From: Candidatus Bathyarchaeia archaeon
GTDB taxonomy: Archaea > Thermoproteota > Bathyarchaeia > Bathyarchaeales > Bathycorpusculaceae
Assembly (NCBI GenBank): GCA_049516875.1
Contig: JBEKSS010000014.1
Span: forward strand, 1 to 64,000
DNA: 64,000 nt
Direction of reading: 5' to 3'
Within the stretch, counting starts at the first letter, position 1. Each line of letters begins with the position of its first letter. The translations under genes were made by a program, and so were the position numbers. This document shows, in pieces, positions 1-64,000 of this stretch. Under the pieces are notes generated by a model, which made no database searches, was not told the DNA's origin, and was given only the letters and a program-made list of their open reading frames with translations.

Positions 1-886
1 TGTCAAGGTCCTCGACTAGGCTTAGACGTTCTAGTTTTCTAAGTATCGTGGCTGGCACCTTATCATGCGGCACACCCTCCAAGAGCAAAGCAGTTTCCTC
101 CTCGGAGAACTCCTCTTCCTCTCCAAACCACCCTATGAAATCCTTGTTCAGTGGACAGACTCTCTGGCAATGCATACATCCAACCACGCAGTTATGCCAA
201 GAAGCAGCCATCCAGTCTGGAAATGGAACGTCGCCCTTTTTCTCATTATGAAAAACAATGCATCGCTCACCCCGCAAAAGAAAACGATCTGATGAAATCG
301 CACCAGTAGGACAAGCTCGACGACAAAGCTCACATCCCTCACAGCTCTCCATCATCACAGGTTCCCGCCAACCATCTTCCTCGCAACGCAAGTCAGAGTA
401 AACGGCAACAAGCTGAAGAAAGCTCCCAATACCAGAAACGTAGCAGATGTTATTCCTCCCGTACTGACCCAGACCACTTCGAACAGCTAACTGCTTAAGA
501 GGCAGCATAGTTCTCGCGAATGAGAACCCTTTTCTGCCAAGAATCTCAGCTATAACGTTCTCAAACTGCTCTTGTACAACGTCATATGAAGTGTAAGTAG
601 GCGGAACAATGAGAGCCCGTCGATCCCCATTCAGCGTGAAAATCGCTCGGGTCTGAGGTCTAGGTATGGCGGCAACAATCACAGACTGTCCTCTTGGCAA
701 GCTCTCAGGAGCCTGAAAACGAAACCAAGCCAGACGTTCTTGAAAGAAAGCATCGTCAAACAAGCCTTTCTTGCGCAAACCATCAAGCTGTTTGTGCAGC
801 AAAGCCACGCGATCAATGGAAACCAGTCGTGCTTGATAACCACGTCCCCTCAAATCAGCAAGCAGTTCGCCAATAGACTTGTCCAT
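1..886 (-). CDS. 4Fe-4S double-cluster protein, epoxyqueuosine reductase (QueG)-like; 3' end outside window
   Basis: Hand-translated, absent from ORF track: MDKSIGELL...LPLKQLAVRSGLGQYGRNN...CEGCELCRRACP...CVVGCMHCQRVCP; frame open to base 1. Confidence 0.85.
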   Translation of the reverse strand, partial: MDKSIGELLADLRGRGYQARLVSIDRVALLHKQLDGLRKKGLFDDAFFQERLAWFRFQAPESLPRGQSVIVAAIPRPQTRAIFTLNGDRRALIVPPTYTSYDVVQEQFENVIAEILGRKGFSFARTMLPLKQLAVRSGLGQYGRNNICYVSGIGSFLQLVAVYSDLRCEEDGWREPVMMESCEGCELCRRACPTGAISSDRFLLRGERCIVFHNEKKGDVPFPDWMAASWHNCVVGCMHCQRVCPLNKDFIGWFGEEEEFSEEETALLLEGVPHDKVPATILRKLERLSLVEDLD

Positions 887-935
887 ACCAATGACAACGT
901 GTCTGGAAAAATAAGGATAATGGTCTGAATTCTTG

Positions 936-966
936 TTTTGGTTTGGTTTGGGGTAAAGTTTTATCC
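936..966. repeat. Island palindrome family GGATAAAACTTTACCCC, copy 1 (reverse orientation)
   Basis: ttttggtttggtttGGGGTAAAGTTTTATCC. Confidence 0.85.
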
Positions 967-1108
967 TTAGATAATAAGCGCGCGCGTAGTAAGAAGCTTT
1001 GGAAAAAAAGAATGGGATGGAACCAACCTTAGAAAAGCTGATATATTGCTTTTTACAATCTAGCGATGCAAGCATGCATACAACTAATCTATCGAGGGGT
1101 TCTGCTAG

Positions 1109-2044
1109 GTGAGTGAACTGAATTTGCGAGAAGCAGATAGACTGGAAGTTACAGTCTTGGTAGACAATTACACTGATTTCCTCTTACTTCAGAACACAGA
1201 CGTCGTCAAGCGACCAAGGACTCTTCCTCCGAATCTACCTTTAGCAGAACATGGATTATCGTATCTTCTCAAAGTTTGCTCTGGCTCAGAGGAACACGTA
1301 GTACTAATGGATGCGGGTGTGTCAACGGCCTGTCTCTTTCACAACGCAGATATTTTAAATGTAGACTTGAGCAAAGTTGAGTCGGTGGTTCTAAGCCATG
1401 GTCATTTCGACCATTTTGGAGCTTTAGTAGAATTTCTGAACCGCGCCACAAAAAGAATGCCCCTAATTCTCCATCCGGACGCTTTTCTTGAGCGCCGCGG
1501 AAATGCCCCCGGTATCGGGATAATAGATATGCCTAAGTTAGATGAAGTAGCCCTAAAGGAAACCGAGGTGGCGCTTCATAAAGTTAAAGAGGCTTCTACG
1601 TTGGCCTCAGATCTTATCCTTGTTTCAGGAGAGGTGCAACGAGTAACGGGTTTTGAGATAGGTTTTCCTTGGGCTGAAGCGAAAATCGATGATAAATGGG
1701 TTGTGGATCCTTTTCATGATGACCAAGGGGTAGCAGTCAAGGTGAAGGGTAGAGGGCTGATAGTTATCGGTGGATGTTCCCATTCTGGCATCATCAACAC
1801 GGTTAAACACGTCCAAAAGGTTGCACGAACGAGCAAGGTTCACGCAGTTCTGGGCGGGTTTCACCTCACCGGGGGGATTTTTGAGCCAATCATCGGACCA
1901 ACCATTGAGGAGATGAAGAAGATAGGACCAGATTTTGTAGTGCCCATGCATTGCACCGGGTGGAAAGCCATCAATCAATTTGCCGAGGTGATGCCTGAGC
2001 AGTTCCTCCTCAACTCAGTGGGGACAACATATATCTTCCAATAA
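1109..2044 (+). CDS. MBL-fold metallo-hydrolase (MJ0301-like family)
   Basis: SHGHFDH, AEHGLS, GCSHSG, GGFHL, PMHCTG motifs. Confidence 0.9.
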   Translation: MSELNLREADRLEVTVLVDNYTDFLLLQNTDVVKRPRTLPPNLPLAEHGLSYLLKVCSGSEEHVVLMDAGVSTACLFHNADILNVDLSKVESVVLSHGHFDHFGALVEFLNRATKRMPLILHPDAFLERRGNAPGIGIIDMPKLDEVALKETEVALHKVKEASTLASDLILVSGEVQRVTGFEIGFPWAEAKIDDKWVVDPFHDDQGVAVKVKGRGLIVIGGCSHSGIINTVKHVQKVARTSKVHAVLGGFHLTGGIFEPIIGPTIEEMKKIGPDFVVPMHCTGWKAINQFAEVMPEQFLLNSVGTTYIFQ

Positions 2045-2096
2045 TCACGAGTGCCGCGCGCGCGAAAAAAATCAATATTGCGGTGAGATACCACGT

Positions 2097-2552
2097 TTGT
2101 CGCTATGGAAGTGGTCACAGATGAAGGGTAATCCTCTATTGGGAGCATGGAGGCTGAAATCGCTTGAAACAAGGGCATCTGACGGATCTGTCTCCTATCC
2201 GTGGGGGAAAGAAGTTCTTGGTTACGTCATCTTCAGTCCAGAAGGCTACTTTTGCGTCGCAATAATGAACGCCAATCGCAAGAAATTCTCCTCACAAGAC
2301 ATGAAGGGAGGCACCGTGGAAGAAAGAGCGAACGCGGCAGATTCATACCTATCGTACTGTGGACCTTATGAAATCGAGAGAGACAAGTTTCGAGTGAAAG
2401 TGGAAGTCAGCCTGTTCCCAAATTGGATAAGCGGAATTCAGGAGCGCAACTTCAAGATCAAGGGAAAAACGCTGTCCGTATTGACCGCCCCAACTCTTGT
2501 GAACGGAAAAGAACAGGTAGGCTACTTGATTTTCGAAGGTGTCGGAAACTGA
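2097..2552 (+). CDS. Lipocalin-like domain protein (start possibly 2121)
   Basis: LLGAWRLKS, YLSYCGPY, SLFPNW.G..Q.R pattern. Confidence 0.75.
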   Translation: MSLWKWSQMKGNPLLGAWRLKSLETRASDGSVSYPWGKEVLGYVIFSPEGYFCVAIMNANRKKFSSQDMKGGTVEERANAADSYLSYCGPYEIERDKFRVKVEVSLFPNWISGIQERNFKIKGKTLSVLTAPTLVNGKEQVGYLIFEGVGN

Positions 2553-2679
2553 TCCGAAAGCCCCTAGCGCGTACGTTCAGTCAACTCTTCGGCGCTTGAG
2601 TGAGGTCTGTTAACTGTCGGCACTTTGTCATGGTTATTGAATGGGTATGATAAAGAAAAAGGAGGGGTATCGCTTTGGC

Positions 2680-3000
2680 TTATTTCAGTAGTTTCATGCT
2701 TTCTTCAAGAGTCATTACTGGTCTGGTTTCAGTCGTGTGGTAGCTTGACCAAGCCATGACTTCTGGTTCCATCGAGAATTTTAGCATAGCTTCCATGCTT
2801 GGCGCATCGTAAACCACCACGAAGAAGTGGTCTGGCGACGAATGCCAACCTCCGACCACCTTGATCCCGTGTTTCTTTACAAGCTGATCCATTCTTGCCA
2901 TGAGGTCCACGCTTGCTTTTTTGACTTTCTCATTATGCATCGGACAGCTTTCAGGTGCATGCCTCGAGGTCTGCAGAATTAACATATTGGAACTCTCCAA
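2680..3000 (-). CDS. GYD/DUF3303-like small protein
   Basis: HAPESCP...H..VVVYDAPS.E pattern, 106 aa. Confidence 0.6.
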   Translation of the reverse strand: MESSNMLILQTSRHAPESCPMHNEKVKKASVDLMARMDQLVKKHGIKVVGGWHSSPDHFFVVVYDAPSMEAMLKFSMEPEVMAWSSYHTTETRPVMTLEESMKLLK

Positions 3001-3340
3001 AAGCTATTCCAGAAGTGTCAGATATAAAACTTTCACGAAGACTCTGCACTTAGCTCGCGCCGAGAAGAGCGAAAGTCGATGTGTCTATCATAGCTTGTGC
3101 CTTTTGATGTTTGATATATAAAGCTTGACCCACGCACTAATTCAAAGCCTGTGAGCGCACGTAGGCTATCCAAGAACTCCGGGGCCCTAGCGGGCGTTCG
3201 GCTGTTTGTGACGTATCATCTGGAACGCCCGAGTGAGCCGAACGGCTCACGAGCTTCCTTGTTTTTTCTTTGTTTTGGAAAAAAAGGAGCTATTTGCACG
3301 CACAACATACGGGGTTAAACATACTAAGACAAACGCATTT

Positions 3341-3791
3341 TTATGGCAGTCCTTTCTTGAGGAAATGTTTTCTGTGCCCTTCTGGATAATTGTCAAGCGT
3401 TGCAAACAGTGTGTAGCCGTGTTTCTCATAGAACGGTCTTGCTTGAAAGCTAAAAGTGTCTAGGTCGACATATTTACATCCACACTTAACTGCTTCGTTT
3501 TCGATCATTTTGAGAAGTTTAGTGTCATTGCCCTTATTCCTGAATGATTCTTCGACCCATAGAAAATCGATATGCAACCAACCTGCGTAGACATAGCCTA
3601 TTACTCCTCCGACAACCTGGTTTTTTCCGTCCCGCATGAATATTGGGATTGCTTTTGGCGGTTCCATATTGCTGGTTTTGTTCTTGTTAAATCTTACGAG
3701 ACCCTCTCGAACTGCTCAAGTAGCCGTCTTCTGCAGATTTTGAATCATCAGGCATCTTGCATATTTGGAATGACAAGCTATCCTCGTTCAC
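3341..3791 (-). pseudogene. GNAT acetyltransferase, frameshifted near N-terminus
   Basis: LWVEESFR..G, LDTFSFQARPFYEKHGY; N-terminal part (MNEDSLSF...EDGYL) is out of frame with AVREGLVRFN near 3720. Confidence 0.7.
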
Positions 3792-3845
3792 GAATTCCAC
3801 TCTCTCGATGTTAACGCCAATCAACCCTTAAGATTGACGTGTGGC

Positions 3846-4806
3846 TTATTTGCGTTTTTTGAATAGTTGTATTCCTTCGATTGTTGTTATGTATTGGAAT
3901 CCTGCTTCGATTAGTTGTGTTGCTTCTTTGGCTGTTGTTGCTCCTGAGCATGTCCACTCGTCTTCGTTTAGGTTTAGTAGATGCATGTATTTCTGCGTGG
4001 TTTCAAGTTTCTTGTGTCCCATTTGTACCACTACGAAGTATGGGTCTTTTGTGTCGTTGAGTTGTTTGGAGCAGAAATAGTGCCTAAAGTCGTATAGTCT
4101 GATGGTGTGGATTGATGGGTCTTTGAGATCTTTGACGAGTTTGTTTCGCATGGCTCGATAATATTTTCCGTAATCTTCAGGGTCTCCCTTGAATAATTTG
4201 TCGTTCAGATTCAGATTGTTTTTGATTATCCATTCTTTGATGGATGCTGTGAGTTGTTGCGATATTTTTAGCGTTCTCGGATTGCCTTTTTTGGCGGTTA
4301 TCGGGTTTTACAGCTCTGTGTTCTAAGTCAATGTCGTTTACTTTTAGTCTGCATAGTTCTATTGGTCTTAGTCCAGTTTCCATGCTTAGGTTTAGCTTAA
4401 TTGATGTTGGTATCCTTGTTTTGGCTATTAGCATGAGCAGTTTCTCTTTTGTCGGTAGCTTGATGTTTTTTGCTTCTGGAAGATACAGGGGCATAGTCCA
4501 TTCTATGTTGTAGAATTTGCAGTATTTGTTGTAAGCTATGCAAAGATTTCTCTTGTAGCCATTTGATGTTTTGATTTGGGCTATAAAGTGCTTCGCGGCT
4601 TCGGGTTCGCTCAGGCTTGTGTGTTTAGCTAAGAAGTTTAGTGCTTTTCTCGTGAAGTTAATTGTGTAGTCGCTTTTGTTGTCGTTCTTCATTTGAATGA
4701 GAACGTTAAGCGTCGGTGCATTGTTTGGGATTACGTGCTGGTTGATTGATGGTGTGGTTATGGCTAAACGTTCAGCGTTGTCTCTGCGTTGCATTTTAGG
4801 CTTCAC
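3846..4806 (-). pseudogene. Tyrosine integrase A, catalytic part, frameshifted
   Basis: ETGLRPIE in ORF 4177-4806; LYDFRH, MGHK, TQKY in ORF 3846-4151; removing one A in GTAAAACCC (~4307) joins them. Confidence 0.9.
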
Positions 4807-4809
4807 TTC

Positions 4810-5010
4810 TCAGAAGCGTGCGCTTGATGTGGTTCGGTTCCGTTGAAGGGTGATGTACGGGAATTGAAGGCTGGCGTGTTGGTCGTAACCCGCCTTTTGT
4901 GAGACATGGCTTGTACGCTTAAGACCGTAAGTAGCGCGGGCTAGTTTCTCCACCACACTTTGTAGCTCTTCAGCAATCCCCATCGTCTGAGTCTTCGACT
5001 GTACCCGCAT
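4810..5010 (-). CDS. Integrase N-terminal fragment int(N)-A containing att-encoded QKAGYDQHASL
   Basis: Same frame as ORF starting 4806, separated by one TGA at 4810-4812. Confidence 0.65.
   Translation of the reverse strand: MRVQSKTQTMGIAEELQSVVEKLARATYGLKRTSHVSQKAGYDQHASLQFPYITLQRNRTTSSARF
4867..4900 (-). repeat. att copy A: 34-bp exact duplicate of the rnpB 3' end
   Basis: aaggctggcgtgttggtcgtaacccgccttttgt, identical to 34813-34846. Confidence 0.95.
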
Positions 5011-5065
5011 AAAAGTCTATTCTAATAGGATTTGTTAACGCGCTAACCGGTCTAGACGAGGGCCA

Positions 5066-5659
5066 GTGGGCGCTATGACAAGTCTTATTAATCTATTTTC
5101 ACCTATTAAATCTAAACTGGTGAACAGATTGAATTCAATCCAAAGTGTGGGAAGATACAAGAAAGACGAGATTGTGAAAAAGGAAATGTACAAGCTTCTT
5201 AGAGCAAACCCAGAGGGAATTGGCTCAGAGGAATTTGTTGAGAAAACCAGGGCGACAACTAAGGTTAGTCGTGGAAAGATTTTTTCTATGATAAAGAAAT
5301 ATGAACAACTTGGCATTATGAAGACGGAAAGAAACCTTGAGGACAAACGTCATGCGACTTATTTTCCAGATTTGCAGAAAGTGAAGACTGAACAAAGATT
5401 CTTGGAAGACGTGGAATTCATTCAAGCTCTACTGTCAGAGCCTAAAACAGAATTTGCAGAATCTGAAACAAGATCGTCTGGAATCCGTGTTAGTGTGGGC
5501 ATCTTTACGAATTGGGGTGAAAAGCCATCGCAGAGCCTAGAGGATCAAGTAAAAAGCATAGCCAAGCAATTTTCCTCTAACTATGATAAGCTGTTAGGTA
5601 AAGATATGAAGGTAAGGCCATCTACAAAACTCGCCTTCATAATAACGATGGAATCATAA
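5066..5659 (+). CDS. Winged-helix DNA-binding protein, divergent from integrase A
   Basis: VSRGKIFSMIKKYEQLGIMKTERNLEDKRHATYF resembles a MarR-type wing. Confidence 0.65.
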   Translation: MGAMTSLINLFSPIKSKLVNRLNSIQSVGRYKKDEIVKKEMYKLLRANPEGIGSEEFVEKTRATTKVSRGKIFSMIKKYEQLGIMKTERNLEDKRHATYFPDLQKVKTEQRFLEDVEFIQALLSEPKTEFAESETRSSGIRVSVGIFTNWGEKPSQSLEDQVKSIAKQFSSNYDKLLGKDMKVRPSTKLAFIITMES

Positions 5660-5732
5660 CGAGGATGTTAAGCCATAAATGAACAAGACAAAGTATACAC
5701 GTGCACTTCCGTATCTAGTAGCACGCGCGCTG

Positions 5733-5770
5733 TTGGTTGGTTGGATAAAACTTTACCCCCAAACCCAAAC
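5733..5770. repeat. Island palindrome family, copy 2
   Basis: ttggttggttGGATAAAACTTTACCCCcaaacccaaac. Confidence 0.85.
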
Positions 5771-5929
5771 CTGCAAATTCGTGACTTAGGCTTCTTCAAC
5801 CTACTGTGCTTGGTTCCTGGCTCGTTGAATGTTTTTCAGATTCTTTTTTTCGGGATGTCTCGTTTGAAGGCAGGAGATAGCTGATAATGACAACTGCAGT
5901 TCCAAGAGCCAGCATAGGCGCTCGCGCTT

Positions 5930-6422
5930 CTAGTTTGCCGAGCGAACGTGCCTCCTTTGCGGCGTCGAAAAACTCTGTTCCGCAGTCAGGACACGATTCG
6001 CTGTACCAGTATACCTTCCTGCCACACTTACTGCATTTTCAGCGGCGTTCCTGCTGGTTCAGCCACTCTTGGACGCCATTGCGTTTGAGTGATTGAAGGT
6101 TGGCTGGGCAAAGGGTTAGATGGGGGAGGTTATCCGCTTTCGAACGTTTCTCTGCCAACTCAACAATCATGCTACATGGCATATCTTTGCATTCAAAGCA
6201 AGAAGTGAGGGCTTTCTGTTTTGCGCAATCTCTGAACTGGCACTGCACACACGTGGGCGACACGTCTCCAGAAACGCATTCTTCGCACCGAATCTGCTCC
6301 TTAGAAAGGCCATTCTCCTCCAGATAACGGATAAGCTTCTGGTCGTTGTCCTGGAATGCACGATATATCAGACATGCACCGCAGTAAATGCCGCATACGT
6401 CCACTAGGTTCACATCGAACAC
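5930..6422 (-). pseudogene. DUF3795-like Cys-rich protein with premature stop
   Basis: CGIYCGAC...C..C; TGA at 6039-6041 where Trp is expected, followed in frame by KCSKCG...CPDCG. Confidence 0.7.
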
Positions 6423-6504
6423 AAGACTACCTCCATAGACTCACGAACGGCATTCCATTTAACCTTTGATCCTCAACGTGGTAAAGTGTGCGTATCCGTC
6501 TTTT

Positions 6505-6535
6505 TTGGTTGGGTTTGGATAAAACTTCGCCCCAA
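6505..6535. repeat. Island palindrome family, copy 3 (variant)
   Basis: ttggttgggtttGGATAAAACTTCGCCCCaa. Confidence 0.75.
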
Positions 6536-6649
6536 CTGGTTTGGTAGTGGAGAATTTCTTTAATGACATTGATACTTCGAACTCGATAGATGGGAAACTT
6601 GTGGAGAGCTGCAGATTATTGTTCTTACTGATGCTGACGAGTAACTGTC

Positions 6650-6787
6650 TTATCGCGCGCGCTCTCTGGACTGTTGTCTTTCAAGTCTGGCAAGCTTTTT
6701 ATCCTTACGCTGCTTTTTTCTTTCCTTCTTCTTCTGAGGTTGAGGCCGTGTTCGATCTTGTACTGATGTTTCTCCTTTCTTCTTCAT
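6650..6787 (-). CDS. Small basic protein (45 aa), KKLARLERQQ family
   Basis: MKKKGETSVQDRTRPQPQKKKERKKQRKDKKLARLERQQSRERAR; paralog at 15923-16048. Confidence 0.55.
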   Translation of the reverse strand: MKKKGETSVQDRTRPQPQKKKERKKQRKDKKLARLERQQSRERAR

Positions 6788-7254
6788 GTAACCACCTACT
6801 TCTCACAAAAGAAAAAGACTCGTCCCCTTTCTTCATGAACTATTCTTTTCTTCTCGTACATGGCTTGTCCATTCTCCGCAAGCGCGTAGCGCGTTATTTC
6901 TTACCTTTGTTATATTCCGCAGGGAGTTCAATGTTCCGTTTCTCTTTCCTCTTCAGTTCCTTATCCCTCTGCAATTCCATGTGCTGTTTATGATCTATAG
7001 CTTTCTGTTTCTTACCTTTGGGCACAATTCATCCTCCTCAGCAAGTTAGATTTTGTTCTTACGTCTATAAAAAATATGCGTGCCTTATGCCTCAATTGCT
7101 TTCTACTCTTGGAATGCCCGATGGTCTCGTCAGAATTCTTCCTCTGAAAGCTTTTTGGGAGCGCTGCGAGTCTGCGGAGGCTTATCTTATTAGCGCGCGC
7201 ATTCGATTTACCCAAAACAATAAATGTCCTACCTGATTACGCTTTGAGCGAGGT

Positions 7255-7599
7255 TTGCTTACGAAGCCCACATGGAATCAGAAGGAAGTGCTTCCAATGG
7301 TGAGGGATACCATCTACGCTTTGTGCAAGAAGAAGGGCGATTGGGTCACTAAACAGGAAACGGTGACTGCTCTTCTTGAAGATCCGCGGATTTCGAAATC
7401 TGCAGACGAGGCGTACAGGCTGCAGAAGACGGACAAGACACATATTTTGGGAAATATGGTGAACTGGCTGGATTTCTGGGTTACTAGGCTCGAGGAAAAA
7501 GAGCAGACGCCAGATTGGGCTCGTGAACTGGCTACAGAGATTCTGGACAAGTTTGAACGGAAGAAAATTGACAAGAAATGGGCTTACAAGTTGCGCTAG
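7255..7599 (+). CDS. Hypothetical protein
   Basis: 114-aa ORF with protein-like composition, bounded by GCGC tracts. Confidence 0.55.
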   Translation: MLTKPTWNQKEVLPMVRDTIYALCKKKGDWVTKQETVTALLEDPRISKSADEAYRLQKTDKTHILGNMVNWLDFWVTRLEEKEQTPDWARELATEILDKFERKKIDKKWAYKLR

Positions 7600-7649
7600 A
7601 GCATGGAGCGCGCCTGTTCTTTCTCCTTGCTGTTGCGCGCGCTACGTCT

Positions 7650-7680
7650 GGTTTGGGTTTGGGATAAAACTTTACCCCCA
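7650..7680. repeat. Island palindrome family, copy 4
   Basis: ggtttgggtttgGGATAAAACTTTACCCCca; related variant at 7866-7900. Confidence 0.85.
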
Positions 7681-8063
7681 AGAGAGTTTGTAGGTTTAAA
7701 AGCCAATGTTCGCATCGAATTTCCAAATCCTCCGATAATAGAAAAAAGGCGACGGCGTGGCAGGAAACGCTTCAACTACTTCCAAATCGATTAGCGCTCA
7801 TATTATTTTTCTTTAAAACACTCAAAAAACAGCGGTAACTTCTATCAATCTTCTAAGCCAGTTTTTGGTTTTGCGGAAAAGTTATATCCCAAACCCAAAC
7901 CTTGACATTTTCTCCAGGTTGCCCACGATCTTGCTATTCTCAGAGATTATCATCGGCTGATGCATGTGCAGCCAGGGTAGATACACTGCCTTCATAACTA
8001 AGCCCAGCTAAGTTCGGAATCCAAAACATAATGTTTCAGGAACTCAAGCATGGGAAACAATAA

Positions 8064-9410
<1,347 letters not shown>

Positions 9411-9671
9411 ATAGCCATGTTTGTCCTACCTCCCACTTGTTTTTTTTCATCTATTGTGATGTGGCTTTGTAATGTTGCAATGTAAGTCTTCGATTTTGTA
9501 GAACAGTCGCGCGCGCTTAGAACAGGTTTACAGACGGATACTAGTGAATAGAACTTCCTGAGCCAAGTTTTTCTGTTCTACGCTTTCGATATATTACTCA
9601 TGAGCCAGCTTCTGATCTTGGGGAAAAGCTATAGCTGAACCGATAGTAATTGGCTTGAATGGTGACTTGGT

Positions 9672-10316
9672 TTGCTTGAAGGGAAGAATGTGAATTTGAG
9701 AATTGTAGAGAAAGAGGATTTGCCACTAATTGTAGAATGGTTTAACAAACCTGAGATCTTCGGCGAATACAACCCTCTGATACAGATGTCCAGAACAGAA
9801 ATAGAGAAAGATTATGGGGAAAAGAAACTTGAACAAACCGAATTTTTCATTGAAGGGAAAGATGGAAGCAGAATTGGTTACATATGGCATTTCAACGTAA
9901 TGCATCCTGCAGGAAAGATATTAGAAATAGGTTATTTCTTGGTTCCGAGTGAGAGAGGCAAGGGCTACTGCACTGAAGCTACACAGTTAATGGTGGACTA
10001 CCTGTTTCTTTCAAAGAACATAGAGCGTATTCAAGCCCAGACTGATGTGAGAAATGTGGGTTCACAGAAGGTTCTGGAAAAAGCAGGTTTCAGGAAAGAA
10101 GGAATAATTCGCAAAGTCTTTTTCCTCAGAGGACAACTCAGAGATGCTTGTTTGTACAGGATCCTCAGAGAAGAATGGAAAGAACCAAGCGCGCGCACGC
10201 GCACTATTTGGTTTTGTGGAATCGGTGGTCTTCAATGTACAAGTCCACTTTTCCAGAAGCTTCTACGACGAACTCTGCCGCTATGCGAACACCAGCATAA
10301 GGTATGTAGAATTTAA
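9672..10316 (+). CDS. RimJ/RimL-type GNAT; natural C-terminus replaced at a GCGC junction (~10190)
   Basis: ERGKGYCTEA, N.GSQKVLEKAGF..EG; after LREEWKEP the frame runs antisense into the neighbouring gene. Confidence 0.85.
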   Translation: MLEGKNVNLRIVEKEDLPLIVEWFNKPEIFGEYNPLIQMSRTEIEKDYGEKKLEQTEFFIEGKDGSRIGYIWHFNVMHPAGKILEIGYFLVPSERGKGYCTEATQLMVDYLFLSKNIERIQAQTDVRNVGSQKVLEKAGFRKEGIIRKVFFLRGQLRDACLYRILREEWKEPSARTRTIWFCGIGGLQCTSPLFQKLLRRTLPLCEHQHKVCRI

Positions 10317-11616
10317 GGTTTTCAAGTTTGTCGCTTTCGGGAATCAGCGCTAAACTGAACTCAGCTCCCTTCTCGTTAGATTCTATGAACAGCAACCCTC
10401 CTTTTCTTGCCACCGAAGTCTTCACGATCCCCTTGTAGCCTGCATACTCGCCCGCAAGCATGGCCATTTTCTTTTCAATCTCAAAAACCGGAATCTCCTT
10501 GAACGGATCTTTACCCATGAGAAGAGTCAAGGCCACGGACGGAACTAGCCCCACCAACTCGCGACCGCCAACATTGCACGCATACACGACCCCCACGTTC
10601 AAATCTGTCAAGAACGACAGATTGGCGCTCGACGCTCGAGTAGAACCGTCGTGACCAATAAGCACGTGTCCAAAGAAATCATCGTTCATGGTCCAACCGT
10701 AACCGTACCATAGTTTCCCGAAGTGTGTGGGGATAATACTAGCCCAGTTTGTCTGTATGTGCGGTTTGTGCATTTCTTGCATCAATCCTGAATCTAGAAG
10801 TTTAGCGTCCCCAAAGATTCCGTAGTTCATGTTTGTAACTAGATAAGTTGTCAACTCCATGACCGAACTCATCAATCCTCCGTCTGCATAGGATAATCTG
10901 CTAACTGGGTGTATAGTCGGCGTCGCAACGAGAGTTCCATCCTTCTTTTCCACAAAATAGGGGGTCATAACGTCCTGATCCTTCTCAAACTCCTCCTTCA
11001 AGAATGTGGACCTATTCATCTTCAAGGGTTTCAGTATCTTATCTCTAACATAAGACTCGTAACGCATCTGACTTACCCTTTCAATGATCATTCCTAGAAG
11101 CTCATATCCCTCATTGAGATAGAAGAACCTGATTCCTGGCTCGGCTGCCACCTCGTCCTTCGCACCGTTAACATGCAGCAATAGGTCCTCAAAGCTGCTG
11201 AACGGAACCCATTTCTCACGAAGCTCCATGAGCCTAGAAATTTCAATATCTGCCCCGCTCAAGTCTGGAATACCTGAAGAATGGGTCAACAAATTATGAA
11301 TGGTAATCGGGTTCTCCTCCTTCCCAACTTTGAACTCGGGCAAATGCTTCTTAACGGGGTCTTTCAGGCTCAGCTTTCCCTGCTGCACGAGTTGCATTAT
11401 GGCCAATGCCGTAAAGGACTTGGTGCATGAACCCACTCCATAAAGCGTGTCAGGAGTAGCCGGAGCGTTGTCCTTCAACCGCCTAGCCCCAAAACCCCTT
11501 GCATAGATAACATGGCCATCCTTCACCACTGCCAGGCTTAAGCCAAGCACATGATCTCGCTGCATTGCCTCTGCAACAAAACCCTCAAGTTTTTCCGCAA
11601 ACTCGCCAGAGGACAT
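10204..11616 (-). CDS. Serine hydrolase, beta-lactamase/Pab87-like peptidase family
   Basis: SCTK (SxxK), YLN (YxN), HDG, LLTHSSG. Confidence 0.9.
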   Translation of the reverse strand: MSSGEFAEKLEGFVAEAMQRDHVLGLSLAVVKDGHVIYARGFGARRLKDNAPATPDTLYGVGSCTKSFTALAIMQLVQQGKLSLKDPVKKHLPEFKVGKEENPITIHNLLTHSSGIPDLSGADIEISRLMELREKWVPFSSFEDLLLHVNGAKDEVAAEPGIRFFYLNEGYELLGMIIERVSQMRYESYVRDKILKPLKMNRSTFLKEEFEKDQDVMTPYFVEKKDGTLVATPTIHPVSRLSYADGGLMSSVMELTTYLVTNMNYGIFGDAKLLDSGLMQEMHKPHIQTNWASIIPTHFGKLWYGYGWTMNDDFFGHVLIGHDGSTRASSANLSFLTDLNVGVVYACNVGGRELVGLVPSVALTLLMGKDPFKEIPVFEIEKKMAMLAGEYAGYKGIVKTSVARKGGLLFIESNEKGAEFSLALIPESDKLENLKFYIPYAGVRIAAEFVVEASGKVDLYIEDHRFHKTK

Positions 11617-11836
11617 GACAATCGCACCGTCTAACCCGAAATGAACTCAATGTGCGGATAAATCTTGCGGGAACTAGCAGCGCCCGCTTGTTGACTTAGC
11701 TCTCTTTTTTCTGAAACTGATTTAGCTCTCAATTTTCTTCATAAGGCCGCGAAAAGGCAGCCTTTTTGGTTTTGCGGAAAAGTCTTTTTTTGACCGTTTG
11801 ATTTTACCGTTTTTCAGTTCTACGCTTCCGCACTTC

Positions 11837-12334
11837 TCAATTCTGTTTAGGCTTATCCTTTCCAACAATGGGTGCGAGCGGCATGACATACATGTATAAT
11901 AGTGCATTGACCACGACTACGATTGCCAAAACCCAATACATTTCTAGGAACACTAGAAAGACACATATCCATGATGTCTGTAATCCGCAACCAGCTATAA
12001 ACAGACGCTCTGCTCGCTCCACCAAAATTTGACGAGGATTTGCCGCAGGCTTCCCTGTTCTCTTATCTTTCACCCTACTTAGTGTGTGAGCAGGTTGAGA
12101 AGCAATAGTGCAAAACGTGGAACTGAAACCGAACAAGACTGCACCCATAACAGAAAGAAGAATGGTCAATTCAAGAAGAAAACTCGTTTGGACTCTAAAA
12201 GCTGTGAATAGTGTCGTTTCCAGCACAAATTCTGTAATTGCAAAACCCGCCCAAACTAAAGCATTGTTGCTCCACCCGCATGCTATCTCTCGATATTCCT
12301 CTTCCCTCTTTTCTATCTCAGACGCACAAACCAC
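11837..12334 (-). CDS. Hypothetical membrane protein
   Basis: About four hydrophobic segments. Confidence 0.55.
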   Translation of the reverse strand: MVCASEIEKREEEYREIACGWSNNALVWAGFAITEFVLETTLFTAFRVQTSFLLELTILLSVMGAVLFGFSSTFCTIASQPAHTLSRVKDKRTGKPAANPRQILVERAERLFIAGCGLQTSWICVFLVFLEMYWVLAIVVVVNALLYMYVMPLAPIVGKDKPKQN

Positions 12335-12780
12335 CTTTCATTTTGTTGTTACCTGCAAATCTTTTATTAAATTAACCTATTGACAAAAACCGCTTGAAGC
12401 ACGGATTAGTTAACGTCTTCCTGTTCTACACTTTCGACATATTCCTTAAGAGTCTCGGTTTTCTCATTGTTTATTGGAGATATCTATGTCAATCGGGAAT
12501 ACGGGAGATATCTCCACTTAGTCTAATTGGCTGGGTTCGCAATTCTGGGCCGTGTGTGTCTCCCTATTTTTATTTCTCCATATATATTTTTTACACCTTA
12601 ATTTTTTCCAGGATCCTTAGGGAAAAAACCAGGAGTCTCTGTCTCAAATATATGTGTGTGTGCCAGTGTGTGTTCCGAGGTATAGGTATATAGTAGTAGG
12701 TAGGTAGTGGTAGGTGGTAGGTTCTCCCTTTTCCCTCGTTCCCTGCGATGCGTCCAGCAGGTGTGCTGCGCTGCTCTGCT

Positions 12781-12805
12781 GGATAAAACTTTACCCCAAC
12801 CAACC
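12781..12805. repeat. Island palindrome family, copy 5
   Basis: GGATAAAACTTTACCCCaaccaacc. Confidence 0.85.
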
Positions 12806-13329
12806 ACTGCCTACGGCCACCTACGCCAACCTGTGACCACCAACTCCACTCTGGTCACCCGCACTCCTTCTCCCATTCCTACACATACACCCACACCTAT
12901 ACTATCACATACGCGCGCACACGGAGTGTGTGTGAGAAGGCGCGCGCTAACGCTCTGAGCATACGGGGATTAACCCCTGTATTATTCCATACACACATTG
13001 ACTTGTACCCGGGTTCAGATGGCGATGCAGCTACTGTCTCAGTATCTCCCGCAATTCCCCCTTTTCTAGCGTGCGCTTGCACTAATAAAACCATCAAGTA
13101 GTCAACCTTATATACCAAACAGCAACTTAGTTGCGCGTTAGAAATCGTATGGACGCAGCAAAAAGAGAGGCGATCAGAGGTCTCTTCACTCTTTCATTGT
13201 TGGCATTACTTTTGGTGATTAGGACAAACTGGGACAAAATAGGAATACAACCTTATCTGAATTTTGGTATGCCATTTACCAGTTTTTCTTACGAGTGGAG
13301 TTATCTGCATTATTCATAGGTGACTTATT

Positions 13330-14313
13330 ATGGTTGAAGATTTTGTAATTGAAACAAAAGGGCTCAGAAGGAATTTCATTTCTAAAGAGAGAGGCGGGAA
13401 AAAAGTGGTAGAAGCAGTTAAGGGTATAGATCTCACTGTGAGGAGAGGGGAAATTTTTGGTTTTCTCGGCCCTAATGGTGCTGGTAAGTCTACTACACAA
13501 AAAATGCTTTCTACACTGCTGCAGCCAACTGGTGGAGAGGCCAAGGTTCTCGGCTATGATTTAGTAAAACAACAGGAACAGATTAGACAGAATGTTGGAT
13601 GTGTGAGCCAAACTGGCGGTGCAGATCTGGCGTCTACAGGTCTTGAGAATCTAGTTCTACAGGCTCAACTGTACGGTTTAAACATTTCAACTGCAAAAAA
13701 ATACGCGGCCGAATTCGTAGAGCGTTTTCAGATGAGTTCTTTTATCGAGAGACCAGCTTCATCTTACTCAGGTGGCCAGAAACGGCGCCTAGACGTTGCA
13801 CTTGGGATGATTCAGCATCCACGACTACTTCTCCTTGATGAACCGACTTCAGGTCTAGATCCGCAGAGCAGAGCATATCTGTGGGAGCAAATCAAAAATC
13901 TGAAAGCTGAAGGAGTAACAATATTCTTGACCACTCAGTACATGGATGAGGCTGACAAGCTCTGCGACACGATAGCAATTATAGATAATGGAAAAATTAT
14001 TGTGACTGGAACGCCAGGAGAGTTGAAAAGCAATGTTGGCGGTGACATGATCGTTTTTGGTTTTCCCTCAGAGGAGATCACTCGCAATGCCGAAACTCTG
14101 CTAACGAAGATTCGACCAGAGAGTATCCAAACTAAGAACAATCTTGTCTATCTCTACACCCAGAATGGGGAGAGAGTGATGCCTGACCTCCTGAGATTCC
14201 TTGATGCAAAAAACTTGGAGGTGCAGAGCATCATGTCGTCCAAGCCAAGTCTAGATGATGTCTTCTTAAAGTACACGGGTCGCTCACTAAGGGAGGATGA
14301 TGGAAGAAGATGA
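13330..14313 (+). CDS. ABC transporter ATP-binding protein (DrrA-like exporter)
   Basis: GPNGAGKS, YSGGQKRR, LLLLDEPT. Confidence 0.95.
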   Translation: MVEDFVIETKGLRRNFISKERGGKKVVEAVKGIDLTVRRGEIFGFLGPNGAGKSTTQKMLSTLLQPTGGEAKVLGYDLVKQQEQIRQNVGCVSQTGGADLASTGLENLVLQAQLYGLNISTAKKYAAEFVERFQMSSFIERPASSYSGGQKRRLDVALGMIQHPRLLLLDEPTSGLDPQSRAYLWEQIKNLKAEGVTIFLTTQYMDEADKLCDTIAIIDNGKIIVTGTPGELKSNVGGDMIVFGFPSEEITRNAETLLTKIRPESIQTKNNLVYLYTQNGERVMPDLLRFLDAKNLEVQSIMSSKPSLDDVFLKYTGRSLREDDGRR

Positions 14314-15071
14314 AAATGTTACATGAAACAAGGCTAATGTTCATCCGCAACATGCAGCACACACTCAGGAATCCAGTTTTCATTTTCGTGAGCATGTTCC
14401 AGCCTCTTCTGTACCTGTTGTTGTTTATGCCACTTCTGAACGGTCTCGGCGGTGTTCCAGGCCTGCCCTCTGGGAAGACAGTTGAGGTTTTCATCCCCGG
14501 GCTTTTAGTTATGCAAGCGCTCTTCGGTTCAGCCTTCGTGGGATTCTCGCTTATCGACGATATTAGAACAGGAGTTATAGAACGATTTTTAGTAACTCCC
14601 GTGAAACGCTCGGCAATTCTTTTAGGTAGGGTTTTGAGGGATGCAGTCGTTCTTCTTATGCAATGCATTTTGATTACATTAGTAGCTATACCATTTGGGC
14701 TAAGTGTAAATGTAGGCGGATTCTTGCTCTCTTTATTATTATATGCTTTGATCGGAGTTACTATGGCATCTATATCATACGGTTTTGCTCTTATATACAA
14801 AATTGAGGATCCTCTCGCTCCGACGTTGAACACAATAACACTTCCTGTTTCTCTGCTGTCGGGTATTATCCTTCCCCTCGCACTTGCGCCTATCTGGCTT
14901 CAAGATCTCGCTAAGATTAACCCATTCTCGTACGCAGTTGATGCAGTTCGCGCATTATTTGTCGGAAATTTTCAAAACGTCGAAATCGTAGAGGGGTTCG
15001 CCATCATCAGCGCACTTGCAATCCTCCTATTCCTGTGGGGGTTGAGGTCACTCAAGAAAATGGCATCATGA
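14310..15071 (+). CDS. ABC-2 type permease
   Basis: Six TM segments, NPFSYAVDAVR, 4-bp overlap with ATPase gene. Confidence 0.9.
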   Translation: MKMLHETRLMFIRNMQHTLRNPVFIFVSMFQPLLYLLLFMPLLNGLGGVPGLPSGKTVEVFIPGLLVMQALFGSAFVGFSLIDDIRTGVIERFLVTPVKRSAILLGRVLRDAVVLLMQCILITLVAIPFGLSVNVGGFLLSLLLYALIGVTMASISYGFALIYKIEDPLAPTLNTITLPVSLLSGIILPLALAPIWLQDLAKINPFSYAVDAVRALFVGNFQNVEIVEGFAIISALAILLFLWGLRSLKKMAS

Positions 15072-15179
15072 CTGAGATTTATATTTTGCAATTTCATACG
15101 GGTAGGTGCTAATCGAATAGGCTAAAATGTTCGGGGAATCCCTAGGGCTGAACCCAGATCAGCGCGCGCGCGCTAAACT

Positions 15180-15749
15180 TTGACAATGAATCTCGGATGG
15201 CCTGCCAGAAACTTTTTAATCAAATTCCAAGGAATAGTCTGCATATCTTGGGAATCATGTTCAGGATGTGATTGTGTGAAAGTTCTGATAATTGCGGATG
15301 AGCCTGAAGCTCCTGCCTTTGACCAGATTATCGGACTAAGAAAAGCCATCCAAGAACTGGTTGGGAAAGTCGATTTGCTCGAGTTTTCGAGAGATTGTAT
15401 TTTCTTCAATCAGAAAAAGATAAGTGAAAAGGGAGACACTAACATCGGATCTGCCCAGAACATTCTAGCGAAAAGGCGGTATACCCTAATCATCGTTTCT
15501 TTGGCGATTGGCAATCTCAAGAAGCTGTTCTTTGAAAAATCGAACATAGTGCAGTATCTGAGAAACTCTCCTTCTCGCGTCAGGATGTATGTGTTTGGAG
15601 CATCTGACATTCCAGATGAAATAGTAACAAGTAGAAGCGTTGACCTTTTTCCGTATTCAAGACAAGGGGCAGTAAAATCAACACAAGAATTCAAGAACGC
15701 CGTTCTAGCTTATATCAGGAAGGAACAGGGTCAAAATGAGGACATTTAG
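15180..15749 (+). CDS. Hypothetical protein (start probably ~15276)
   Basis: Long ORF bounded on both sides by GCGC tracts. Confidence 0.55.
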   Translation: MTMNLGWPARNFLIKFQGIVCISWESCSGCDCVKVLIIADEPEAPAFDQIIGLRKAIQELVGKVDLLEFSRDCIFFNQKKISEKGDTNIGSAQNILAKRRYTLIIVSLAIGNLKKLFFEKSNIVQYLRNSPSRVRMYVFGASDIPDEIVTSRSVDLFPYSRQGAVKSTQEFKNAVLAYIRKEQGQNEDI

Positions 15750-15922
15750 CGCACGCTCGCGCAAAATGATATGCCCATTCCTTTTGGTGCATCGCTGAAG
15801 CTGAAAGCTCACTATACCAAGTATCCACCCGCGTTATTGTTTGTATCAAAAGGCATTAGCAGTTTAAGCACAAAAGAGAAAAGATAGCAGTCTTTGTTTT
15901 GCTGTAAGAAGAAGGCAGTTAC

Positions 15923-16048
15923 GTGGGTTACCCAAGACGAAAGACAAGAGAAGAACTGAAAAAACCTAAGCCTGAGAAAAAGAAAGTGAGAGAAGAGAGG
16001 CGGAAGAAGAAAAAACTTGCCCGACTTGAGAGGCAACAGTACGAATAA
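15923..16048 (+). CDS. Small basic protein (41 aa), KKLARLERQQ family
   Basis: MGYPRRKTREELKKPKPEKKKVREERRKKKKLARLERQQYE. Confidence 0.55.
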   Translation: MGYPRRKTREELKKPKPEKKKVREERRKKKKLARLERQQYE

Positions 16049-16309
16049 GACAGCGTGCCCAGAATTAAAGAGATTTCAATCCAAGACTTTCGAAGAACAC
16101 GGTAAAAAAAAGACGCCAGAGTTCGGGAATAATTACAAATCTAATTTCGTTTTGCGCGTCTTTCTGCTTGAGTGTCAAACACATGTAGCGGCACGTGGTT
16201 AGCTCTGTTTGCTTCGCTTGCAGCTCGATAGATGCTGAAGCATTGCGTTTATAGCTTTTTGAAAATCTATGAAACTAGAAGCATGAGCTAGGAACAGATA
16301 AAGATAAGC

Positions 16310-16570
16310 GTGCACAAAACAAAGAGAAAAATAAAGGTAGGATTAGAAAGAGGGAGTGAAATGTTGGCGACTATGACTGTAGAGCTAAACTTGGAGCGAA
16401 TGGACAGAATGAAGCAGGAAGTGCTGAAGGTTATTCAAAGAATGGTAGATGAATTTGGAAACGTGTCTGTCATAGAACTGGAGCTGGCGTTGATAGAAGG
16501 ACTGGCGAAAGTGAGAGAAATAGGCATAAAACAGATGGAAGAGAGGGATGAAGAATCAGATGTGGTCTAG
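16310..16570 (+). CDS. Small hypothetical protein (start possibly 16361)
   Basis: GGGAGTG before ATG 16361; helical composition. Confidence 0.5.
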   Translation: MHKTKRKIKVGLERGSEMLATMTVELNLERMDRMKQEVLKVIQRMVDEFGNVSVIELELALIEGLAKVREIGIKQMEERDEESDVV

Positions 16571-16788
16571 CGAAAGCTTGCTCTTGCAAGTTAAAACACT
16601 GAAAACCCAATAAGATTCAGTATAGGGGGAAATCCGTGTTTTAATTTTGCACCGATAGTAAGGTCGGCAATATAGGTCACAGACCAGTGGAAAAGTGTCC
16701 TTAAGGTTTTGCTCTAGCCTTTTGCACGGCATGGCTTAAACTGGAAAAAGAGAGTGGGTTTTAGTAGTGGTATGTTATCGCTGTAGTT

Positions 16789-17316
16789 TTAGTATGTGAA
16801 TGATGCAGTGAAGTTTACTATCGATGTTAGGGCAGGGTCGCTGTTTCCGATTGTTATTCCTACTTCATGGTAATTTGGCTGGCCGAATGACATTATTGGA
16901 AATATCATGTCAGAATAATTAGGATACTTGTCGAATATGTAAGGGGCAGGGTAGTCTTGATAGTAGTGAGAAGGATCATAGAACACATACCATGTGAGGT
17001 TGACCCAAATATTCGGATTGGGTGGCTGAACATTACACACAATTTCAACGTTACCTGGAAAGGATGGATTGAACCATCCAGTGAAATTTCCATTCGGACC
17101 AAAAGAAAGAGTCTTATTATTGAGCCAAATCTCAGTTTTTTCAAAGTTGACTATTTTGCTGAGATCATCAACTTGACCTCGCAGATTTGTGATTTGAAAG
17201 TTCATAAGAACAACTGTTCCAGCAAGCCAGGCTATTAGAACAATACTTATTGTTCCTAACACAATAACAACATTTTTTCCAACAACTTGCTTTTCATTGA
17301 CTTCTGGTTCACTCAT
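16789..17316 (-). CDS. Membrane-anchored hypothetical protein
   Basis: N-terminal TM, short coiled coil, beta-rich domain. Confidence 0.7.
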   Translation of the reverse strand: MSEPEVNEKQVVGKNVVIVLGTISIVLIAWLAGTVVLMNFQITNLRGQVDDLSKIVNFEKTEIWLNNKTLSFGPNGNFTGWFNPSFPGNVEIVCNVQPPNPNIWVNLTWYVFYDPSHYYQDYPAPYIFDKYPNYSDMIFPIMSFGQPNYHEVGITIGNSDPALTSIVNFTASFTY

Positions 17317-17413
17317 TCTTGAACCCCTAGTTTGTCTTCTGTTGCTGTGCAGATTTAAGATTTCTGTGTCTTCTTGAAGGATGGTTGGTTATTGCGTTTT
17401 CTCTAGGTTCTGT

Positions 17414-18730
17414 CTAACTTTGGCTTGTTTTGACGTCTTTCTTTTTGCAGATTATGACTGTTAGTAGTGTTAATAACATGAAAAACATCGTAGCTTGAAT
17501 CGACGGAAACTCTGGAATCACAAGATCTGCCAGTGATAGAGCTACTTGCCAGTTCTGGGTCATGTTCATCGTTGTTTCGTTGGAGTAAGACGCATATTTG
17601 GCTTCAACGGTGTAGTTTCCAACAGGGTAATCTCCGGTGGCGTTCATCACCTTTTCCATTAATGTCAACCTTGCCCCACCTCTTTCGTCTGTAAGTTTCC
17701 ACCCGGCCATTGTTGCGTTTGGATAGATTGCAGTTATGTTTGCAGCTTTCACTTCTTGACCGGTTGAATCCACCACTTGGACGTCGAGGTACCAGGCAAC
17801 TTGAATACTCGCCGTGCCACTATAGTAAGCACTAGAGTACGTCGAGTTTACCAATGAAACAACAGAAGTCCCACCAAGGGATATGCTGTCCGTGACCGTC
17901 GAGTCGATCATCGACACGAGAGAAGAATCAAACGCGTAAATTATTAGAAACACCGCGTTTGCTATCGTTATGTTTGACGATCCACTGGCATGGAGCCTCC
18001 AGTTACTGACGCTTGTATTATTCAACGTCATATTCGGTGCGCCCCCTCCGGGTGGGATGGTTGGCGAGGAATTAGTTATGAAACTCCAATAACTGAAAAA
18101 GCCCGGTCCTAGTTTCGAAATTGTGCAGTTTATCGTTTTTGGTCCAATAACAGCGGCTTCGGTGATTTCCGAGTTGTAGATGTACACCTCAGAAGAATCG
18201 TAGCATGATACCATAGATATGGTAGAGTTATAGATGCTTAGAGCAGAATTTTGTAATGCAGAAGCGGCTATGCCGGATGAATTGGAGATTGACATAACTG
18301 AATCGTCATAAGTCCATAATATAACATAGTAATTTGATGTTATGTTGTAACCAGTTGCCGAACTGTTGCCACGGAAACTCATATAAAAGTAGTGGTCTGA
18401 AGCGGTTATTGACACGTTCTCAGCTTGAAGACGAGGATTGCCATTGGCTGGGCTTTGGAAAGTCATGTTAAACTGATAACCCTTCGTCTGTGTAAAGTTT
18501 AGGACAGCATTCCTTAGAACCAGCGTGGCGTTTCCCTCAACTACTATGCTTCCGTTGATGTCGAAGCTTCCCTCAATGACAGTCACATTGTTACCGGTGA
18601 GAACTAAGTCTCCTTGAAAAAAAGATGAGGAAGCCTTAACAACTGAAACATCTCCTCTTTGCACAAACGCGAGAGCCAGCAACAAGGAAGAAAGGACAAC
18701 TATGAACAACAGCCTTCTCATGCTATTCAC
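17414..18730 (-). CDS. Secreted beta-helix-like surface protein with PEF-CTERM
   Basis: Signal peptide, S/N/T-rich body, IPEFP + TM + basic tail. Confidence 0.85.
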   Translation of the reverse strand: MNSMRRLLFIVVLSSLLLALAFVQRGDVSVVKASSSFFQGDLVLTGNNVTVIEGSFDINGSIVVEGNATLVLRNAVLNFTQTKGYQFNMTFQSPANGNPRLQAENVSITASDHYFYMSFRGNSSATGYNITSNYYVILWTYDDSVMSISNSSGIAASALQNSALSIYNSTISMVSCYDSSEVYIYNSEITEAAVIGPKTINCTISKLGPGFFSYWSFITNSSPTIPPGGGAPNMTLNNTSVSNWRLHASGSSNITIANAVFLIIYAFDSSLVSMIDSTVTDSISLGGTSVVSLVNSTYSSAYYSGTASIQVAWYLDVQVVDSTGQEVKAANITAIYPNATMAGWKLTDERGGARLTLMEKVMNATGDYPVGNYTVEAKYASYSNETTMNMTQNWQVALSLADLVIPEFPSIQATMFFMLLTLLTVIICKKKDVKTSQS

Positions 18731-18949
18731 CTTACTCGTCTTCCAGCCCTAACTAACGACCACTCAATTCTTATGACTTGCGGAAGAATCTTCAATTGAA
18801 ATCGTGACTATGAGAAAGCAAAAGAGAGCCAAGTCGAGCGCTTCTCTGTTCTGCACTTTCGACATGATGTTGATAGCTAGTTAGACAATGTCAGCGCTCT
18901 TGGCTTCTCTTCAATATTGGCAAACATAGAAAAAAAGGGAAACTGAGGT

Positions 18950-19837
18950 TCACTGGCGTTTTCTGAACAGCTTCACTGCATCGACATCGCAGATGTAGTC
19001 AAAGCCCTGCTCGATGAGCTTAGCTGCTTCTTCAACTGTTTTTGCGGTTGCAGAATAGTATTCTTCTTCCCCATTGTTGACAAGCTGCGTGTAGATGAGA
19101 GTTGTTTCAATTTTCTTGTGTCCCATTTGCTGTTTTGTCAATAGCAAGTCTCTAGTTTTATGGTACAACATAGTCGCAAAAAAGTGTCTCAAACCATAGA
19201 GTCGAATCTGTCGAATAGTAGGGTCTTGAAGTTTCTCAGATAGTTTGTCTCTGGCTGCCCTGAACTGTTTTCCGTAAGTGCTTCCTGAGCCTTTGAAGAG
19301 TTTGTCACTGTTCGTGAGCTTGTGCTTCAATATCAGTGCTTTGAGCATGTTCAAAGTCTTCTCTGAAATCTTCAACACTCTACCTGAGCCGTTTTTAGCA
19401 GTTGAAGGATAAATTAGATGTTGTTCTAAGTCAATGTCTCTGACTTTCAGATTAGCAACTTCAATCGGTCTCAGACCAGTCTCTTTAGAGATGCTGAGTT
19501 TGCAAGCTAAGTTCAGACAAGCAGCGCTGGTAATCATGTCAATTTTCTCAGAAGTCGGCATCTTCGGTCTTTTCTCAGCAACCACGTAGAAAGGCATCTT
19601 CCAACTTAAGCCATGGAATTTTACGTATTTGTTGTAAGCTATCGCAAGGTTACGCTTGTAACTGTTGTTTGCATTGTATTCGCTGATGAATCTTTTTACA
19701 GCTTCACTGTCGTTCAAATCAGCATGTTTGGCTAAGAAACTCAAAGCTTTAGAAGCAAAGTTCAGTGTGTATTCGCTGTAGCCGTTGCTTTTCACGTCTA
19801 TTAACACGTTGATGATGTTTTCAGGATGCTTGTTCAA
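18950..19837 (-). CDS. Tyrosine integrase B, catalytic part
   Basis: ETGLRPIE, TAKNG, LYGLRH, MGHK, TLIY. Confidence 0.92.
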   Translation of the reverse strand: MNKHPENIINVLIDVKSNGYSEYTLNFASKALSFLAKHADLNDSEAVKRFISEYNANNSYKRNLAIAYNKYVKFHGLSWKMPFYVVAEKRPKMPTSEKIDMITSAACLNLACKLSISKETGLRPIEVANLKVRDIDLEQHLIYPSTAKNGSGRVLKISEKTLNMLKALILKHKLTNSDKLFKGSGSTYGKQFRAARDKLSEKLQDPTIRQIRLYGLRHFFATMLYHKTRDLLLTKQQMGHKKIETTLIYTQLVNNGEEEYYSATAKTVEEAAKLIEQGFDYICDVDAVKLFRKRQ

Positions 19838-19955
19838 AAAAGACTGACGTGCTGCTAAGAGGGCTGGCGTGTTGGTCGTAACCCGTCATTAGCCTTAGTA
19901 ATTTTTCATTTTGTTGTTTTTGTTCTTCTGGTTTTGTGTTGTTTGGGTTTTCCAT
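19821..19955 (-). CDS. Integrase N-terminal fragment int(N)-B
   Basis: MENPNNTKPEEQKQQNEKLLRLMTGYDQHASPLSSTSVFFEQAS; one base out of frame with integrase B at the T6 run 19836-19841. Confidence 0.65.
   Translation of the reverse strand: MENPNNTKPEEQKQQNEKLLRLMTGYDQHASPLSSTSVFFEQAS
19862..19885 (-). repeat. att copy B: 24-bp duplicate of the rnpB 3' end
   Basis: ggctggcgtgttggtcgtaacccg. Confidence 0.93.
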
Positions 19956-20768
19956 TTTCTGTTACCTCTGTCATGTATATATCAACCCAACTTCCTAATT
20001 TATGGTTGACGAGGAGACAATATGCCTTTCTAGCATGATGCAAGCATGAAGCGAAGCGCACTTGGTGGCTGACGCCAGATAACGAGCTTGCTATGGCTAG
20101 GACAGATAGCTTTCAAACCCTTCCCCCTTAAATTGCGAATGGGGGAAAGGCTTATGTCTCCGAGGAGCGCGCGCTGTATTGTTGTCTTCTAGGTATAAGC
20201 TTCTAGATGGTTACCATAGCTCCTTTAGTGGCTTTAACGTTTCTTGCCCTTGGCAGGAAGTTGCTGTCTCAACTGTTTCTTTTTCGCTTCTTTATCCCGT
20301 TCTATCTTTTTCTGTTGTGCGATTTGAGTATTCTTTTGTTTACGTTTCATTACACTCGGCATAAATCTCAGCTACAAATTAACGATAAATAAACAAGCTA
20401 AAAAATATTTCTTTCGCATTAATGGAGGAAGCCAATAATATCCAAAACTGACGCGTCTTTCTTTCATTTCATTAAAGAAGCCAACTTTATGGTAAAAAGA
20501 GAAAAAGAGTTTTGCAAAGCTCTTTCTTGGGGCTTAAGAAGCCTGTGTTTTGCTTTGCTTTTCCTAAGTCTAGAAGAGGCTCGGCTTACAGATTTTGGGT
20601 CTTGGGGCGCGCGCTAGGAGTTAAAGCGCGTTGCAGAGGGGTTTTGGGGTTGAGAATTCTGGAACGCATGCTGGCTTTAGCGCGCGCTGTCGGTGCTGGT
20701 GTTCTAGGTTTTCAATCGAAGGTTCTTCCACAAATCATAAGACTGAAAACAGTAGATATAACAAATGA

Positions 20769-21737
20769 TTGAAAATGAGCCGAAAACTTGTTTTGATGTT
20801 GACCTTGACACTTCTCATTGGCACGTTGGACTTGTCATTTGAAGTTCAAAGGGTTGAAGCATCTGGAACCATTTACATACGGGCTGACGGAAGTATAGAC
20901 CCGCCAACAGCACCTATTTCAACAATTGACAATATCACATACAGCTCAACGGGTAACATTAACGACAGCATCATTATCGAGCGGGATAACATTGTGGTTG
21001 ATGGAGCACGCTACACCGTGACTGGAAACGGATATAGCGGGAACGGAATAACGCTTACTGACAGGAACAACGTAACAGTGAGAAACATGACGATAAAAAA
21101 CTTCTACATCGGCACCTATCTCTACTCTTCTTCTAACAATGTTTTGTCTGGCAACAGCGTCACAAACAACTCTTATGGCATTTTGCTCGTGTCTTCTTCT
21201 AACAATGTTTTGTCCGGCAACAACGTCACGGCAAACAACGGAAACGGCATCTATCTCCTCACACCTTCTTATCTCCTCACTTCTTCCGATAACAACACCT
21301 TGTCCGACAACAACATCGCAAACAACAACGCTGCCATAGAGCTCGACTCTTCTGATGACAACGTCTTGTCCGGCAACAACATCACAAACAGCGGGATAAG
21401 TGTCGAGCTCGTTTCTTCTTCAGGCAACAGTATCTACCACAACAACTTCATCAACAACACCCAGCAGGCATTAACCAGCGAGGGCTATACCAACAGCTGG
21501 AATGAGAGCTATCCTTCTGGGGGCAACTGCTGGAGCGACTGCAACGGAACAGATGCAAACCATGATGGCATCGGTGATACCCCGTACATCATTGACGCAA
21601 ACAACACAGACAACTATCCACTTATGGTTCCATATACAATTCCAGAGTTTCCAGCATTCCTCATTCTGCCGTTATTCTTCATAGCAACACTACTGGCGGT
21701 CATAGTGCAAAGAAGAAAACACCCTCGCGCGCGCTAG
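20769..21737 (+). CDS. NosD/CASH parallel beta-helix surface protein with PEF-CTERM
   Basis: TIYIRADGS, SSNNVLSGN repeats, GGNCWSD, DNYPL, IPEFP. Confidence 0.9.
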   Translation: MKMSRKLVLMLTLTLLIGTLDLSFEVQRVEASGTIYIRADGSIDPPTAPISTIDNITYSSTGNINDSIIIERDNIVVDGARYTVTGNGYSGNGITLTDRNNVTVRNMTIKNFYIGTYLYSSSNNVLSGNSVTNNSYGILLVSSSNNVLSGNNVTANNGNGIYLLTPSYLLTSSDNNTLSDNNIANNNAAIELDSSDDNVLSGNNITNSGISVELVSSSGNSIYHNNFINNTQQALTSEGYTNSWNESYPSGGNCWSDCNGTDANHDGIGDTPYIIDANNTDNYPLMVPYTIPEFPAFLILPLFFIATLLAVIVQRRKHPRAR

Positions 21738-21753
21738 CGTGCGCATGCCAAAA

Positions 21754-22410
21754 TCAATTTTTCTTGATTGACTTGATAACCTTGTTTGTCAGTTCTGTAC
21801 ACTGTTTCAACGCAGCTTTGTTCTTTAGGACTTCGCCCTTTTCATCACCTGCTCTGACGTTGACCGCTATGAAGGGAGGACGATCGTGTGAGACTAATGT
21901 CAACCCAAGAGATTCGATATACTCTACAACAGTACGCAGTGTTTCCTTCTTGAATCTGCCCGTGCCTGACAAGGCAAAAACGCAGAAAGGTTGTTGCTTC
22001 GGTAGAAGCTTATAGTTTGGTTCTGCGAAGGTGTGTTTGTAGCCTTTGTGTTTTCGCATATGAACAATTGTGTCCAGTCTTTCCAAGAAAGCTAAGAATT
22101 TTGAGGAAGCCAACAGATACTTGGGGAATATGAACATTAACGCGTCGGCTTTCTTCATCTCTGCGAGAATCTGGTTCAGATCATCTGTAAGGACACATTC
22201 TTCGTGCACACATTTTTCGCAGAGAACGCAAAACTCAATCTTCTTGCTTGCCAATTGGATTATTCGGGACTTGGAACTTGTAGACTCGAGGATAGACTTG
22301 GCTAATGCGTAACAGTTGCCATCGTTTCTGTGGGAGCCCACTATCGCCAGAAGTTTTGTTTTCATAGACATAATTAAGCTGGTTTTCATTAAAGTCTTTA
22401 TTGGTACCAA
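21754..22410 (-). CDS. Flavodoxin family / iron-sulfur flavoprotein
   Basis: IVGSHR..GN, CVLCEKC....C..DD. Confidence 0.85.
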   Translation of the reverse strand: MVPIKTLMKTSLIMSMKTKLLAIVGSHRNDGNCYALAKSILESTSSKSRIIQLASKKIEFCVLCEKCVHEECVLTDDLNQILAEMKKADALMFIFPKYLLASSKFLAFLERLDTIVHMRKHKGYKHTFAEPNYKLLPKQQPFCVFALSGTGRFKKETLRTVVEYIESLGLTLVSHDRPPFIAVNVRAGDEKGEVLKNKAALKQCTELTNKVIKSIKKN

Positions 22411-22791
22411 CTGACGCGCGCGCTAAGTAACAATACGCAGCTTTTGTTGGTCTTTTGTAACAAAATACTGTAACAAAACGCAAAAATCGGGGAAAAACTC
22501 CAGTTTCCAAAAAGTCAATAGAGAGTCCATGCATTTTGGCTTTTTTTCAGACTTTTGTGACAGGAAACAAAACTCCTAGAAATAAGCTTCTTTCTAGGAA
22601 ATAGAATGAACTCTTCAACGTTTCCGACTTAACACCAATTATAACCTTTCTGTGCAAAAGGCATTTTGACAAGTTCACCGCAAAACAGAGGAACTAGACA
22701 AGGATAGAAGGAAATGACGAACAAGGCGATCACGGCTTGGTTGTCTGAGGAGAAGAAACTGCAAATTGGATAGTGCGCACAAAGTGTAGGT

Positions 22792-23582
22792 TCAACTGCC
22801 TTTTTTCAGGAAATCTAGCATCTGCTTCATTTCTCTGTTCTTATCGTTCTCTGTGGAATAGTCTCTGAAAAACTCGAATACAAGGTACTTCAGACTCTTG
22901 CAACGTTTCAATTGGTCTGTTATGAAGCCCAATTCTTGGACTGTTGGCTTATAGTGACCAAACCATTTTTTTCGCGGATCCTAGCGACAGAAAGATGGGC
23001 TGTGCATATTTCATCATTCAAACGAGAAACCCAATCAACAAGAGCTTCCATCTTCCCCTGATTTGACTCCAGAACGTGTCCTATGTCCATGCAGGAGAAT
23101 AGGCTACTGTTATCCATAACCTTTGCATAGGTTCCCAAATTCGAGAATATGCCATTATTACAGTTTTCAACCGTTATCTTGCCAACTCTCTTGATTTCCT
23201 TCCCCATTTCTTTCAATGTTTTGGCTATGCGGGACGAAGTGACGTTTTCTTCTTCAAAGCTCCCCAAATCCGTCTGTATGTGAATGTTGAAGTATTCTGA
23301 CTTGATTCGCGATGCAAAGCTTGCTACCGATAAGATGGTATCATGACTACCTTTTCGGACTCCTTCCCAAGGAGAGTACAAATAGATCGTCTCCCAAGGA
23401 GATTGAACACCTGCCTCTAGAGAGTATTCTTCAAGAGCCTCTAGTATTTTTCCTGTGTCTTCATCTAACCATGTGGGTGTGTCTATTATGATATCAACGA
23501 AATCAAAACTGAGGTTGCCAGCGATTGTTATGCCATTGACGATTGAACCATGTCTAAAAATCACAGGAAACCCGAATTTCAT
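22792..23582 (-). pseudogene. Sugar phosphate isomerase/epimerase TIM barrel, frameshift in A7 run 22966-22972
   Basis: ITVEN, CMDIGH, HLS; the C-terminal WFGHYKP...LVFEFF is in another frame. Confidence 0.7.
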
Positions 23583-23837
23583 CTTGGGTCACGGATACAA
23601 TAGCACGCGTGAATACTTTATAAAATAAACGCGCGCTCTTTTACTTTCCAACCATGATTCAAAAGTGTGTCGTTAAATGGGAAAAGATAACATTAAACTT
23701 ATTAACGATATCCTAAATGCATTGCATTTTAGCGTCTGATACTCAATGAATTTAGTGAACGCACGTTTCTGTCAGCTGGTAGTCTAGTAGGTACGTTTTG
23801 ATTTTGCCCTCAACTTGTGAATCGAAGGACTCGAAGG

Positions 23838-24575
23838 CTAGAGAAAAAAGCGTGCATTCAGTTCTGTTATTGGTAAAAATCTCTGGAATGCTTCTCTGAT
23901 GTCACCGCTGTTTTCCAATTCGTATAGATATCCTAGTGCCCAGTAATCTTCTCCGTCGAAAGATTGATTCAACATTCCCCTAAGGTATTTTTCAATATGC
24001 GTTCCAAGGCACATCGAATTGCAGACGAAATGTAATCCCCAATTTCTTTCGTTTTCACCGACCAGATAAGCGTCGATGTATTGCTTGATTGTACTCGCGA
24101 GTTCCCCATCATTTCTCCAGCTAAGCTGTTTCGTCCTGTCGTCACTAAGTAATTCTAGAGCAATTTCAGTTCCTTTAGAAGCGAAGTTAAGTATTTCATC
24201 AACAGAAGAGCTGTAATCTGAAAGTACCTTAGGTCTATCAAGCTCAAATTCATAGTCTCTTATCTCAAGCTTGTCCTGTTGGGGGTTGACGAGGAATCTT
24301 GAAGACAAGTCAGCCATTGCATCTCGGATTTCCGGTGGGATTTGTGTTTTCTGTTCCTCTGAAAGGTAAATGCTGCGACTTGTTGGTGGATTCATCGAAG
24401 GTATGCTGAGACAGGCGTAGAGCGAATCATCAGGAGTGCGGGGAGATTCGAAGTGGTAAGTCAGGACACAGCCGTTGATCAGCGAATTTCGCCACTTGAG
24501 GACTAATGATCTGAATAATTTGTGCAGCTTTATCTGCATGTCAACTTTGCATTTAAAATCAAAATGCACCCACAA
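23838..24575 (-). CDS. Hypothetical protein
   Basis: 245-aa ORF, no family recognised. Confidence 0.65.
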   Translation of the reverse strand: MWVHFDFKCKVDMQIKLHKLFRSLVLKWRNSLINGCVLTYHFESPRTPDDSLYACLSIPSMNPPTSRSIYLSEEQKTQIPPEIRDAMADLSSRFLVNPQQDKLEIRDYEFELDRPKVLSDYSSSVDEILNFASKGTEIALELLSDDRTKQLSWRNDGELASTIKQYIDAYLVGENERNWGLHFVCNSMCLGTHIEKYLRGMLNQSFDGEDYWALGYLYELENSGDIREAFQRFLPITELNARFFL

Positions 24576-24855
24576 GGCTCTTCCACATCGGTAGCTAGCT
24601 AGTTTCAGCTATAACTTTTCCGCAAAATCCTGTAAGGTTTCCTTGTGTGTCTCCTGTCGCCCCCGTGGCCCCGGGTCCGTGGCCCCCTTTTCTTTTTCCA
24701 TTTTCCTTAGGAAAAATTAGAGGTGCCTCTTTCCCTTGCCCACCCCTTTTGTGCGTGTGTGGGTGATATGGAGAGAGTAGGTAGGTGTGTGCTTGAGTGT
24801 GTGTTAGTAAGAGTCGTAGAGAGTAGTAGAGAGCGCGTGGCGTGGTGCGGCTTGA

Positions 24856-24881
24856 GGGGTAAAGTCTTATCCCAAACCCAA
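24856..24881. repeat. Island palindrome family, copy 6 (reverse)
   Basis: GGGGTAAAGTCTTATCCcaaaccca. Confidence 0.8.
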
Positions 24882-24913
24882 TTCATAGTTGACTGGCAGG
24901 GTCTGAAGGAGAC

Positions 24914-25219
24914 GTGGGCGTTTCGACAGGAGCACATTGGAAACGAAGGCTAATCTCTCTCGTCTGGATTCTTTTGCCATTTTTTTCGTATGGTTTGTAT
25001 CTGACTTGGTTTGATGGGGGCGTTCTCGAGGGGATGGAAGCTGAATCTGTTGTTGTGTATGTTCCCCTTGCCTTTCTGCTTGCTTTTCTTGATTTGATTG
25101 TCAATAAGTGGCTGCTACTGATGCTGTATTACGTGTTGTCCTTTGTAGCGCTATTCGTCGGTTACTACATTTATGACAAACGCAGGCAAAGGGTGCGCAC
25201 GCTACCGCAAAAAACCTGA
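24914..25219 (+). CDS. Small membrane protein
   Basis: Three hydrophobic segments and a basic tail. Confidence 0.6.
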   Translation: MGVSTGAHWKRRLISLVWILLPFFSYGLYLTWFDGGVLEGMEAESVVVYVPLAFLLAFLDLIVNKWLLLMLYYVLSFVALFVGYYIYDKRRQRVRTLPQKT

Positions 25220-25280
25220 ACATTATTGTTACCGTCTGCTTTGTTCGTCGTTCATCCATTTTGTGACTATTTCTTCTGCA

Positions 25281-25326
25281 TTGGTTTGGTTTGGGGTAAA
25301 GTTTTATCCCAAACCCAAACCCAAAA
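25281..25326. repeat. Island palindrome family, copy 7 (longest arms)
   Basis: ttggtttggtttGGGGTAAAGTTTTATCCcaaacccaaacccaaaa. Confidence 0.9.
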
Positions 25327-25365
25327 ACAGAAAAGTGTGTGTTACGAAGTTATGAGTGACGCGGA

Positions 25366-26052
25366 ATGAAACGAAAAGTCGTTCTTGTGCTTTGCATATT
25401 GCTTGTGATGGTGATTCTAGTATCGTCAATGGTTTACTACTTCTGGTACGTGCCTTATGTGCACGTTCCACAAGCGCTCGGGCGGCAGTATATGTCGGTG
25501 TCTTTCTGGCCAGAATTTATTGGAGATATCAAAAGCAGCCCGACTCCCCTCCACCTAAACTATGAAGGGAATGCGATGAACGTAACTTATGTCTCAATAG
25601 AAATCAATGTGACCAATAGCTACTTCCAACCTGTATACATAAACTTCAGCGGTTTTGACGTAGTCTGGCTCATATATAAAAGGACGGTAACTGACCCTTC
25701 AGATGTCCTGAGTAACAGAGACTCTCTCGTTTGGGGGGCTTACTATTATTTGGTTTATGAAGCAATATCGAACCCACGTAGAGGTATCCACGACTTCGCG
25801 GGAGACGATCTAGAATTCTATTCAGCAAATAGAAACAACACAAATTTCCAGACAGACATACCGAGCGGTAGCAGATCACAGTACTATGGGTACGCGTTGT
25901 TCGATGATCACATGGGCGGCGAGTGGTATGGCCAATATTATTCAAATCCTGAGTCACTCGTATCTCCAGGAACGTATTTCATGTACTGCATAATCTACGA
26001 CTTTTCATGCACTCTACAAAACATAACCATAACTTCAGCAGCCCTACACTAG
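25366..26052 (+). CDS. Membrane-anchored hypothetical protein
   Basis: N-terminal signal/TM; Ig-like ending VSPGTYFMY. Confidence 0.7.
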   Translation: MKRKVVLVLCILLVMVILVSSMVYYFWYVPYVHVPQALGRQYMSVSFWPEFIGDIKSSPTPLHLNYEGNAMNVTYVSIEINVTNSYFQPVYINFSGFDVVWLIYKRTVTDPSDVLSNRDSLVWGAYYYLVYEAISNPRRGIHDFAGDDLEFYSANRNNTNFQTDIPSGSRSQYYGYALFDDHMGGEWYGQYYSNPESLVSPGTYFMYCIIYDFSCTLQNITITSAALH

Positions 26053-26092
26053 CAAAAACGATCCTGTATTGAGACTCAGCGCACGCGCTATC

Positions 26093-26368
26093 TTAGGGTT
26101 CGACTCTTGTGGTATTCGGGAAATTAAGGCTGGCGTGTTGGTCGTAACCCGTCTTTAGTACAAGTAATTCTGGTTTTGGTGTTGTCGATTGATCTTTAGC
26201 TTGTGGTTGGTCTTTGGTTTCGGGTTTGGTTTCTTCATTCATACTTTTTGCCCTTTCTAGGAGTTTGGGGATTTCTATTTCTGTCCTTAGTCTCCCGTGT
26301 TCTATTTCGTCACGTGTTCTTTTTTGGGTTTCGTTTGTTTGATTTGTCATGTATATCCTCCAATTCAC
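26093..26368 (-). CDS. Integrase N-terminal fragment (ATG at 26350) containing LKTGYDQHASL
   Basis: Reads the att core in the same frame as integrase D; no catalytic part follows. Confidence 0.7.
   Translation of the reverse strand: MNWRIYMTNQTNETQKRTRDEIEHGRLRTEIEIPKLLERAKSMNEETKPETKDQPQAKDQSTTPKPELLVLKTGYDQHASLNFPNTTRVEP
26126..26156 (-). repeat. att copy C
   Basis: aaggctggcgtgttggtcgtaacccgtcttt, one mismatch to rnpB 3' end. Confidence 0.93.
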
Positions 26369-26602
26369 CGCGTGCGTCGGTTTTTCTTTTTAACGTTTGG
26401 TCTCGCATGTACATCAACCCACATTCCTAATCGTTTCATTGACGAGGCGACAATATGCCTTTCCCGACTGAGCAACTTTTTAGGACTGCGGGGAGCGCGC
26501 GCTGTGCGGGCGACTTGTTGCTCTGTTGGATTTCCGCGCTACTTTACTGAGCGTTAAAACGGCGGGTGTTTATAGCGTTCTGTTGTTTACTGTTGTTTGT
26601 TG

Positions 26603-26647
26603 TTTGTTCTGTTGTTGTTTGTTCTGTTGTTGTTTGTTCTGTTGTTG
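26603..26647. repeat. Tandem repeat, 3 x TTTGTTCTGTTGTTG
   Basis: Three exact 15-bp units. Confidence 0.9.
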
Positions 26648-26897
26648 TTAGCGTGTGTTAGTTAATTCGTTCCTGTTAGCGAGAGTATAGCGAGTTGTTT
26701 GTGGCGTTATTGTTGCTGTTCCTTTGGCGTTCGATTGGCGTTTTGCCTATTTTTGTAGCGCGCGCGACCTTGTTGGATATTTTGTATCAGTAAAAAGTTG
26801 CGAAGGAGGCGCACCCTGAGCGGAGCGAGGGGGAAAGGCTTATGTCGCCGAGGATTTCGAAGCGCGCGCTATAATACTTTTGCGCGCGATTTCTTGC

Positions 26898-27488
26898 TCA
26901 TTTGAGCAGTTGGGATATTTTTGACAGTTTTTCCTGAGTCTGGTTTACTGAATCCACGATTTGTCGGTATTGTTTTGGATACTTCTTTGCGATTGTTATG
27001 AACTGTTTTACCACTTGGGGGGTGAATCCTGTGCGCATTTGGTTGGCTAGGATGGAATCGATGTCGGTTTGTTCTATTTTTCCCTTGGTTAATGCTGCGA
27101 GATATAATACCTCGAACGCGTTTTCTCCGAGAATCGGTGTGGTTTCTATGAGAAATTGAAGGTTAATGTCTTTTGGATAAAATTCACGTGCTCTGATAAG
27201 AATTGTTTGGGGATCTGCTCCTCTGCTTATTGCGAGGAATATGCCTAGTTCGGTAAGCCAGAAAGACGGGTATTTTGTGCCGTGATATTCTTTAGTTGTT
27301 ACGCTTTTGATCAGTCCTTTCTTCTTCAGTGTGTCGAAAGCAATCCATGTGGATTTGTACTGCCCGTTGATTTGCTTCATAGTTTCATTAATGGTTTGAG
27401 CGTTGTTCCTTGCCAGACTCAGAATTACACGCTCCTGCAAGGGAGGAAAGTCACGTGTCTTCCTATTTTGCTTAGACATATGTCTCAC
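26898..27488 (-). CDS. Winged-helix domain protein, divergent from rep operon
   Basis: YKSTWIAFDTLKKKGLI...FWLTELG. Confidence 0.7.
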   Translation of the reverse strand: MRHMSKQNRKTRDFPPLQERVILSLARNNAQTINETMKQINGQYKSTWIAFDTLKKKGLIKSVTTKEYHGTKYPSFWLTELGIFLAISRGADPQTILIRAREFYPKDINLQFLIETTPILGENAFEVLYLAALTKGKIEQTDIDSILANQMRTGFTPQVVKQFITIAKKYPKQYRQIVDSVNQTQEKLSKISQLLK

Positions 27489-27617
27489 TGAGCTTAGATA
27501 TGTTATATCTCACCATATATAAAAGTTCTTGCCTAAAACTACTCGGTGAGAAAAGTTGTTTGAAAATTCGAAACGGAAAACTGCGCACGCTGTGCTCCCT
27601 TTGGGAGTTGATTTTCT

Positions 27618-27818
27618 ATGGCTGAGGGTAAGCTGCTGAACTGTATCTTCTGGGATGGTGTCGCTTGTAAGCATCGTAAGTCTGAGACGGTGAACATGAT
27701 GGTTCGATGTTGGAGCTGTCGCCAGTTCAAGCGGTTTGTGAGACAAATGGATGATGCTGATGCGAAAATCATGGAGGAAAATGAGAAGAGGCGTTCGGAA
27801 GGTGACGGTCTTGGTTGA
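27618..27818 (+). CDS. Small Cys-rich protein upstream of rep
   Basis: C..C...CWSC; GGGAG before ATG; overlaps rep start. Confidence 0.6.
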   Translation: MAEGKLLNCIFWDGVACKHRKSETVNMMVRCWSCRQFKRFVRQMDDADAKIMEENEKRRSEGDGLG

Positions 27819-28836
27819 CGCTGCTGTCCTCCGATTGGTTCGCTATTTTCTGGTTCTCCTTAGGTTGAACCCTCAGTTGATGGAGAATGCCTATTGGTAT
27901 CTGCCCGTTCTGGACGATGGCCACGATAATTATGCGCAGGTGGGTCATAGCCCTAGCGTTGTAACTCCTTACTGTTGCTATTTCAGGGGTTGGAAGGTCT
28001 GTCGTGAAAAGGACTTGCATAAGGGTGTGGTTGTGAACGGTGTTGATTTTACGGATAAATCGGCGGTTTCCCCTTCACATCTCTGGTGTAAGAATTGGCA
28101 TTGCCCTAAGTGTTTTCTTCACGGTGCTTGTGTCGTTGGTGCCCGTAGGATTGAAGACCGCCTGACTGCCTTCGTTGAGCGTGGACTTGGTAAGGTCGAG
28201 CACGTAGTTTTTTCGGTTCCAAAGGCTTCTCAGGACTTACCATTGGAAGTCTTGTTCAAGATGCTTCCGTCAGTGGCAAAGGACAGGGGCGTGTCTGGTG
28301 TCTCAATTTTTCATGGGCGGTACATAAATACTGAGCTTGGCGGCCTTGCATGGAGAGCACATTTCCACGTGTTGGGTTTTGTTGACGGTGGCTTTTACCG
28401 TTGCAGGACTTGTGAACATGAGCGCAGTGCATGTGCTAGCTGTGACGGTTTCAAGGGTTGTGAAGTTCGAGGCTTTGCCAAAGACGGGTGGATTGTCAAG
28501 GTTGCTGATGAACGTTTGAGCATCTTTGGTACGGCGTGGTATCAGTTAAATCACCATACGGTAAAGCTCGGTTTTCGCAGGGTGCACTCTGTCAGATGGT
28601 TTGGTAAGTGTGGCAACAGGATGCTAAAATCCAAGTACCATAGGTCTGGTGCTGGTTGCTCCTGTCCCGTTTGTCGGGCTGCTGGTCACGAGTCGGTAAT
28701 GGATAATGGCGGATACTGGGGTAAACGTTTGCCTGATGATGTCTCCGATCCGCGTTACAAGTCTGTTTACGCTGTGCCTGATTTGGATGAAGAGGGCTTG
28801 CCAAACTTTGCCGATGGAGGTGATAGACTTGGTTAA
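27751..28836 (+). CDS. Rolling-circle replication initiator (HUH endonuclease); start probably ~27802
   Basis: Motif I HVVFS, motif II HFHVLG, motif III YQLNH, plus several CxxC. Confidence 0.75.
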   Translation: MMLMRKSWRKMRRGVRKVTVLVDAAVLRLVRYFLVLLRLNPQLMENAYWYLPVLDDGHDNYAQVGHSPSVVTPYCCYFRGWKVCREKDLHKGVVVNGVDFTDKSAVSPSHLWCKNWHCPKCFLHGACVVGARRIEDRLTAFVERGLGKVEHVVFSVPKASQDLPLEVLFKMLPSVAKDRGVSGVSIFHGRYINTELGGLAWRAHFHVLGFVDGGFYRCRTCEHERSACASCDGFKGCEVRGFAKDGWIVKVADERLSIFGTAWYQLNHHTVKLGFRRVHSVRWFGKCGNRMLKSKYHRSGAGCSCPVCRAAGHESVMDNGGYWGKRLPDDVSDPRYKSVYAVPDLDEEGLPNFADGGDRLG

Positions 28837-28987
28837 GGTCCAAATATGTCCTTTCGATGGCTTACCATGCGAGTTTGTGGATTCTTGCGATGATGCTATG
28901 GTCTTGCTCTTAGAGCGTGAAGGTCTCAAAGGCTTCGATACTGAGAATGGTGAACATTGTTCACGCGCTGTTATTCGGCTAAAATGA
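28829..28987 (+). CDS. Small Cys-containing protein downstream of rep
   Basis: GGAGGTGA before TTG; CPFDGLPCEFVDSC. Confidence 0.55.
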   Translation: MVKVQICPFDGLPCEFVDSCDDAMVLLLEREGLKGFDTENGEHCSRAVIRLK

Positions 28988-29029
28988 GTTTCGTACCAAG
29001 CGCGCGCTCTAATCTTCTCTTTTTTTCTC

Positions 29030-29824
29030 TTAGCGCGCCCACAAGCGCCATTTTTTGGTTTCAGACAAAATAGTTTTGCCCAATTCAGTAAAGTAGTATT
29101 CTGGCTGACCGCCATACACTTTTTTCCTGAAGGGAATCGGCTTTGCACTTCTAATGACTCCGAGATTGATAAGGTCACGGGCGATTCTTCTCAAGTCGTT
29201 CTTCTCACAGCTTTCATGGTAGAGACCATACTCTCCTTTGCGGCTTGAATCGAATGCACATAAGTCAAAACCCCTATCAACATATCCTCGGACTACTTCC
29301 AAAAATGAGATCATATCAATGTCCAATGCGCCCAAAACATTTCTGACCATTAAGTCTCTCGTTAAGTCCACTTGTTTTTCGGCATTTATCACAAGCTTTC
29401 TTATTTTGTCTCTTGAATTTTTTGCATTCTGTGTGGAAAATTTGTTCCATCTGAGGTGCCTAATATCAAAAGAAATATTTTCTGACTTTTCATCCCTTAC
29501 GATGATTACCTCCTGTGGCAGACGGATGGCATGAGCTATGCCCAGTTCGTACATAACATTTGGATTTGGTCGGTCTTTTTCATCATTCGAAATATCGAAT
29601 AACAACAACTTTGCTCTGCCGACTCCTTCCAAAACATCAATAGGAATCGAGTCGCTAACAAGTCGCTCTTTTGTACGATATGGTTTCAGACCGCATGAAA
29701 GAATAGCAGGTTTAAAGATATCTTTCCATCGTTGTTCGAATTGAGAGGAGAAAGGCATTGCCACAAATACTTCCATTGTCCTATCGAATGACCTGAACAA
29801 GTCCATGTAAGTTTTTGGGTACAT
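29030..29824 (-). CDS. Nucleoside 2-deoxyribosyltransferase/TIR-like domain with wHTH-like C-terminus
   Basis: VFVAMPF, DIS....NPNVMYELGIAHA, FDIRHLR. Confidence 0.75.
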   Translation of the reverse strand: MYPKTYMDLFRSFDRTMEVFVAMPFSSQFEQRWKDIFKPAILSCGLKPYRTKERLVSDSIPIDVLEGVGRAKLLLFDISNDEKDRPNPNVMYELGIAHAIRLPQEVIIVRDEKSENISFDIRHLRWNKFSTQNAKNSRDKIRKLVINAEKQVDLTRDLMVRNVLGALDIDMISFLEVVRGYVDRGFDLCAFDSSRKGEYGLYHESCEKNDLRRIARDLINLGVIRSAKPIPFRKKVYGGQPEYYFTELGKTILSETKKWRLWAR

Positions 29825-29907
29825 TCCTATTGCATCATTCCAATTTCTTGTACCTTACGTGGAACTTTCCAAACAAATTGGTTTCACCAGACATTTGATT
29901 GAGTGCC

Positions 29908-30501
29908 TTATTGTTCTTGTTGGATTCTCAGCCAGTCTTTTATCAGAAGCTTGAACCTTACTATCTCATCATTGTCCAGTTCGCAGCTATGGGCGATAAT
30001 GTTTCTAATGTTATTGAATTGACAGAGTGTGTCTTGAACTGCCTTTCTGCTTCTGAGAATATCTGCAAAGTCATTCCAATTTGAGTTGAATATGTCGGTT
30101 AACTCACCGAAGTTTGTATAGGATAAGTTATCATCAGACCGAATCGACATTGCAGTTTCTCTTTCCTTTGCTTGCAGTTTCTTGACGTTATCTTTTATAA
30201 CCACTGGAACTTTTTTTTCCCACCAATCGGTGCCGTGTTTTTCTCTCAGAACGTCAGTGATGAGCTTACGTACACTGTTCTCCATGCTGAAATATAATAC
30301 ATAGAAATCTGCCATTTTGCGAGCTTTCTGAAGGATTTCGAGTTCAAATAGGTCGGTGTCTACTAGTTCGTCTTTCTTCATTTGTTGTGAATGCCCGATT
30401 TCGATACCTGACCTTTCCAATTTCGCGAGTTCACCTTCAAGCATCAAGTTCTTCATTCCAAAAACTAGGATTTGTTTGTTTCTTTCATTCTCGTCTTTCA
30501 T
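29908..30501 (-). CDS. Swt1-like HEPN domain protein (predicted RNase)
   Basis: ENSVR, WW, FGEL..I, RNIIAH (RxxxxH). Confidence 0.8.
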   Translation of the reverse strand: MKDENERNKQILVFGMKNLMLEGELAKLERSGIEIGHSQQMKKDELVDTDLFELEILQKARKMADFYVLYFSMENSVRKLITDVLREKHGTDWWEKKVPVVIKDNVKKLQAKERETAMSIRSDDNLSYTNFGELTDIFNSNWNDFADILRSRKAVQDTLCQFNNIRNIIAHSCELDNDEIVRFKLLIKDWLRIQQEQ

Positions 30502-31112
30502 GTTAGGAGGTGCTCCTTCAGAGCTTTGAAGATAGCATTGAACACTTCGACGTCGTTTGTTGCAGGAAGGTTGAGATTTATCGTATAGGATATTCCGAGT
30601 TTCTCAATCGGTTGCTGCTTCGACTTTAATTGAGGCTCTAACGGTTCCTGTGAAACAGCTGACGTTGCTTCTGTTATTTCTGTTGTCTCAAAATCAGCTA
30701 AGCTGCACAGTGCTAAAAAAGTACTCACCACTTTAGGCGTAACCTTATCGTCTGAGGGAGTGCCTAGAACTGTATTCAGTTTGGCGATTATTTCATCTCT
30801 TTTGAGCTTTTGTGCGTACTCATTAGCGGCAAATATCTCTTTGTAAGCCTTCTTCACTTGTTGAGCCATTACAATTTTGGATTTCATTGGGTCGCGGTAC
30901 TCTCTGTAGGCAGGGGTTGGGCCATTAGCTTCATCAACAAATCCGAGTCTCTTAAGAAGTGCGATAAAAGGTCTAAAACTTGATGACTTCAAACCGAGTT
31001 TTGTGTATATGAAATCGACTGTGATTTTGGGTGGCACCTGTGCTTCCGTTATTCTTTTGAAAAACTCTTCTATTCTACCGTAAGCGTCCACATAAGGAGG
31101 ATAAGTGACCAA
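30498..31112 (-). CDS. DUF5343-like protein
   Basis: PY...LKRLGFVD..G.PT..Y..YR, YTINLNLP...FNAIFKALKEHL; ATGA overlap with HEPN gene. Confidence 0.75.
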   Translation of the reverse strand: MVTYPPYVDAYGRIEEFFKRITEAQVPPKITVDFIYTKLGLKSSSFRPFIALLKRLGFVDEANGPTPAYREYRDPMKSKIVMAQQVKKAYKEIFAANEYAQKLKRDEIIAKLNTVLGTPSDDKVTPKVVSTFLALCSLADFETTEITEATSAVSQEPLEPQLKSKQQPIEKLGISYTINLNLPATNDVEVFNAIFKALKEHLLT

Positions 31113-31497
31113 TTTTATTCTCCGTTATCTCGTTAGTGAACTAACACATAAGAGGTTTTTGGTCAGTATGTCTTTTGTTCAATTTTGTGGTCTGAAACCA
31201 CGTTCATGTAGTACGCGACGTCGGTTCTTTGAGCACATCGTCTGGAACGTGCGCGCGCGCATTGATGTTGGGTCGATTCGTAAGTTTCATAGAAAATGAG
31301 CAATTAGAAGCGTGGATGATGGCGAAAATGGAAAGATTGATAAAGGGGCAGCGAGTATTTGTGAGGAGTTTGTTTCGTCAAGGGTGACGCTTGCATGGAC
31401 GCTGTCTTCGCGGCCTAGGCCGTTATTGCACTGTGTTGGTAGCCTAGTCTATAGGTCTGTTTGGCGCCACCAATCTTGAAACCAGGAGGTTTCCATT

Positions 31498-31767
31498 TTG
31501 GGTTTGATTTCAACTTTGAGAGATGAGTTTGCGTTTCTTCGCGGCAACATTCTGGTCATGATGACCAGTTGGTTAGTGATGAACTTTGCTGGCGCTGTTC
31601 CCAACACTTACTATTCTCTCTTTGTCCTGGGGTTAGGCGGCACGCCCTTCATCATAGGCTTAATGCAGTTCTTTTCATACCTGGCTTTAGCTTCGACGCA
31701 GTTTCCAGGGGGTTATTTGGCAGACAAGCGCTGGAGAAAGAACCTCGTGGTGAAGCGCGGGCTTTAA
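31498..31767 (+). pseudogene. MFS transporter N-terminal fragment
   Basis: Ends just after motif A (GGYLADKRWRK) at AAGCGCGGG. Confidence 0.75.
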
Positions 31768-31779
31768 AGGGGAACACTG

Positions 31780-33063
31780 ATGAGCAAGAATAAGTCAAGA
31801 GATGAGCTGGACCCTAAACGAAGATCTCATTGGTTTTCAAGTATTTCTTTGAAGGCGGGGTTCTCAGGCTTGTCCTCCCAAGTGTATATCCTAGTGTTTC
31901 TGGGCTTTCTGTTCTCACTTGGAAATAACATTGCTTTCCCCTACCTTGCCATGTTCTTGGCAGGAAAAACTCAAAACGGGGGTTTAGGGTTTGCCTCGTC
32001 ACTCGTGGGTTTGATGCTTATGACAGGAGGATTCACTTCCACCTTTGCACTCCTGTTCACTGGAAGCTTGTGTGACAGATTTGGCAGAAAAATAATGATG
32101 ATGTCCTCACTGATTCCACAGATTCTGCTGACCATCGGCTTTGCATACGTTCACGCATATCTCGAATTCCTGCTGCTGTATGCAACACTTGGAATTGTAA
32201 TGGCCTTTTTCAACCCAGCTTACGGTGCCATGATCGCGGATCTCGTCCAGCCAGAAAGAAGGGAACAGGTCTACGGCCTAAATTACATGGTAGGCAACGT
32301 TGGTTTTATGGCTGGATTGCCCATCGGGGGTTTAATTGCAAGCATGAGTGGCTTCTCTGTGCTATACTTCTACGCTGCCATTTTTGTATCCGCAGGGGCA
32401 GCTGGCCTTGGTCTACTGATCAAGGAATCTAAGCCTCTTGAGGTCGCTAAGGAAAAGTTTTTTTCCGATGTTACCCCGATCTTTAGAGACAGAGTTTTCA
32501 TACTGTTTTGTTTCATGGGAGCCTTGACAATTGTCGTTTACTCACAACTGTACAGTTTGCTATCCGTCTACACGGAGTACCTTGGCTTTGAGCCCTACGT
32601 CTTTGGCTTTCTCTCCTCAATAGCTGGTGCGATGGTGGTGACCCTCCAAATCCCAATCAGATTGGGAACTGTGCGAATAGGTCCGACAAAAGCATTCATA
32701 ATCGCTGAGACACTCTTTGGTGCGGGATTAATCTGTTTAATGTTTGCTGCGAACTTTTCCCAATTCTTAGTAGCCATTGCAATTCTGACCATTGGAGAAA
32801 TAATCTTCTTCCCTGCAAGCTCAGCTTTTGTTGCTAATCTTGCTCCAGCAGATATGCGGGGAAGATACTTGGCTCTGATGGGACTATTCTTTGGAATAGG
32901 AGGTGCAACAACAGAACTGACGATCTTCAGTATTTATGGATTGTTGGCTAACAAAAGCTTGATCTGGGGGATTTGGGGAACGCTTGGATTCGCGATTCTC
33001 CCTGGCTATTTGATGTTATTCAAGATGGCTAAGAGACACAGATCAATTCCGACGCGGCCCTGA
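31780..33063 (+). CDS. MFS transporter
   Basis: GSLCDRFGRK, about 12 TM segments. Confidence 0.92.
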   Translation: MSKNKSRDELDPKRRSHWFSSISLKAGFSGLSSQVYILVFLGFLFSLGNNIAFPYLAMFLAGKTQNGGLGFASSLVGLMLMTGGFTSTFALLFTGSLCDRFGRKIMMMSSLIPQILLTIGFAYVHAYLEFLLLYATLGIVMAFFNPAYGAMIADLVQPERREQVYGLNYMVGNVGFMAGLPIGGLIASMSGFSVLYFYAAIFVSAGAAGLGLLIKESKPLEVAKEKFFSDVTPIFRDRVFILFCFMGALTIVVYSQLYSLLSVYTEYLGFEPYVFGFLSSIAGAMVVTLQIPIRLGTVRIGPTKAFIIAETLFGAGLICLMFAANFSQFLVAIAILTIGEIIFFPASSAFVANLAPADMRGRYLALMGLFFGIGGATTELTIFSIYGLLANKSLIWGIWGTLGFAILPGYLMLFKMAKRHRSIPTRP

Positions 33064-33198
33064 GTCAAGGCTAGTCATCTATGAAAGGTGCTGGAACCCT
33101 TAACCTATTATGTGGAAACTGCAATGCGCGCGCGTTAGAAAGCGTTATATGAAAATGAACTCGATTAAAAGTCGAGGATAGCGCGGGCGACATTTCGG

Positions 33199-33780
33199 GT
33201 GGAGGGGCACAATTTGAGACTTAACTATTTAGGTTTTATCGGAGGCATATTGGCTTTCATCAGCTTGGTGTTACCGTGGTGGGCTATGAGCATTTCGGGT
33301 TCAGCCATGGAAATTAACGTCTCTGACGAGGTTACTCTGTACCTATACCAAACGAGAGTGACCATAATAGGTTTATCAGTATCCGCTTCAACGAATCTTC
33401 CTTGGTATTGTTCGATTGCCTTAGCATTTGTGGTGTTAGGCGGCTTGCTGGGCTTGGCAGGTAGTGTCATTGCTAATGGGAGAAGGATTGTACTTTCACT
33501 TGGCGCCATACTTGCCTCGTTTTCGGTTATCATATTCGCTGTAGGATTGCAAAACCAGATTTCAAATGGGTCTTTGGTTTCGGGTTTGCCAACAGGAGTA
33601 GGTTTGTTCTCCAGTGGTGCATACGGCTATGGAATGGATTACTCGTCGTACCTGTCTTTCGGTTTTTGGCTGGCCTTGGTTGCCGCGATTATAATGTTTG
33701 TCGCACTAACGAGAGAGCGCATGCTAGAACCCGCTGAGACAATAATACCACCTCAACCTTCTCCCCCTGCGCCGACGTAG
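33199..33780 (+). CDS. Membrane protein
   Basis: Four TM segments, LPWW, GFWLALVA, Pro-rich tail. Confidence 0.75.
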   Translation: MEGHNLRLNYLGFIGGILAFISLVLPWWAMSISGSAMEINVSDEVTLYLYQTRVTIIGLSVSASTNLPWYCSIALAFVVLGGLLGLAGSVIANGRRIVLSLGAILASFSVIIFAVGLQNQISNGSLVSGLPTGVGLFSSGAYGYGMDYSSYLSFGFWLALVAAIIMFVALTRERMLEPAETIIPPQPSPPAPT

Positions 33781-33897
33781 AATCGCGCGCGCTGTTGTTG
33801 TTTTGAGTTTTTGCGAGTTGGAGCGCGAAGCGAAGCTGAGCGCGACATTGTGGTCAGGAATGACATTGAATAGAAAAAAAGGTGGGCTGTTTGTGTC

Positions 33898-34812
33898 TTA
33901 TTTGCGTTTTCGGAACATCATTATATTTTGGGGCGTTGTCAGAATGTATGTCCATCCGTTGTCTATTAGTTCGCCTGCTTCTTTTTCGTCTTTGGCTATT
34001 GCATGGTGGTAGTTTTGGCTTTCTTCGTCAAATTGAACTATGTGAGTGTAAACCATTGTTGAGTTTATGTTTCGGTGTCCTAGTCTTGCTTGAACTTCGA
34101 TTAGGCTTTTGGTTTCGTTATAGAGACGTGTGGCGTGGTAGTGTCGTAGAGTGTGGAAATGTATTTGTTTGAGTCGTGGGTTGTTTAGTTTTTCAGCGAG
34201 GCGTTTCTTTTGATAATTGAACATGGTCCGAGTGAAGCCTAAGCGGGTGTTGCTGAATATGTAATTGTTTCGTTTCGGTAATGTGTTGAGTCGTGCAAAT
34301 AGCTTAGCTGAGATTTTTACTTCTCTCGGTTTGCATCCTTTTTCAGGGTTGTTGCATTTGAGTGTGTTTTTTTCTTCGTCTATGTCTGTCCATTTGCATT
34401 GCCATAGTTCGCCTATTCTGAAGCCTGTTTCTTTGAGTGTTTGGAGTGCAATGGAGACTTTTTTGCTCGTTCCGCTTATGAGTGCGTCTATCTCTTTTTC
34501 TGTTGGAACGAATGGGAGTGTTTCATTTTTGGGATAGAGTGGTGGTGTCCATTGGATACCTTTCATTTTGGCGTATTCGTTGTAGGTGAAAACTGCTAGA
34601 TTCTTGTGTCCGTTGGACCATTTGCCGTTTCTTTTTATGTAGAGTTTTACGGCTTCGGGGTCTGCTAGGTTTACGTTCTCTTTTATCATGTGTCGTAGAA
34701 TCTTGTATTTCGTTTCGATGGTTGCGTCTGCGAAGGCTTGTTTTTCGCAATGTATCATAAACTCTGCGAGGTCTGTGTTTGTGATGACGTCAGAGCAGGC
34801 GGGTTCCTTTGA
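33898..34812 (-). CDS. Tyrosine integrase D, catalytic part int(C), frame open back through the att core
   Basis: ETGFRIGE, PEKG, HTLRH, LGHR, TMVY; upstream in frame KAGYDQHASLSKEPACSD, first ATG at 34758. Confidence 0.92.
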   Translation of the reverse strand, partial: SKEPACSDVITNTDLAEFMIHCEKQAFADATIETKYKILRHMIKENVNLADPEAVKLYIKRNGKWSNGHKNLAVFTYNEYAKMKGIQWTPPLYPKNETLPFVPTEKEIDALISGTSKKVSIALQTLKETGFRIGELWQCKWTDIDEEKNTLKCNNPEKGCKPREVKISAKLFARLNTLPKRNNYIFSNTRLGFTRTMFNYQKKRLAEKLNNPRLKQIHFHTLRHYHATRLYNETKSLIEVQARLGHRNINSTMVYTHIVQFDEESQNYHHAIAKDEKEAGELIDNGWTYILTTPQNIMMFRKRK

Positions 34813-34846
34813 AAGGCTGGCGTGTTGGTCGTAACCCGCCTTTTGT
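34813..34846 (-). repeat. att copy D, the 3' end of the intact rnpB
   Basis: Identical to 4867-4900. Confidence 0.95.
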
Positions 34847-35133
34847 TTTTTGTGGCATTCGGCTAATCGGGCTACCCGCGCCTTCCGGTAGATTCTTCAT
34901 CGGCGTCTGTTTGCCCTTTCCACTTGCAGGACGGCCGTTTCACCGTTTCGCACCCTGCATTCTCGACAACTTAGCATGTGTCATCGGCATATGCCGGGCG
35001 GACGTTTCGTTTCTGCTCCGTAGCCAAGGTTCTCACCTTACGCCCTTGCAGGCGTTGCAATTCTACGCGTGGGCGGAGTTTCCTCAAGCCTTCCAATATG
35101 AGGCTCGAAAGCCACACACCAACTCGCCAGCCC
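34814..35133 (-). ncRNA. rnpB: RNase P RNA
   Basis: GAGGAAACUCCGCC (35085-35072) pairs with ACAAAAGGCGGGUUA as P4 with bulged U; P1 GGCUGGCGAGUUGGU/ACCAACACGCCAGCC; P2 UGUGGC/GCCACA; about 320 nt. Confidence 0.95.
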
Positions 35134-35157
35134 AACAGTAACTATCACATCAGTCTC

Positions 35158-35172
35158 CAATAAGAATTTTGG
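35158..35172 (-). promoter_or_regulatory. Candidate BRE/TATA for rnpB
   Basis: CCAAAATTCTTATTG about 25-35 nt upstream of P1. Confidence 0.5.
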
Positions 35173-35300
35173 CACCTATGTACTTCCTGACTTATAGTCC
35201 GAGAAAATGGCATATTGAGTCAAGTTGGAGAAACGGGGGTCGCACGCGCAACCTATTTAAGAATCAAGGCGCACCACACCGATGATCTGGTGCACTAATC

Positions 35301-36686
35301 ATGAAAAGTATGACACGATTAGTCTTGGGCGTTGTTCTTCTCGCCGTCTTCATCTCAACGTCATGCATTCCGTTCGGCTCCGCCGCGACGACAGGATGGA
35401 GTCAGACATACGGAGGCTCTGGAGACGACGAAGCCTATTCAGTCGTCCAGACCAGCGACGGAGGCTACGCATTGGTAGGGTACACGAACTCTTCCGGCGC
35501 GGGCAGCTACGATTTCTGGTTAATCAAGACCAACTCTTCCGGAGGCATGCTGTGGAACCAAACCTACGGAGGACCAGGTGACGATGAAGCTTATTCAGTC
35601 GTCCAATGCAACGACACGGGATACGCAGTAGCCGGGTACACGAATTCTTACGGTATCGGTGAAACCAATGCTTGGCTGGTTAAAACTGACTCTTCTGGAA
35701 ACATGCAGTGGAGCCAAACGTACGGGGGAAGAGCGGAAAACATCGCATACTCTGTAATCCAAACAAGCGACGGAGGCTATGCGTTGGCAGGATACACAGA
35801 TTCCTTCGGTGCGGGCAGCTTCGACTTCTGGCTTGTCAAGACCAACTCTTCCGGAGGCATGCTGTGGAACCAAACGTACGGTGGGACAGGGGACGATGAG
35901 GCTTCCTCCGTAATCCAGACCAGCGACGGAGGCTATGCGTTGGCAGGATACACAGATTCCTTCGGTGCGGGCAGCTATGATTTCTGGCTGGTTAAAACCG
36001 ACTCCTCGGGAAACATGGTGTGGAGTCAGACGTACGGAGGCTCAGGGGACGATGAAGCTGGCTGGGTGATTCAGACCAGTGACGGAGGCTACGCTCTAAC
36101 CGGGCTCACAAACTCTACTGGAGCGGGCAGCTATGATTTCTGGCTGGTTAAAACCGACTCCTATGGAACGTATCTGTGGAGCCAAGCCTATGGAGGAGCA
36201 TACGACGAAGTAGCAAACGCGTTAGTTCAGACCAGCGACGGAGGCTATGCCCTAGGAGGTTTGACAGGTTCCTACGGCGCCGGCGACATTGATTACTGGC
36301 TCGTCAAGACCACATCTTCCGGAAGCACGCAGTGGAGCCAAACCTACGGAGGATCAGATGACGATGAAGCGTATTCCCTAGTCCAGACAAGCGACGGAGG
36401 CTACGCGTTAGCCGGATTCACAGCTTCCTACGGCGCCGGCAGCTATGACGCCCTTCTAGTCAAAACCGACTCCTCAGGAAACAGTGTGATGCCACAGTCG
36501 CCACCATTCTCCATCCCATATGCTGCCATAGTGATAGTGTTGATTATAGTGGTCATAATAATAGTGGTAGTGGTCATAGCCCGCAGCAGGCGTTCCAGAT
36601 CCGACACAAGCACCAGTCAACAGTACCCGCCCACAAGCCCTGAAATGAAACCGACACAAGAGACGCGCGGGGCGCAACCAAGCTGA
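35301..36686 (+). CDS. Secreted beta-propeller repeat protein with C-terminal TM
   Basis: About seven WSQTYGG...QTSDGGY...DFWLVKTD repeats. Confidence 0.9.
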   Translation: MKSMTRLVLGVVLLAVFISTSCIPFGSAATTGWSQTYGGSGDDEAYSVVQTSDGGYALVGYTNSSGAGSYDFWLIKTNSSGGMLWNQTYGGPGDDEAYSVVQCNDTGYAVAGYTNSYGIGETNAWLVKTDSSGNMQWSQTYGGRAENIAYSVIQTSDGGYALAGYTDSFGAGSFDFWLVKTNSSGGMLWNQTYGGTGDDEASSVIQTSDGGYALAGYTDSFGAGSYDFWLVKTDSSGNMVWSQTYGGSGDDEAGWVIQTSDGGYALTGLTNSTGAGSYDFWLVKTDSYGTYLWSQAYGGAYDEVANALVQTSDGGYALGGLTGSYGAGDIDYWLVKTTSSGSTQWSQTYGGSDDDEAYSLVQTSDGGYALAGFTASYGAGSYDALLVKTDSSGNSVMPQSPPFSIPYAAIVIVLIIVVIIIVVVVIARSRRSRSDTSTSQQYPPTSPEMKPTQETRGAQPS

Positions 36687-36785
36687 CAACAGGTTCTCAA
36701 AAAGGTTAGAGTTGATTCAAACCTCGCCGTTGTGGAAGCCTTATTTTCTGGCTAGCCCAACATAGGCCTGCAGGACTGTTCAAAC

Positions 36786-37373
36786 ATGTCCAAACGTGTC
36801 ATCCTCGTGACTGGGACGCCGTCCGTCGGAAAAACCGTTACGGCACGTCTGCTCGCGTCCAAGCTCGACGCATTGTACGTCGACCTAACCGATCTCGCCC
36901 TGAGAAACAACCTGGTTCTGGGCAAGGACGAGAAAAGAGACACTGTCATCATCGACGAAAGGAAGATGCGACGGCGAATCAGTCAGATTATCGAGAAAAC
37001 GGGAAAGAACGAAATCGTGGTCGATGGACACTACGCCGTCAACGTCGTTCCACAGAAACTCGTGACTCTCGTGTTCGTGCTGAGACGTGACCCTGTTGAA
37101 CTCCGAAAATTCATGGAACAGCGCGGTTATCCGGAGCCGAAACTCGTGGAGAACCTTGCCTCAGAAATACTCGACGTGTGCCTCGTAGACGCTTTAAACG
37201 CTGGATATGAAGGGAGAACCTGTGAACTGAATGTTACGGGCAAGAAAACAGAGGAAACCGTCAAGGCGATGCTGGAACTGATGGCCGATCCCAGCAAGTG
37301 CGGCGTGGGCGTCGTGGATTGGCTGGGCAAACTCGAAAACGAAGGCCTACTCGACGAGTACCTGAAAATCTAA
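36786..37373 (+). CDS. Adenylate kinase, AK6/Fap7 type
   Basis: GTPSVGKT, VVDGH, RGY...K..EN..SEI. Confidence 0.88.
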   Translation: MSKRVILVTGTPSVGKTVTARLLASKLDALYVDLTDLALRNNLVLGKDEKRDTVIIDERKMRRRISQIIEKTGKNEIVVDGHYAVNVVPQKLVTLVFVLRRDPVELRKFMEQRGYPEPKLVENLASEILDVCLVDALNAGYEGRTCELNVTGKKTEETVKAMLELMADPSKCGVGVVDWLGKLENEGLLDEYLKI

Positions 37374-37378
37374 CCGGT

Positions 37379-37741
37379 CTACCGTAGGCTTGAGGATATC
37401 TGCCTCTTCGTGAGCAGCGTGATTTTCCTTCGGTTTGCGTAGGATTTTGCGTGGTCGCTGAACTTTTCGCCCACTATAATGGGGCTCGACAGCCCCACAT
37501 CCTCAGAAGCCTTGTCAATGTTTATTATGACGTTGACGCCTATGGTCCTGTTCCAATCTCTAATCCAGACTCCCTGCTCAACACGTCCCTTCTGAACTAT
37601 CAAATCAAACTTACTTGAAGTCCCGCTGAAACCCTCAAGCGTCGTAACGTTCTGCTGCATCTTGTAACCCTCCTTCTTAAAATAATGCACCGCCGCCTGA
37701 ACCAGAGCTGATTTCGGTTTGGCTTCTTGCTCGTTGCTCAT
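37379..37741 (-). CDS. Mrr-like restriction endonuclease-fold protein
   Basis: G.SG....FDL, FS..AKSYA....ITL. Confidence 0.65.
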   Translation of the reverse strand: MSNEQEAKPKSALVQAAVHYFKKEGYKMQQNVTTLEGFSGTSSKFDLIVQKGRVEQGVWIRDWNRTIGVNVIINIDKASEDVGLSSPIIVGEKFSDHAKSYANRRKITLLTKRQISSSLR

Positions 37742-37808
37742 GCGCTCTTTCCTCTTCGCACTAAGCGTTATCTAGTTGATTGTGGAAAAGGCTTTCGATT
37801 GGTGAAAA

Positions 37809-38028
37809 GATGGCTCCGACCCTGATAATCGTGTGCAGCAGATGCGGTGGGCTCCTCCTAGCTAAGGCTGACCAGAAAACAAGAAGTTGCCCGCACTGCG
37901 GCTTCACAATCCTCCTGCAGAAGGCACAGAAGCTCGGTTCGGCCAACACGGCAAACGAGGCGTCAGTGATGCTGCGCAAAATGAAAAGCGATGCCGCCGC
38001 AAGGGAAAGAGGACTGCAAACGTCTTAG
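37809..38028 (+). CDS. Zn-ribbon protein, DUF1922-like
   Basis: CSRCG...KTRSCPHCG. Confidence 0.7.
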
Positions 38029-38046
38029 CACAGGCTGCGCTTTACA

Positions 38047-38997
38047 TCACTTTATGTATTTGAGTAGCTGGCACGTCCTGCAAACCTTCTCTGTCGTGGG
38101 TTCTCCGCATTCGATGCACTCGTTCAACCCTTCCCTTTTCGCGGTTTCTTCGAGTGCCGGCCGGATTTTCTCTATCGACTTGAAAATGGTGAATTTTATT
38201 CCAGGATGCTTCTCTTCCATCATGTTAAGCATCGCACGCGCGTCGTTCCTCAAGGCCTCTGAAGCGTAGGGGCACCGGGTGCTCTGGAACCTTATTCCCT
38301 TAACGTACGCGTACAATGCAGTTTCCCTCTCGGGAATCTCGCAAAAAGGCTTTATTCTCCTCACAAGCTTGGGATGCACCTCATCCGTGACCGGCTTCTC
38401 CTTCGCTATGCGCAGGACGTCACCGTGGAGAATGTTCAAAAGAATCGTCTGCGTCTCGTCATCCAGCGTATGGGCTGTTGCAAGCTTGTTCGCACCGATT
38501 TTTCTAGCAGCCGTGTTCAACGCTTTTCTCCGCAAGACGCCGCAGTACGCGCACGGCGTAAGCTTCATATCATCCTTATCCTTCAAGCGTCTCACCATCC
38601 GGTCGAACGTAAGGCCAAAAAGCTGTTTGAAAGAAACCACGCAATGCTCAACATCAAGCTTCTCACAGTTCTCTGCCGCTATCTTCAACGCTTCATCCCG
38701 GTACCCTCTGATCCCCTCATCAACCGTCACCGCAACAAGCCGAGCCTTCGGATGCCTCAACTCTATCCTCGCTAAAACATGCAATAAGCCAACACTGTCT
38801 TTCCCTCCCGAAACGGCCACAGCTATCCTGTCATCAAACCTGAACATCCCATACTTCGCAATCGTCGCCCTCGCCTTCTCCTCAACAGAACCGACGAAAC
38901 ATCTCCTACAGAGACCCACCCCAGAGTAAGGCCTAAAGAAAAACGCTTCCCTCCGACTACACACATTGCAAACGGCAGTGTTAACGCTCAACACCAT
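38047..38997 (-). CDS. tRNA 2-thiolation protein, TtuA/Ncs6 (TIGR00269) family
   Basis: SGGKDS PP-loop, CAYCGVLRR, ATAHTLDD, CPY, terminal Zn fingers. Confidence 0.92.
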   Translation of the reverse strand: MVLSVNTAVCNVCSRREAFFFRPYSGVGLCRRCFVGSVEEKARATIAKYGMFRFDDRIAVAVSGGKDSVGLLHVLARIELRHPKARLVAVTVDEGIRGYRDEALKIAAENCEKLDVEHCVVSFKQLFGLTFDRMVRRLKDKDDMKLTPCAYCGVLRRKALNTAARKIGANKLATAHTLDDETQTILLNILHGDVLRIAKEKPVTDEVHPKLVRRIKPFCEIPERETALYAYVKGIRFQSTRCPYASEALRNDARAMLNMMEEKHPGIKFTIFKSIEKIRPALEETAKREGLNECIECGEPTTEKVCRTCQLLKYIK

Positions 38998-39116
38998 TCA
39001 CTCTGCAAACATACCTTTCCAGAACTAATAATGCACACAACAAAACTAAAGTACATTTTGCCCATGGCCCACACAACATGACGTTTGGAGTCTAAGAAAA
39101 TGCGGTTACGTCTAGT

Positions 39117-39905
39117 TCAAACAGAGTCTGGATAAATTAATTCTTTCTTATCCTTCTTTCTGAGGTTTGTCTTTTTTCTGCAAAGCAAGAGATAACTTGT
39201 TGTTGCCATGACAAGTAATGGTGGCATAAGGGACGTTGGGAACTCTGGGACAACACTGCTCCAATGGACAGTTAGCTCAGGAGCATAGTCCGTTAAGTTA
39301 GATACGGGTGCTTCCTTAGAATCGAACGCAACGGGTTCACTAAAACCATAAGACGGCTCAAGAACTATTGTTACTGTTTTAGCGGTGCCATTCAAAGCGT
39401 CTCTGACAGCATCAACCACGCTCCAATTGTACCATTCATAAGAGGTTCCAACCGTTACCGAGTCCATTGATGTCATATTGTAGCTCGGCATATTGGAATA
39501 TGTCAACGTCAGCTCCGTCCAAGAATCGTTAGAACATGAATGAGCATTAATATCGAATGATGTCATTATATCAGGTACCGCGATAATCTCACCATTCTCA
39601 TACAAGTGAAGTGTAGCCTCGTCAACTACTGCCCCGTCTGGAATAGAAGACAGGTTGAATTTCAGCCACACTATGCTTTCGGAGGTTTCATTATCAAGCA
39701 CAAATAGATAATTCTGGAATAGAAGATCTTCTCGTCCTCCCAAGATATAGTCTGGCATGTCAGAATCAGCGTATGTATCATCTGTTGGCTTGAGTCCAAC
39801 TTGTCCAGATTGAGCAAAGACTGTTCTGAACCTAAAAGAAGACAACAGCAATACCAGGCCTAGAACAACTACAAGTTTTCTAAAATCAACTTCCTCTCGT
39901 CTCAT
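39117..39905 (-). CDS. DNRLRE-like domain surface protein with PEF-CTERM
   Basis: DDTY, LKFNLS, W.E..LTY.N.P, FDSKE, VPEFP. Confidence 0.8.
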   Translation of the reverse strand: MRREEVDFRKLVVVLGLVLLLSSFRFRTVFAQSGQVGLKPTDDTYADSDMPDYILGGREDLLFQNYLFVLDNETSESIVWLKFNLSSIPDGAVVDEATLHLYENGEIIAVPDIMTSFDINAHSCSNDSWTELTLTYSNMPSYNMTSMDSVTVGTSYEWYNWSVVDAVRDALNGTAKTVTIVLEPSYGFSEPVAFDSKEAPVSNLTDYAPELTVHWSSVVPEFPTSLMPPLLVMATTSYLLLCRKKTNLRKKDKKELIYPDSV

Positions 39906-40141
39906 TTTCCGAAGCCCCCCTCTTTTCTGTTCAGTCGTCCTTCAGATATAAAACTTTTAATAAGACGTAATAGAAGCCGATTTCATGCTTCAGCGCGCGC
40001 TAAAATCCCTTCAGCCCACAACCCAAACACTCCCAAAGCGCACTTCACATAAGCAAGCTCCAAGTCAAAACGCGCACCGTTCAGCACCCGTTCATGGAAA
40101 CCCACCTCACTTCACCGCAAGCTCTCAATTCCATGACAAGA

Positions 40142-40286
40142 TTTTGAGTCTCAAAGAAATCATGAATTGAGTACTCAAACAAAAGGACTCAAAACCTAAC
40201 ATCGCATCAACATGCCACAACAACGTTTTGACACTCAAAGAAATCACGGGTTGAGTACTCAAACACAAGGGCTCAAAACTCAACAT
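40142..40286 (+). repeat. Two copies of a ~61-bp double-palindrome repeat
   Basis: TTTTGAnnCTCAAAGAAATCA....TTGAGTACTCAAAC.....CTCAAAAC..AACAT at 40142-40202 and 40226-40286. Confidence 0.9.
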
Positions 40287-40435
40287 TGAACCGCCAAACA
40301 TGAACCTTCACACGCCTCCACCCAACATCTCATAGCAGTGTCTCGCAATCCATGCACCCCAAACCGTTTATCATCTGTTTTCCCAGCACTACTAAAATAA
40401 ACCAAATGCATTACTCCTTTGAAAGAGGCTGAACA

Positions 40436-41146
40436 ATGGCGAAGAAACCCGTGAGACGCTCAGAGTACAGAGATACAGTCTACAACAGTGAACGCTGGGT
40501 TCTACTCGAAGAGTTAAGAAAGAAAGCCATGCAACTGATGAACGTTCTGGGAAAAGCCAATCTTGAAACAGTCGTGCACGGCAGCATCGCAAGAGGAGAC
40601 GTTACCAAGAAAAGCGACATAGACATTCTCGTACAATCTCAAGCATCGTCCTTCGCCGTCGAAGCAGCCTTGGAAAAAGCAAACATATTCGCATACAGAC
40701 GTTTGGTCGTGCAGGCTACACCCTCTTACGCGATGAAGGCACACATCGAAATCGACGAGGCGACAAGCGTCTCGTTTCCGCTCATGAAACTGCGCAAGGT
40801 TGAACGAGAGTTCTACAAGTTCGGCGGAGAAGCCGACCTACAGACTTTAAACGAGGGCTTGCGCGTACCCGGCGTGGACAAACGTTTGATGCTCGTTGAA
40901 CCCACCATAAAAGGCCACCGTGAAAGCGCCATTGTCGGACGTGAAGAACACGCTGCAAAACTGCTCGGAATATCCGTTGAAACCGTTCTAGACCGGGTGC
41001 ACGCTCTGCTCAGAAGAGACACCGTTGGCAGAACCGGAGTCTTCATAAAGCACGAATTGTCCGAGAGAGAGACGTTTGAGATGGCTCTGAGGCGGCTTGC
41101 AGACAGGAACCCTGCTGTCCGCCGGCGACTAGAAAGCCTGTATTAA
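40436..41146 (+). CDS. Nucleotidyltransferase, COG2413-like
   Basis: HGSIARGDV...SDIDI, EFYKFGG, GVDKRL, GRTGVF. Confidence 0.88.
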   Translation: MAKKPVRRSEYRDTVYNSERWVLLEELRKKAMQLMNVLGKANLETVVHGSIARGDVTKKSDIDILVQSQASSFAVEAALEKANIFAYRRLVVQATPSYAMKAHIEIDEATSVSFPLMKLRKVEREFYKFGGEADLQTLNEGLRVPGVDKRLMLVEPTIKGHRESAIVGREEHAAKLLGISVETVLDRVHALLRRDTVGRTGVFIKHELSERETFEMALRRLADRNPAVRRRLESLY

Positions 41147-41150
41147 GCCT

Positions 41151-41723
41151 CTATTCTGGGTAGAAAATGAGGTTTTGTTCTTCCAGTATCGCTTGAAGCT
41201 TGCCAACTGCCTCATAGACGTCCTGTTCTTTCTTCGCGCCCACGCACACCAGCTTTCCCGCTGAGAATATGAGGAACACCACCTTCGGTTCGTCCATTCT
41301 GTAAACCGCTCCTGGAAACTGTTCAGGCTCGTACATCACCTTTTTGAGTTTGTAAACGACGTTCTCCAAGTCTATTTCACCGTTTAACTCCGCAGAAGCA
41401 ACGACGTTCTGCACGGTGATGGCCGGCTTGTTAGCGATTGGTATTCCGTGGCTTTTCAGCTCCTTCGTCACCTTGTTCACCGCCTGTATCGCTTCCTTCT
41501 CCGATTTCGCTCCTGTGCAAACCATCTTACCGGTTTCAAATATCAACGTGGCTGTCTTGGGCTTCTTCAACCGGAAAACAAGTCCAGGGAACACCCTTGG
41601 ACTGTACTCAGCGTGCGGAAACTTCTCAACAATCATTTTCAGGCTTATTCTTTGGTTGAGCGCTGCCGAAGCAACTATGTTCTGGATGTGTATGGACGGT
41701 TTTCTCTTGGCCATTCTATTCAT
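41151..41723 (-). CDS. tbp: TATA-box binding protein
   Basis: Two repeats NIVAS/NVVAS, YEPEQFPG, LIF..GK.VC.GAK. Confidence 0.97.
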   Translation of the reverse strand: MNRMAKRKPSIHIQNIVASAALNQRISLKMIVEKFPHAEYSPRVFPGLVFRLKKPKTATLIFETGKMVCTGAKSEKEAIQAVNKVTKELKSHGIPIANKPAITVQNVVASAELNGEIDLENVVYKLKKVMYEPEQFPGAVYRMDEPKVVFLIFSAGKLVCVGAKKEQDVYEAVGKLQAILEEQNLIFYPE

Positions 41724-41817
41724 CTCAAACCTGCACCATAGGATATAGTAAGGCTTTATATAATACAGTTTTTATTTGAAACGATGTTTTTCTGCCTCTC
41801 GAAAGAGAACCAGATCA

Positions 41818-42927
41818 TCATCGACTTGAGTTTTGGTAGAGCGAGAAGCGAAGAAGTGCAGCCATGCCGCCGAGTCCGCTGAGCTGAGTTCCTGCCTCGT
41901 GTTCAGTGCTGACAACAGTTATCGTGCCGCCTTTCTGCTCAACCGTTTCCATCATCTCTTCAATGAGCAGACGCTTCTCATCACTAGACTCGCGGAGCAT
42001 CTTGTCCGTCAAAACAAGCCTTTCAACGGCGCCGAGCCCTGCCGTTCTCTTGACTTCTTCAAGCCCGTAGGCAACTGCTGCTTCGTTTTTTCCCAGCCTT
42101 TTCAAAACTTCTTCAACAACCCCCGTTTCCTCGGCGATCCGCAGCTGTTTCATGGTTTTCAGCAGCACACCTGAGCGGAGCGCCTCATGTAATCCAGCGA
42201 TGCCCCCGTTGTTGACGCTTTTCACGTCTGCCACTGAGCCTGCAACGTCAGCTGCTTCGTTTTCCACGAATCTTGCGAAGTCGTTCTTGATGAAGCCTAC
42301 GCCGATGATTGCTATCGGGCTACGTGCTGGTGTCCAGACTTGACGCAGACTGTTCAGCGCCTTTCTGAAATACTCTTTCGTGGCTTCGCTTCTCTTGTCC
42401 GTCTCGAGCTTTCCAGGAAGTCTTATCCTCTCTTCGACCCTTTCCTCGATTCCATACTGAGCCGTCGTTGCGATCAAGTAGCCTTCATCGTCTATTGAGA
42501 TTATTATGATGGACTTTTCAGACGTTCTGCTGGCTCTTTTCAGCCTTTCAACCTGATGTCTCGCCCAAGCTTTCTTCACGATGGTGATCGGCGTGTTCAA
42601 AGTGATGTTGAGCGTGTGATGCGCACCCGTGGGCACCGTTTCCGGCGCGTCGCAGATTGTGCCGTGCACCCTGAGCCTGCCCAAGAACTTGTCCCAACCG
42701 ACATCTTCCACGTTGATTCCCAGAAAAACAGGAACTCTCTCCCCCCGTTTGGGTCTGCCGTATTTTTTATCGACCTTGAGTTCCCGGGTCGTGCTCGCGT
42801 AGACTTTGTCGTTTTTGTATATGACGTTGTACAGGTGCCAGAAGTCGTCAAGTGTCTCAGGGATTACCTTCGCAAAACCTTTCTTGAGGTTTATCTCCAA
42901 AATCTTCAAAATCCCTTGCCCTCGCAA
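41818..42927 (-). CDS. pelA: Pelota mRNA surveillance protein
   Basis: PETLDDFWHL, RLRVHGTI, GAHHTL, LGGMAALLRF. Confidence 0.95.
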   Translation of the reverse strand: MRGQGILKILEINLKKGFAKVIPETLDDFWHLYNVIYKNDKVYASTTRELKVDKKYGRPKRGERVPVFLGINVEDVGWDKFLGRLRVHGTICDAPETVPTGAHHTLNITLNTPITIVKKAWARHQVERLKRASRTSEKSIIIISIDDEGYLIATTAQYGIEERVEERIRLPGKLETDKRSEATKEYFRKALNSLRQVWTPARSPIAIIGVGFIKNDFARFVENEAADVAGSVADVKSVNNGGIAGLHEALRSGVLLKTMKQLRIAEETGVVEEVLKRLGKNEAAVAYGLEEVKRTAGLGAVERLVLTDKMLRESSDEKRLLIEEMMETVEQKGGTITVVSTEHEAGTQLSGLGGMAALLRFSLYQNSSR

Positions 42928-43122
42928 CTTGGCTGGTTAACACTCAATACTCTTCTCCTCATATTAAAAATCATAGATTCATCAGGCGTGAATCAACCAA
43001 CCTTCATGTCGAACAAATGCTGTTTTGAATGGGGGGGGTGCCCCCTCACAGTGTTTTGGTTTTCTACTAGATTGTCGAAAAGTCTATCAGTGTGTCTTGT
43101 GTAGCTTCTGCTTCTGACTTGC

Positions 43123-45261
43123 GTGCGGGTGCCGACGTTGGTGATTGTCGAGTTCAAGTACGATCTGGGCAAGGTTGAAAGGGGCTACAACAACAGGACC
43201 TTGTACATAGATCTCTCAAACATGCGCCTTGCAAGTAAACCGGTGAGCAAAGAAATGAGGGACACGTTCACTGGTGGCCGCGGCTTCAACCTCTGGCTGT
43301 TGTGGAACGCTCTGCCCAAGGATCGCGTTGTCAAGTGGGATGACCCTGAGAACGAGGTGTGCATCGCCTGCGGCCCGCTGGGCGGAACTCCAGTCTATCC
43401 GGGCAGCGGAAAGAGCGTTGCAGTCGCAATCTCCCCGCTGACCGACAGCGTGATTGACTCGAACGTCGGCGGCTATTTTGGTCCATACTTGAAATTCGCC
43501 GGTTGGGACGCGCTTGAGATTCAGGGAAAGGCCAAATCTGAAGTGGTCATCTTTATAGATGGCGATGAGGGCAGGGTTCGGGTTGAAGATGCGTCTTCGC
43601 TGCCTTCGGAAACTTATCCTATCACGGAGCTCTTGGTCAAGAAATATGCTCCTGAGAACGGTCAGAGCGTCTCTGTGGTGTCATCGGGGCCGGGGGCTGA
43701 GCACACTTTTTTTGGGTGTCTGAACGTTTCGTGGTACGATGCTGGAAGGAAGATTCACCGGTTCAAGCAGGCTGGAAGAGGCGGGATTGGCACGGTGTTG
43801 CGTGATAAGAGGGTGAAGGCTGTGGTGGTGAAGTATTCGGGCAGGGTTTCCGTGGAGACTAACGGTCCTGCTGACGCGGAGATGGTGAAGCGGGCGGGGT
43901 CGGCTCACAGCATGGAGATACGGAGGCTCGATGGGATGCAGAATGAGATGGCGGTTGTGGGCACGACGAACCTGGTGACCACCATGAACGAGTTTGACCT
44001 GTTGCCCGTGGACAACTTCAGGTTCGGAAGCTCTCGAAGAGCGGGAGAGTTGGGCAAGGAGGTTTACAGGAAGAAGTTCAGCAAGGGGTTTGACGGTTGC
44101 TGGATGGGTTGTGCGATGGCGTGCGCTCACGGCGTCAAGGACTTCGAACCGAGGACGGGGCCGTTTAGGGGGCGGAGAGTTTTCGTGAGCGGTCCGGAGT
44201 ACGAGACCATCGCGGGGGTGGGCAGCAGTTGCGGAATCTTTGACGCGGACTACGTTGTTGAAATGAACTTCTACTGTGATTTGTACGGGTTGGACACGAT
44301 TTCGGTGGGAACGGCCACGGCGTTTGCGATGGAGTGCTACGAGATGGGATTAATCGACAGGGGAGTGACGGGCGGCTTGGAGCTGAGGTTTGGGAACAAG
44401 GAGGCAGCGTTGGAGCTTGTGCATCAGATGGCAAGGGGTGAAGGGTTCGGCATGGTGGTGGGTCGGGGTATAAGGCGGATGAAACGGGTTTTCGCGGAGA
44501 AGTATGGTGCTGACCCGAACGTGTTGCGGGACATTGGGATGGAGGCTAAGGGGTTGGAGTTTTCTGAGTATGTTACGAAGGAGTCGTTGGCGCAGCAGGG
44601 CGGTTATGGGCTTGCTTTGAAGGGGCCTCAGCACGATGAGGCATGGTTGATATTCTTGGACATGGTGCACAATCTGATGCCGACGTTTGAGCAGAAGGCT
44701 GAGAACCTGCACTGGTTTCCGATGTTTCGCACGTGGTTTGGGCTTAACGGTTTGTGCAAGCTTCCGTGGAACGATGTGGTTCCGGAGGACAACAAGAACA
44801 CGAAGGAGCCGGCTAAGGTGATGGCTCACGTGGAAAACTATGCGCGGTTCTTTTCAGCCGTCACGGGCGAGAAGGTCACGGTGGAAGACATGATTCTGAT
44901 GAGTGAAAGGGTGTACAATTTCCAGCGAATCTTCAACCTGAGGATGGGTTTCGGTACGCGGGAGTACGATGCGCTGCCTTACCGTGCTGTTGGGCCTGTT
45001 ACACGGGAGGAGTATGAAAGCCGCGCGGAACGCTACGACAAACAGCTCAGGGAAAAAGTCGGCTACGACCCAGAGGGCAAGTCTACGGAAGAGAAGATGG
45101 CGGCGTTGCGGAAGTACCGTGAGGCAGAGTACGAGAAGCTGAAGGATGCGGTGTACGCGAGACGAGGATGGAACAAAAACGGAGTGCCCACCCTGGAGAA
45201 AGTGAAGGCGTTGGGGATAGATTTTCCAGACGTGGTGGAGCTTCTGAGGAAACACGAGTGA
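43123..45261 (+). CDS. Tungsten aldehyde:ferredoxin oxidoreductase family protein
   Basis: DSNVGG, QAGRGG.G, C..C...C, GPEYET, CD.YGLDTIS. Confidence 0.92.
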   Translation: MRVPTLVIVEFKYDLGKVERGYNNRTLYIDLSNMRLASKPVSKEMRDTFTGGRGFNLWLLWNALPKDRVVKWDDPENEVCIACGPLGGTPVYPGSGKSVAVAISPLTDSVIDSNVGGYFGPYLKFAGWDALEIQGKAKSEVVIFIDGDEGRVRVEDASSLPSETYPITELLVKKYAPENGQSVSVVSSGPGAEHTFFGCLNVSWYDAGRKIHRFKQAGRGGIGTVLRDKRVKAVVVKYSGRVSVETNGPADAEMVKRAGSAHSMEIRRLDGMQNEMAVVGTTNLVTTMNEFDLLPVDNFRFGSSRRAGELGKEVYRKKFSKGFDGCWMGCAMACAHGVKDFEPRTGPFRGRRVFVSGPEYETIAGVGSSCGIFDADYVVEMNFYCDLYGLDTISVGTATAFAMECYEMGLIDRGVTGGLELRFGNKEAALELVHQMARGEGFGMVVGRGIRRMKRVFAEKYGADPNVLRDIGMEAKGLEFSEYVTKESLAQQGGYGLALKGPQHDEAWLIFLDMVHNLMPTFEQKAENLHWFPMFRTWFGLNGLCKLPWNDVVPEDNKNTKEPAKVMAHVENYARFFSAVTGEKVTVEDMILMSERVYNFQRIFNLRMGFGTREYDALPYRAVGPVTREEYESRAERYDKQLREKVGYDPEGKSTEEKMAALRKYREAEYEKLKDAVYARRGWNKNGVPTLEKVKALGIDFPDVVELLRKHE

Positions 45262-45312
45262 ACAAGGAACCTGCAGACTAGCGCGTATTGACTAAGAAAA
45301 GTCAGTGGCTCA

Positions 45313-45520
45313 ATGTTGGTTGTCGAGGCCTTGTGTTTGAGTGCTCAATCCGTGATTTCTTTGAGTGTCAAAACATTGTTGAAGCATGTTGGTTTGAAGC
45401 TTTTTTTGCTCAATTCCGCGAGGCTTTTGAGTGTCAAAAGGGGAATTTTGATGGGTGTTCGTGCGGGTTGCATGTTGGGTTTCGAGCTTCTTCTTTTGAG
45501 TACTCAACCTGTGATTTATT
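45313..45520 (-). repeat. One full and two degenerate copies of the ~61-bp repeat
   Basis: Reverse complement at 45313-45373, about 45386-45439 and about 45472-45520. Confidence 0.85.
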
Positions 45521-46017
45521 CACAAAAAGAGTCAATTTCTAAACTCGATTTAAAGCAAGCGCGCGCCAGAAACTTCGAGATTGTAGAATCAGCACCTCTT
45601 TTGGGACGAGGTAGATCCATTGAGTTTGATGTTCCTCTTGAACATCTGTTCTTTGTTGAAACTATCAATCGCCTCGTAAGCCATCTTCAGAGTAATAATG
45701 TCCCGTTCCGTCGGAACGTATCAGTAATTTCCATTAGGATGAACCCAGAAATTAGCGCCTTGAGTATGCCATTGAACTAGCAAGAGGCGCCGTCCATCAG
45801 GAGACAATCTTACCTCAAGCATTGTTGTTTCTTTTGATCGCCCACCTGGCAAATCCATAGCGGTCGATCAACTATAATCTCGCACCGGCTGTGAGTGGAG
45901 ACGTCTCCCGCACAACCCCTCTTTTTCTATGTCAAATCTGGTGCGCCTTGACGTTTGTGAAGAATGCCTCTGCCCTCGGGTTAGAATAGACAAGTGACAA
46001 ATGAACGAAAAAGGGGG

Positions 46018-47685
46018 TTATTCGTGTTGGTTGAAGTAGGCGACGGCTATTGCTATGTCCTTCATGTTGACGACGCCGTCGTCGTTGACGTCTGCGTTGG
46101 GCATCCAATTCGGCGAACTCGGCCTAGTGTTGAACAAGCTGACCAGGTAGGCGACGTCTTTCATGTTGACGGTTCCGTCGTACACTCCTGGAGTCGTGCC
46201 GGAAACGTCGCCTGGAACGCTCACGTGGATTGTGATGTCGCACGTGCATTTGTTGTTTTCAATGTTCACTTCGCCCGGAACAGGCCAAGCGCAAGCGTTC
46301 AGAGTGTAGTTGCCGAATGCAAAGCCCGTCGTGTCCCACGTGAGGGTGATGATCGTAGAGTTTCGGCTTGTGAGGGTTATCTGTGTTTCATTGATTGCGG
46401 CTGCGTTGGCGTAGACCGTGACGTTGAATGTTTCTTCGTAGACTCCGTTTTGTAAGGTTGCGTTTATGCTGACACCGTACCGCTGCCCCACAACTGTCTT
46501 GGCCAGTGTGATATTGCTTATTGCTACGTCGGCAATGGTCAGAGGATAATTGTCTGTGCTGTTTGCGTCGATGATGTATGGAGCGTCGCCTATCCCGTCG
46601 CTGCCAGTATCGTTCTGGTAAGGACCGCTGTACGAGTCTTGACCTGCGTAGTCGCTCCAGTAGTTTCCGCCAGCGGGGTAGCCGTCATCCCAGACATTGG
46701 TGAACCCACCGATGACTTGAACTGTGTTCCCCACGAAGTTGTCGTGATAGAAAATGTTGTTGCCAGAGTGTGAATAGACGGCCAAATTGTTGTCTGTGAC
46801 GTTGTTCCCGACTATGCTGTTGTTGTTACAATTAAAACCGAAGTAGAATCCGTACTGGATGCATTCCGCTATGTTGTTCCCGACTATGCTGTTGTTATTA
46901 CAACCTTCGCACCAGAACCCCCAGAAGTCGTGTATCATGTTGTTTCCGACTATGTTGTTGAAATCCGAACCGAGAAAAATGCCAGCCATGTTGTAACTGA
47001 TGTTGTTCCCGACTACACTGGTGTTGGAACACCCGAGCGCGACACCGTCCTGATTGCCTCCTATGTTGTTCCCGACTACGCTGTCATTGTAGCCGTGACC
47101 CCCAACTACGATGCCATCCATCATGTCAGCTGTGACGTTGTTTCCCACTACTATGCTGTTGCAGGAACTGTCAAGGATGATGCCATCCCACCAGTTGTTT
47201 TCTACGTTGTTTTCTTCAACAGTGCAGTAGTTTGCGCCGTTCAGTGTGATTCCTGCGTGCGGTTCAAGTATGTACCCGCTGCCGTTTCGTATTGTGAAGC
47301 CTTTCACATCAACATAATCCGCTTCAACATTAACAACGTCTGCGGACCAATTTCCTCCTCCGTCGATGGTTGTGTTCTGTGGGTTTTCTCCGACGAGCGA
47401 CAGCGTTTTGTTCACCTTGACGTTCTCGTAGTACGTTCCTGCCCTCACGTACACCGTGTCTCCTGGGGCCGCGGCGTCTACGGCCGCTTGTATCGTCGGG
47501 TAATCGTCGGGAACCGTTATGGTCGTGGGTGACGACCTTGCGGGCTGAATCCTAAGGGCCAGAGTTAACATGTTAAACATAAGAAGTGCCACAATTACTC
47601 CAAAAAGTAGCCTCTTCGTTTCCACTCCCCATTCCACTCTTACTGTATTATTTTCGTACTTATGAATCTTGCGTTGCAGACTCAT
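46018..47685 (-). CDS. NosD beta-helix + CARDB-like + dockerin surface protein
   Basis: VPDDYPTIQAA, NNSIVGNN repeats, GGNYWSD, ADVNDDGVVNMKDI. Confidence 0.88.
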   Translation of the reverse strand: MSLQRKIHKYENNTVRVEWGVETKRLLFGVIVALLMFNMLTLALRIQPARSSPTTITVPDDYPTIQAAVDAAAPGDTVYVRAGTYYENVKVNKTLSLVGENPQNTTIDGGGNWSADVVNVEADYVDVKGFTIRNGSGYILEPHAGITLNGANYCTVEENNVENNWWDGIILDSSCNSIVVGNNVTADMMDGIVVGGHGYNDSVVGNNIGGNQDGVALGCSNTSVVGNNISYNMAGIFLGSDFNNIVGNNMIHDFWGFWCEGCNNNSIVGNNIAECIQYGFYFGFNCNNNSIVGNNVTDNNLAVYSHSGNNIFYHDNFVGNTVQVIGGFTNVWDDGYPAGGNYWSDYAGQDSYSGPYQNDTGSDGIGDAPYIIDANSTDNYPLTIADVAISNITLAKTVVGQRYGVSINATLQNGVYEETFNVTVYANAAAINETQITLTSRNSTIITLTWDTTGFAFGNYTLNACAWPVPGEVNIENNKCTCDITIHVSVPGDVSGTTPGVYDGTVNMKDVAYLVSLFNTRPSSPNWMPNADVNDDGVVNMKDIAIAVAYFNQHE

Positions 47686-47840
47686 AGAAAAAAGTTCTAT
47701 TCAAAGAAGGCAGGTAGAAAAAAGGGAGTCGCGGGAGACGTCGCCACTGGCCATAGGCGTGCACGTTGCGCATTTTTGGGAAAGTTATGAATTCAAGTCT
47801 TTGCAACCAAAAAACCCGAGAGCGCAAGTCACATCATGGA

Positions 47841-47868
47841 AGCAGGCCGGTTGGGATTCGAACCCCAC
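47841..47868 (-). other. Degenerate tRNA 3'-end-like fragment
   Basis: GTGGGGTTCGAATCCCAACCGGCCTGCT; no 5' half visible. Confidence 0.4.
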
Positions 47869-48030
47869 TCTGAGTGGCGATATCTCCCGATGTCCCCTCA
47901 AAAAGTTGGCTTTCTGCAGCTTCTGATATACCCAGTTAAAAAAAAAGTCAGCCACTCACATAAGCATTGTTCTACATTACATATAGCAGAATGTTCTATG
48001 TGGAAAGTCAATTCTGCTGTCTGTATGCTT

Positions 48031-48222
48031 CTTAGCGCGCATGCGTGTTCCTAAAATGGTCAAAAATGGTTTTAATTCCGCTCTGCCCGTTTATCCTGTG
48101 TTCGAGGAGGACAAAATACCCAGAGAAATCAAGAACAGACACGGAGCCCAAGGCCGTCCCTAGATCATGAAGGCGAATAAAAACCATTTTAGGCCAATTT
48201 CGGAACAAACATGCGCGCTAAG
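48031..48222. mobile_element. MITE-like element 1
   Basis: Terminal IR CTTAGCGCGCATG-NN-TGTTCC; internal AAAATGGT repeats. Confidence 0.65.
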
Positions 48223-48259
48223 TTCTGCGCTATTTTTTACACACCGTTAATAAATTTTT

Positions 48260-48763
48260 TCATACGAACAGGTCCAACAAGGCGTTAAGCAAATGTTTCG
48301 TAATGAAGTTTTCATTCACCAACTCACCATCTTCAGCGTTTAGGCCGTTACAGCAAGGAATAAGCTTAAGCGTGAAGGAGTTCGGACTGGCTCTTTCAAA
48401 GTCGAACGGGTATAATCTGCAGCGAGCTGGCCTAGAATCGTAGATCGGACACTCGTAAACTCCTCTCCTTGGGCTGGATTTTAGGAAAATACACGATCCA
48501 TCGTTACTGTTTTTCAAGCTTCCAACCATCATAGGCAAGCCCCTGAACTTCGGATCCACTGTTGTCTCCAAAAAGTCTTCCAACCTGTGTCCTGCCCGCT
48601 TTGCACGCTCCATATCGCTCTTAGTGAATATTGGTCCCCCAAGCTTGCAGCAGAAGACTGCACATCGTCTACACCTGAAACGAAGATCATCATGATAAAA
48701 AGTCATCCTCACAATTCGTTTAGCCTTAGGATCAAAGATAACCTCTGCAATGTTTTCGTCCAA
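48260..48763 (-). CDS. YkgJ-family cysteine cluster protein
   Basis: CRRCAVFCC, CIFL, CPIYDSRPARCRLYPF. Confidence 0.88.
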   Translation of the reverse strand: MDENIAEVIFDPKAKRIVRMTFYHDDLRFRCRRCAVFCCKLGGPIFTKSDMERAKRAGHRLEDFLETTVDPKFRGLPMMVGSLKNSNDGSCIFLKSSPRRGVYECPIYDSRPARCRLYPFDFERASPNSFTLKLIPCCNGLNAEDGELVNENFITKHLLNALLDLFV

Positions 48764-49248
48764 GTTCTTGCCCTAGCCCAAACAGCTCACTTTTTGGGAT
48801 CATTCTTTGTCTAAAGCTCTGCTGGCTTTCTGTCTATATAACTATCGGTAGGTCATAATTGAGCACGTGCGGGGGAGCTTCACAAAACGGCCTTGCTCGC
48901 ATCGTTGAGAGTTTGGCGAAGCCAAACGACCTGCATCTCTTATTCACGATTGTTTCTGATGTTTTTTGTTCTTCAACAATAGAGGATTCTTGATTCACCA
49001 AAAGCGAGCGTTATCCTTTAATGGGCAGGTTTGCTGAGTTCACGAGCATGAATCAAGGATGCCCTGGCGGGTTCATCCGTCAGCGTAGCGCGCGGGGCTT
49101 GATTACACACGGAGATAATTCAAATCTGTCTACTCCTTGTCTCAGAGCGTTTGATGGCAGTAAGGTAATCTGTGGGGTTTCTAGGTGGTACCTATATGGA
49201 TTCGTGAAAGGAGATCATGCTAAGTGGGCGCGGAGTTAGAGCGCGCAC

Positions 49249-49404
49249 TCAAGAGCGAGCTCTGGTCTTGTATGTTATCTTCACCATAGATTGCTTGTCA
49301 GGATGACGAACAAATATAACGGAACAAGCGCTGTTTTCGCACCAGTACTTAGCCTTGTGCGTGCCCTTTTTCAATGGTTTCCCACATTCTGGACAATTGA
49401 CCAT
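49249..49404 (-). CDS. Small Zn-ribbon protein (51 aa)
   Basis: MVNCPECGKPL...YWCENSAC; GAGGG upstream. Confidence 0.55.
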   Translation of the reverse strand: MVNCPECGKPLKKGTHKAKYWCENSACSVIFVRHPDKQSMVKITYKTRARS

Positions 49405-49916
49405 CTTCAAATTCCCTCTTGGATAACTAGAGAAGATGGTGTAAAAATGTTATGAATCTCGGATAGTGACGACACCTCTGTTTCTGCTAATTGATCGATT
49501 TTGGCAAGCGGCGCGCGCTGGCATATTCATAATTCAGAACAATGCAAGGGGAATGGGGAAAACTTGCGCAACAGGGAACGACCTGCAGGGATGACTAAGC
49601 ATGGTGTCCCCGCGTCATTTTTCGTCGTCGTGACTTCACTTGATAGCTAGTTACAAAACTGTACGCTGATTTCATTGAACTCGCGCGCAGGCAACAGCTT
49701 GTGCGTAAACAAAGAAAATGAGGGGATTTGTGTGTTTGTAAGTGATTTCCAGTTCTTACTTCTTTGGGGGCTTTTTCTTCTTTCCTTTTGCGGCTTTGGG
49801 CACTATTTTGGCCTCAAATTACAATTGTCGCGTTTTTTTATTTAAATCTTTGGTTGGCGCGCGCGATAATAATTATAAAGCAATTCCGATACTGAGAAGT
49901 TACGGAGAGGAGTTGA

Positions 49917-50369
49917 ATGGAGTTTTCACTTGAACAAAGGTTTCGTATGGTTGCTTCCGCCCTAAACGCAAATGTCGGGTCAATAGCCAAAGCAGTTGAT
50001 AAGAAGTTTGGTGCTGGGGGTCGAGATGTGTTGAGACAAGTCCAGAGTGTAGAAGGTGTGGCAATGGGTGAGATGTTGAAACTTATGAGCCCAGGAGAGG
50101 ACTTCAAGTCTGTTGGAACATTTTACGTCCAATTCTTGAAGATGTTTGGTGTGAACATTGAGGTTAAGGTGAAGAAAGATGAGGTTGTAGTCGAGGTTCC
50201 GAAGTGTCCTTATGGCTTGGAAGGTACTAGCAGAGAACTCTGTGAAGCAATGATGGCTTTAGACGTAAGCGTGGTTAAGACCATGAGTCCTAATGTAACT
50301 TTGGAAATCGTTAAGAGGGTAGCTGTAGGAGACCCTCAGTGCGAATTGTCAATTACACCTAAAAAGTGA
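49917..50369 (+). CDS. Hypothetical protein, V4R/ATC-hydrolase-like
   Basis: KCPY...LC...GDPQCEL. Confidence 0.7.
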   Translation: MEFSLEQRFRMVASALNANVGSIAKAVDKKFGAGGRDVLRQVQSVEGVAMGEMLKLMSPGEDFKSVGTFYVQFLKMFGVNIEVKVKKDEVVVEVPKCPYGLEGTSRELCEAMMALDVSVVKTMSPNVTLEIVKRVAVGDPQCELSITPKK

Positions 50370-50612
50370 AGCACTTTTCAATCCGTGTTAAAAAATCTTT
50401 TGCTCCTCTAGCGCGCACTCAAGGTTGATGAAAAATCCGATGCAATATTCTGTGTAGACTATGCAAGCGCGCGCGCTCGACTCTTCCTCTGGTAACACTT
50501 TGTCTGGCAACAACGTCGCATACAACATACCCGAATCTTATTGTCTAACACGGCATAGTGAAAGATTGAGGGTCTTCCAGCCAATTCATGGCCACTTCGT
50601 CGCGGACTTTGG

Positions 50613-51146
50613 TCAATTGAAGAATTCCACGGTGATTTTCTTTTCTTTTTCTGCTGGTTCTTCATCAGGGTGCCCGCAAATGACGGCTGCTGCAATCTTG
50701 CTCTCGCTCGACATGTGAAGTTCTTGCAATAGCTCTTTGTCTTCCTCGATAAATCTGGCCATTCCTATGAAGCATGTTCCTAGACCAATCGAGGTCGCAT
50801 ACAACATGATGTTTTGAGCTGCATGTGCCGCGTCTGAATAGATCCAAACGTTTTCCTTTGGCCCAGTGACAATTATCAGAAGCGGCGCATCGTAAAACAG
50901 GTTCGACCCTTCTCTCATCTTGATGGATGGATATTTCTGTTTCACTATGGTAGTAATTCTCTCCGAGATTTTCCTAGTCAGATCTCTGTTCGTAACTACT
51001 TTGTATTTCAGTTCCTGAAGATTTCTGGCCGTCGGTGCATATTTCGCAGCTTCCAATATTGAATCAATCACATTTTTGGAAACGAGCTTGTTCTTGTACG
51101 CACAAATGCTTCTTCTCTTCTTGATCACATCAAGAATTTGATCCAT
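50613..51146 (-). CDS. Nitroreductase family protein
   Basis: RRSI, APTARNLQ, QNIMLYATSIGLGTC. Confidence 0.92.
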   Translation of the reverse strand: MDQILDVIKKRRSICAYKNKLVSKNVIDSILEAAKYAPTARNLQELKYKVVTNRDLTRKISERITTIVKQKYPSIKMREGSNLFYDAPLLIIVTGPKENVWIYSDAAHAAQNIMLYATSIGLGTCFIGMARFIEEDKELLQELHMSSESKIAAAVICGHPDEEPAEKEKKITVEFFN

Positions 51147-51473
51147 TCAGTTCACTACCTGTGTCTTTTTCCAGTCCAGTTAAAAACCTATTCCCTCACA
51201 AGGTTGAATTTTGCCGCTGGTCCTAGTGTTTTTGGAACAATCAATACGATTCCTCCAATATCCCTAGGAGCTCGGTTCTGCTGGCTTGACGCGGATTTGA
51301 GGTTATCTCGATTGCCTGCGCGCGCGCTAAGGCGATAACCTAATAGAGTTTATTCCGCACGGAACCTCGTAGAAGAAACTTTTTGTGTCGTCTTATCCCT
51401 TTGTTAGCGCGCGCGCTTCGCCTGTTTTAAATAGGGCTTTGCGCAAAGTCTTTTCCATTCACCATTTACATGC

Positions 51474-52532
51474 GTGAGAATAATGTCAGAAGAAACAGAA
51501 AATATAGCCGTTGAAAGCCCAGAAAAAGAGGAGGAAGAACCGGAATTACCGAAGAAGGAGTACCGGTTCATGGAGGATCTTCCAGGTGTGGGTCCTGCCA
51601 CAATGCAGAAACTGCGTGAGCTCGGTTTTCACACTGTCGAGTCTCTGGCTATGGCTACTGCCCGCGAGATGGAGCCTGCGGGTGTAAGCGAAAAAAAAGC
51701 ATTTCAAATAATCGTGGCGGCGCGCTCCTCGATAGGTCTTTCCTTTGTGCGGGCCGATGAGCTTTTCAAGATGCGCCAGGCCGTTTTGCGTTTGACCAGC
51801 GGAGACAGAGGATTGGACAAACTGGTGGGTGGCGGGCTGGAAACGCAGAGTATCACGGAGTTTTACGGAGAGTATGGTAGCGGCAAGAGCCAGATGTGTC
51901 ACCAGCTGTGTGTGAACGTTCAACTGCCTCCTGAACGCGGGGGTCTCGACGGCGCCGCATTGTACCTTGACACGGAGAACACCTTCAGAACTGAACGGAT
52001 TGTTCAGATGTCCAAGCACTTGGGTCTTGATCCTGCCCGGGTGGCCAAGAACATCATCTACGCTGAAGCGTACACTTCTGATCATCAAATGTTTCTCTTG
52101 GAAAACGCCGATGAAATGATCAAGGAGAACAATGTGAAGCTGATCATCGTGGATTCTCTAACGGCCCATTTCAGGAGCGAATACATTGGGCGAGAAACGC
52201 TGGCGCCTAGACAGCAGAAGCTGAACAAGCACATGCACAAGCTAATCGCTCTGGCCAGAGCCTTCAACGCCGTGGCCGTCGTCACCAACCAGGTCATGGC
52301 TAAGCCCGACATGTTTTTCGGCGATGCCGTTCAGGCCATCGGCGGTAACATCGTTGGACACACAAGCCACACGCGGATTTATCTCAGGAAGGCTCCACAT
52401 GGTCCGGCGCGAATTGCCAGGCTCGTTTCAAGTCCCTATCTGCCCGACGGGGAGGAAATATTCAAGGTAACTGAGAACGGCATAGAAGAGGTTTCTGAAG
52501 TAGAGAAAGCCGCCAGGTCTCGTAGCCGTTAG
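51474..52532 (+). CDS. radA: DNA repair and recombination protein RadA
   Basis: DLPGVG, GEYGSGKS, DTENTFR.ER, IIVDS, VTNQV. Confidence 0.96.
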   Translation: MRIMSEETENIAVESPEKEEEEPELPKKEYRFMEDLPGVGPATMQKLRELGFHTVESLAMATAREMEPAGVSEKKAFQIIVAARSSIGLSFVRADELFKMRQAVLRLTSGDRGLDKLVGGGLETQSITEFYGEYGSGKSQMCHQLCVNVQLPPERGGLDGAALYLDTENTFRTERIVQMSKHLGLDPARVAKNIIYAEAYTSDHQMFLLENADEMIKENNVKLIIVDSLTAHFRSEYIGRETLAPRQQKLNKHMHKLIALARAFNAVAVVTNQVMAKPDMFFGDAVQAIGGNIVGHTSHTRIYLRKAPHGPARIARLVSSPYLPDGEEIFKVTENGIEEVSEVEKAARSRSR

Positions 52533-53100
52533 CCACTTCCTGAACCTTAAGCCAGAAGGATTTGGGCCCTGCAAGATCATTCTTCTTTTTTCAGCTCCGC
52601 AATCTTCGATATTTTTGTCGAGTTGTTCTTCCAGTCTTTTCTTGAAGGCTTAGCTAAAAAGATGCTTTCGATTATACCTCATCTGCTTTTGACTGGTGAG
52701 TATTTGGAGACAGGTTTGAAGCCTAAGCGGCTTGGGGTGATTAGGCCCAGGGATATTTCGGTTCCCTTTGAGAAGGCGCGAAGGTCATGCCGGCAAGAAC
52801 ATGCGGTTTCTTTTTACGGATGCTGAGAACAAGCGATGGGAACGCAGGGTTAAAGTGGAGCAGTTAATCGAGAAGGGCGTGAATGCAGACGCTTCGGAAT
52901 ACATGCAACTTTTGTATGCTTCAGCGGCAAGCCTGCTTGCTTTTTCAGGCCATACAACAAGATCGATCTACGAAGCCATTAGGGGACATAAATGCAGGAG
53001 CCTAACAGATTACTGAACGGAGTGAGGATTGGCACTTGATGTTGCAAAGTTTATTTTGCGGGAAACGTGAATCACAGTACTCAAGCGTGGTCCGCAAGCT

Positions 53101-55182
53101 TTGAAAATGTACTCATTGATCATCACCGAAAAACCTGATGCTGCTAACAGAATAGCCTCAGCACTAGACGTTGCAGGGAAAGCAAAGAAAATCGTGGACA
53201 ACGGCGTTCCATACTACGTGGCGAAAAACGGCAAGGAAATAGTTGTGGTTCCAGCTTTAGGACACCTGTACACGGTAGCAAGCCAGGGAAAAGGCAATTG
53301 TTACCCAGTTTTTGACATAAAGTGGGTTCCACGATACTTGGCTGAACGAGGAACACGGCAAATCCGAACATGGCTTGAAACAATTTCAAAACTGGCGAAA
53401 GATGCAGACACCTTCATCGATGCATGCGACTACGATATAGAAGGAAGCGTAATTGGCTATTGCATACTGAAATACGCGTGCGGGAACAAGGAAAACATTT
53501 CAAAACGCATGAAATACTCCACTCTCACTAAAGAGGAACTTGAAAAATCGTACGCGGAACCATTGCCAAATTTAGATTTTGCCGTAATACAGGCAGGTCT
53601 GACGAGGCACGAAGTAGACTGGCTTTACGGCGTAAACCTTTCCAGAGCTTTGACGATAGCCGCCAAGAAATGGAGCGGCCAATACGCTGTTCTCAGCACT
53701 GGAAGGGTACAAGGGCCGACACTCAAACTTCTTGTAGCACGAGAAAAAAGCATCAGGTGTTTTGTCCCAGATCCATACTGGACCGTGAAAGCAACGATCA
53801 GGATAGGCAACTCGTTTTTTGAGATTGAACATGAAAAAAGAGTTTTTAGGGTTAAAGACGAAGCCGAGGCTGTAGTTAACTTGTGCAAAGGGAAGAGCGG
53901 CGCGGTGGAAAAGATTGAGACTGAAAAGTTCCAGCAGATGCCTCCGCTGCCCTTTGATCTGGGTTCCCTTCAAAGCGAAGCTTACAGTCTCTTTGGGTAC
54001 ACGCCGATGCGCACTTCAAGCGTAGCTCAGCGCCTATATCTAGACGCGTTAATCTCATATCCGAGAACCAGCAGCCAAAAACTACCATCGGCAATAGGAT
54101 ACGAAACGATCCTGAAGAATCTAGCCAAAACCGATGAATTCAAGAAACTAACTGCTGAACTTCTCGTTGAGCCAAAGCTGAGGCCAGTCGGGGGAAAGAA
54201 GGAAGACCCCGCCCACCCCGCCATTTATCCCACAGGAAATCTTCCAGAAAAGACTCTTGACTTCGCTGAGAGAAACATTTGGAACCTTGTCGTCAGAAGG
54301 TTCATGGCTGCTTTTGGCGGACCAGCCGTACGTCAAAGCGTAAAAGTTACTATCAAAATAGATGGAAGCCAGTTTCATTTGAGGGGCATGCAGACTTTGC
54401 AGGAAGGCTGGATCTGTTTCTACAAACCCTTCGTTCGGTCGGAGGATACGTTTTTGCCGGAGATGAAAGAAGGGCAAGGAGTGAGCGTTGAAAAAGTGAT
54501 TTTGGAGGATAAGTTCACTAAGCCGCCACCTCGGTACAATCCCAGCAGTTTGCTAAGAAGGATGGAAGAAGAAGAAATCGGAACAAAAGCCACTAGGGCG
54601 GGAATAATACAAACTCTCTATGACAGGAAGTATATTCGTGATGAAAAAATCGCGGTAACAGACCTCGGCTTTGAAGTGACGGACATCCTCAAGAAATACT
54701 GTCCATCCGTTGTATCCTTGGAGCTGACGAGAAAACTCGAAGAGAAGATGGATGAGATTCAACAGGGCAAAGAAACAAGAGAAAACGTCCTAACCGACAC
54801 GATTGGACTTTTGAAGCCAATAACGGAGAAGTTGAAAGAGAAAGAAAGAACAATAGGAGAACAGCTAACCCAGGCGATCAAGAAAGCCAAACTGGAAGAA
54901 CGAGCAGTCGGCGCATGCCCGACCTGCCAGAGCGGAAAACTTGTGATTTTGACTTCAAAAAGAACGGGCAAACGCTTTGTTGGTTGCACAAACTATTTTG
55001 AAGGCATCTGTAAAACAGCGTTTCCCCTTCCGCAAAGAGGCTATGTGAAGCCGTCAGGCAAAGCGTGCAAAGGCTGCGGCTGGCCGACCATACTGGTGGG
55101 GATAAAAGGAAAGCGTCACTGGAACCTGTGTTTTAATCCTGAATGCCCGCTTAAGGAGAAGAGGAAAAACGCTGCACTGTAA
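53101..55182 (+). CDS. topA: DNA topoisomerase I (type IA)
   Basis: TEKP, DYDIEG, STGRVQ, ISYPRT, C-terminal Zn ribbons. Confidence 0.96.
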   Translation: MKMYSLIITEKPDAANRIASALDVAGKAKKIVDNGVPYYVAKNGKEIVVVPALGHLYTVASQGKGNCYPVFDIKWVPRYLAERGTRQIRTWLETISKLAKDADTFIDACDYDIEGSVIGYCILKYACGNKENISKRMKYSTLTKEELEKSYAEPLPNLDFAVIQAGLTRHEVDWLYGVNLSRALTIAAKKWSGQYAVLSTGRVQGPTLKLLVAREKSIRCFVPDPYWTVKATIRIGNSFFEIEHEKRVFRVKDEAEAVVNLCKGKSGAVEKIETEKFQQMPPLPFDLGSLQSEAYSLFGYTPMRTSSVAQRLYLDALISYPRTSSQKLPSAIGYETILKNLAKTDEFKKLTAELLVEPKLRPVGGKKEDPAHPAIYPTGNLPEKTLDFAERNIWNLVVRRFMAAFGGPAVRQSVKVTIKIDGSQFHLRGMQTLQEGWICFYKPFVRSEDTFLPEMKEGQGVSVEKVILEDKFTKPPPRYNPSSLLRRMEEEEIGTKATRAGIIQTLYDRKYIRDEKIAVTDLGFEVTDILKKYCPSVVSLELTRKLEEKMDEIQQGKETRENVLTDTIGLLKPITEKLKEKERTIGEQLTQAIKKAKLEERAVGACPTCQSGKLVILTSKRTGKRFVGCTNYFEGICKTAFPLPQRGYVKPSGKACKGCGWPTILVGIKGKRHWNLCFNPECPLKEKRKNAAL

Positions 55183-55468
55183 AAAGACTTTTGTTAGGAC
55201 CGGCGCGTAATTTTCCGTCAACCTTCAGCGGAATGTTTTACGTTTTACATGGAATATCGGGTGAGCTGCCCGCATTTTTTCAGGGCCCTTCAAAAAGCCA
55301 AGCGGATAAACTCCCACAAAATTCACAGATTACCCGCCGGCTCCAGAGTTTATTGGAGACACTGAATCAAGTTTGCTTGAAGGAGAGGCCCTGATAGATG
55401 ACAGAAAAGCTTAACTTTTCAGGTTGATACTCTTCGTTTTGATCGGTTTACATACACGGTGATGTTCT

Positions 55469-55717
55469 TTGTCTGACGAGAAACTTGCAGATTTTCTTAA
55501 GACTGGAAAAGACTGGTCAAGGCTAAGGGCGAGTGTTCCAAGCGTCTACGTTGTGAAGCTTCCACCCTACAGGAGCTCTCCAGCCCGCCTGGTAGTCGAG
55601 CTCAACCCGGTGGACGAGACCGGAACCCCGAAGAAGAGCGCGCGCGCTAATTCGCCGATTGAGAGTTGGATTCAACGTGATTTGGGACATGTATGCTCGA
55701 TTATTATTGAAACGTAA
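55469..55717 (+). pseudogene. Hypothetical protein apparently truncated at GCGC tract 55637-55649
   Basis: Protein-like up to VELNPVDETGTPKK, then SARAN read from the tract. Confidence 0.5.
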
Positions 55718-55786
55718 TTCAGTTTATAAAGATAATAGCGCGCGCGGTCTAATATAGTTCAGATATGTGCTTGGAGGAACATGTGT

Positions 55787-55927
55787 TTGGGGAGTGTGCG
55801 CACAAAACAGATCAAACGAATGGCTAAGGAGCTTATCACACGTTTTCCTGATAGGTTTTCTAATGATCGCGTCATCTTATTAAGTGTTTCAACTTTTTGG
55901 AAGCCAAAAAGAAGCGAAGACAGATGA
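55787..55927 (+). pseudogene. rps17e: Ribosomal protein S17e N-terminal fragment
   Basis: MGSVRTKQIKRMAKELITRFPDRFSND then unrelated sequence; GGAGG upstream. Confidence 0.75.
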
Positions 55928-56251
55928 TGAGTGGCTACACAGAGGGTTGGGCTCTTCAGCATCTTCGTGAAGCGAAAGTGGAGCTTGTGGCTCCAAGAAA
56001 AATGCCTTACATGGCGCTAAGTCCGGTTTTACATGCTGTGAGGAAAGCATGAAACGCCTTCTACCACAACCTAAGCAAGCCTACATTCTCGTTTTCTCAC
56101 CATTACCCTTGACATAATCTCCCTCCGAGATACTGCCTTTTTGGCTGCAAGTAGGGAAGAATTCAAGCGCGCACGGAGAAAAAAATAGGGAAAGTTACGT
56201 GTATAACACCATTCTCCCAATCAATAATGACTCAACAATTTAGTAATAGAG

Positions 56252-56332
56252 TTACTTCTTTTCCTCTGGCTTTTTCTCTGCGGGTTTCTTTGCCTCTTTT
56301 TTCTCTTCCTTCTTCTTTCCCTTCAAGGGCAC
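56252..56332 (-). CDS. Very small Lys/Glu-rich peptide
   Basis: GAGGTGA before GTG; MPLKGKKKEEKKEAKKPAEKKPEEKK. Confidence 0.45.
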   Translation of the reverse strand: MPLKGKKKEEKKEAKKPAEKKPEEKK

Positions 56333-56556
56333 GTCAATCACCTCGTGCTTGTTGCTTTTATGCTTTCTTAAAAGGCCTTGGGTAGGAGAGCGCACGTGGA
56401 TTTTTCAGGAATCTCTCCTCTCTTTTTCAGGTTTTTCGCCCGATTTTGTGACTGCTCAAGTACAGCAACATATGCGTGGTTTAGGCAACAGATGGAAAAT
56501 AGTCTTAAGAGCCGTCACGCGCGCCGTTCAAAACCTACCGCAAAGTTGCAGACACG

Positions 56557-57153
56557 TTAAAACTCATTTTCAAGTGGCAGAGCCGCTTCTTTCTTAGACT
56601 TTTCGAATGCTTTTTCTCTCCACTTGTTCTTCCAGCTTTTCCATCCTGATTTTACGAGTTTCTCTCTTAGCTCAGGTCTTTCCCCAACCCATTCCAGAAG
56701 TGTCCAGAAACGTCTTTTGTCTTCCAGCCTTTCCGCTGGTACTCCTACTTCAACACACCATCTTATGTAGCCTCTTTCAACCGTCTCTTGGAGTTCGCCT
56801 GTGATTTCTACTTCTTCCACGTCGAATCCTCGGTCTCGCAGGTGTCTGCGTATGCCGGACAGAACGTATCCTGAGCAGACCTTAAAATGGGTTTCCACAT
56901 CGGGCCGCATAACCTCAACGATCTCATCAGCAATCTTCACTGCGTCATCCAAATACCTCTTATTCTCGAAGTTTGGCGGCTGGAAGGACGAGACAGGGAT
57001 CCTGCGTTCCATGTACCGACGGTCTGGAGGCTTGAGGGCACCGATTACTACGCCCAAGATAAGGTCTCCCCATCCGGCGTCGTCTATCAAGATCTCTTTT
57101 CTTGACATAAACCGATTCAGCCCCATAACCCAACCGCCCAAGACCCATAGCAA
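56557..57153 (-). CDS. Hypothetical protein, possible RNase H fold
   Basis: ILIDDAGWG resembles RNase HII DEAGRG. Confidence 0.6.
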   Translation of the reverse strand: MLWVLGGWVMGLNRFMSRKEILIDDAGWGDLILGVVIGALKPPDRRYMERRIPVSSFQPPNFENKRYLDDAVKIADEIVEVMRPDVETHFKVCSGYVLSGIRRHLRDRGFDVEEVEITGELQETVERGYIRWCVEVGVPAERLEDKRRFWTLLEWVGERPELREKLVKSGWKSWKNKWREKAFEKSKKEAALPLENEF

Positions 57154-57384
57154 ACTGACTATTACAAGCTGTTTGATGCAAATTATAGTGTTTTCTAATT
57201 CTTTTACCTTTTTACAAGTAGCAGCAACAATCGCCTAGACAAAGCGCGCGTGTATGAAGTGATAGAATGACGGCCGAGGACAAGTCGAAGAATTCTGAAC
57301 TAGAAAAGGGGCCAACTGAAAAACAAGAAGAAACTTTTCGCCGTGCCAAGGAAGTTTATAAACAGGTAAGGAGGATCTCAACGA

Positions 57385-57588
57385 ATGAGTGCGGATGCTA
57401 AAGGTCCAAAGTTTGAGAAAAAGTGCAAAGAGATTCATCCAGATGGGAAATGGACTTGCCCGAACTGCGGCACAAAGCATGAGCATCCGCACTGGGAAGA
57501 CCATCATCAAAAACAGAAAGTCGACAAAAACTTCTGCAAAGACTGGTGTAAAGAATCAGATGGTTCGTATGAGCTGACGCTTGACTAA
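57385..57588 (+). CDS. Small Zn-binding protein
   Basis: AGGAGG upstream; WTCPNCG, CKDWC. Confidence 0.6.
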   Translation: MSADAKGPKFEKKCKEIHPDGKWTCPNCGTKHEHPHWEDHHQKQKVDKNFCKDWCKESDGSYELTLD

Positions 57589-57713
57589 AGACATAAATGC
57601 GGGCTGTCTCCTTACAACCCTAATATCAAATCATTCCTCGGTTAAGACCCGATGATCCGTTAGGGGAGGGCAAAATTCACGGTTAGTAGTCTTTATCCGA
57701 AGGGTGAGCAATC

Positions 57714-57875
57714 ATGAGATCTGAGCAAGAAATAAAAGACAAGCTGAAAGAGTTTGAGGAGATCCTGAAGACAAATCCGCGATTCTACGGTTGCCTTGCA
57801 TACGAATTCTATGCGCAGAAAGACGCTCTCGAGTGGGTTCTGGGACTAAAAGAGCTTTTGGTACCGACAACCTAG
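57714..57875 (+). CDS. Small virus-like protein
   Basis: GGGTGA upstream; MRSEQEIKDKL...ALEWVLG. Confidence 0.55.
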   Translation: MRSEQEIKDKLKEFEEILKTNPRFYGCLAYEFYAQKDALEWVLGLKELLVPTT

Positions 57876-58319
57876 TCCATTTTTTCTCTTAAGTGCCATT
57901 ATGCAAAGGGTGCATCAAGTGAAGCCAAAGAAAAAGATCGTAGACGGAATATCTCCTATGAGAGTGCTTTCTCTGTTATATTGGCTATGCGAAGACTGTC
58001 ATCAGAGGAAAGGAAGCGCGAGCCCTTCAATTAACCCTTCTTTTTCTAACGGGTGAAAATATGATGAGCGCACGCGCTATAGTGTAGCGGACGCTTATAT
58101 GCCCTTTACAAAAGCCTTATGTTGCCAGTGTATAGAAGCTTCCCGCACATTCCCTATTTTTCTCTGATACATAAAATTGGCTTGAAGGAGATTTCTTAAA
58201 GGGATAAGCAAGCTTTAACAGCGATTTCCATTCTATAATAGCTGGAGCGAAGACATGAAGTGACGAGACTGTCGATTCATAGACTATTCTGCTATTTCCC
58301 TTGAGGAGGTAAAAGAGGA

Positions 58320-58547
58320 ATGAGATTAAGAGTTTTGCAAATAAGCAGTTTAGTTCCGCCAGAATGGGGATTTACAAAGACCGAGGCAAAGAAACCAGCT
58401 GGATTCTGTACGCTTAAAGAAGCAACAGAATTCGCCATGCAAAATTTAGGTTTGAAACAGGGCGAATTTAAAGTGTTAAAGGGCAGAGGAGTCGATTTAG
58501 ACGGCAATCCTAAAGGAAAATGGATTCTTAAAGTTAAGATGGAGTGA
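58320..58547 (+). CDS. Small hypothetical protein
   Basis: GAGG upstream, AT-rich context. Confidence 0.5.
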   Translation: MRLRVLQISSLVPPEWGFTKTEAKKPAGFCTLKEATEFAMQNLGLKQGEFKVLKGRGVDLDGNPKGKWILKVKME

Positions 58548-58746
58548 TTTCAAATGGGCAGAATGGTAATCCACGATTTGGTACTTCCGATAGTTCTTAG
58601 GAAAAGAACAACATTAGGATAAAAGGGGGAAATTATAAAAAATTTTAGTTAGATATCTTTGTATCGAATTCTTGTTAATACTGCTACAGCAGAAAAGCAA
58701 ATGAACTTTAGAAAAATAATACTTGCACTTCAAAAGTCATTTTACT

Positions 58747-59010
58747 TCACTTCGCTTTCACTTTTTTTCCATAAACCACATAACTCTTACCTTTCTCTGT
58801 TAAACTAACCATTTTAGGTGCCTTACTATTGTCTATAATGAAAAGTCCTTGACTCTCCAGATCCTTTATGTCTCGCCACCATCCAGGCAATTCATATAGT
58901 GGAATAGGCTCATTTGTTTCAGCCAACATCTTAACTATGTCCCTTCTGTATTGCTCTCTTCCTTTGATACCTTTTATAGGCTTGATTTCCTTAACCATCA
59001 ATCCTTCCAT
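58747..59010 (-). CDS. Small wHTH-like protein
   Basis: IKDLESQGLF...VSLTEKGK. Confidence 0.55.
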   Translation of the reverse strand: MEGLMVKEIKPIKGIKGREQYRRDIVKMLAETNEPIPLYELPGWWRDIKDLESQGLFIIDNSKAPKMVSLTEKGKSYVVYGKKVKAK

Positions 59011-59190
59011 CTATCTCGCCATGTTCTCTTCTGGTTCAAATATTAATATCAATTTTAATTAAATATACCCACTCAAAAGTTCTGCGTCAACCTGTTTTTC
59101 GAATCGTGGGTTGGCATCTCGGTTGTTTCCCACCAGCCTCTTTCCTGCGATTTGTATCCCAACCTGACTTTCTCCGAGCCTGTCTTGCAG

Positions 59191-59352
59191 TCATGAGCTG
59201 AAGCCTCTCCTAACAGCCTGCTTCAACGCTTCTTGAAGGCATACATGACAGAGTTGACCGCCATACATGCGTTGAAGTCTCCTCCTACTGGCTGAAAGGT
59301 TCGTAGATTAGATGGCATCAACATAGGAACGCTAGGCAAGACGCGACCACAT
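59191..59352 (-). pseudogene. rpl34e: Ribosomal protein L34e C-terminal fragment, frameshifted
   Basis: CGRVLPSVPMLMPSNLRT / SASRRRLQRMYGGQLCHVCLQEALKQAVR. Confidence 0.7.
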
Positions 59353-59841
59353 TAGCGCACGCCCTGCGCGCTAAAAACAGTTGTAGCAGTCAAACCTAAC
59401 TATGCAACACGGAGACCATCAGCGGCTTCACCAGAATATCCTCTGCTTTAATGTAAAAGCGTCCCGAAAATGTGAGAAAAAAGGGAGAGTAACCCATCGC
59501 TGTTAGCTCTCTATTTAGTTTTCTTTTTACTTCCTTTTTTCTTCTTTCCGGTCGGACTTTTAGACACGATTGCGACCTCAATCCTACAGCTATCAGCGAT
59601 TCCTCTATATATAATTTCATATGCACTCAGTGTACTGACACATTATCCAAAATCTGCCCAAATACGGTTATTAACAATAAATTAACAATTTTTTGAAGAG
59701 AAAATGTTGCTTGGAATTTTCCGGATGCGAGGAGTCAACGCACAGTCAGATGGGAATCGAACTGGCCGGTCCGACCTGACAATGTCGTCCAACATTCAAG
59801 GGAATTGCTTAGCGTGCTTGCGGAGCGCGCGAGATCAAGCG

Positions 59842-60063
59842 GCGCGCTGGCCTGTCCCGAAATTGGTGTAAAATGGTTTTTATTCTTCTTTTACCTATTC
59901 GCGTCTAATACGGGCTTGTTTGACGTGCAAATCCTTGCCGTGTTGACGGATGGCAAATCACGGGAGCTCCGGCACATCCTACAGGAAGCATTGTTTTCCC
60001 ATATCCAAACCCTAAAAAAGGAATAAATACCATTTTTAACCATTTTAGGACAAGCCAGCGCGC
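59842..60063. mobile_element. MITE-like element 2, inverted relative to element 1
   Basis: Terminal IR GCGCGCTGGCYTGTCC; subterminal blocks match 48031-48222. Confidence 0.65.
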
Positions 60064-60075
60064 TAGCAAAGATGA

Positions 60076-61047
60076 TTAGTCCGCTAGTTTCAGCTGCCTT
60101 TTCAGGGTCTTGTAGCGGTTTCTCACCGTGACCTCAGTGACGCTTGCTGCTTCGGCTATGTCCTTCTGTGTCTTCTTCTCGTTGTTCTGCAAACAAGCGA
60201 TATACAATGCTGCAGCAGCCAACCCCATAGGGTCTTTTCCGGCGGCAGCCCGTTTATTTCTGGCTTCTCGAAGAATCCGTATAGCAATTCCTTGGGTCTT
60301 GCCCGAAATTCCTGTTCTTTCAGCGATTTTTGAAACGTACGTGAGGGGGTCAGCGATGGGCATGTGCATGTCAAGTTCACGCAGCAAAAGGCGGTAGCAA
60401 CGGGCAACGTCCTTTTTATCGACTAGGCTTGCCTCTGCGATTTCATGAAGTGCTCTTGGGGTTCCACTTCCACGGCAAGCCGCATAAGCCGCAGCAGCCG
60501 TTATGGCTGCGATAGACCTTCCGCGGACTAGGCTCTTATCTAAGGCTTTACGGTAAATGACCGCAGCCTTCTCTTTGATTGGGCGTGGAATGTAGACCTT
60601 GCCTGAGAGGCGGTCAAGCTCAGCCATTGCCTGGGCAAGGTTTCTGTCGATTGAAGAGTGCACTCTTGAGCGTATCTGCCATTTTCTTAGACGCCACATT
60701 TGCAGACGTGTCGAGAGTGGAAGTTTTCTTCCGAAGGCGTCACGGTCAACTTGGCTTATGGCCGTTGACAAGCCTTTATCATGGACAGAATAAGACGTTG
60801 GCACTCCAACGCGGCTTCTTGACGCTTTCTCTTCCTGGGTGAAAGCGCGCCATTCCGGTCCTTTATCCATCATTTGCCCGTATAAGACGAGTCTGCAGTC
60901 GCCGCAAACAGTCTCACCAGTATCATAATCATGGATAAGGTTTACACCAGCGCATTCCGGACACTTATCTCGCAACGTTTGCTGAGACCGTGCCACTTTC
61001 TTTCTCTTTTCCATCTTTTCTGTCTCTATCATGTGGAGTAGGGTCAT
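60076..61047 (-). CDS. tfb: Transcription initiation factor IIB
   Basis: CPEC...CGDC, GPEWRAF, two cyclin repeats, VTEVTVRNRYK. Confidence 0.95.
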   Translation of the reverse strand: MTLLHMIETEKMEKRKKVARSQQTLRDKCPECAGVNLIHDYDTGETVCGDCRLVLYGQMMDKGPEWRAFTQEEKASRSRVGVPTSYSVHDKGLSTAISQVDRDAFGRKLPLSTRLQMWRLRKWQIRSRVHSSIDRNLAQAMAELDRLSGKVYIPRPIKEKAAVIYRKALDKSLVRGRSIAAITAAAAYAACRGSGTPRALHEIAEASLVDKKDVARCYRLLLRELDMHMPIADPLTYVSKIAERTGISGKTQGIAIRILREARNKRAAAGKDPMGLAAAALYIACLQNNEKKTQKDIAEAASVTEVTVRNRYKTLKRQLKLAD

Positions 61048-61534
61048 AACAGATAACCTTCACAAAACGCAATTCGTCATATTACTGATCAGAATTTGAG
61101 CGATTTGATCGTTAGTCCGCGCGCGCTTGTACAATTGCAATGTGTGCTGAATAAACGTTTCGGCATGGTAATTTTTCAGTTAAGGTTTGATACCGTTAAG
61201 ATAAATTGGACTAAAACCAATGAATACAAGAAGCTACAGTAAAGATATAACTGGGAAAACTAAAGAAACTGGTGGAGGGCAACTATGTCCAATCAAGCTT
61301 CATCTCGGGGGTTCAACTTTTTTAAAGGACTCTTAAGATTCTAGCTGATTCTTCCGAAGACATAAGGCTTTGACAGATATCGTATTTGTATTTAAGGTCC
61401 ACTAGCCATGCAGGTTAAGGCGGCATTTCTTTTGGGCGCTGTGATATCGATCACTAGCGCGCGCTGTAAACTTGTGTTACGGAAAGTTTAAAACTTCTTG
61501 AATGACAAGGTATTAGTCGTAGGAGGAAAAGATT

Positions 61535-62155
61535 ATGGAAACAGGCAAACTCTACGTTCTGCCGAAGCTGCCCTACGATTACGGAGACTTACAGCCGCAC
61601 ATGTCTAAAGAGCAGTTGACGATACACCACGACAAGCACCATCAAGCATACGTCAACGGTGCAAACGCGATACTTCAAAAGCTTGATCAGGCCCGAAAAG
61701 AAGGAGCCGACCTGGACGTCAAATCCACCCTGAAGGAACTGTCCTTCAACATAGGCGGAAACCTTCTCCACTCACTGTTCTGGAACAACCTGGCACCACC
61801 GAAGAAAGCAGGCGGAAAACCAGGCGGAGCCCTGGGCGACGCCATGGACAAAGAGTTCGGAAGCTTCGACAGGTTCAAGAAAGAATTCACACAAGCAGCC
61901 GCCAGCGTTGAAGGCTCAGGATGGGCCGCCCTGACCGTCTGCAAACAGACCAAAAGACCCATAATAATGCAGATAGAAAAACACAACACCAACGTGTACC
62001 CAGGCTTCCAAATCCTCATGGTCCTAGACGTCTTCGAACACGCATACTACATAGACTACAAAAACGACAGAGCCAAATACATAGAAGCATTCTGGAACAT
62101 CATCAACTGGAACAAACCGAACGAAAGACTCCAAGAATTCCAAAAACAAACCTAA
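61535..62155 (+). CDS. sod: Fe/Mn superoxide dismutase
   Basis: [23 protein letters not shown]. Confidence 0.96.
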
Positions 62156-62222
62156 AAAACCCCAAACAACCCACACAACCCACACTTTCTCTACACCAAA
62201 AAACAAGAAGCCAACATCGATT

Positions 62223-62283
62223 TTTTGAGGCTCAAAGAAATCACGGATTGAGTACTCAAACACAAGGACTCAAAACCCAACAT
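62223..62283 (+). repeat. Copy of the ~61-bp repeat
   Basis: ttttgaggctcaaagaaatcacggattgagtactcaaacacaaggactcaaaacccaacat. Confidence 0.9.
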
Positions 62284-62406
62284 ACCCAGCACCGCACAAA
62301 AGCATAGATAACTGAACCCAACATCGCCGCACAGCCTGTTCTCCAAAGACTAACACGGCAAAAGGCAGAGAAGAGAACGGATTGAGCCTTCGAACGCTTA
62401 CACTTC

Positions 62407-63357
62407 TCACTTCACAATCAGAACTGCCTCATTCGCATAGTGAACAACATGGTCACTCACACTGCCCAACAGAAACCTTCTGACACTGCTGTGACCCTTG
62501 TTTCCCATCACTATAACATCGTAGGCCTCTTCATTAGACACATCAACAATGACCTTGGCCGCATCGCCTGATTCCAGCGTCTGCTCCACTTTTGCGCCCT
62601 TGAAGAGATTTGCAGCGCTTGAAAGTATTCGGTCTCCAATCTCCTTGCTCAGCTCAGGCCTCATCCTGAACAAGCTTGATTCCTGCACATAAAGCAACGT
62701 CACCTTAGCATCAGTTTTCTCGGCGATTATCGCAGCATGTTCCGCCGCTTTCTGCGATGCTTTCGAACCGTCGACTGCAACCAGAATCTTCGAAATCCGC
62801 GTCTTTTCCGCCCCCACCAAGACCGGAATCTTTGCGTGACGCACAACCTTCGCGGCTACACTTCCCAAGTGCGGCTTCTCCTCTTCCTCCCCCGCGCTTC
62901 GCCCCATAACTATCAAGTCATACTTCTCTTCCTCAGCCTCTTTAACTATGGCCCCAGCCGGATCAGCATGCTCAAAAAGCTTCCTATCCGCCGAAACGCC
63001 CCGCTCCTTGAAAAGGGCCACAGCCTCATCGAGAATCCCCTCGCCCTCTTCTCGATATGCACTAATGATCTCACCCACAATCTTACTAGGTCGAGAAGTC
63101 GAAGGCTGTCTAGGCATCTGCGTCGGAATCGTATAGTCTCCCCTCGTAATGCCAGCCGCAGGCATATCAGTGTCCCCCCCTCCCGGAAGGAAGTCTCGCA
63201 TAGCAGGGTTCATCAGTTCATGCGCCACAACGTGAAAAGCCGTAACCTTCGAACCAAACTTTTTTGCTATCAAGGCCGTCAATTCCTCAGCGGCTAGGGA
63301 AGAAGTCGAATCGTCAACAGGAATCAGAATCTTCCCGAAGAATTGCTTCTCTTGCAT
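62407..63357 (-). CDS. Tandem universal stress protein
   Basis: Two KIL..VD.S...DLIVMG...LGSV domains. Confidence 0.92.
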   Translation of the reverse strand: MQEKQFFGKILIPVDDSTSSLAAEELTALIAKKFGSKVTAFHVVAHELMNPAMRDFLPGGGDTDMPAAGITRGDYTIPTQMPRQPSTSRPSKIVGEIISAYREEGEGILDEAVALFKERGVSADRKLFEHADPAGAIVKEAEEEKYDLIVMGRSAGEEEEKPHLGSVAAKVVRHAKIPVLVGAEKTRISKILVAVDGSKASQKAAEHAAIIAEKTDAKVTLLYVQESSLFRMRPELSKEIGDRILSSAANLFKGAKVEQTLESGDAAKVIVDVSNEEAYDVIVMGNKGHSSVRRFLLGSVSDHVVHYANEAVLIVK

Positions 63358-63522
63358 GATTTCACCATTTCTGGTCTTACAGTAATTAACTTATTAAGCC
63401 TTTTTGAAACCGTCGCAGGTATTCTACGCTTCAAAAACCAATATCTCCAGCCTTTGAATCGAAACCAAATCATTATATTCCCCTTCGATAATACGCTAAC
63501 CACAAAACGGCTCGTGAAAAGA

Positions 63523-63807
63523 ATGGAAAAAATCCGAGTTTCCGGCAAAAACAAGAAGCACAAAGTACTCATGTACGCGATAAGCACCTGCGCATGGTGC
63601 AAGATGACAAAAAAATTCCTGAAAGACAACGACATCGAATACGAGTACGTCGACGTTGACCTCGCAGGCGACGAAGAGCACGAGAAAATCAGACAGGACA
63701 TCACAACTCGAGGAGCTGAACCCAGCTATCCAACGATGATAGTCGACGACAAAACCGTCATCACAGGCTTCCGCAAGGACAAGATAAAAGAGGTACTCGA
63801 GATTTGA
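63523..63807 (+). CDS. Glutaredoxin-like protein
   Basis: CAWC, SYPT, ITGF. Confidence 0.88.
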   Translation: MEKIRVSGKNKKHKVLMYAISTCAWCKMTKKFLKDNDIEYEYVDVDLAGDEEHEKIRQDITTRGAEPSYPTMIVDDKTVITGFRKDKIKEVLEI

Positions 63808-64000
63808 TCACGCTGGAAAGGGTTCGCCAAAGAGCCGAAAGCGACGCAAAAACCTTCGGCTACTACCTGCACCCTGACCCCCAGTTTCTCCAAGACCTCC
63901 TCGAAGGGCTAAAAAAGAACGAAGAACGATACGGCTATCCATCATGCCCCTGCAGAATTGCCACAGGAAACCTCGAGCTTGACCGGGACATAATCTGTCC
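63804..64000 (+). CDS. Ferredoxin-thioredoxin reductase catalytic subunit, partial
   Basis: GL..NEERYGYPSCPCR...DIICP; runs off the window. Confidence 0.88.
   Translation, partial: MITLERVRQRAESDAKTFGYYLHPDPQFLQDLLEGLKKNEERYGYPSCPCRIATGNLELDRDIIC

Follow-up and report, generated by a model that had tools for sequence, protein, structure and literature searches.

The closest described counterparts of the locus analysed here are the "suicidal" integrases of SSV1, SSV2, pTN3 and pT26-2. According to the published accounts, attP in these elements lies within the int ORF, so that integration breaks the gene up into int(N) and int(C), the latter coming to adjoin the rebuilt RNA gene (PMC8371274; PMC7253208). 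A direct repeat copies the 3' part of the target, a tRNA gene; for excision, an intact int gene has to be supplied in trans, and integrated copies accumulate and decay. As presented in a 2021 review, integrases of this type are characterised by the PF16795 domain and a KxxR signature (R...KxxR...Y), arose once, within a single superfamily, and belong to hyperthermophiles (PMC8371274). A second group comprises the genomic islands and prophages (Islander, TIGER) whose targets are tRNA and tmRNA gene 3' ends. They are described as using a tyrosine integrase and a crossover in the 3' part of an RNA gene that is small, structured and conserved, the gene being restored by the element, its distal end being marked by a displaced 3' fragment and tandem arrays being formed at a single site (PMC4383910; PMC12884075). 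Phage phiEf11 was reported in 2025 to use a novel attachment site, the 4.5S RNA gene ffs, which is a non-coding RNA gene but neither a tRNA nor a tmRNA gene; the phage's attP core is placed 74 nt from the int end, so the phiEf11 int gene would not be split (PMC12540744).

Here, we describe a locus in a 64,000-nucleotide stretch of DNA (the window) from a peat or wetland Bathyarchaeia metagenome-assembled genome (MAG). Region 1-34840 of the window is best read as at least four elements (A to D) integrated in tandem at one specific site, each splitting its own int ORF at a short att core, a reading that we hold with a probability of about 0.7. With the SSV-type systems, the elements share a duplicated target 3' part, decaying integrated copies and, it appears, attP within int and a need for intact integrase in trans. 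They differ from the published descriptions of those systems in using a PF00589, HxxR-type integrase that is nearest to XerA and without PF16795, in targeting the RNase P RNA gene rnpB rather than a tRNA gene, in having peat or wetland rather than hyperthermophilic hosts, in the much shorter N piece and in the reading of three frames through one core. From the tRNA and tmRNA islands as described, they differ in their target and in an int ORF that extends across the core instead of being next to it; from phiEf11, which is bacterial, they differ in the RNA used. We found no description in the literature of integration into an RNase P RNA gene.

The RNase P RNA gene as attachment site

A complete archaeal rnpB gene is present at 34820-35127 on the minus strand. 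A covariance search with the archaeal RNase P model (Rfam RF00373) gave 196.6 bits against a gathering threshold of 84 (E 5e-57), with an untruncated alignment spanning the whole model (1-288), in agreement with an earlier sequence-only reading that had placed the gene at 35133 to 34814. The same reading held that the last 24-34 nt of rnpB recur at 26126, 19862 and 4867, and a 26-mer from the rnpB 3' end was indeed found in four copies in the window with at most one mismatch (at 34815, 26128, 19862 and 4869, all on the minus strand), compared with none in 100 shuffled sequences. These four are also the only copies in the 2.43-Mb genome, where a reversed-pattern control gave none, and the 24-mer is likewise confined to the array. 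Exact identity with rnpB extends over 34 nt at 4867-4900, 26 nt at 26126-26151 and 24 nt at 19862-19885.

Core copy 1 (34813-34846, minus strand), the attL of element A, covers the P4 3' strand (GGCGGGTT; the P4 assignment is our reading of the RF00373 alignment), the P1 3' strand and 5-7 nt past the end of the rnpB model, and the 3' end of the intact rnpB would have been rebuilt from an element-borne core. Copies 2 (26128-26153), 3 (19862-19887) and 4 (4867-4900, the copy with 34 nt identical to rnpB) are on the same strand. The crossover may be located within a candidate 7-8-7 core, GGCGGGT/TACGACCA/ACACGCC. There are no tRNA genes within the window.

Thirty-three related loci were identified in species genomes. 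In 11 of the 13 closest (at least 66% identity), rnpB is directly upstream on the same strand and overlaps the start of the match. Close homologues adjoining an rnpB whose 3' end is duplicated are present in other Bathyarchaeia. The two exceptions are an internal junction of an array that itself begins at rnpB (L006) and an unsplit zinc-ribbon form (L015). Within the genus, an integrase ORF open from the core comes after rnpB in all four genomes where rnpB was found, and tandem arrays of two to four cores are seen in G001, G002, G003, G005 and G010. The last of these MAGs also contains a precise empty site: attB (rnpB, core and flank) is on one contig and attL and attR are on another, the three sharing a common block of ~31 nt and a near-identical flank. 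Target-duplicating direct repeats with an integrase to one side, together with the exact empty site of a relative, mark the elements as site-specific integrative elements (genomic islands). The covariance match, the restriction of the 24-mer to the array and the homologues adjoining rnpB also bear out the original proposal that the rnpB 3' end (P4 and P1 3' strands) is the attachment site of integrase-bearing elements.

Xer-like integrases outside the SSV family

PF00589 domains follow three of the cores, as had been noticed beforehand, at 33898-34758 (E 5e-24), 18950-19837 (E 3e-17) and, in a broken gene, at 4177-4806 plus 3846-4151. The type-1 C part, int(C) of element A (33898-34836, minus strand), comprises 312 codons open from the core in the frame GYDQHAS, with its first ATG not before 34758, within the first helix of the core-binding domain. 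The type-2 C part of element C (18950-19882, minus strand; 31% identity with type 1) comprises 310 codons open from the core in the frame VTTNTPA, and element D has a type-2 pseudogene (3846-4806, minus strand) with an in-frame TGA 26 codons past the core followed by a frameshift between 4177 and 4151. The sequence-only reading had assigned the frame GYDQHAS to all four copies. This stands for the rnpB-proximal integrase and for three N-side ORFs described below but not for the integrase at 19862; that at 4869 does use the frame but is broken. Taken together, the integrase ORFs use all three frames through one core.

All three integrase types match PF00589 (E 5e-24, 3e-17 and, for type 3, 1e-15), and this domain and the R, HxxR, H and Y residues place them in the tyrosine recombinase superfamily. 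Two of these PF00589 integrases do not recognise each other by BLASTP. The segments TGFRIGEL, HTLRH and LGH...VYTH align with XerA, box II being HTLRH in type 1 and GLRH in type 2; neither the HxxR nor the xxxR form has a lysine. Types 1 and 2 match PF00589 only, with no match to PF16795 even at E<=10, and type 3 scores 13.6 bits with PF16795 (cut-off 27) versus 58 bits with PF00589. The nearest solved structures are those of archaeal XerA, and the 15 PDB matches at E<=1 contain no chain from SSV1, in a set that presumably includes the SSV1 integrase structure. The initial suggestion of an SSV-like family retargeted to rnpB is therefore not supported: there is no PF16795 and no R...KxxR...Y arrangement, box II is HxxR rather than KxxR and the nearest structures are XerA. 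Since the SSV-type sequence features are missing, the split arrangement looks like an independent origin.

The best sequence match is to archaeal XerA (PDB 5hxy and 4a8e; NF040815), with which the integrases share core-binding and catalytic domains and aligned R, HxxR, H and Y residues. Identity with the XerA chromosome resolvase was rejected, however: the NF040815 scores (99.4 and 93.9 bits) are below the cut-off of 220, and the integrases are element-borne beside att repeats rather than chromosomal dif resolvases. The nearest full-length relatives are Bathyarchaeia zinc-ribbon integrases (P0078, P0086, P0088 and others; 55-62% identity over residues ~20-312), which differ in being unsplit, in possessing an N-terminal IS1-like zinc ribbon and in lacking a core peptide. 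L015, the only locus of this kind that was examined, is away from rnpB.

Evidence for a split integrase gene

Short ORFs running into the core precede three of the copies, as the sequence-only reading had it, all on the minus strand and in the frame GYDQHAS: 91 aa at 26093-26368 (int(N) of element A, with a conserved MNEE start at 26242), 44 aa at 19821-19955 (element B) and 66 aa at 4810-5010 (core 4). On the other side, int(C) uses one of three frames, which is open from the core and through the 23-bp core itself. The stretch from core to domain has no conserved start codon, and none whatever in L007, L009 and L055; the full-length relatives (55-62% identity) extend further N-terminally than int(C).

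In nearly every N side, a start-codon ORF is open to the core in one frame only. In 11 of 17 elements, int(C) shares this frame with its own N side (binomial test against a proportion of 1/3, p=0.008), whereas the N and C frames agree in only one of nine junctions between different elements (Fisher p=0.014 for the two proportions). The coupling fails in six elements (element C of the window, G002-2, G003, G005, G317 and L150), which we interpret, tentatively, as composites that arose by internal deletion. The MNEE start (ATGAAYGARGAR) is present in 8 of 81 N sides and is open to the core in all eight, with all three frames used, and ORFs joining N side, core and integrase in frame are found in 3 of the 120 database proteins listed (P0006, P0022 and P0028). 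The N-side pieces are short, poorly conserved and of low complexity. Immediately ahead of the core, ~20 nt are conserved as DNA and are read in a frame that differs between elements, which makes this stretch a site rather than a peptide. As all the data derive from MAGs and metagenome contigs, some of the frameshifts could be sequencing errors.

The open frame through the core, the lack of a conserved start and the agreement of N and C frames make it most likely that attP is located within int, the arrangement of "suicidal" integrases. The partitioned int gene typical of the SSV-type systems thus has a statistical counterpart here, and the int(N)/int(C) split proposed at the outset gains statistical support from the frame coupling and the eight open MNEE ORFs, short of proof.

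In such a system, each element would carry attP as a 23-31-bp core copy inside the 5' part of its own tyrosine integrase ORF. In the circular form, the promoter and start codon for int would be on the N side, and translation would cross the core, then a short linker, and go on into the core-binding and catalytic domains. Recombination with rnpB would use the core copy of the element to make the gene whole again and move the original 3' fragment to the far end. int(C) would come to lie next to rnpB, deprived of promoter and start and parted from an int(N) of mostly 11-35 codons before the core. Later arrivals would enter at the rebuilt rnpB end, so that the newest element would adjoin rnpB and internal junctions would bring int(N) of one element beside int(C) of an older one. 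Excision would require integrase in trans. The att structure, its association with rnpB in different genomes, the empty site and the coupling of frames are shown by the sequences, whereas we infer this expression logic, the order of arrival and any present activity.

It is possible, but in our view unlikely, that the gene is not split at all. Here, attP would be immediately upstream of or overlap an untranslated int 5' end, translation would start at an internal methionine past the core and the N-side ORFs would be incidental to a purine-rich, T-poor spacer; integration at rnpB would be real but the integrase not "suicidal". Close to where the domain begins, several int(C) ORFs from more than one clade do have an internal methionine (as in MIHCEKQ of the window or DMNKNG of L039 and L041), and downstream starts are called in 84 of the 120 database proteins listed. 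The N pieces are also short and variable, six of 17 frame pairs disagree and the free form was not found, there being no circular or episomal copy in viral contigs, by protein or by core, and no terminal overlap in metagenome contigs. The methionine is not conserved, however (it is absent from L007, L009/L056 and L055), and where present it is often inside the first helix that aligns with the full-length relatives. Same-element frame agreement far above that of adjacent unrelated halves, the eight of eight MNEE starts open to the core and the existence of in-frame N, core and C ORFs all argue for attP within int.

A gene that is split but rescued seems to us distinctly improbable. Read-through from rnpB, a strongly transcribed gene, and an in-frame start within it would yield an N-terminally swapped, active integrase, with self-excision possible. 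There is some basis for this in the sequences: a conserved GAATGCC in rnpB puts an ATG seven codons before the core in the frame GLRPTRQ, a start of the form MPQxTKG-GL(R/Q)PT is found in five of the proteins listed, the frame GYDQHAS has a start 21 codons upstream in many genomes, and 12 of the 17 tabulated rnpB-proximal int(C) ORFs are open at full length. The window, however, has a stop and no start upstream of the core in the frame used (up=20), the frame VTTNTPA is usually without a start, L107 has a stop three codons upstream, and rnpB is constrained as an RNA, so its ATGs are possibly incidental. 

A point against the main reading is that, given the internal methionine and the in-frame ATG that rnpB provides in many genomes (as MPQKTKG-GLRPTRQ... 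or MKNLPEARVARLAECH...GYDQHAS), int may escape silencing by integration.

That there is no mobile array, only a segmentally duplicated rnpB 3' end or a chimeric MAG assembly via a short repeat, is scarcely credible: the MAG does consist of 20 contigs with 5.4% contamination, and in the runs examined Logan contigs break at the cores, with the rnpB core bridged by none of the pieces listed, but the same architecture recurs in many independent assemblies with an integrase at every proximal core, the G010 empty site is precise, cores 2 and 3 are crossed without differences by contigs of two other samples (X3 record 5 and X5 record 9, among the matches listed), at least 83% of sampled words are present in seven runs and the repeat, at 24-34 nt, is shorter than a read.

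A Rep-like backbone protein

Element A carries a conserved backbone gene (27751-28836, plus strand) encoding a candidate HUH rolling-circle initiator with an invariant HxH motif, an invariant tyrosine and invariant Cys clusters, H194, H196 and Y254 being unchanged in 68 sequences. Homologues are found in element A and in all five complete metagenome elements. The complete elements are 3.7-8.7 kb in length and have in common int and the ~335 aa Rep-like protein; small as they are and sharing these two genes, they are probably small rolling-circle replicons. The Atlas features of the protein resemble clusters of Rep_1 (PF01446), with a score of 0.96, and its predicted structure (pLDDT 91) gave seven matches in BFVD at E<=1e-3 (TM 0.25-0.33), of which the three named are Microvirus replication initiators; there was no Pfam match and no PDB match at E<=1e-3. 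From these features, the protein is a putative Rep. It has 1122 cluster representatives, pointing to a large family of small replicons that is absent from the viral collection searched and whose Rep-like protein is covered by no Pfam or PHROGs family.

Implications

We regard as evenly balanced the broader proposition that suicidal integration arose again in Xer-like PF00589 integrases of mesophilic Bathyarchaeia, read in three frames and carried by small rolling-circle replicons that would form a large family not yet described. A bolder addition is that rnpB itself would provide a new start codon, by which some integrases stay active after integration. The split-gene reading, if true, would contradict the single-origin, hyperthermophile view of suicidal integrases as set out in the 2021 review (PMC8371274) and would offer a second, independent system in which the evolution of this paradoxical strategy becomes testable. 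RNase P RNA itself joins a short list of structured-RNA integration targets, namely tRNA, tmRNA and, in 2025, ffs. We know of no genetic system for Bathyarchaeia, for which the compact 23-31-bp attB, located in a gene both essential and highly conserved, and its set of natural integrases are a possible genetic tool.

Elements and cargo of the array

Element A (26128-34840, minus strand; 8.7 kb including both flanking cores) is the most complete of the array, with int(C), the Rep-like gene, cargo and int(N). The cargo includes a HEPN_Swt1 protein (29908-30501, minus strand) and a DUF5343 protein (30498-31112, minus strand), and the element also encodes an MFS transporter (31780-33063, plus strand). 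Core copy 2 connects int(N) of element A with an 18-codon stub resembling the start of a type-2 int(C). Element B (19862-26153, minus strand; 6.3 kb) is decayed, with neither int(C) nor a Rep-like gene, and carries NosD-like, FMN reductase and TIM-barrel proteins. The 15-kb element C (4869-19887, minus strand) also lacks a Rep-like gene; its cargo comprises a GH1 glycosidase, a GNAT protein, a Pab87-like serine hydrolase, an ABC-2 transporter pair and a DUF3795 protein. Element D (1-4894, minus strand) runs off the start of contig C14, and the far end of the array and its native flank are therefore not assembled. The presumably older members of the array have lost their int and Rep-like genes and kept cargo alone. 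No virion families were seen in the window, either in Pfam (30 ORFs scanned) or in PHROGs (8 ORFs), and there is accordingly no capsid or virion gene among these ORFs to indicate a provirus.

A 20-nt non-coding motif, AGGCATATTGTC(T/G)CCTCGTC, is conserved upstream of the N-side ORFs, with one copy at 26441-26460 (minus strand) and a second at 20008-20027.

The RNase P RNA gene and its repeated 3' end

The window carries a complete archaeal RNase P RNA gene, rnpB, on the reverse strand (34820-35127; 196.6 bits with Rfam against a gathering score of 84), and no tRNA genes were found within it. A 26-mer from the rnpB 3' end (at most one mismatch) occurs four times, always on the reverse strand, at 34815, 26128, 19862 and 4869 (cores 1-4), is absent from 100 shuffled controls and has no further copies across the 2.43-Mb, 20-contig genome, in which the window forms the first 64 kb of contig C14. 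The stretch identical to rnpB measures 34 nt in the copy at 4867, 26 nt in that at 26126 and 24 nt in that at 19862. The sequence-only reading had described an rnpB gene with a recurring 3' end, and these searches confirm it.

As we read the Rfam alignment, the repeat would span the P4 3' strand (GGCGGGUU, predicted to pair with AAC(U)CCGCC), the P1 3' strand and ~5 nt past the end of the model. Crossover may take place in a candidate 7-8-7 core with the overlap TACGACCA. One frame through the core reads GYDQHAS, which was rejected as a conserved protein motif, other clades reading the same DNA as VTTNTPA or GLRPTRQ; since several frames read the same DNA, the conservation of the core belongs to the RNA gene and the attachment (att) site. 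The ~20 nt before the core were likewise rejected as a conserved peptide, as the frames vary and 1-nt indels separate the sequences.

The sequence AACCCGCC, which complements the P4 3' strand GGCGGGTT exactly, lies 9-10 nt past the core (window 34790-34806, reverse strand) and recurs at the related loci L005-L014 and L018 and, after the last core, at L191. It is kept in type-1 elements in any reading frame and is also found after an oligo-T in the flank beyond the last core of genome G317; this frame-independent conservation and its presence behind the last core of G317 suggest that it probably belongs to the native rnpB flank and to an extended att site.

Junctions and order of the array

The four junctions, all on the reverse strand, are not alike. 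At core 1, rnpB is followed by 312 open codons in frame GYDQHAS that encode a type-1 integrase (PF00589, E 5e-24), the sole start of which is an ATG at 34758, inside a helix that has further protein in front of it in full-length relatives. ORFs of 91, 44 and 66 amino acids read into cores 2, 3 and 4, respectively, all in frame GYDQHAS. Behind core 2 there is only an 18-codon stub resembling the beginning of a type-2 integrase, behind core 3 a type-2 integrase of 310 codons (31% identical to type 1) in frame VTTNTPA, and behind core 4 a type-2 integrase in the same frame as its ORF, interrupted by a TGA and a frameshift. The earlier claim that every copy reads GYDQHAS in the frame of its ORF or integrase thus stands for the three N-terminal ORFs and the core 1 integrase but not for the core 3 integrase; that of core 4 is in this frame but broken.

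Repeated integration at an rnpB end that is rebuilt each time would generate the order rnpB-core-C(A)...N(A)-core-C(B)...N(B)-core-C(C)...N(C)-core-C(D)..., where C and N denote the catalytic part, int(C), and the short ORF, int(N), of elements A-D, and the junction pattern is the expected product of such a process. Element A, adjoining rnpB, would be the newest arrival; it is the only complete element in the window, with D running off the contig. The array has a GC content of ~0.40-0.47 against ~0.42-0.53 elsewhere in the window, a gap too small to use.

Sequencing data were consulted as Logan contigs from 24 runs, four of which were mapped on the array and yielded no usable joints. One joint (19885->34810) was considered as an excision product and rejected, its shorter side being 21 letters long and sitting on the repeated core. 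Gaps in Logan contig cover of the array carry no meaning, and the contigs do not bear on activity. In two runs (X6 and X7), summed contig depth at 18768-19401, 20036-20669, 23206-23839, 25108-25741 and 34618-36500 is 10-300 times that of the rest of the array, these segments being common to other, more abundant community members.

Relatives and an empty site

A scan with one genome per species identified 33 related loci, 32 of them titled Bathyarchaeia or Bathyarchaeota. In 11 of the 13 with at least 66% identity, rnpB immediately precedes the locus on the same strand, and its 3' end extends over the beginning of the match; the exceptions are an internal array junction (L006, whose array starts at rnpB 10 kb off) and an unsplit zinc-ribbon form (L015). 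More distant relatives (36-46% identity) lie away from rnpB, six of those loci having a tRNA gene near the match. A distant integrase relative (31% identity) is also present at L031, on a contig titled Ignavibacteriaceae. Core searches in 15 of these genomes found tandem cores on one contig in G001 (four), G002 (three) and G003, G005 and G010 (two each). Together, the loci and the arrays bear out the earlier proposal that rnpB is the target. A gapped DNA pattern of the N side matched 120 metagenome loci, and whole elements of 3.7-8.8 kb, from rnpB to the far core, were found on seven contigs (L107, L111, L123, L125, L138, L150 and L179).

An empty site is found in genome G010, where contig C10 carries rnpB, the core and a flank, and contig C11 carries rnpB, the core and int(C) followed, 5.7 kb on, by an N side, a core and the same flank. 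A block of ~31 nt is common to all three junctions in the alignment, with near-identical flanks; they are a precise attB, attL and attR set.

In the window's own genus, rnpB was found in four of five genomes, and in all four an integrase ORF is open from the core behind it: type 1 in G000 and G318, type 2 in G316 and a third type in G317, which matches type 1 at a BLASTP E of 0.015 and PF00589 at 1e-15. This third integrase (L186/L191, on G317:C1) is unrelated, with 397 codons, a SAM-like N domain and the core frame GLRPTRQ, and the far N side of its 8.6-kb element is homologous to that of window element A, in frame GYDQHAS, so that the G317 element looks composite. The type-1 clade is narrow: among 300 other genomes sampled evenly across the class, none gave a type-1 match at E<=1e-80.

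Core-like sequences off rnpB, with a different, conserved left flank (GGGAGAYRTCWCC...), are present at L044, L049, L051 and L063 and in database protein P0006, and L082 has its right flank in common with L051. No RNA family was detected at such sites (Rfam, E<=0.01; L038, L044, L049, L051, L057, L061, L063 and L082), which may be N sides of a second class or a secondary attB. The nearest unsplit relatives (P0078, P0086, P0088, P0094-P0120 and L015) have an N-terminal IS1/IS1595-like zinc ribbon preceding the same core-binding and catalytic domains.

Full-text literature searches turned up no account of an attachment site in rnpB or RNase P RNA, a provisional result given that most subscription journals lay outside their scope. 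Targeted look-ups in PMC8371274, PMC10848311, PMC12884075, PMC12540744, PMC13573593 and two Streptococcus genome papers gave none either; PMC12540744, from 2025, still presents ffs as a novel ncRNA att site. Elements that target rnpB would be of interest to specialists in archaeal mobile elements.

Is the integrase gene split?

The sequence-only reading held that the integrase gene is split into int(N) and int(C) on integration. We consider this probable (roughly 0.7). From the core onward the catalytic part is open in all clades, with three frames in use (GYDQHAS, VTTNTPA and GLRPTRQ), and no start codon is conserved between core and domain, there being none at all in L007, L009/L056 and L055. 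On the other side, nearly every N side has an ORF with a start codon that is open to the core in just one of the three frames. Frames were assigned by an automatic rule, the N frame being that of the longest start-to-core ORF and the C frame that holding the first conserved integrase motif. By this rule 10 of 14 elements have an N frame equal to that of their own int(C), a count that becomes 11 of 17 when G317 (no), L150 (no) and L179 (yes) are added, against 1/9 for adjacent N and C parts from different elements (Fisher p=0.014; binomial p=0.008 against one third). Rows were dropped for window element B and G001-2 (no C part) and for the window core-4 junction (motif behind the TGA); including the latter makes the different-element figure 2/10. 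An ATGAAYGARGAR start (MNEE...) is present in eight of 81 distinct N sides, all eight open to the core and using all three frames between them, and by eye a GGAG-like motif appears 7-12 nt upstream of many N-ORF starts. Among the 120 database proteins listed, three (P0006, P0022 and P0028) join N side, core and integrase in frame, with N tails of 8-19 residues.

Against a split gene, six of the 17 pairs disagree in frame, the N pieces are variable as well as short, the ~20 nt preceding the core are kept as DNA across frames, and many genomes have in-frame ATGs contributed by rnpB. No free circular copy was found: scans of viral contigs by protein and by core pattern gave nothing, and none of the metagenome loci L065-L144 showed a terminal overlap of contigs.

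Within rnpB itself, a conserved GAATGCC (within 34846-34860) supplies an ATG that, in frame GLRPTRQ, lies seven codons ahead of the core; this explains why gene callers place integrase starts inside rnpB, as in the predicted proteins P0015, P0023, P0037, P0058 and P0074 (MPQxTKG-GLRPTRQ...).

Placement of the integrases

Assignment to an SSV-like family proved wrong. Types 1 and 2 match PF00589 alone in Pfam, even at E<=10, archaeal XerA scores highest among NCBIfam models (99 bits, cut-off 220), XerA entries 5hxy and 4a8e are the top solved structures, and box II reads HTLRH. Suicidal integrases are tied, in a review of archaeal tyrosine recombinases (PMC8371274), to PF16795, to R...KxxR...Y and to one monophyletic superfamily, and in that review's conclusions to hyperthermophiles. 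The present enzymes would therefore work like SSV-type integrases but lie outside that family.

Element content

Besides the integrase, element A and all five complete metagenome elements compared have in common a Rep-like protein of ~335 amino acids (27751-28836, forward strand, in element A). It belongs to no Pfam or PHROGs family, a Pfam scan of six members giving weak zinc-ribbon noise, and has 1122 cluster representatives at E<=1e-3; across 68 sequences an HxH pair, a tyrosine and several cysteines are invariant. A first structure model, built from six sequences, was discarded (pLDDT 48.7). The model retained (pLDDT 91) had no PDB match at E<=1e-3 with Foldseek, only generic alpha/beta sandwiches, and seven BFVD matches at that threshold, the only named entries in the top 50 being three Microvirus replication initiators. 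A language-model search pointed to Rep_1 clusters (score 0.96). We regard the protein as a probable HUH rolling-circle initiator. Elements B, C and D lack the gene and carry ordinary-looking cargo, and no virion genes were seen in the elements. In element A, HEPN_Swt1 and DUF5343 proteins are encoded side by side (29908-31112, reverse strand), possibly a toxin-antitoxin or defence pair among its cargo.

Several features recur around the N side. A conserved 20-nt motif, AGGCATATTGTC(T/G)CCTCGTC, lies 40-290 nt upstream of N-side ORFs (window 20008-20027 and 26441-26460, reverse strand; L111, L067, L070, L118, L121 and L141), often with a complementary GACGAG behind it that would form a hairpin, and may be an operator or replication origin. 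A short tandem repeat, (ACAACAGAACAAACA)n, occupies 26590-26665 (reverse strand), between a transcriptional-regulator-like ORF (26898-27488) and the int(N) region. A micro-ORF of ~33-35 amino acids (MRDQTLK...EEIRYxQLWAEIE; window 26310-26417, reverse strand; L050, L045, L048/L116 and L123) terminates 55-174 nt short of the core, overlapping the beginning of the N-side ORF. In L006 the micro-ORF stop overlaps the integrase start as ATGA, and the 91-aa N-side ORF of window element A includes the micro-ORF tail as a fusion.

Follow-up and report, generated by a model that had tools for sequence, protein, structure and literature searches.

Which kind of genetic unit has inserted itself behind the RNase P RNA gene of a Bathyarchaeia archaeon, leaving one part of an integrase gene at each of its ends? 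The question is raised by a window of 64,000 nucleotides, the whole stretch of DNA analysed, which belongs to a metagenome-assembled draft genome of 2.43 Mb in 20 contigs with 5.4% contamination. Positions 26126-34846 of this window are very probably the integrated copy of a plasmid-like element of 8,687 bp, for which an origin and a life cycle are proposed below. Besides the split integrase, its gene set includes a small ORF followed by the replication protein gene (Rep), a wHTH gene divergent from these, a PDC-M34 pair, and an MFS transporter.

Direct Repeats and RNase P RNA Target

The unit is delimited by two direct repeats on the plus strand, att C on the left (26126-26159) and att D on the right (34813-34846), that are 94% identical over 34 nt and lie 8,687 bp apart from start to start. 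att C is composed of a 26-nt core, perfect between the two sites, and of an 8-nt element-specific arm. The core, AAGGCTGGCGTGTTGGTCGTAACCCG, is present in four copies in the window, all on the plus strand (at 4867, 26126, and 34813, and with one mismatch at 19860), while it was found in 0 of 100 shuffles and nowhere else in the 2.43-Mb genome.

The nature of the target, absent from an earlier sequence-only reading of the locus, is given by an archaeal RNase P RNA gene on the minus strand (34820-35127), which matches RF00373 at full length (model positions 1-288 of 288) with 196.6 bits against a threshold of 84 and has no second copy in the genome. Positions 34820-34846, within att D, form the final 27 nt of this RNA, which makes the 3' end of its gene the att site; ARAGORN detected no tRNA gene in the window. 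In particular, att covers the stretch aligned to the RF00373 consensus ACAGAAGGgGGcUUAc together with the 3' strand of the terminal helix, in which the 5' end of the molecule supplies the partner strand, regions which we take to be CR-V and P1 of RNase P RNA. No report of RNase P RNA as an integration target was found in the literature searched, and the accessible text of a recombinase review (PMC8371274) contains no occurrence of "RNase P".

The proposed free form would be a circle with one intact gene for a tyrosine recombinase of 379 aa, carrying attP at codons 64-75. Integration would result from integrase-catalysed recombination of attP with its exact 26-nt match at the 3' end of the host's RNase P RNA gene. 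This match comprises a conserved single-stranded segment, the 3' strand of the terminal helix, and a further 7 nt; the RNA gene would remain whole because the element brings an identical 3' end. On entry the integrase gene would be split so that int(N) marks the left end of the element and int(C) its right end, according to the "suicidal" SSV-type topology.

Split Integrase

The two parts of the integrase gene lie on the minus strand. int(N) (26126-26350) consists of 75 codons from the ATG at 26350 and runs into att C, the stop of the integrated state being at 26093, and int(C) (33898-34812) consists of 304 codons that include the entire catalytic domain (PF00589, E 5e-24), its frame being open in the integrated state up to 34896, within the RNase P RNA gene. 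The sequence-only reading had proposed that excision of an 8,687-bp unit would rebuild an integrase of 379 aa, and both the repeats and the reading of the junction bear this out: the minus strand from 26350 to 26126 and then from 34812 to 33898 is a single open frame of 379 aa in which the 75 and 304 codons are fused in phase, and it stays open whichever att copy is kept. Residues 64-75 of this protein are encoded by att.

[quoted passage not shown] PF00589 is the sole Pfam match, even at E<=10, and the best model is that of archaeal XerA, NF040815, whose 99.3 bits are below the curated cut-off of 220; judged by its sequence, the integrase is XerA-like and not an XerA orthologue. No whole integrase of the same lineage, able to act in trans, is encoded elsewhere in the genome.

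Rep Protein and Candidate Origin

Rep (361 aa; 27751-28836, plus strand) is a protein similar to HUH rolling-circle initiators, recognised by its motifs and by hhalign, and contains three Cys clusters. Its invariant residues are E150-H151 (motif I), H204xH206, and Y264, the HxH pair and the tyrosine being invariant in 30 family sequences. The comparison by hhalign of the Rep profile with the SNJ1 RepA family, whose members carry a rolling-circle initiator annotation, gives 97.8% (E 7.2e-13) over 156 aligned columns of a 353-column profile at 19% aligned identity, and all four motifs (Zn-finger, motif I, HUH, and Tyr) are in register; the values are 84% against the single sequence of SNJ1 RepA and 50.7% against pC194 Rep, where the HUH motif is likewise in register. 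The neighbours of Rep in the ESM Atlas are Rep_1/IS91-Zn clusters. Profile searches of Pfam, PHROG, NCBIfam, PADLOC, and PDB gave no match above threshold, tblastn against PLSDB plasmids and INPHARED phages gave nothing, and Pfam Rep_1 (PF01446) has no match in the window Rep and weak ones in 2 of 30 relatives (best E 0.015). From these profile alignments Rep is a HUH rolling-circle-type initiator similar to SNJ1 RepA, with a predicted nicking-joining activity, and the earlier description of the locus as an integrated plasmid-like element, based on this type of Rep and on an integrase gene that excision would make intact again, holds. The haloarchaeal virus protein SNJ1 RepA, which is IS91-related, and the Rep_1 proteins of pC194-type plasmids share with the present Rep the order of Zn-finger, motif I, HUH, and Tyr motifs; in contrast, the present protein has two extra Cys clusters and its carrier is an integrative element rather than a virus or a free plasmid.

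The weak similarity of Rep to Zn_Tnp_IS91, together with a citation, in the accessible part of PMC6563490, for homology between the SNJ1 RepA family and IS91 transposases, could instead indicate an IS91-type rolling-circle transposase within a transposon, the att repeats and the split integrase belonging elsewhere. This is very improbable: of the 158 loci with Rep in other assemblies, 101 have a convergent integrase downstream of this gene, the loci examined further carry site-specific repeats at an RNase P RNA gene or a tRNA gene, a hallmark of integrase insertion, and the genome contains two Rep copies only, each within an att-bounded unit.

Just upstream of Rep, and overlapping its start, lies a small Cys-rich ORF of 66 aa (27618-27818, plus strand), while a putative wHTH regulator of 196 aa (26898-27488, minus strand) is divergent from the Rep operon; the latter has a weak PHROG match to HTH regulators (E 7.8e-4) and is 61% identical to its homologue in a second element of the same genome, located on contig C11. 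The non-coding control region at 26351-26897 is a candidate replication origin on account of its repeats: inverted-repeat arms are located at 26439-26463 and 26829-26854, and three overlapping copies of 23 nt, spaced by 15 nt, at 26597-26649. The arm motif GACAATATGCCTTTC is found again beside att B and in 4 unrelated loci. The predicted DNA fold of 26400-26900 forms a long-range stem that is not significant (z-score -1.24). In the proposed life cycle the element would replicate in rolling-circle mode started by Rep, probably from this repeat-rich region and under the control of the divergent wHTH regulator.

Cargo Genes

The HUH Rep, the divergent wHTH gene, and the cargo that had been placed between the repeats are all found there, with the invariant HxH and Tyr residues in the first and a weak PHROG match for the second. 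The first cargo protein (264 aa; 29030-29824, minus strand) has PHROG matches to two families of unknown function, one of which is PHROG 3634; CAP12/Pycsar TIR-like effector clusters (score 0.91) are among its neighbours in the ESM Atlas, a lead only towards a possible TIR-like effector. Two adjacent minus-strand genes with a 4-nt overlap encode a HEPN_Swt1 protein (PADLOC PDC-M34B; 29908-30501, E 2e-44) and a DUF5343 protein (PADLOC PDC-M34A; 30498-31112, E 5.4e-56), and the pair is defence-like, its products being candidate components of a defence system with this putative function. On the plus strand, Pfam searches identify an 89-aa fragment similar to the middle of an MFS transporter (31498-31767), probably a remnant of such a protein, and an MFS_1 transporter of 427 aa (31780-33063). 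They are followed by a hydrophobic protein of 193 aa (33199-33780, plus strand), probably a membrane protein from inspection of its sequence, which has no family match.

Relatives of the Element

The element belongs to a large, previously undescribed family of such elements in Bathyarchaeia, in which Rep relatives form 1,733 clusters at E<=1e-3; one relative, P0001, has a Rep 83% identical and is located on a contig of 11,971 bp. Among the 101 loci with a convergent integrase, the 5' end of the integrase abuts the 3' end of the RNase P RNA in 23, including the window's own DNA (L103) and the near-duplicates L112/L113, and a tRNA gene in 11. A second att copy is present at 17 independent RNase P loci; in 8 of them the junction restores an integrase frame started by ATG, compared with 0/17 and 1/17 in a register control that displaces the junction by 1 or 2 nt. 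The relatives that target tRNA genes span 4.1-7.9 kb, and 9 of the 11 rebuild frames of 325-395 aa, another gives 288 aa, and L046 fails. Across the host family, represented by 28 genomes (one per genus), an integrase lies directly behind the RNase P RNA gene in 3 to 6.

The conserved core among nine units is limited to Rep (9/9), integrase (9/9), and the small ORF, which has a homologue at the same position in 5/9. This bears on the idea that the locus is a provirus, derived from a small archaeal virus (pleolipovirus-like or of another type) that has escaped recognition, with its structural genes among the unannotated ORFs. In fact, the closest characterised relative of Rep is viral (SNJ1), splitting of the SSV type was first known from fuselloviruses, and several ORFs have no family, the 193-aa membrane protein among them; however, this protein is not conserved in the other units compared, and minimal units are of 4.1-4.9 kb, with 224 bp left between Rep and integrase in L128. 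PHROG matches are confined to the integrase, the regulator, and the two families of unknown function on the 264-aa protein. The absence of capsid and packaging genes, noticed from the sequence, is upheld by Pfam and PHROG searches, in which none was recognisable, and no IMG/VR contig encodes a relative. A viral origin is accordingly considered improbable, and the plasmid-like reading is retained.

The sequence-only reading had joined the int(N)/rep block and the int(C)-att D end in one element and had named as the opposite outcome that relatives would assign them to unrelated elements. In L137, which has the closest relative of int(C) (95% identical in amino acids), Rep is only 43% identical; the two ends are not unrelated, but one shared history is not required, and they are therefore modules that can be exchanged within one element family and may differ in history.

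Tandem Array

Within a tandem array that has four att copies and holds at least four such insertions, the unit between att C and att D lies closest to the RNase P RNA gene. att B (19860-19893, plus strand; 34 nt, with one core mismatch) has on its left an int(C) (18950-19837) that is intact and represents a second lineage of integrases, and on its right an int(N) remnant of 32 aa, which belongs to unit B-C, devoid of both Rep and int(C). att A (4867-4900, plus strand) is identical to att D over 34 nt, with the broken int(C) of an older unit on its left (3846-4806) and unit A-B, of 15 kb, beginning on its right. The far (downstream) border of the array was not found: the window begins at the contig start and the downstream synteny is not kept among relatives. 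In arrays the internal att sites carry int(C) only.

The two integrase lineages are about 30% identical and use the same RNase P att in different reading frames. Hybrid junctions between int(N) at att A or att B and int(C) at att D are also in frame; hybrid integrase genes could be rebuilt in tandem arrays, and whole arrays could therefore move together.

Assembly Evidence and Mobility

DNA of the host occurs in peat and wetland metagenome runs. Logan assemblies use a 31-nt word; contigs of this source, which drop rare variants, were compared over 17500-37400 for 4 of 24 runs and carry the same integrated junctions with 0 differences. An independent JGI contig of 14,471 bp (L103) also spans att C through att D with 0 differences at the junctions. 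It is most improbable, more so than any other explanation weighed here, that unrelated contigs were mis-joined at the repeated att during assembly or binning. The genome is in fact a draft of 20 contigs with some contamination, and assemblies frequently break at the RNase P gene; nevertheless, the cores of att C and att D share only 26 nt, below the Logan word, the contigs of four other runs cross att C, the JGI contig runs through both sites, and the layout recurs in complete chromosomes of relatives, e.g., L068 and L031.

The sequence-only reading had taken this for the newest and possibly still mobile unit. The assembled contigs show the integrated form only and contain neither a free circle nor an empty site nor a circle junction; in particular, the Logan contigs of the four runs show no circle joint (34812 back to 26160) and no skip from att C to att D. 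Terminal overlaps of 15-200 nt are absent among 80 metagenome loci, and no contiguous full-length integrase gene containing att was found away from RNase P. Two joints of run X3 were discarded, both with fewer than 31 letters on one side: 19885 to 34810 (depth 154, side 21) has the depth of another organism, and 20167 to 33795 (depth 23.9, side 30) is located at a short shared GCGCGCGCTGT motif.

Whether the element is a dead relic, of the same type but with an inert split integrase and no helper, a fixed island kept for its cargo only, is the most serious of the alternatives, possible although rather unlikely. Gene splitting on integration is by design, and in the accessible text of PMC8371274 truncated suicidal integrases are inactive in vitro and excision requires an external whole integrase. 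The present genome has no intact integrase paralogue, the neighbouring units are decayed, with a broken int(C) left of att A and neither Rep nor int(C) in unit B-C, and the integrated form alone is seen in four samples. On the other hand, no stop or frameshift interrupts either part of the integrase gene, Rep, the small ORF, or the wHTH gene, the 26-nt cores are identical, and excised forms, if rare, are invisible in contigs. Moreover, an int(C) with 90% DNA identity to the present one is located in a host whose flanking gene reaches only 66%, an indication that this lineage moved horizontally in recent times. An integrated plasmid-like element remains the preferred reading, and its present-day mobility would need a source of whole integrase.

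Comparison with Known Systems

The closest parallels in topology are SSV1 Int, pTN3, and pT26-2, "suicidal" type I systems of Sulfolobales and Thermococcales in which att is likewise inside the integrase ORF, so that after integration int(N) and int(C) lie at opposite ends of the element. The position of the site is nearly the same, at about codons 64-78 of 335 as annotated in SSV1 and at codons 64-75 of 379 here, and both types enter a stable RNA gene in its 3' part and restore it. In contrast, the proteins differ: Phage_integr_3 (PF16795) and SSV1_ORF_D-335 (PF07935) typify the integrases of SSV, pTN3, and pT26-2 according to the accessible portion of PMC8371274, and SSV1 Int, used as positive control of the Pfam search, matches PF16795 (E 1.5e-61) and PF07935, whereas the present integrase matches PF00589 and neither of these two families; BLASTP between the present integrase and SSV1 Int gives E 2.1. 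The targets differ as well, being a tRNA gene for SSV-type integrases and the RNase P RNA gene here, although 11 relatives within the present family use tRNA genes, and the host is a member of Bathyarchaeia instead of Sulfolobales or Thermococcales.

Cryptic elements of Thaumarchaeota, as far as described in the available text of PMC6563490, resemble the present one in being small, integrase-bounded, and capsid-less. They include NitAQ6f-E2, with a rolling-circle endonuclease, and NitEve-E3, with a split SSV1-like integrase; the SNJ1-type Rep and the self-splitting integrase are in separate elements, while here both are in one. The att site is also different, being RNase P RNA here, a term ("RNase P") with 0 occurrences in the same portion of that text. 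Islands and prophages in tRNA and tmRNA genes similarly depend on a tyrosine recombinase that acts on essential stable-RNA genes at their conserved 3' part and form same-site tandem arrays, as in the present case, in which, however, the target is the catalytic RNA of RNase P.

Significance

Self-splitting integrases have been characterised as one sequence family in Sulfolobales and Thermococcales with tRNA genes as targets, as reported in the text of PMC8371274 that was accessible. The same layout is now found in a different, XerA-like integrase clade, in peat-dwelling Bathyarchaeia and with the catalytic RNA of RNase P as target, which makes it a natural system for the study of how an integrase switches target when att is part of its own coding sequence. 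A function is also assigned to a very large "hypothetical" family, its 1,733 clusters being now read as rolling-circle Reps.

To our knowledge, Bathyarchaeia are a globally abundant archaeal class without genetic tools, for which replicons of 4-9 kb with defined att sites are raw material. As a tentative and rather doubtful extension, a XerA-like lineage of Bathyarchaeia may have evolved the self-splitting layout independently of SSV, pTN3, and pT26-2 and switched between tRNA and RNase P RNA targets, the unit between att C and att D still being an active rolling-circle plasmid; if this were true, this unit would be the first replicon in hand for an uncultivated class.

Integration at the RNase P RNA gene

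The element under study, unit C-D (26126..34846), is delimited by two direct repeats, att C (26126-26159) and att D (34813-34846), which are identical at 32 of their 34 positions, share a perfect core of 26 nt and lie 8,687 bp apart from start to start. Four copies of the core are present in the window, always on the plus strand, at 4867 (att A), 19860 (att B, with one mismatch), 26126 (att C) and 34813 (att D); a whole-genome search gave no further copy in the 2.43-Mb genome, and 100 shuffles gave no occurrence. When the ends are joined in silico on the minus strand (26350 to 26126, then 34812 to 33898), the left and right integrase pieces, int(N) and int(C), form the single open frame of 379 aa (75 + 304 codons) proposed in the sequence-only reading. 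This frame is open with either att copy kept, and its residues 64-75 are encoded by att. The catalytic residues, also said there to be intact, correspond to R207, K236, H295, R298, H321 and Y330 in the alignment to archaeal XerA structures. The identity of the two repeats ends straight after the core, where att C passes into element sequence and att D into genuine RNase P RNA sequence, so that the crossover must lie inside these 26 nt.

One of the main additions to the earlier account is the target, which is the RNase P RNA gene. A complete archaeal gene for this RNA, present in one copy in the genome, is located at 34820-35127 on the minus strand (Rfam, 196.6 bits, model positions 1-288 of 288), and ARAGORN detected no tRNA gene in the window. 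From this placement att D consists of the final 27 nt of the RNA and 7 nt past its end and, since the element sits 3' of the RNA on the same strand, int(C) begins within the RNase P RNA gene. In the covariance-model alignment the 27 nt span the stretch matching the consensus ACAGAAGGgGGcUUAc and the 3' strand of the terminal helix closed by the 5' end, which we take to be CR-V and P1, respectively. Searches of the freely accessible main literature gave no report in which RNase P RNA genes serve as attachment sites.

On the other side of the gene, window 35301-36686 encodes a 461-aa protein with six tandem repeats of 156 nt (52 aa) and a hydrophobic tail, probably membrane-spanning, situated between the RNase P RNA gene and an AAA_18 kinase-like gene. 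The 461-aa gene is probably an insertion, because in about 10 of 18 unoccupied relatives the orthologue of the kinase-like gene starts roughly 60-100 nt from the 5' end of the RNase P RNA. A separate observation concerns a locus of another genome (L216; genome G211, contig C1), where a second RNase P RNA-like stretch scores below threshold (83.5 bits) and an integrase with 48% identity to the att B type begins where this stretch ends; the stretch is possibly a duplicated piece of RNase P or one carried by an element.

A XerA-like integrase

The int(C) piece (33898..34812, minus strand) matches Pfam Phage_integrase (E 5e-24); its nearest solved structures are those of archaeal XerA, 5hxy (E 2.3e-11) and 4a8e, and archaeal XerA is also the best NCBIfam model, at 99 bits and thus below the cut-off of 220. 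The C-D integrase has no match to PF16795 or PF07935 even at E<=10, whereas SSV1 Int, the positive control, matched them at 1.5e-61 and 2.6e-34; BLASTP between the two integrases gave E 2.1. These comparisons place the C-D integrase, as a XerA-like and non-SSV protein, outside the sequence family of known self-splitting integrases. The position of att in the gene is nearly the same in the two proteins, at about codons 64-78 in SSV1 Int according to its record annotation and at codons 64-75 in the C-D integrase. Suicidal integrases are described as PF16795 families with tRNA genes as main targets in a review of archaeal tyrosine recombinases (PMC8371274), in which neither "RNase P" nor "Bathyarchaeota" occurs.

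Rep, cargo and nature of the element

The 361-aa Rep (27751-28836, plus strand) has no match in Pfam, PHROGs, NCBIfam or PDB sequences, and its 76 near-length homologues are all unnamed. A 30-member alignment shows as invariant E150-H151 within the motif VEH(I/V)V.SVP, H204xH206 within PHFHVLGF, Y264 and H268 within GTAWYQLNH, and three Cys clusters; in the ESM Atlas, Rep has clusters of Rep_1 and of IS91 Zn domains among its neighbours (score 0.96). The decisive test was a profile-profile comparison with 22 homologues of the protein annotated as "rolling-circle replication initiation protein RepA" in the haloarchaeal virus SNJ1: hhalign returned 97.8% probability (E 7.2e-13) over 156 columns, with the Zn-finger, motif I, HUH and Tyr motifs all in register. 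The single SNJ1 RepA sequence gave 84%, and pC194 Rep, a bona fide Rep_1 protein, 50.7% with HUH in register. Rep is therefore predicted to be an HUH initiator of the SNJ1 RepA type.

The cargo includes a candidate PDC-M34 system indicated by PADLOC, with part A at 30498-31112 (DUF5343, E 5e-56) and part B at 29908-30501 (Swt1-type HEPN, E 2e-44), and an intact MFS transporter (31780-33063) preceded by an MFS fragment and followed by a probable membrane protein. For the 264-aa protein encoded at 29030-29824, TIR-like/CAP12 neighbours in the ESM Atlas (0.91) are a lead only.

Capsid and packaging genes, of which none had been recognised in the sequence-only reading, have no similar counterpart in unit C-D in Pfam and PHROG searches either; no IMG/VR contig encodes a Rep relative, and the minimal units among the relatives are too small for a structural module. 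With a split integrase, a Rep and no recognised structural gene, the kind of element proposed in the sequence-only reading holds, its present activity being at most possible, and unit C-D is interpreted as an integrative plasmid, or what a survey of thaumarchaeal elements (PMC6563490) calls a "cryptic integrated element". That survey describes one element with an SNJ1-type Rep and another with a split SSV1-like integrase, with no occurrence of "RNase P"; in a Bathyarchaeia virome paper (PMC10541130) "rolling", "HUH" and "RNase P" are absent. Searches of the freely accessible main literature gave no report of rolling-circle plasmids from Bathyarchaeia.

Organization of the tandem array

The integrase pieces are located at the four att copies as expected for an array. 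A broken int(C) (3846-4806) lies to the left of att A, so an older unit extends past the contig start. Unit A-B (4867-19893; 14,993 bp), an island of 15 kb, has a split integrase of its own, no recognised Rep and cargo that looks metabolic (GH1 beta-glucosidase, GNAT, a Pab87-type beta-lactamase-fold protein and an ABC-2 transporter); its rebuilt integrase has 316 aa, shares only about 30% identity with that of unit C-D and reads att in a different frame, as RVTTNTPA at about codons 5-13 versus GYDQHAS. In unit B-C (6,266 bp) a 32-aa int(N) and a conserved inverted-repeat motif are retained, but Rep and int(C) are gone. Only in unit C-D are int(N), int(C), Rep, the small ORF (27618-27818, plus strand) and the divergent wHTH regulator (26898-27488, minus strand) all intact. 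The int(N) of att A or att B is also in frame with the int(C) of att D (354 and 338 aa), and therefore larger composite circles would also restore an open integrase frame. The G+C content of the array (0.40-0.47) is at or below that of the large contigs (0.46-0.48) and clearly below that of the right flank (0.51-0.53).

Two kinds of short motif accompany these units. The first, of 26-32 nt (GGGGTAAAGTCTTATCCCAAACCCAA and variants), occurs in either orientation at dispersed sites, some within the array and some beyond it (24856-24881, 25293-25318, 7650-7681, 7864-7901 and 938-966). The second forms conserved inverted-repeat pairs at 26439-26463/26829-26854 in unit C-D and 20006-20030/20141-20166 in unit B-C, which enclose a variable insert of 365 nt and 110 nt, respectively, and of about 30 nt in abundant relatives, where it coincides with contig joints; this motif, GACAATATGCCTTTC, is also present in loci L026, L111, L127 and L137, and the pair may represent an origin or a regulatory hairpin.

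Contig C11 of the same genome carries at 3781-10795 (L183) a further member of the element family, in opposite orientation. Its 17-nt direct repeat at 3781 and 10779 delimits a unit of 6,998 bp with int(C) at 3858-4703, Rep at 8388-9341 (minus strand) and a wHTH gene at 9690-10295 that is 61% identical to that of unit C-D; its att lies at the 3' end of a 639-aa ORF, where Rfam and ARAGORN detected no RNA gene.

Integrated and excised forms

The sequencing runs with unit C-D DNA are represented by assembled contigs, in which rare forms drop out. In contigs from four other samples the integrated junctions recur without any difference, and neither the circle junction nor the emptied site is seen, an absence that, because of this loss of rare forms, is uninformative either way. 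No free circular contig was present among 80 metagenome loci, no contiguous whole integrase gene of this kind was found away from RNase P, and no whole integrase paralogue able to act in trans is encoded in the genome. Two runs, X6 and X7, contain a relative of far higher abundance, with a contig depth >1,000 versus about 5-7 for the window's organism. Its sequence extends across the RNase P RNA gene and the flank to the right (window 34764-37400), with many base differences there, and across parts of 18.8-25.5 kb; the interior of unit C-D is not covered.

Relatives and module exchange

Among 158 Rep-bearing loci (78 genomic and 80 metagenomic), 101 have a convergent integrase downstream of Rep; none was detected in the other 57, many of which are short contigs. 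The 5' end of this integrase abuts the 3' end of the RNase P RNA in 23 loci (L103 being the window's own DNA, and L112 and L113 near-duplicates) and, in 11, a gene for a tRNA of Arg, Thr, Pro, Gly or Ala; a further 22 loci have it at a contig end, and in 45 it is beside no nameable feature. An ATG-started integrase frame, with at least 20 aa on the N side and at least 280 aa on the C side, is rebuilt at the true junction in 8 of the 17 independent RNase P loci where att is present a second time, versus 0/17 and 1/17 when the junction is shifted by 1 or 2 nt; nine of the 11 tRNA-targeting relatives rebuild frames of 325-395 aa. Units range from 4,128 bp upwards, and those compared have in common only Rep (9/9), the integrase (9/9) and the small ORF just upstream of Rep (5/9), the divergent regulator being represented by several unrelated versions. 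Arrays with internal att sites also occur in L112, L154, L158 and L162.

In the host family, sampled as one genome per genus, 28 genomes besides the window's carry the RNase P RNA gene, and 22 of the loci offer 1,200 nt or more for the assessment. Three of the 28 have a full integrase directly behind the gene, two have a fragment, and one has a divergent integrase at a distance of about 400 nt. Among 18 unoccupied relatives, synteny of the gene 5' of the RNA holds in 17 and is lacking on the 3' side.

In the relative L137, the block formed by int(C) and the RNase P RNA gene shares 90% DNA identity and 95% protein identity with that of the window, beside a Rep with only 43% identity and a host flank with 66%; the near-identity of this block next to a diverged flank indicates that the int(C) lineage moved recently between hosts. 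The sequence-only reading would have fallen if the two ends came from unrelated elements: the relatives assign both to one element family, and a shared history within unit C-D is, in view of L137, unproven.

A full HMM scan recovered 1,733 Rep clusters at E<=1e-3, of which 349 reach E<=1e-30. Within the host's order, 24 of 201 genomes encode Rep, the window's own included, and the named carriers of Rep are nearly all Bathyarchaeia. A large element family exists in Bathyarchaeia, and the left and right parts of its units can, judging from sequence comparison, be re-paired.
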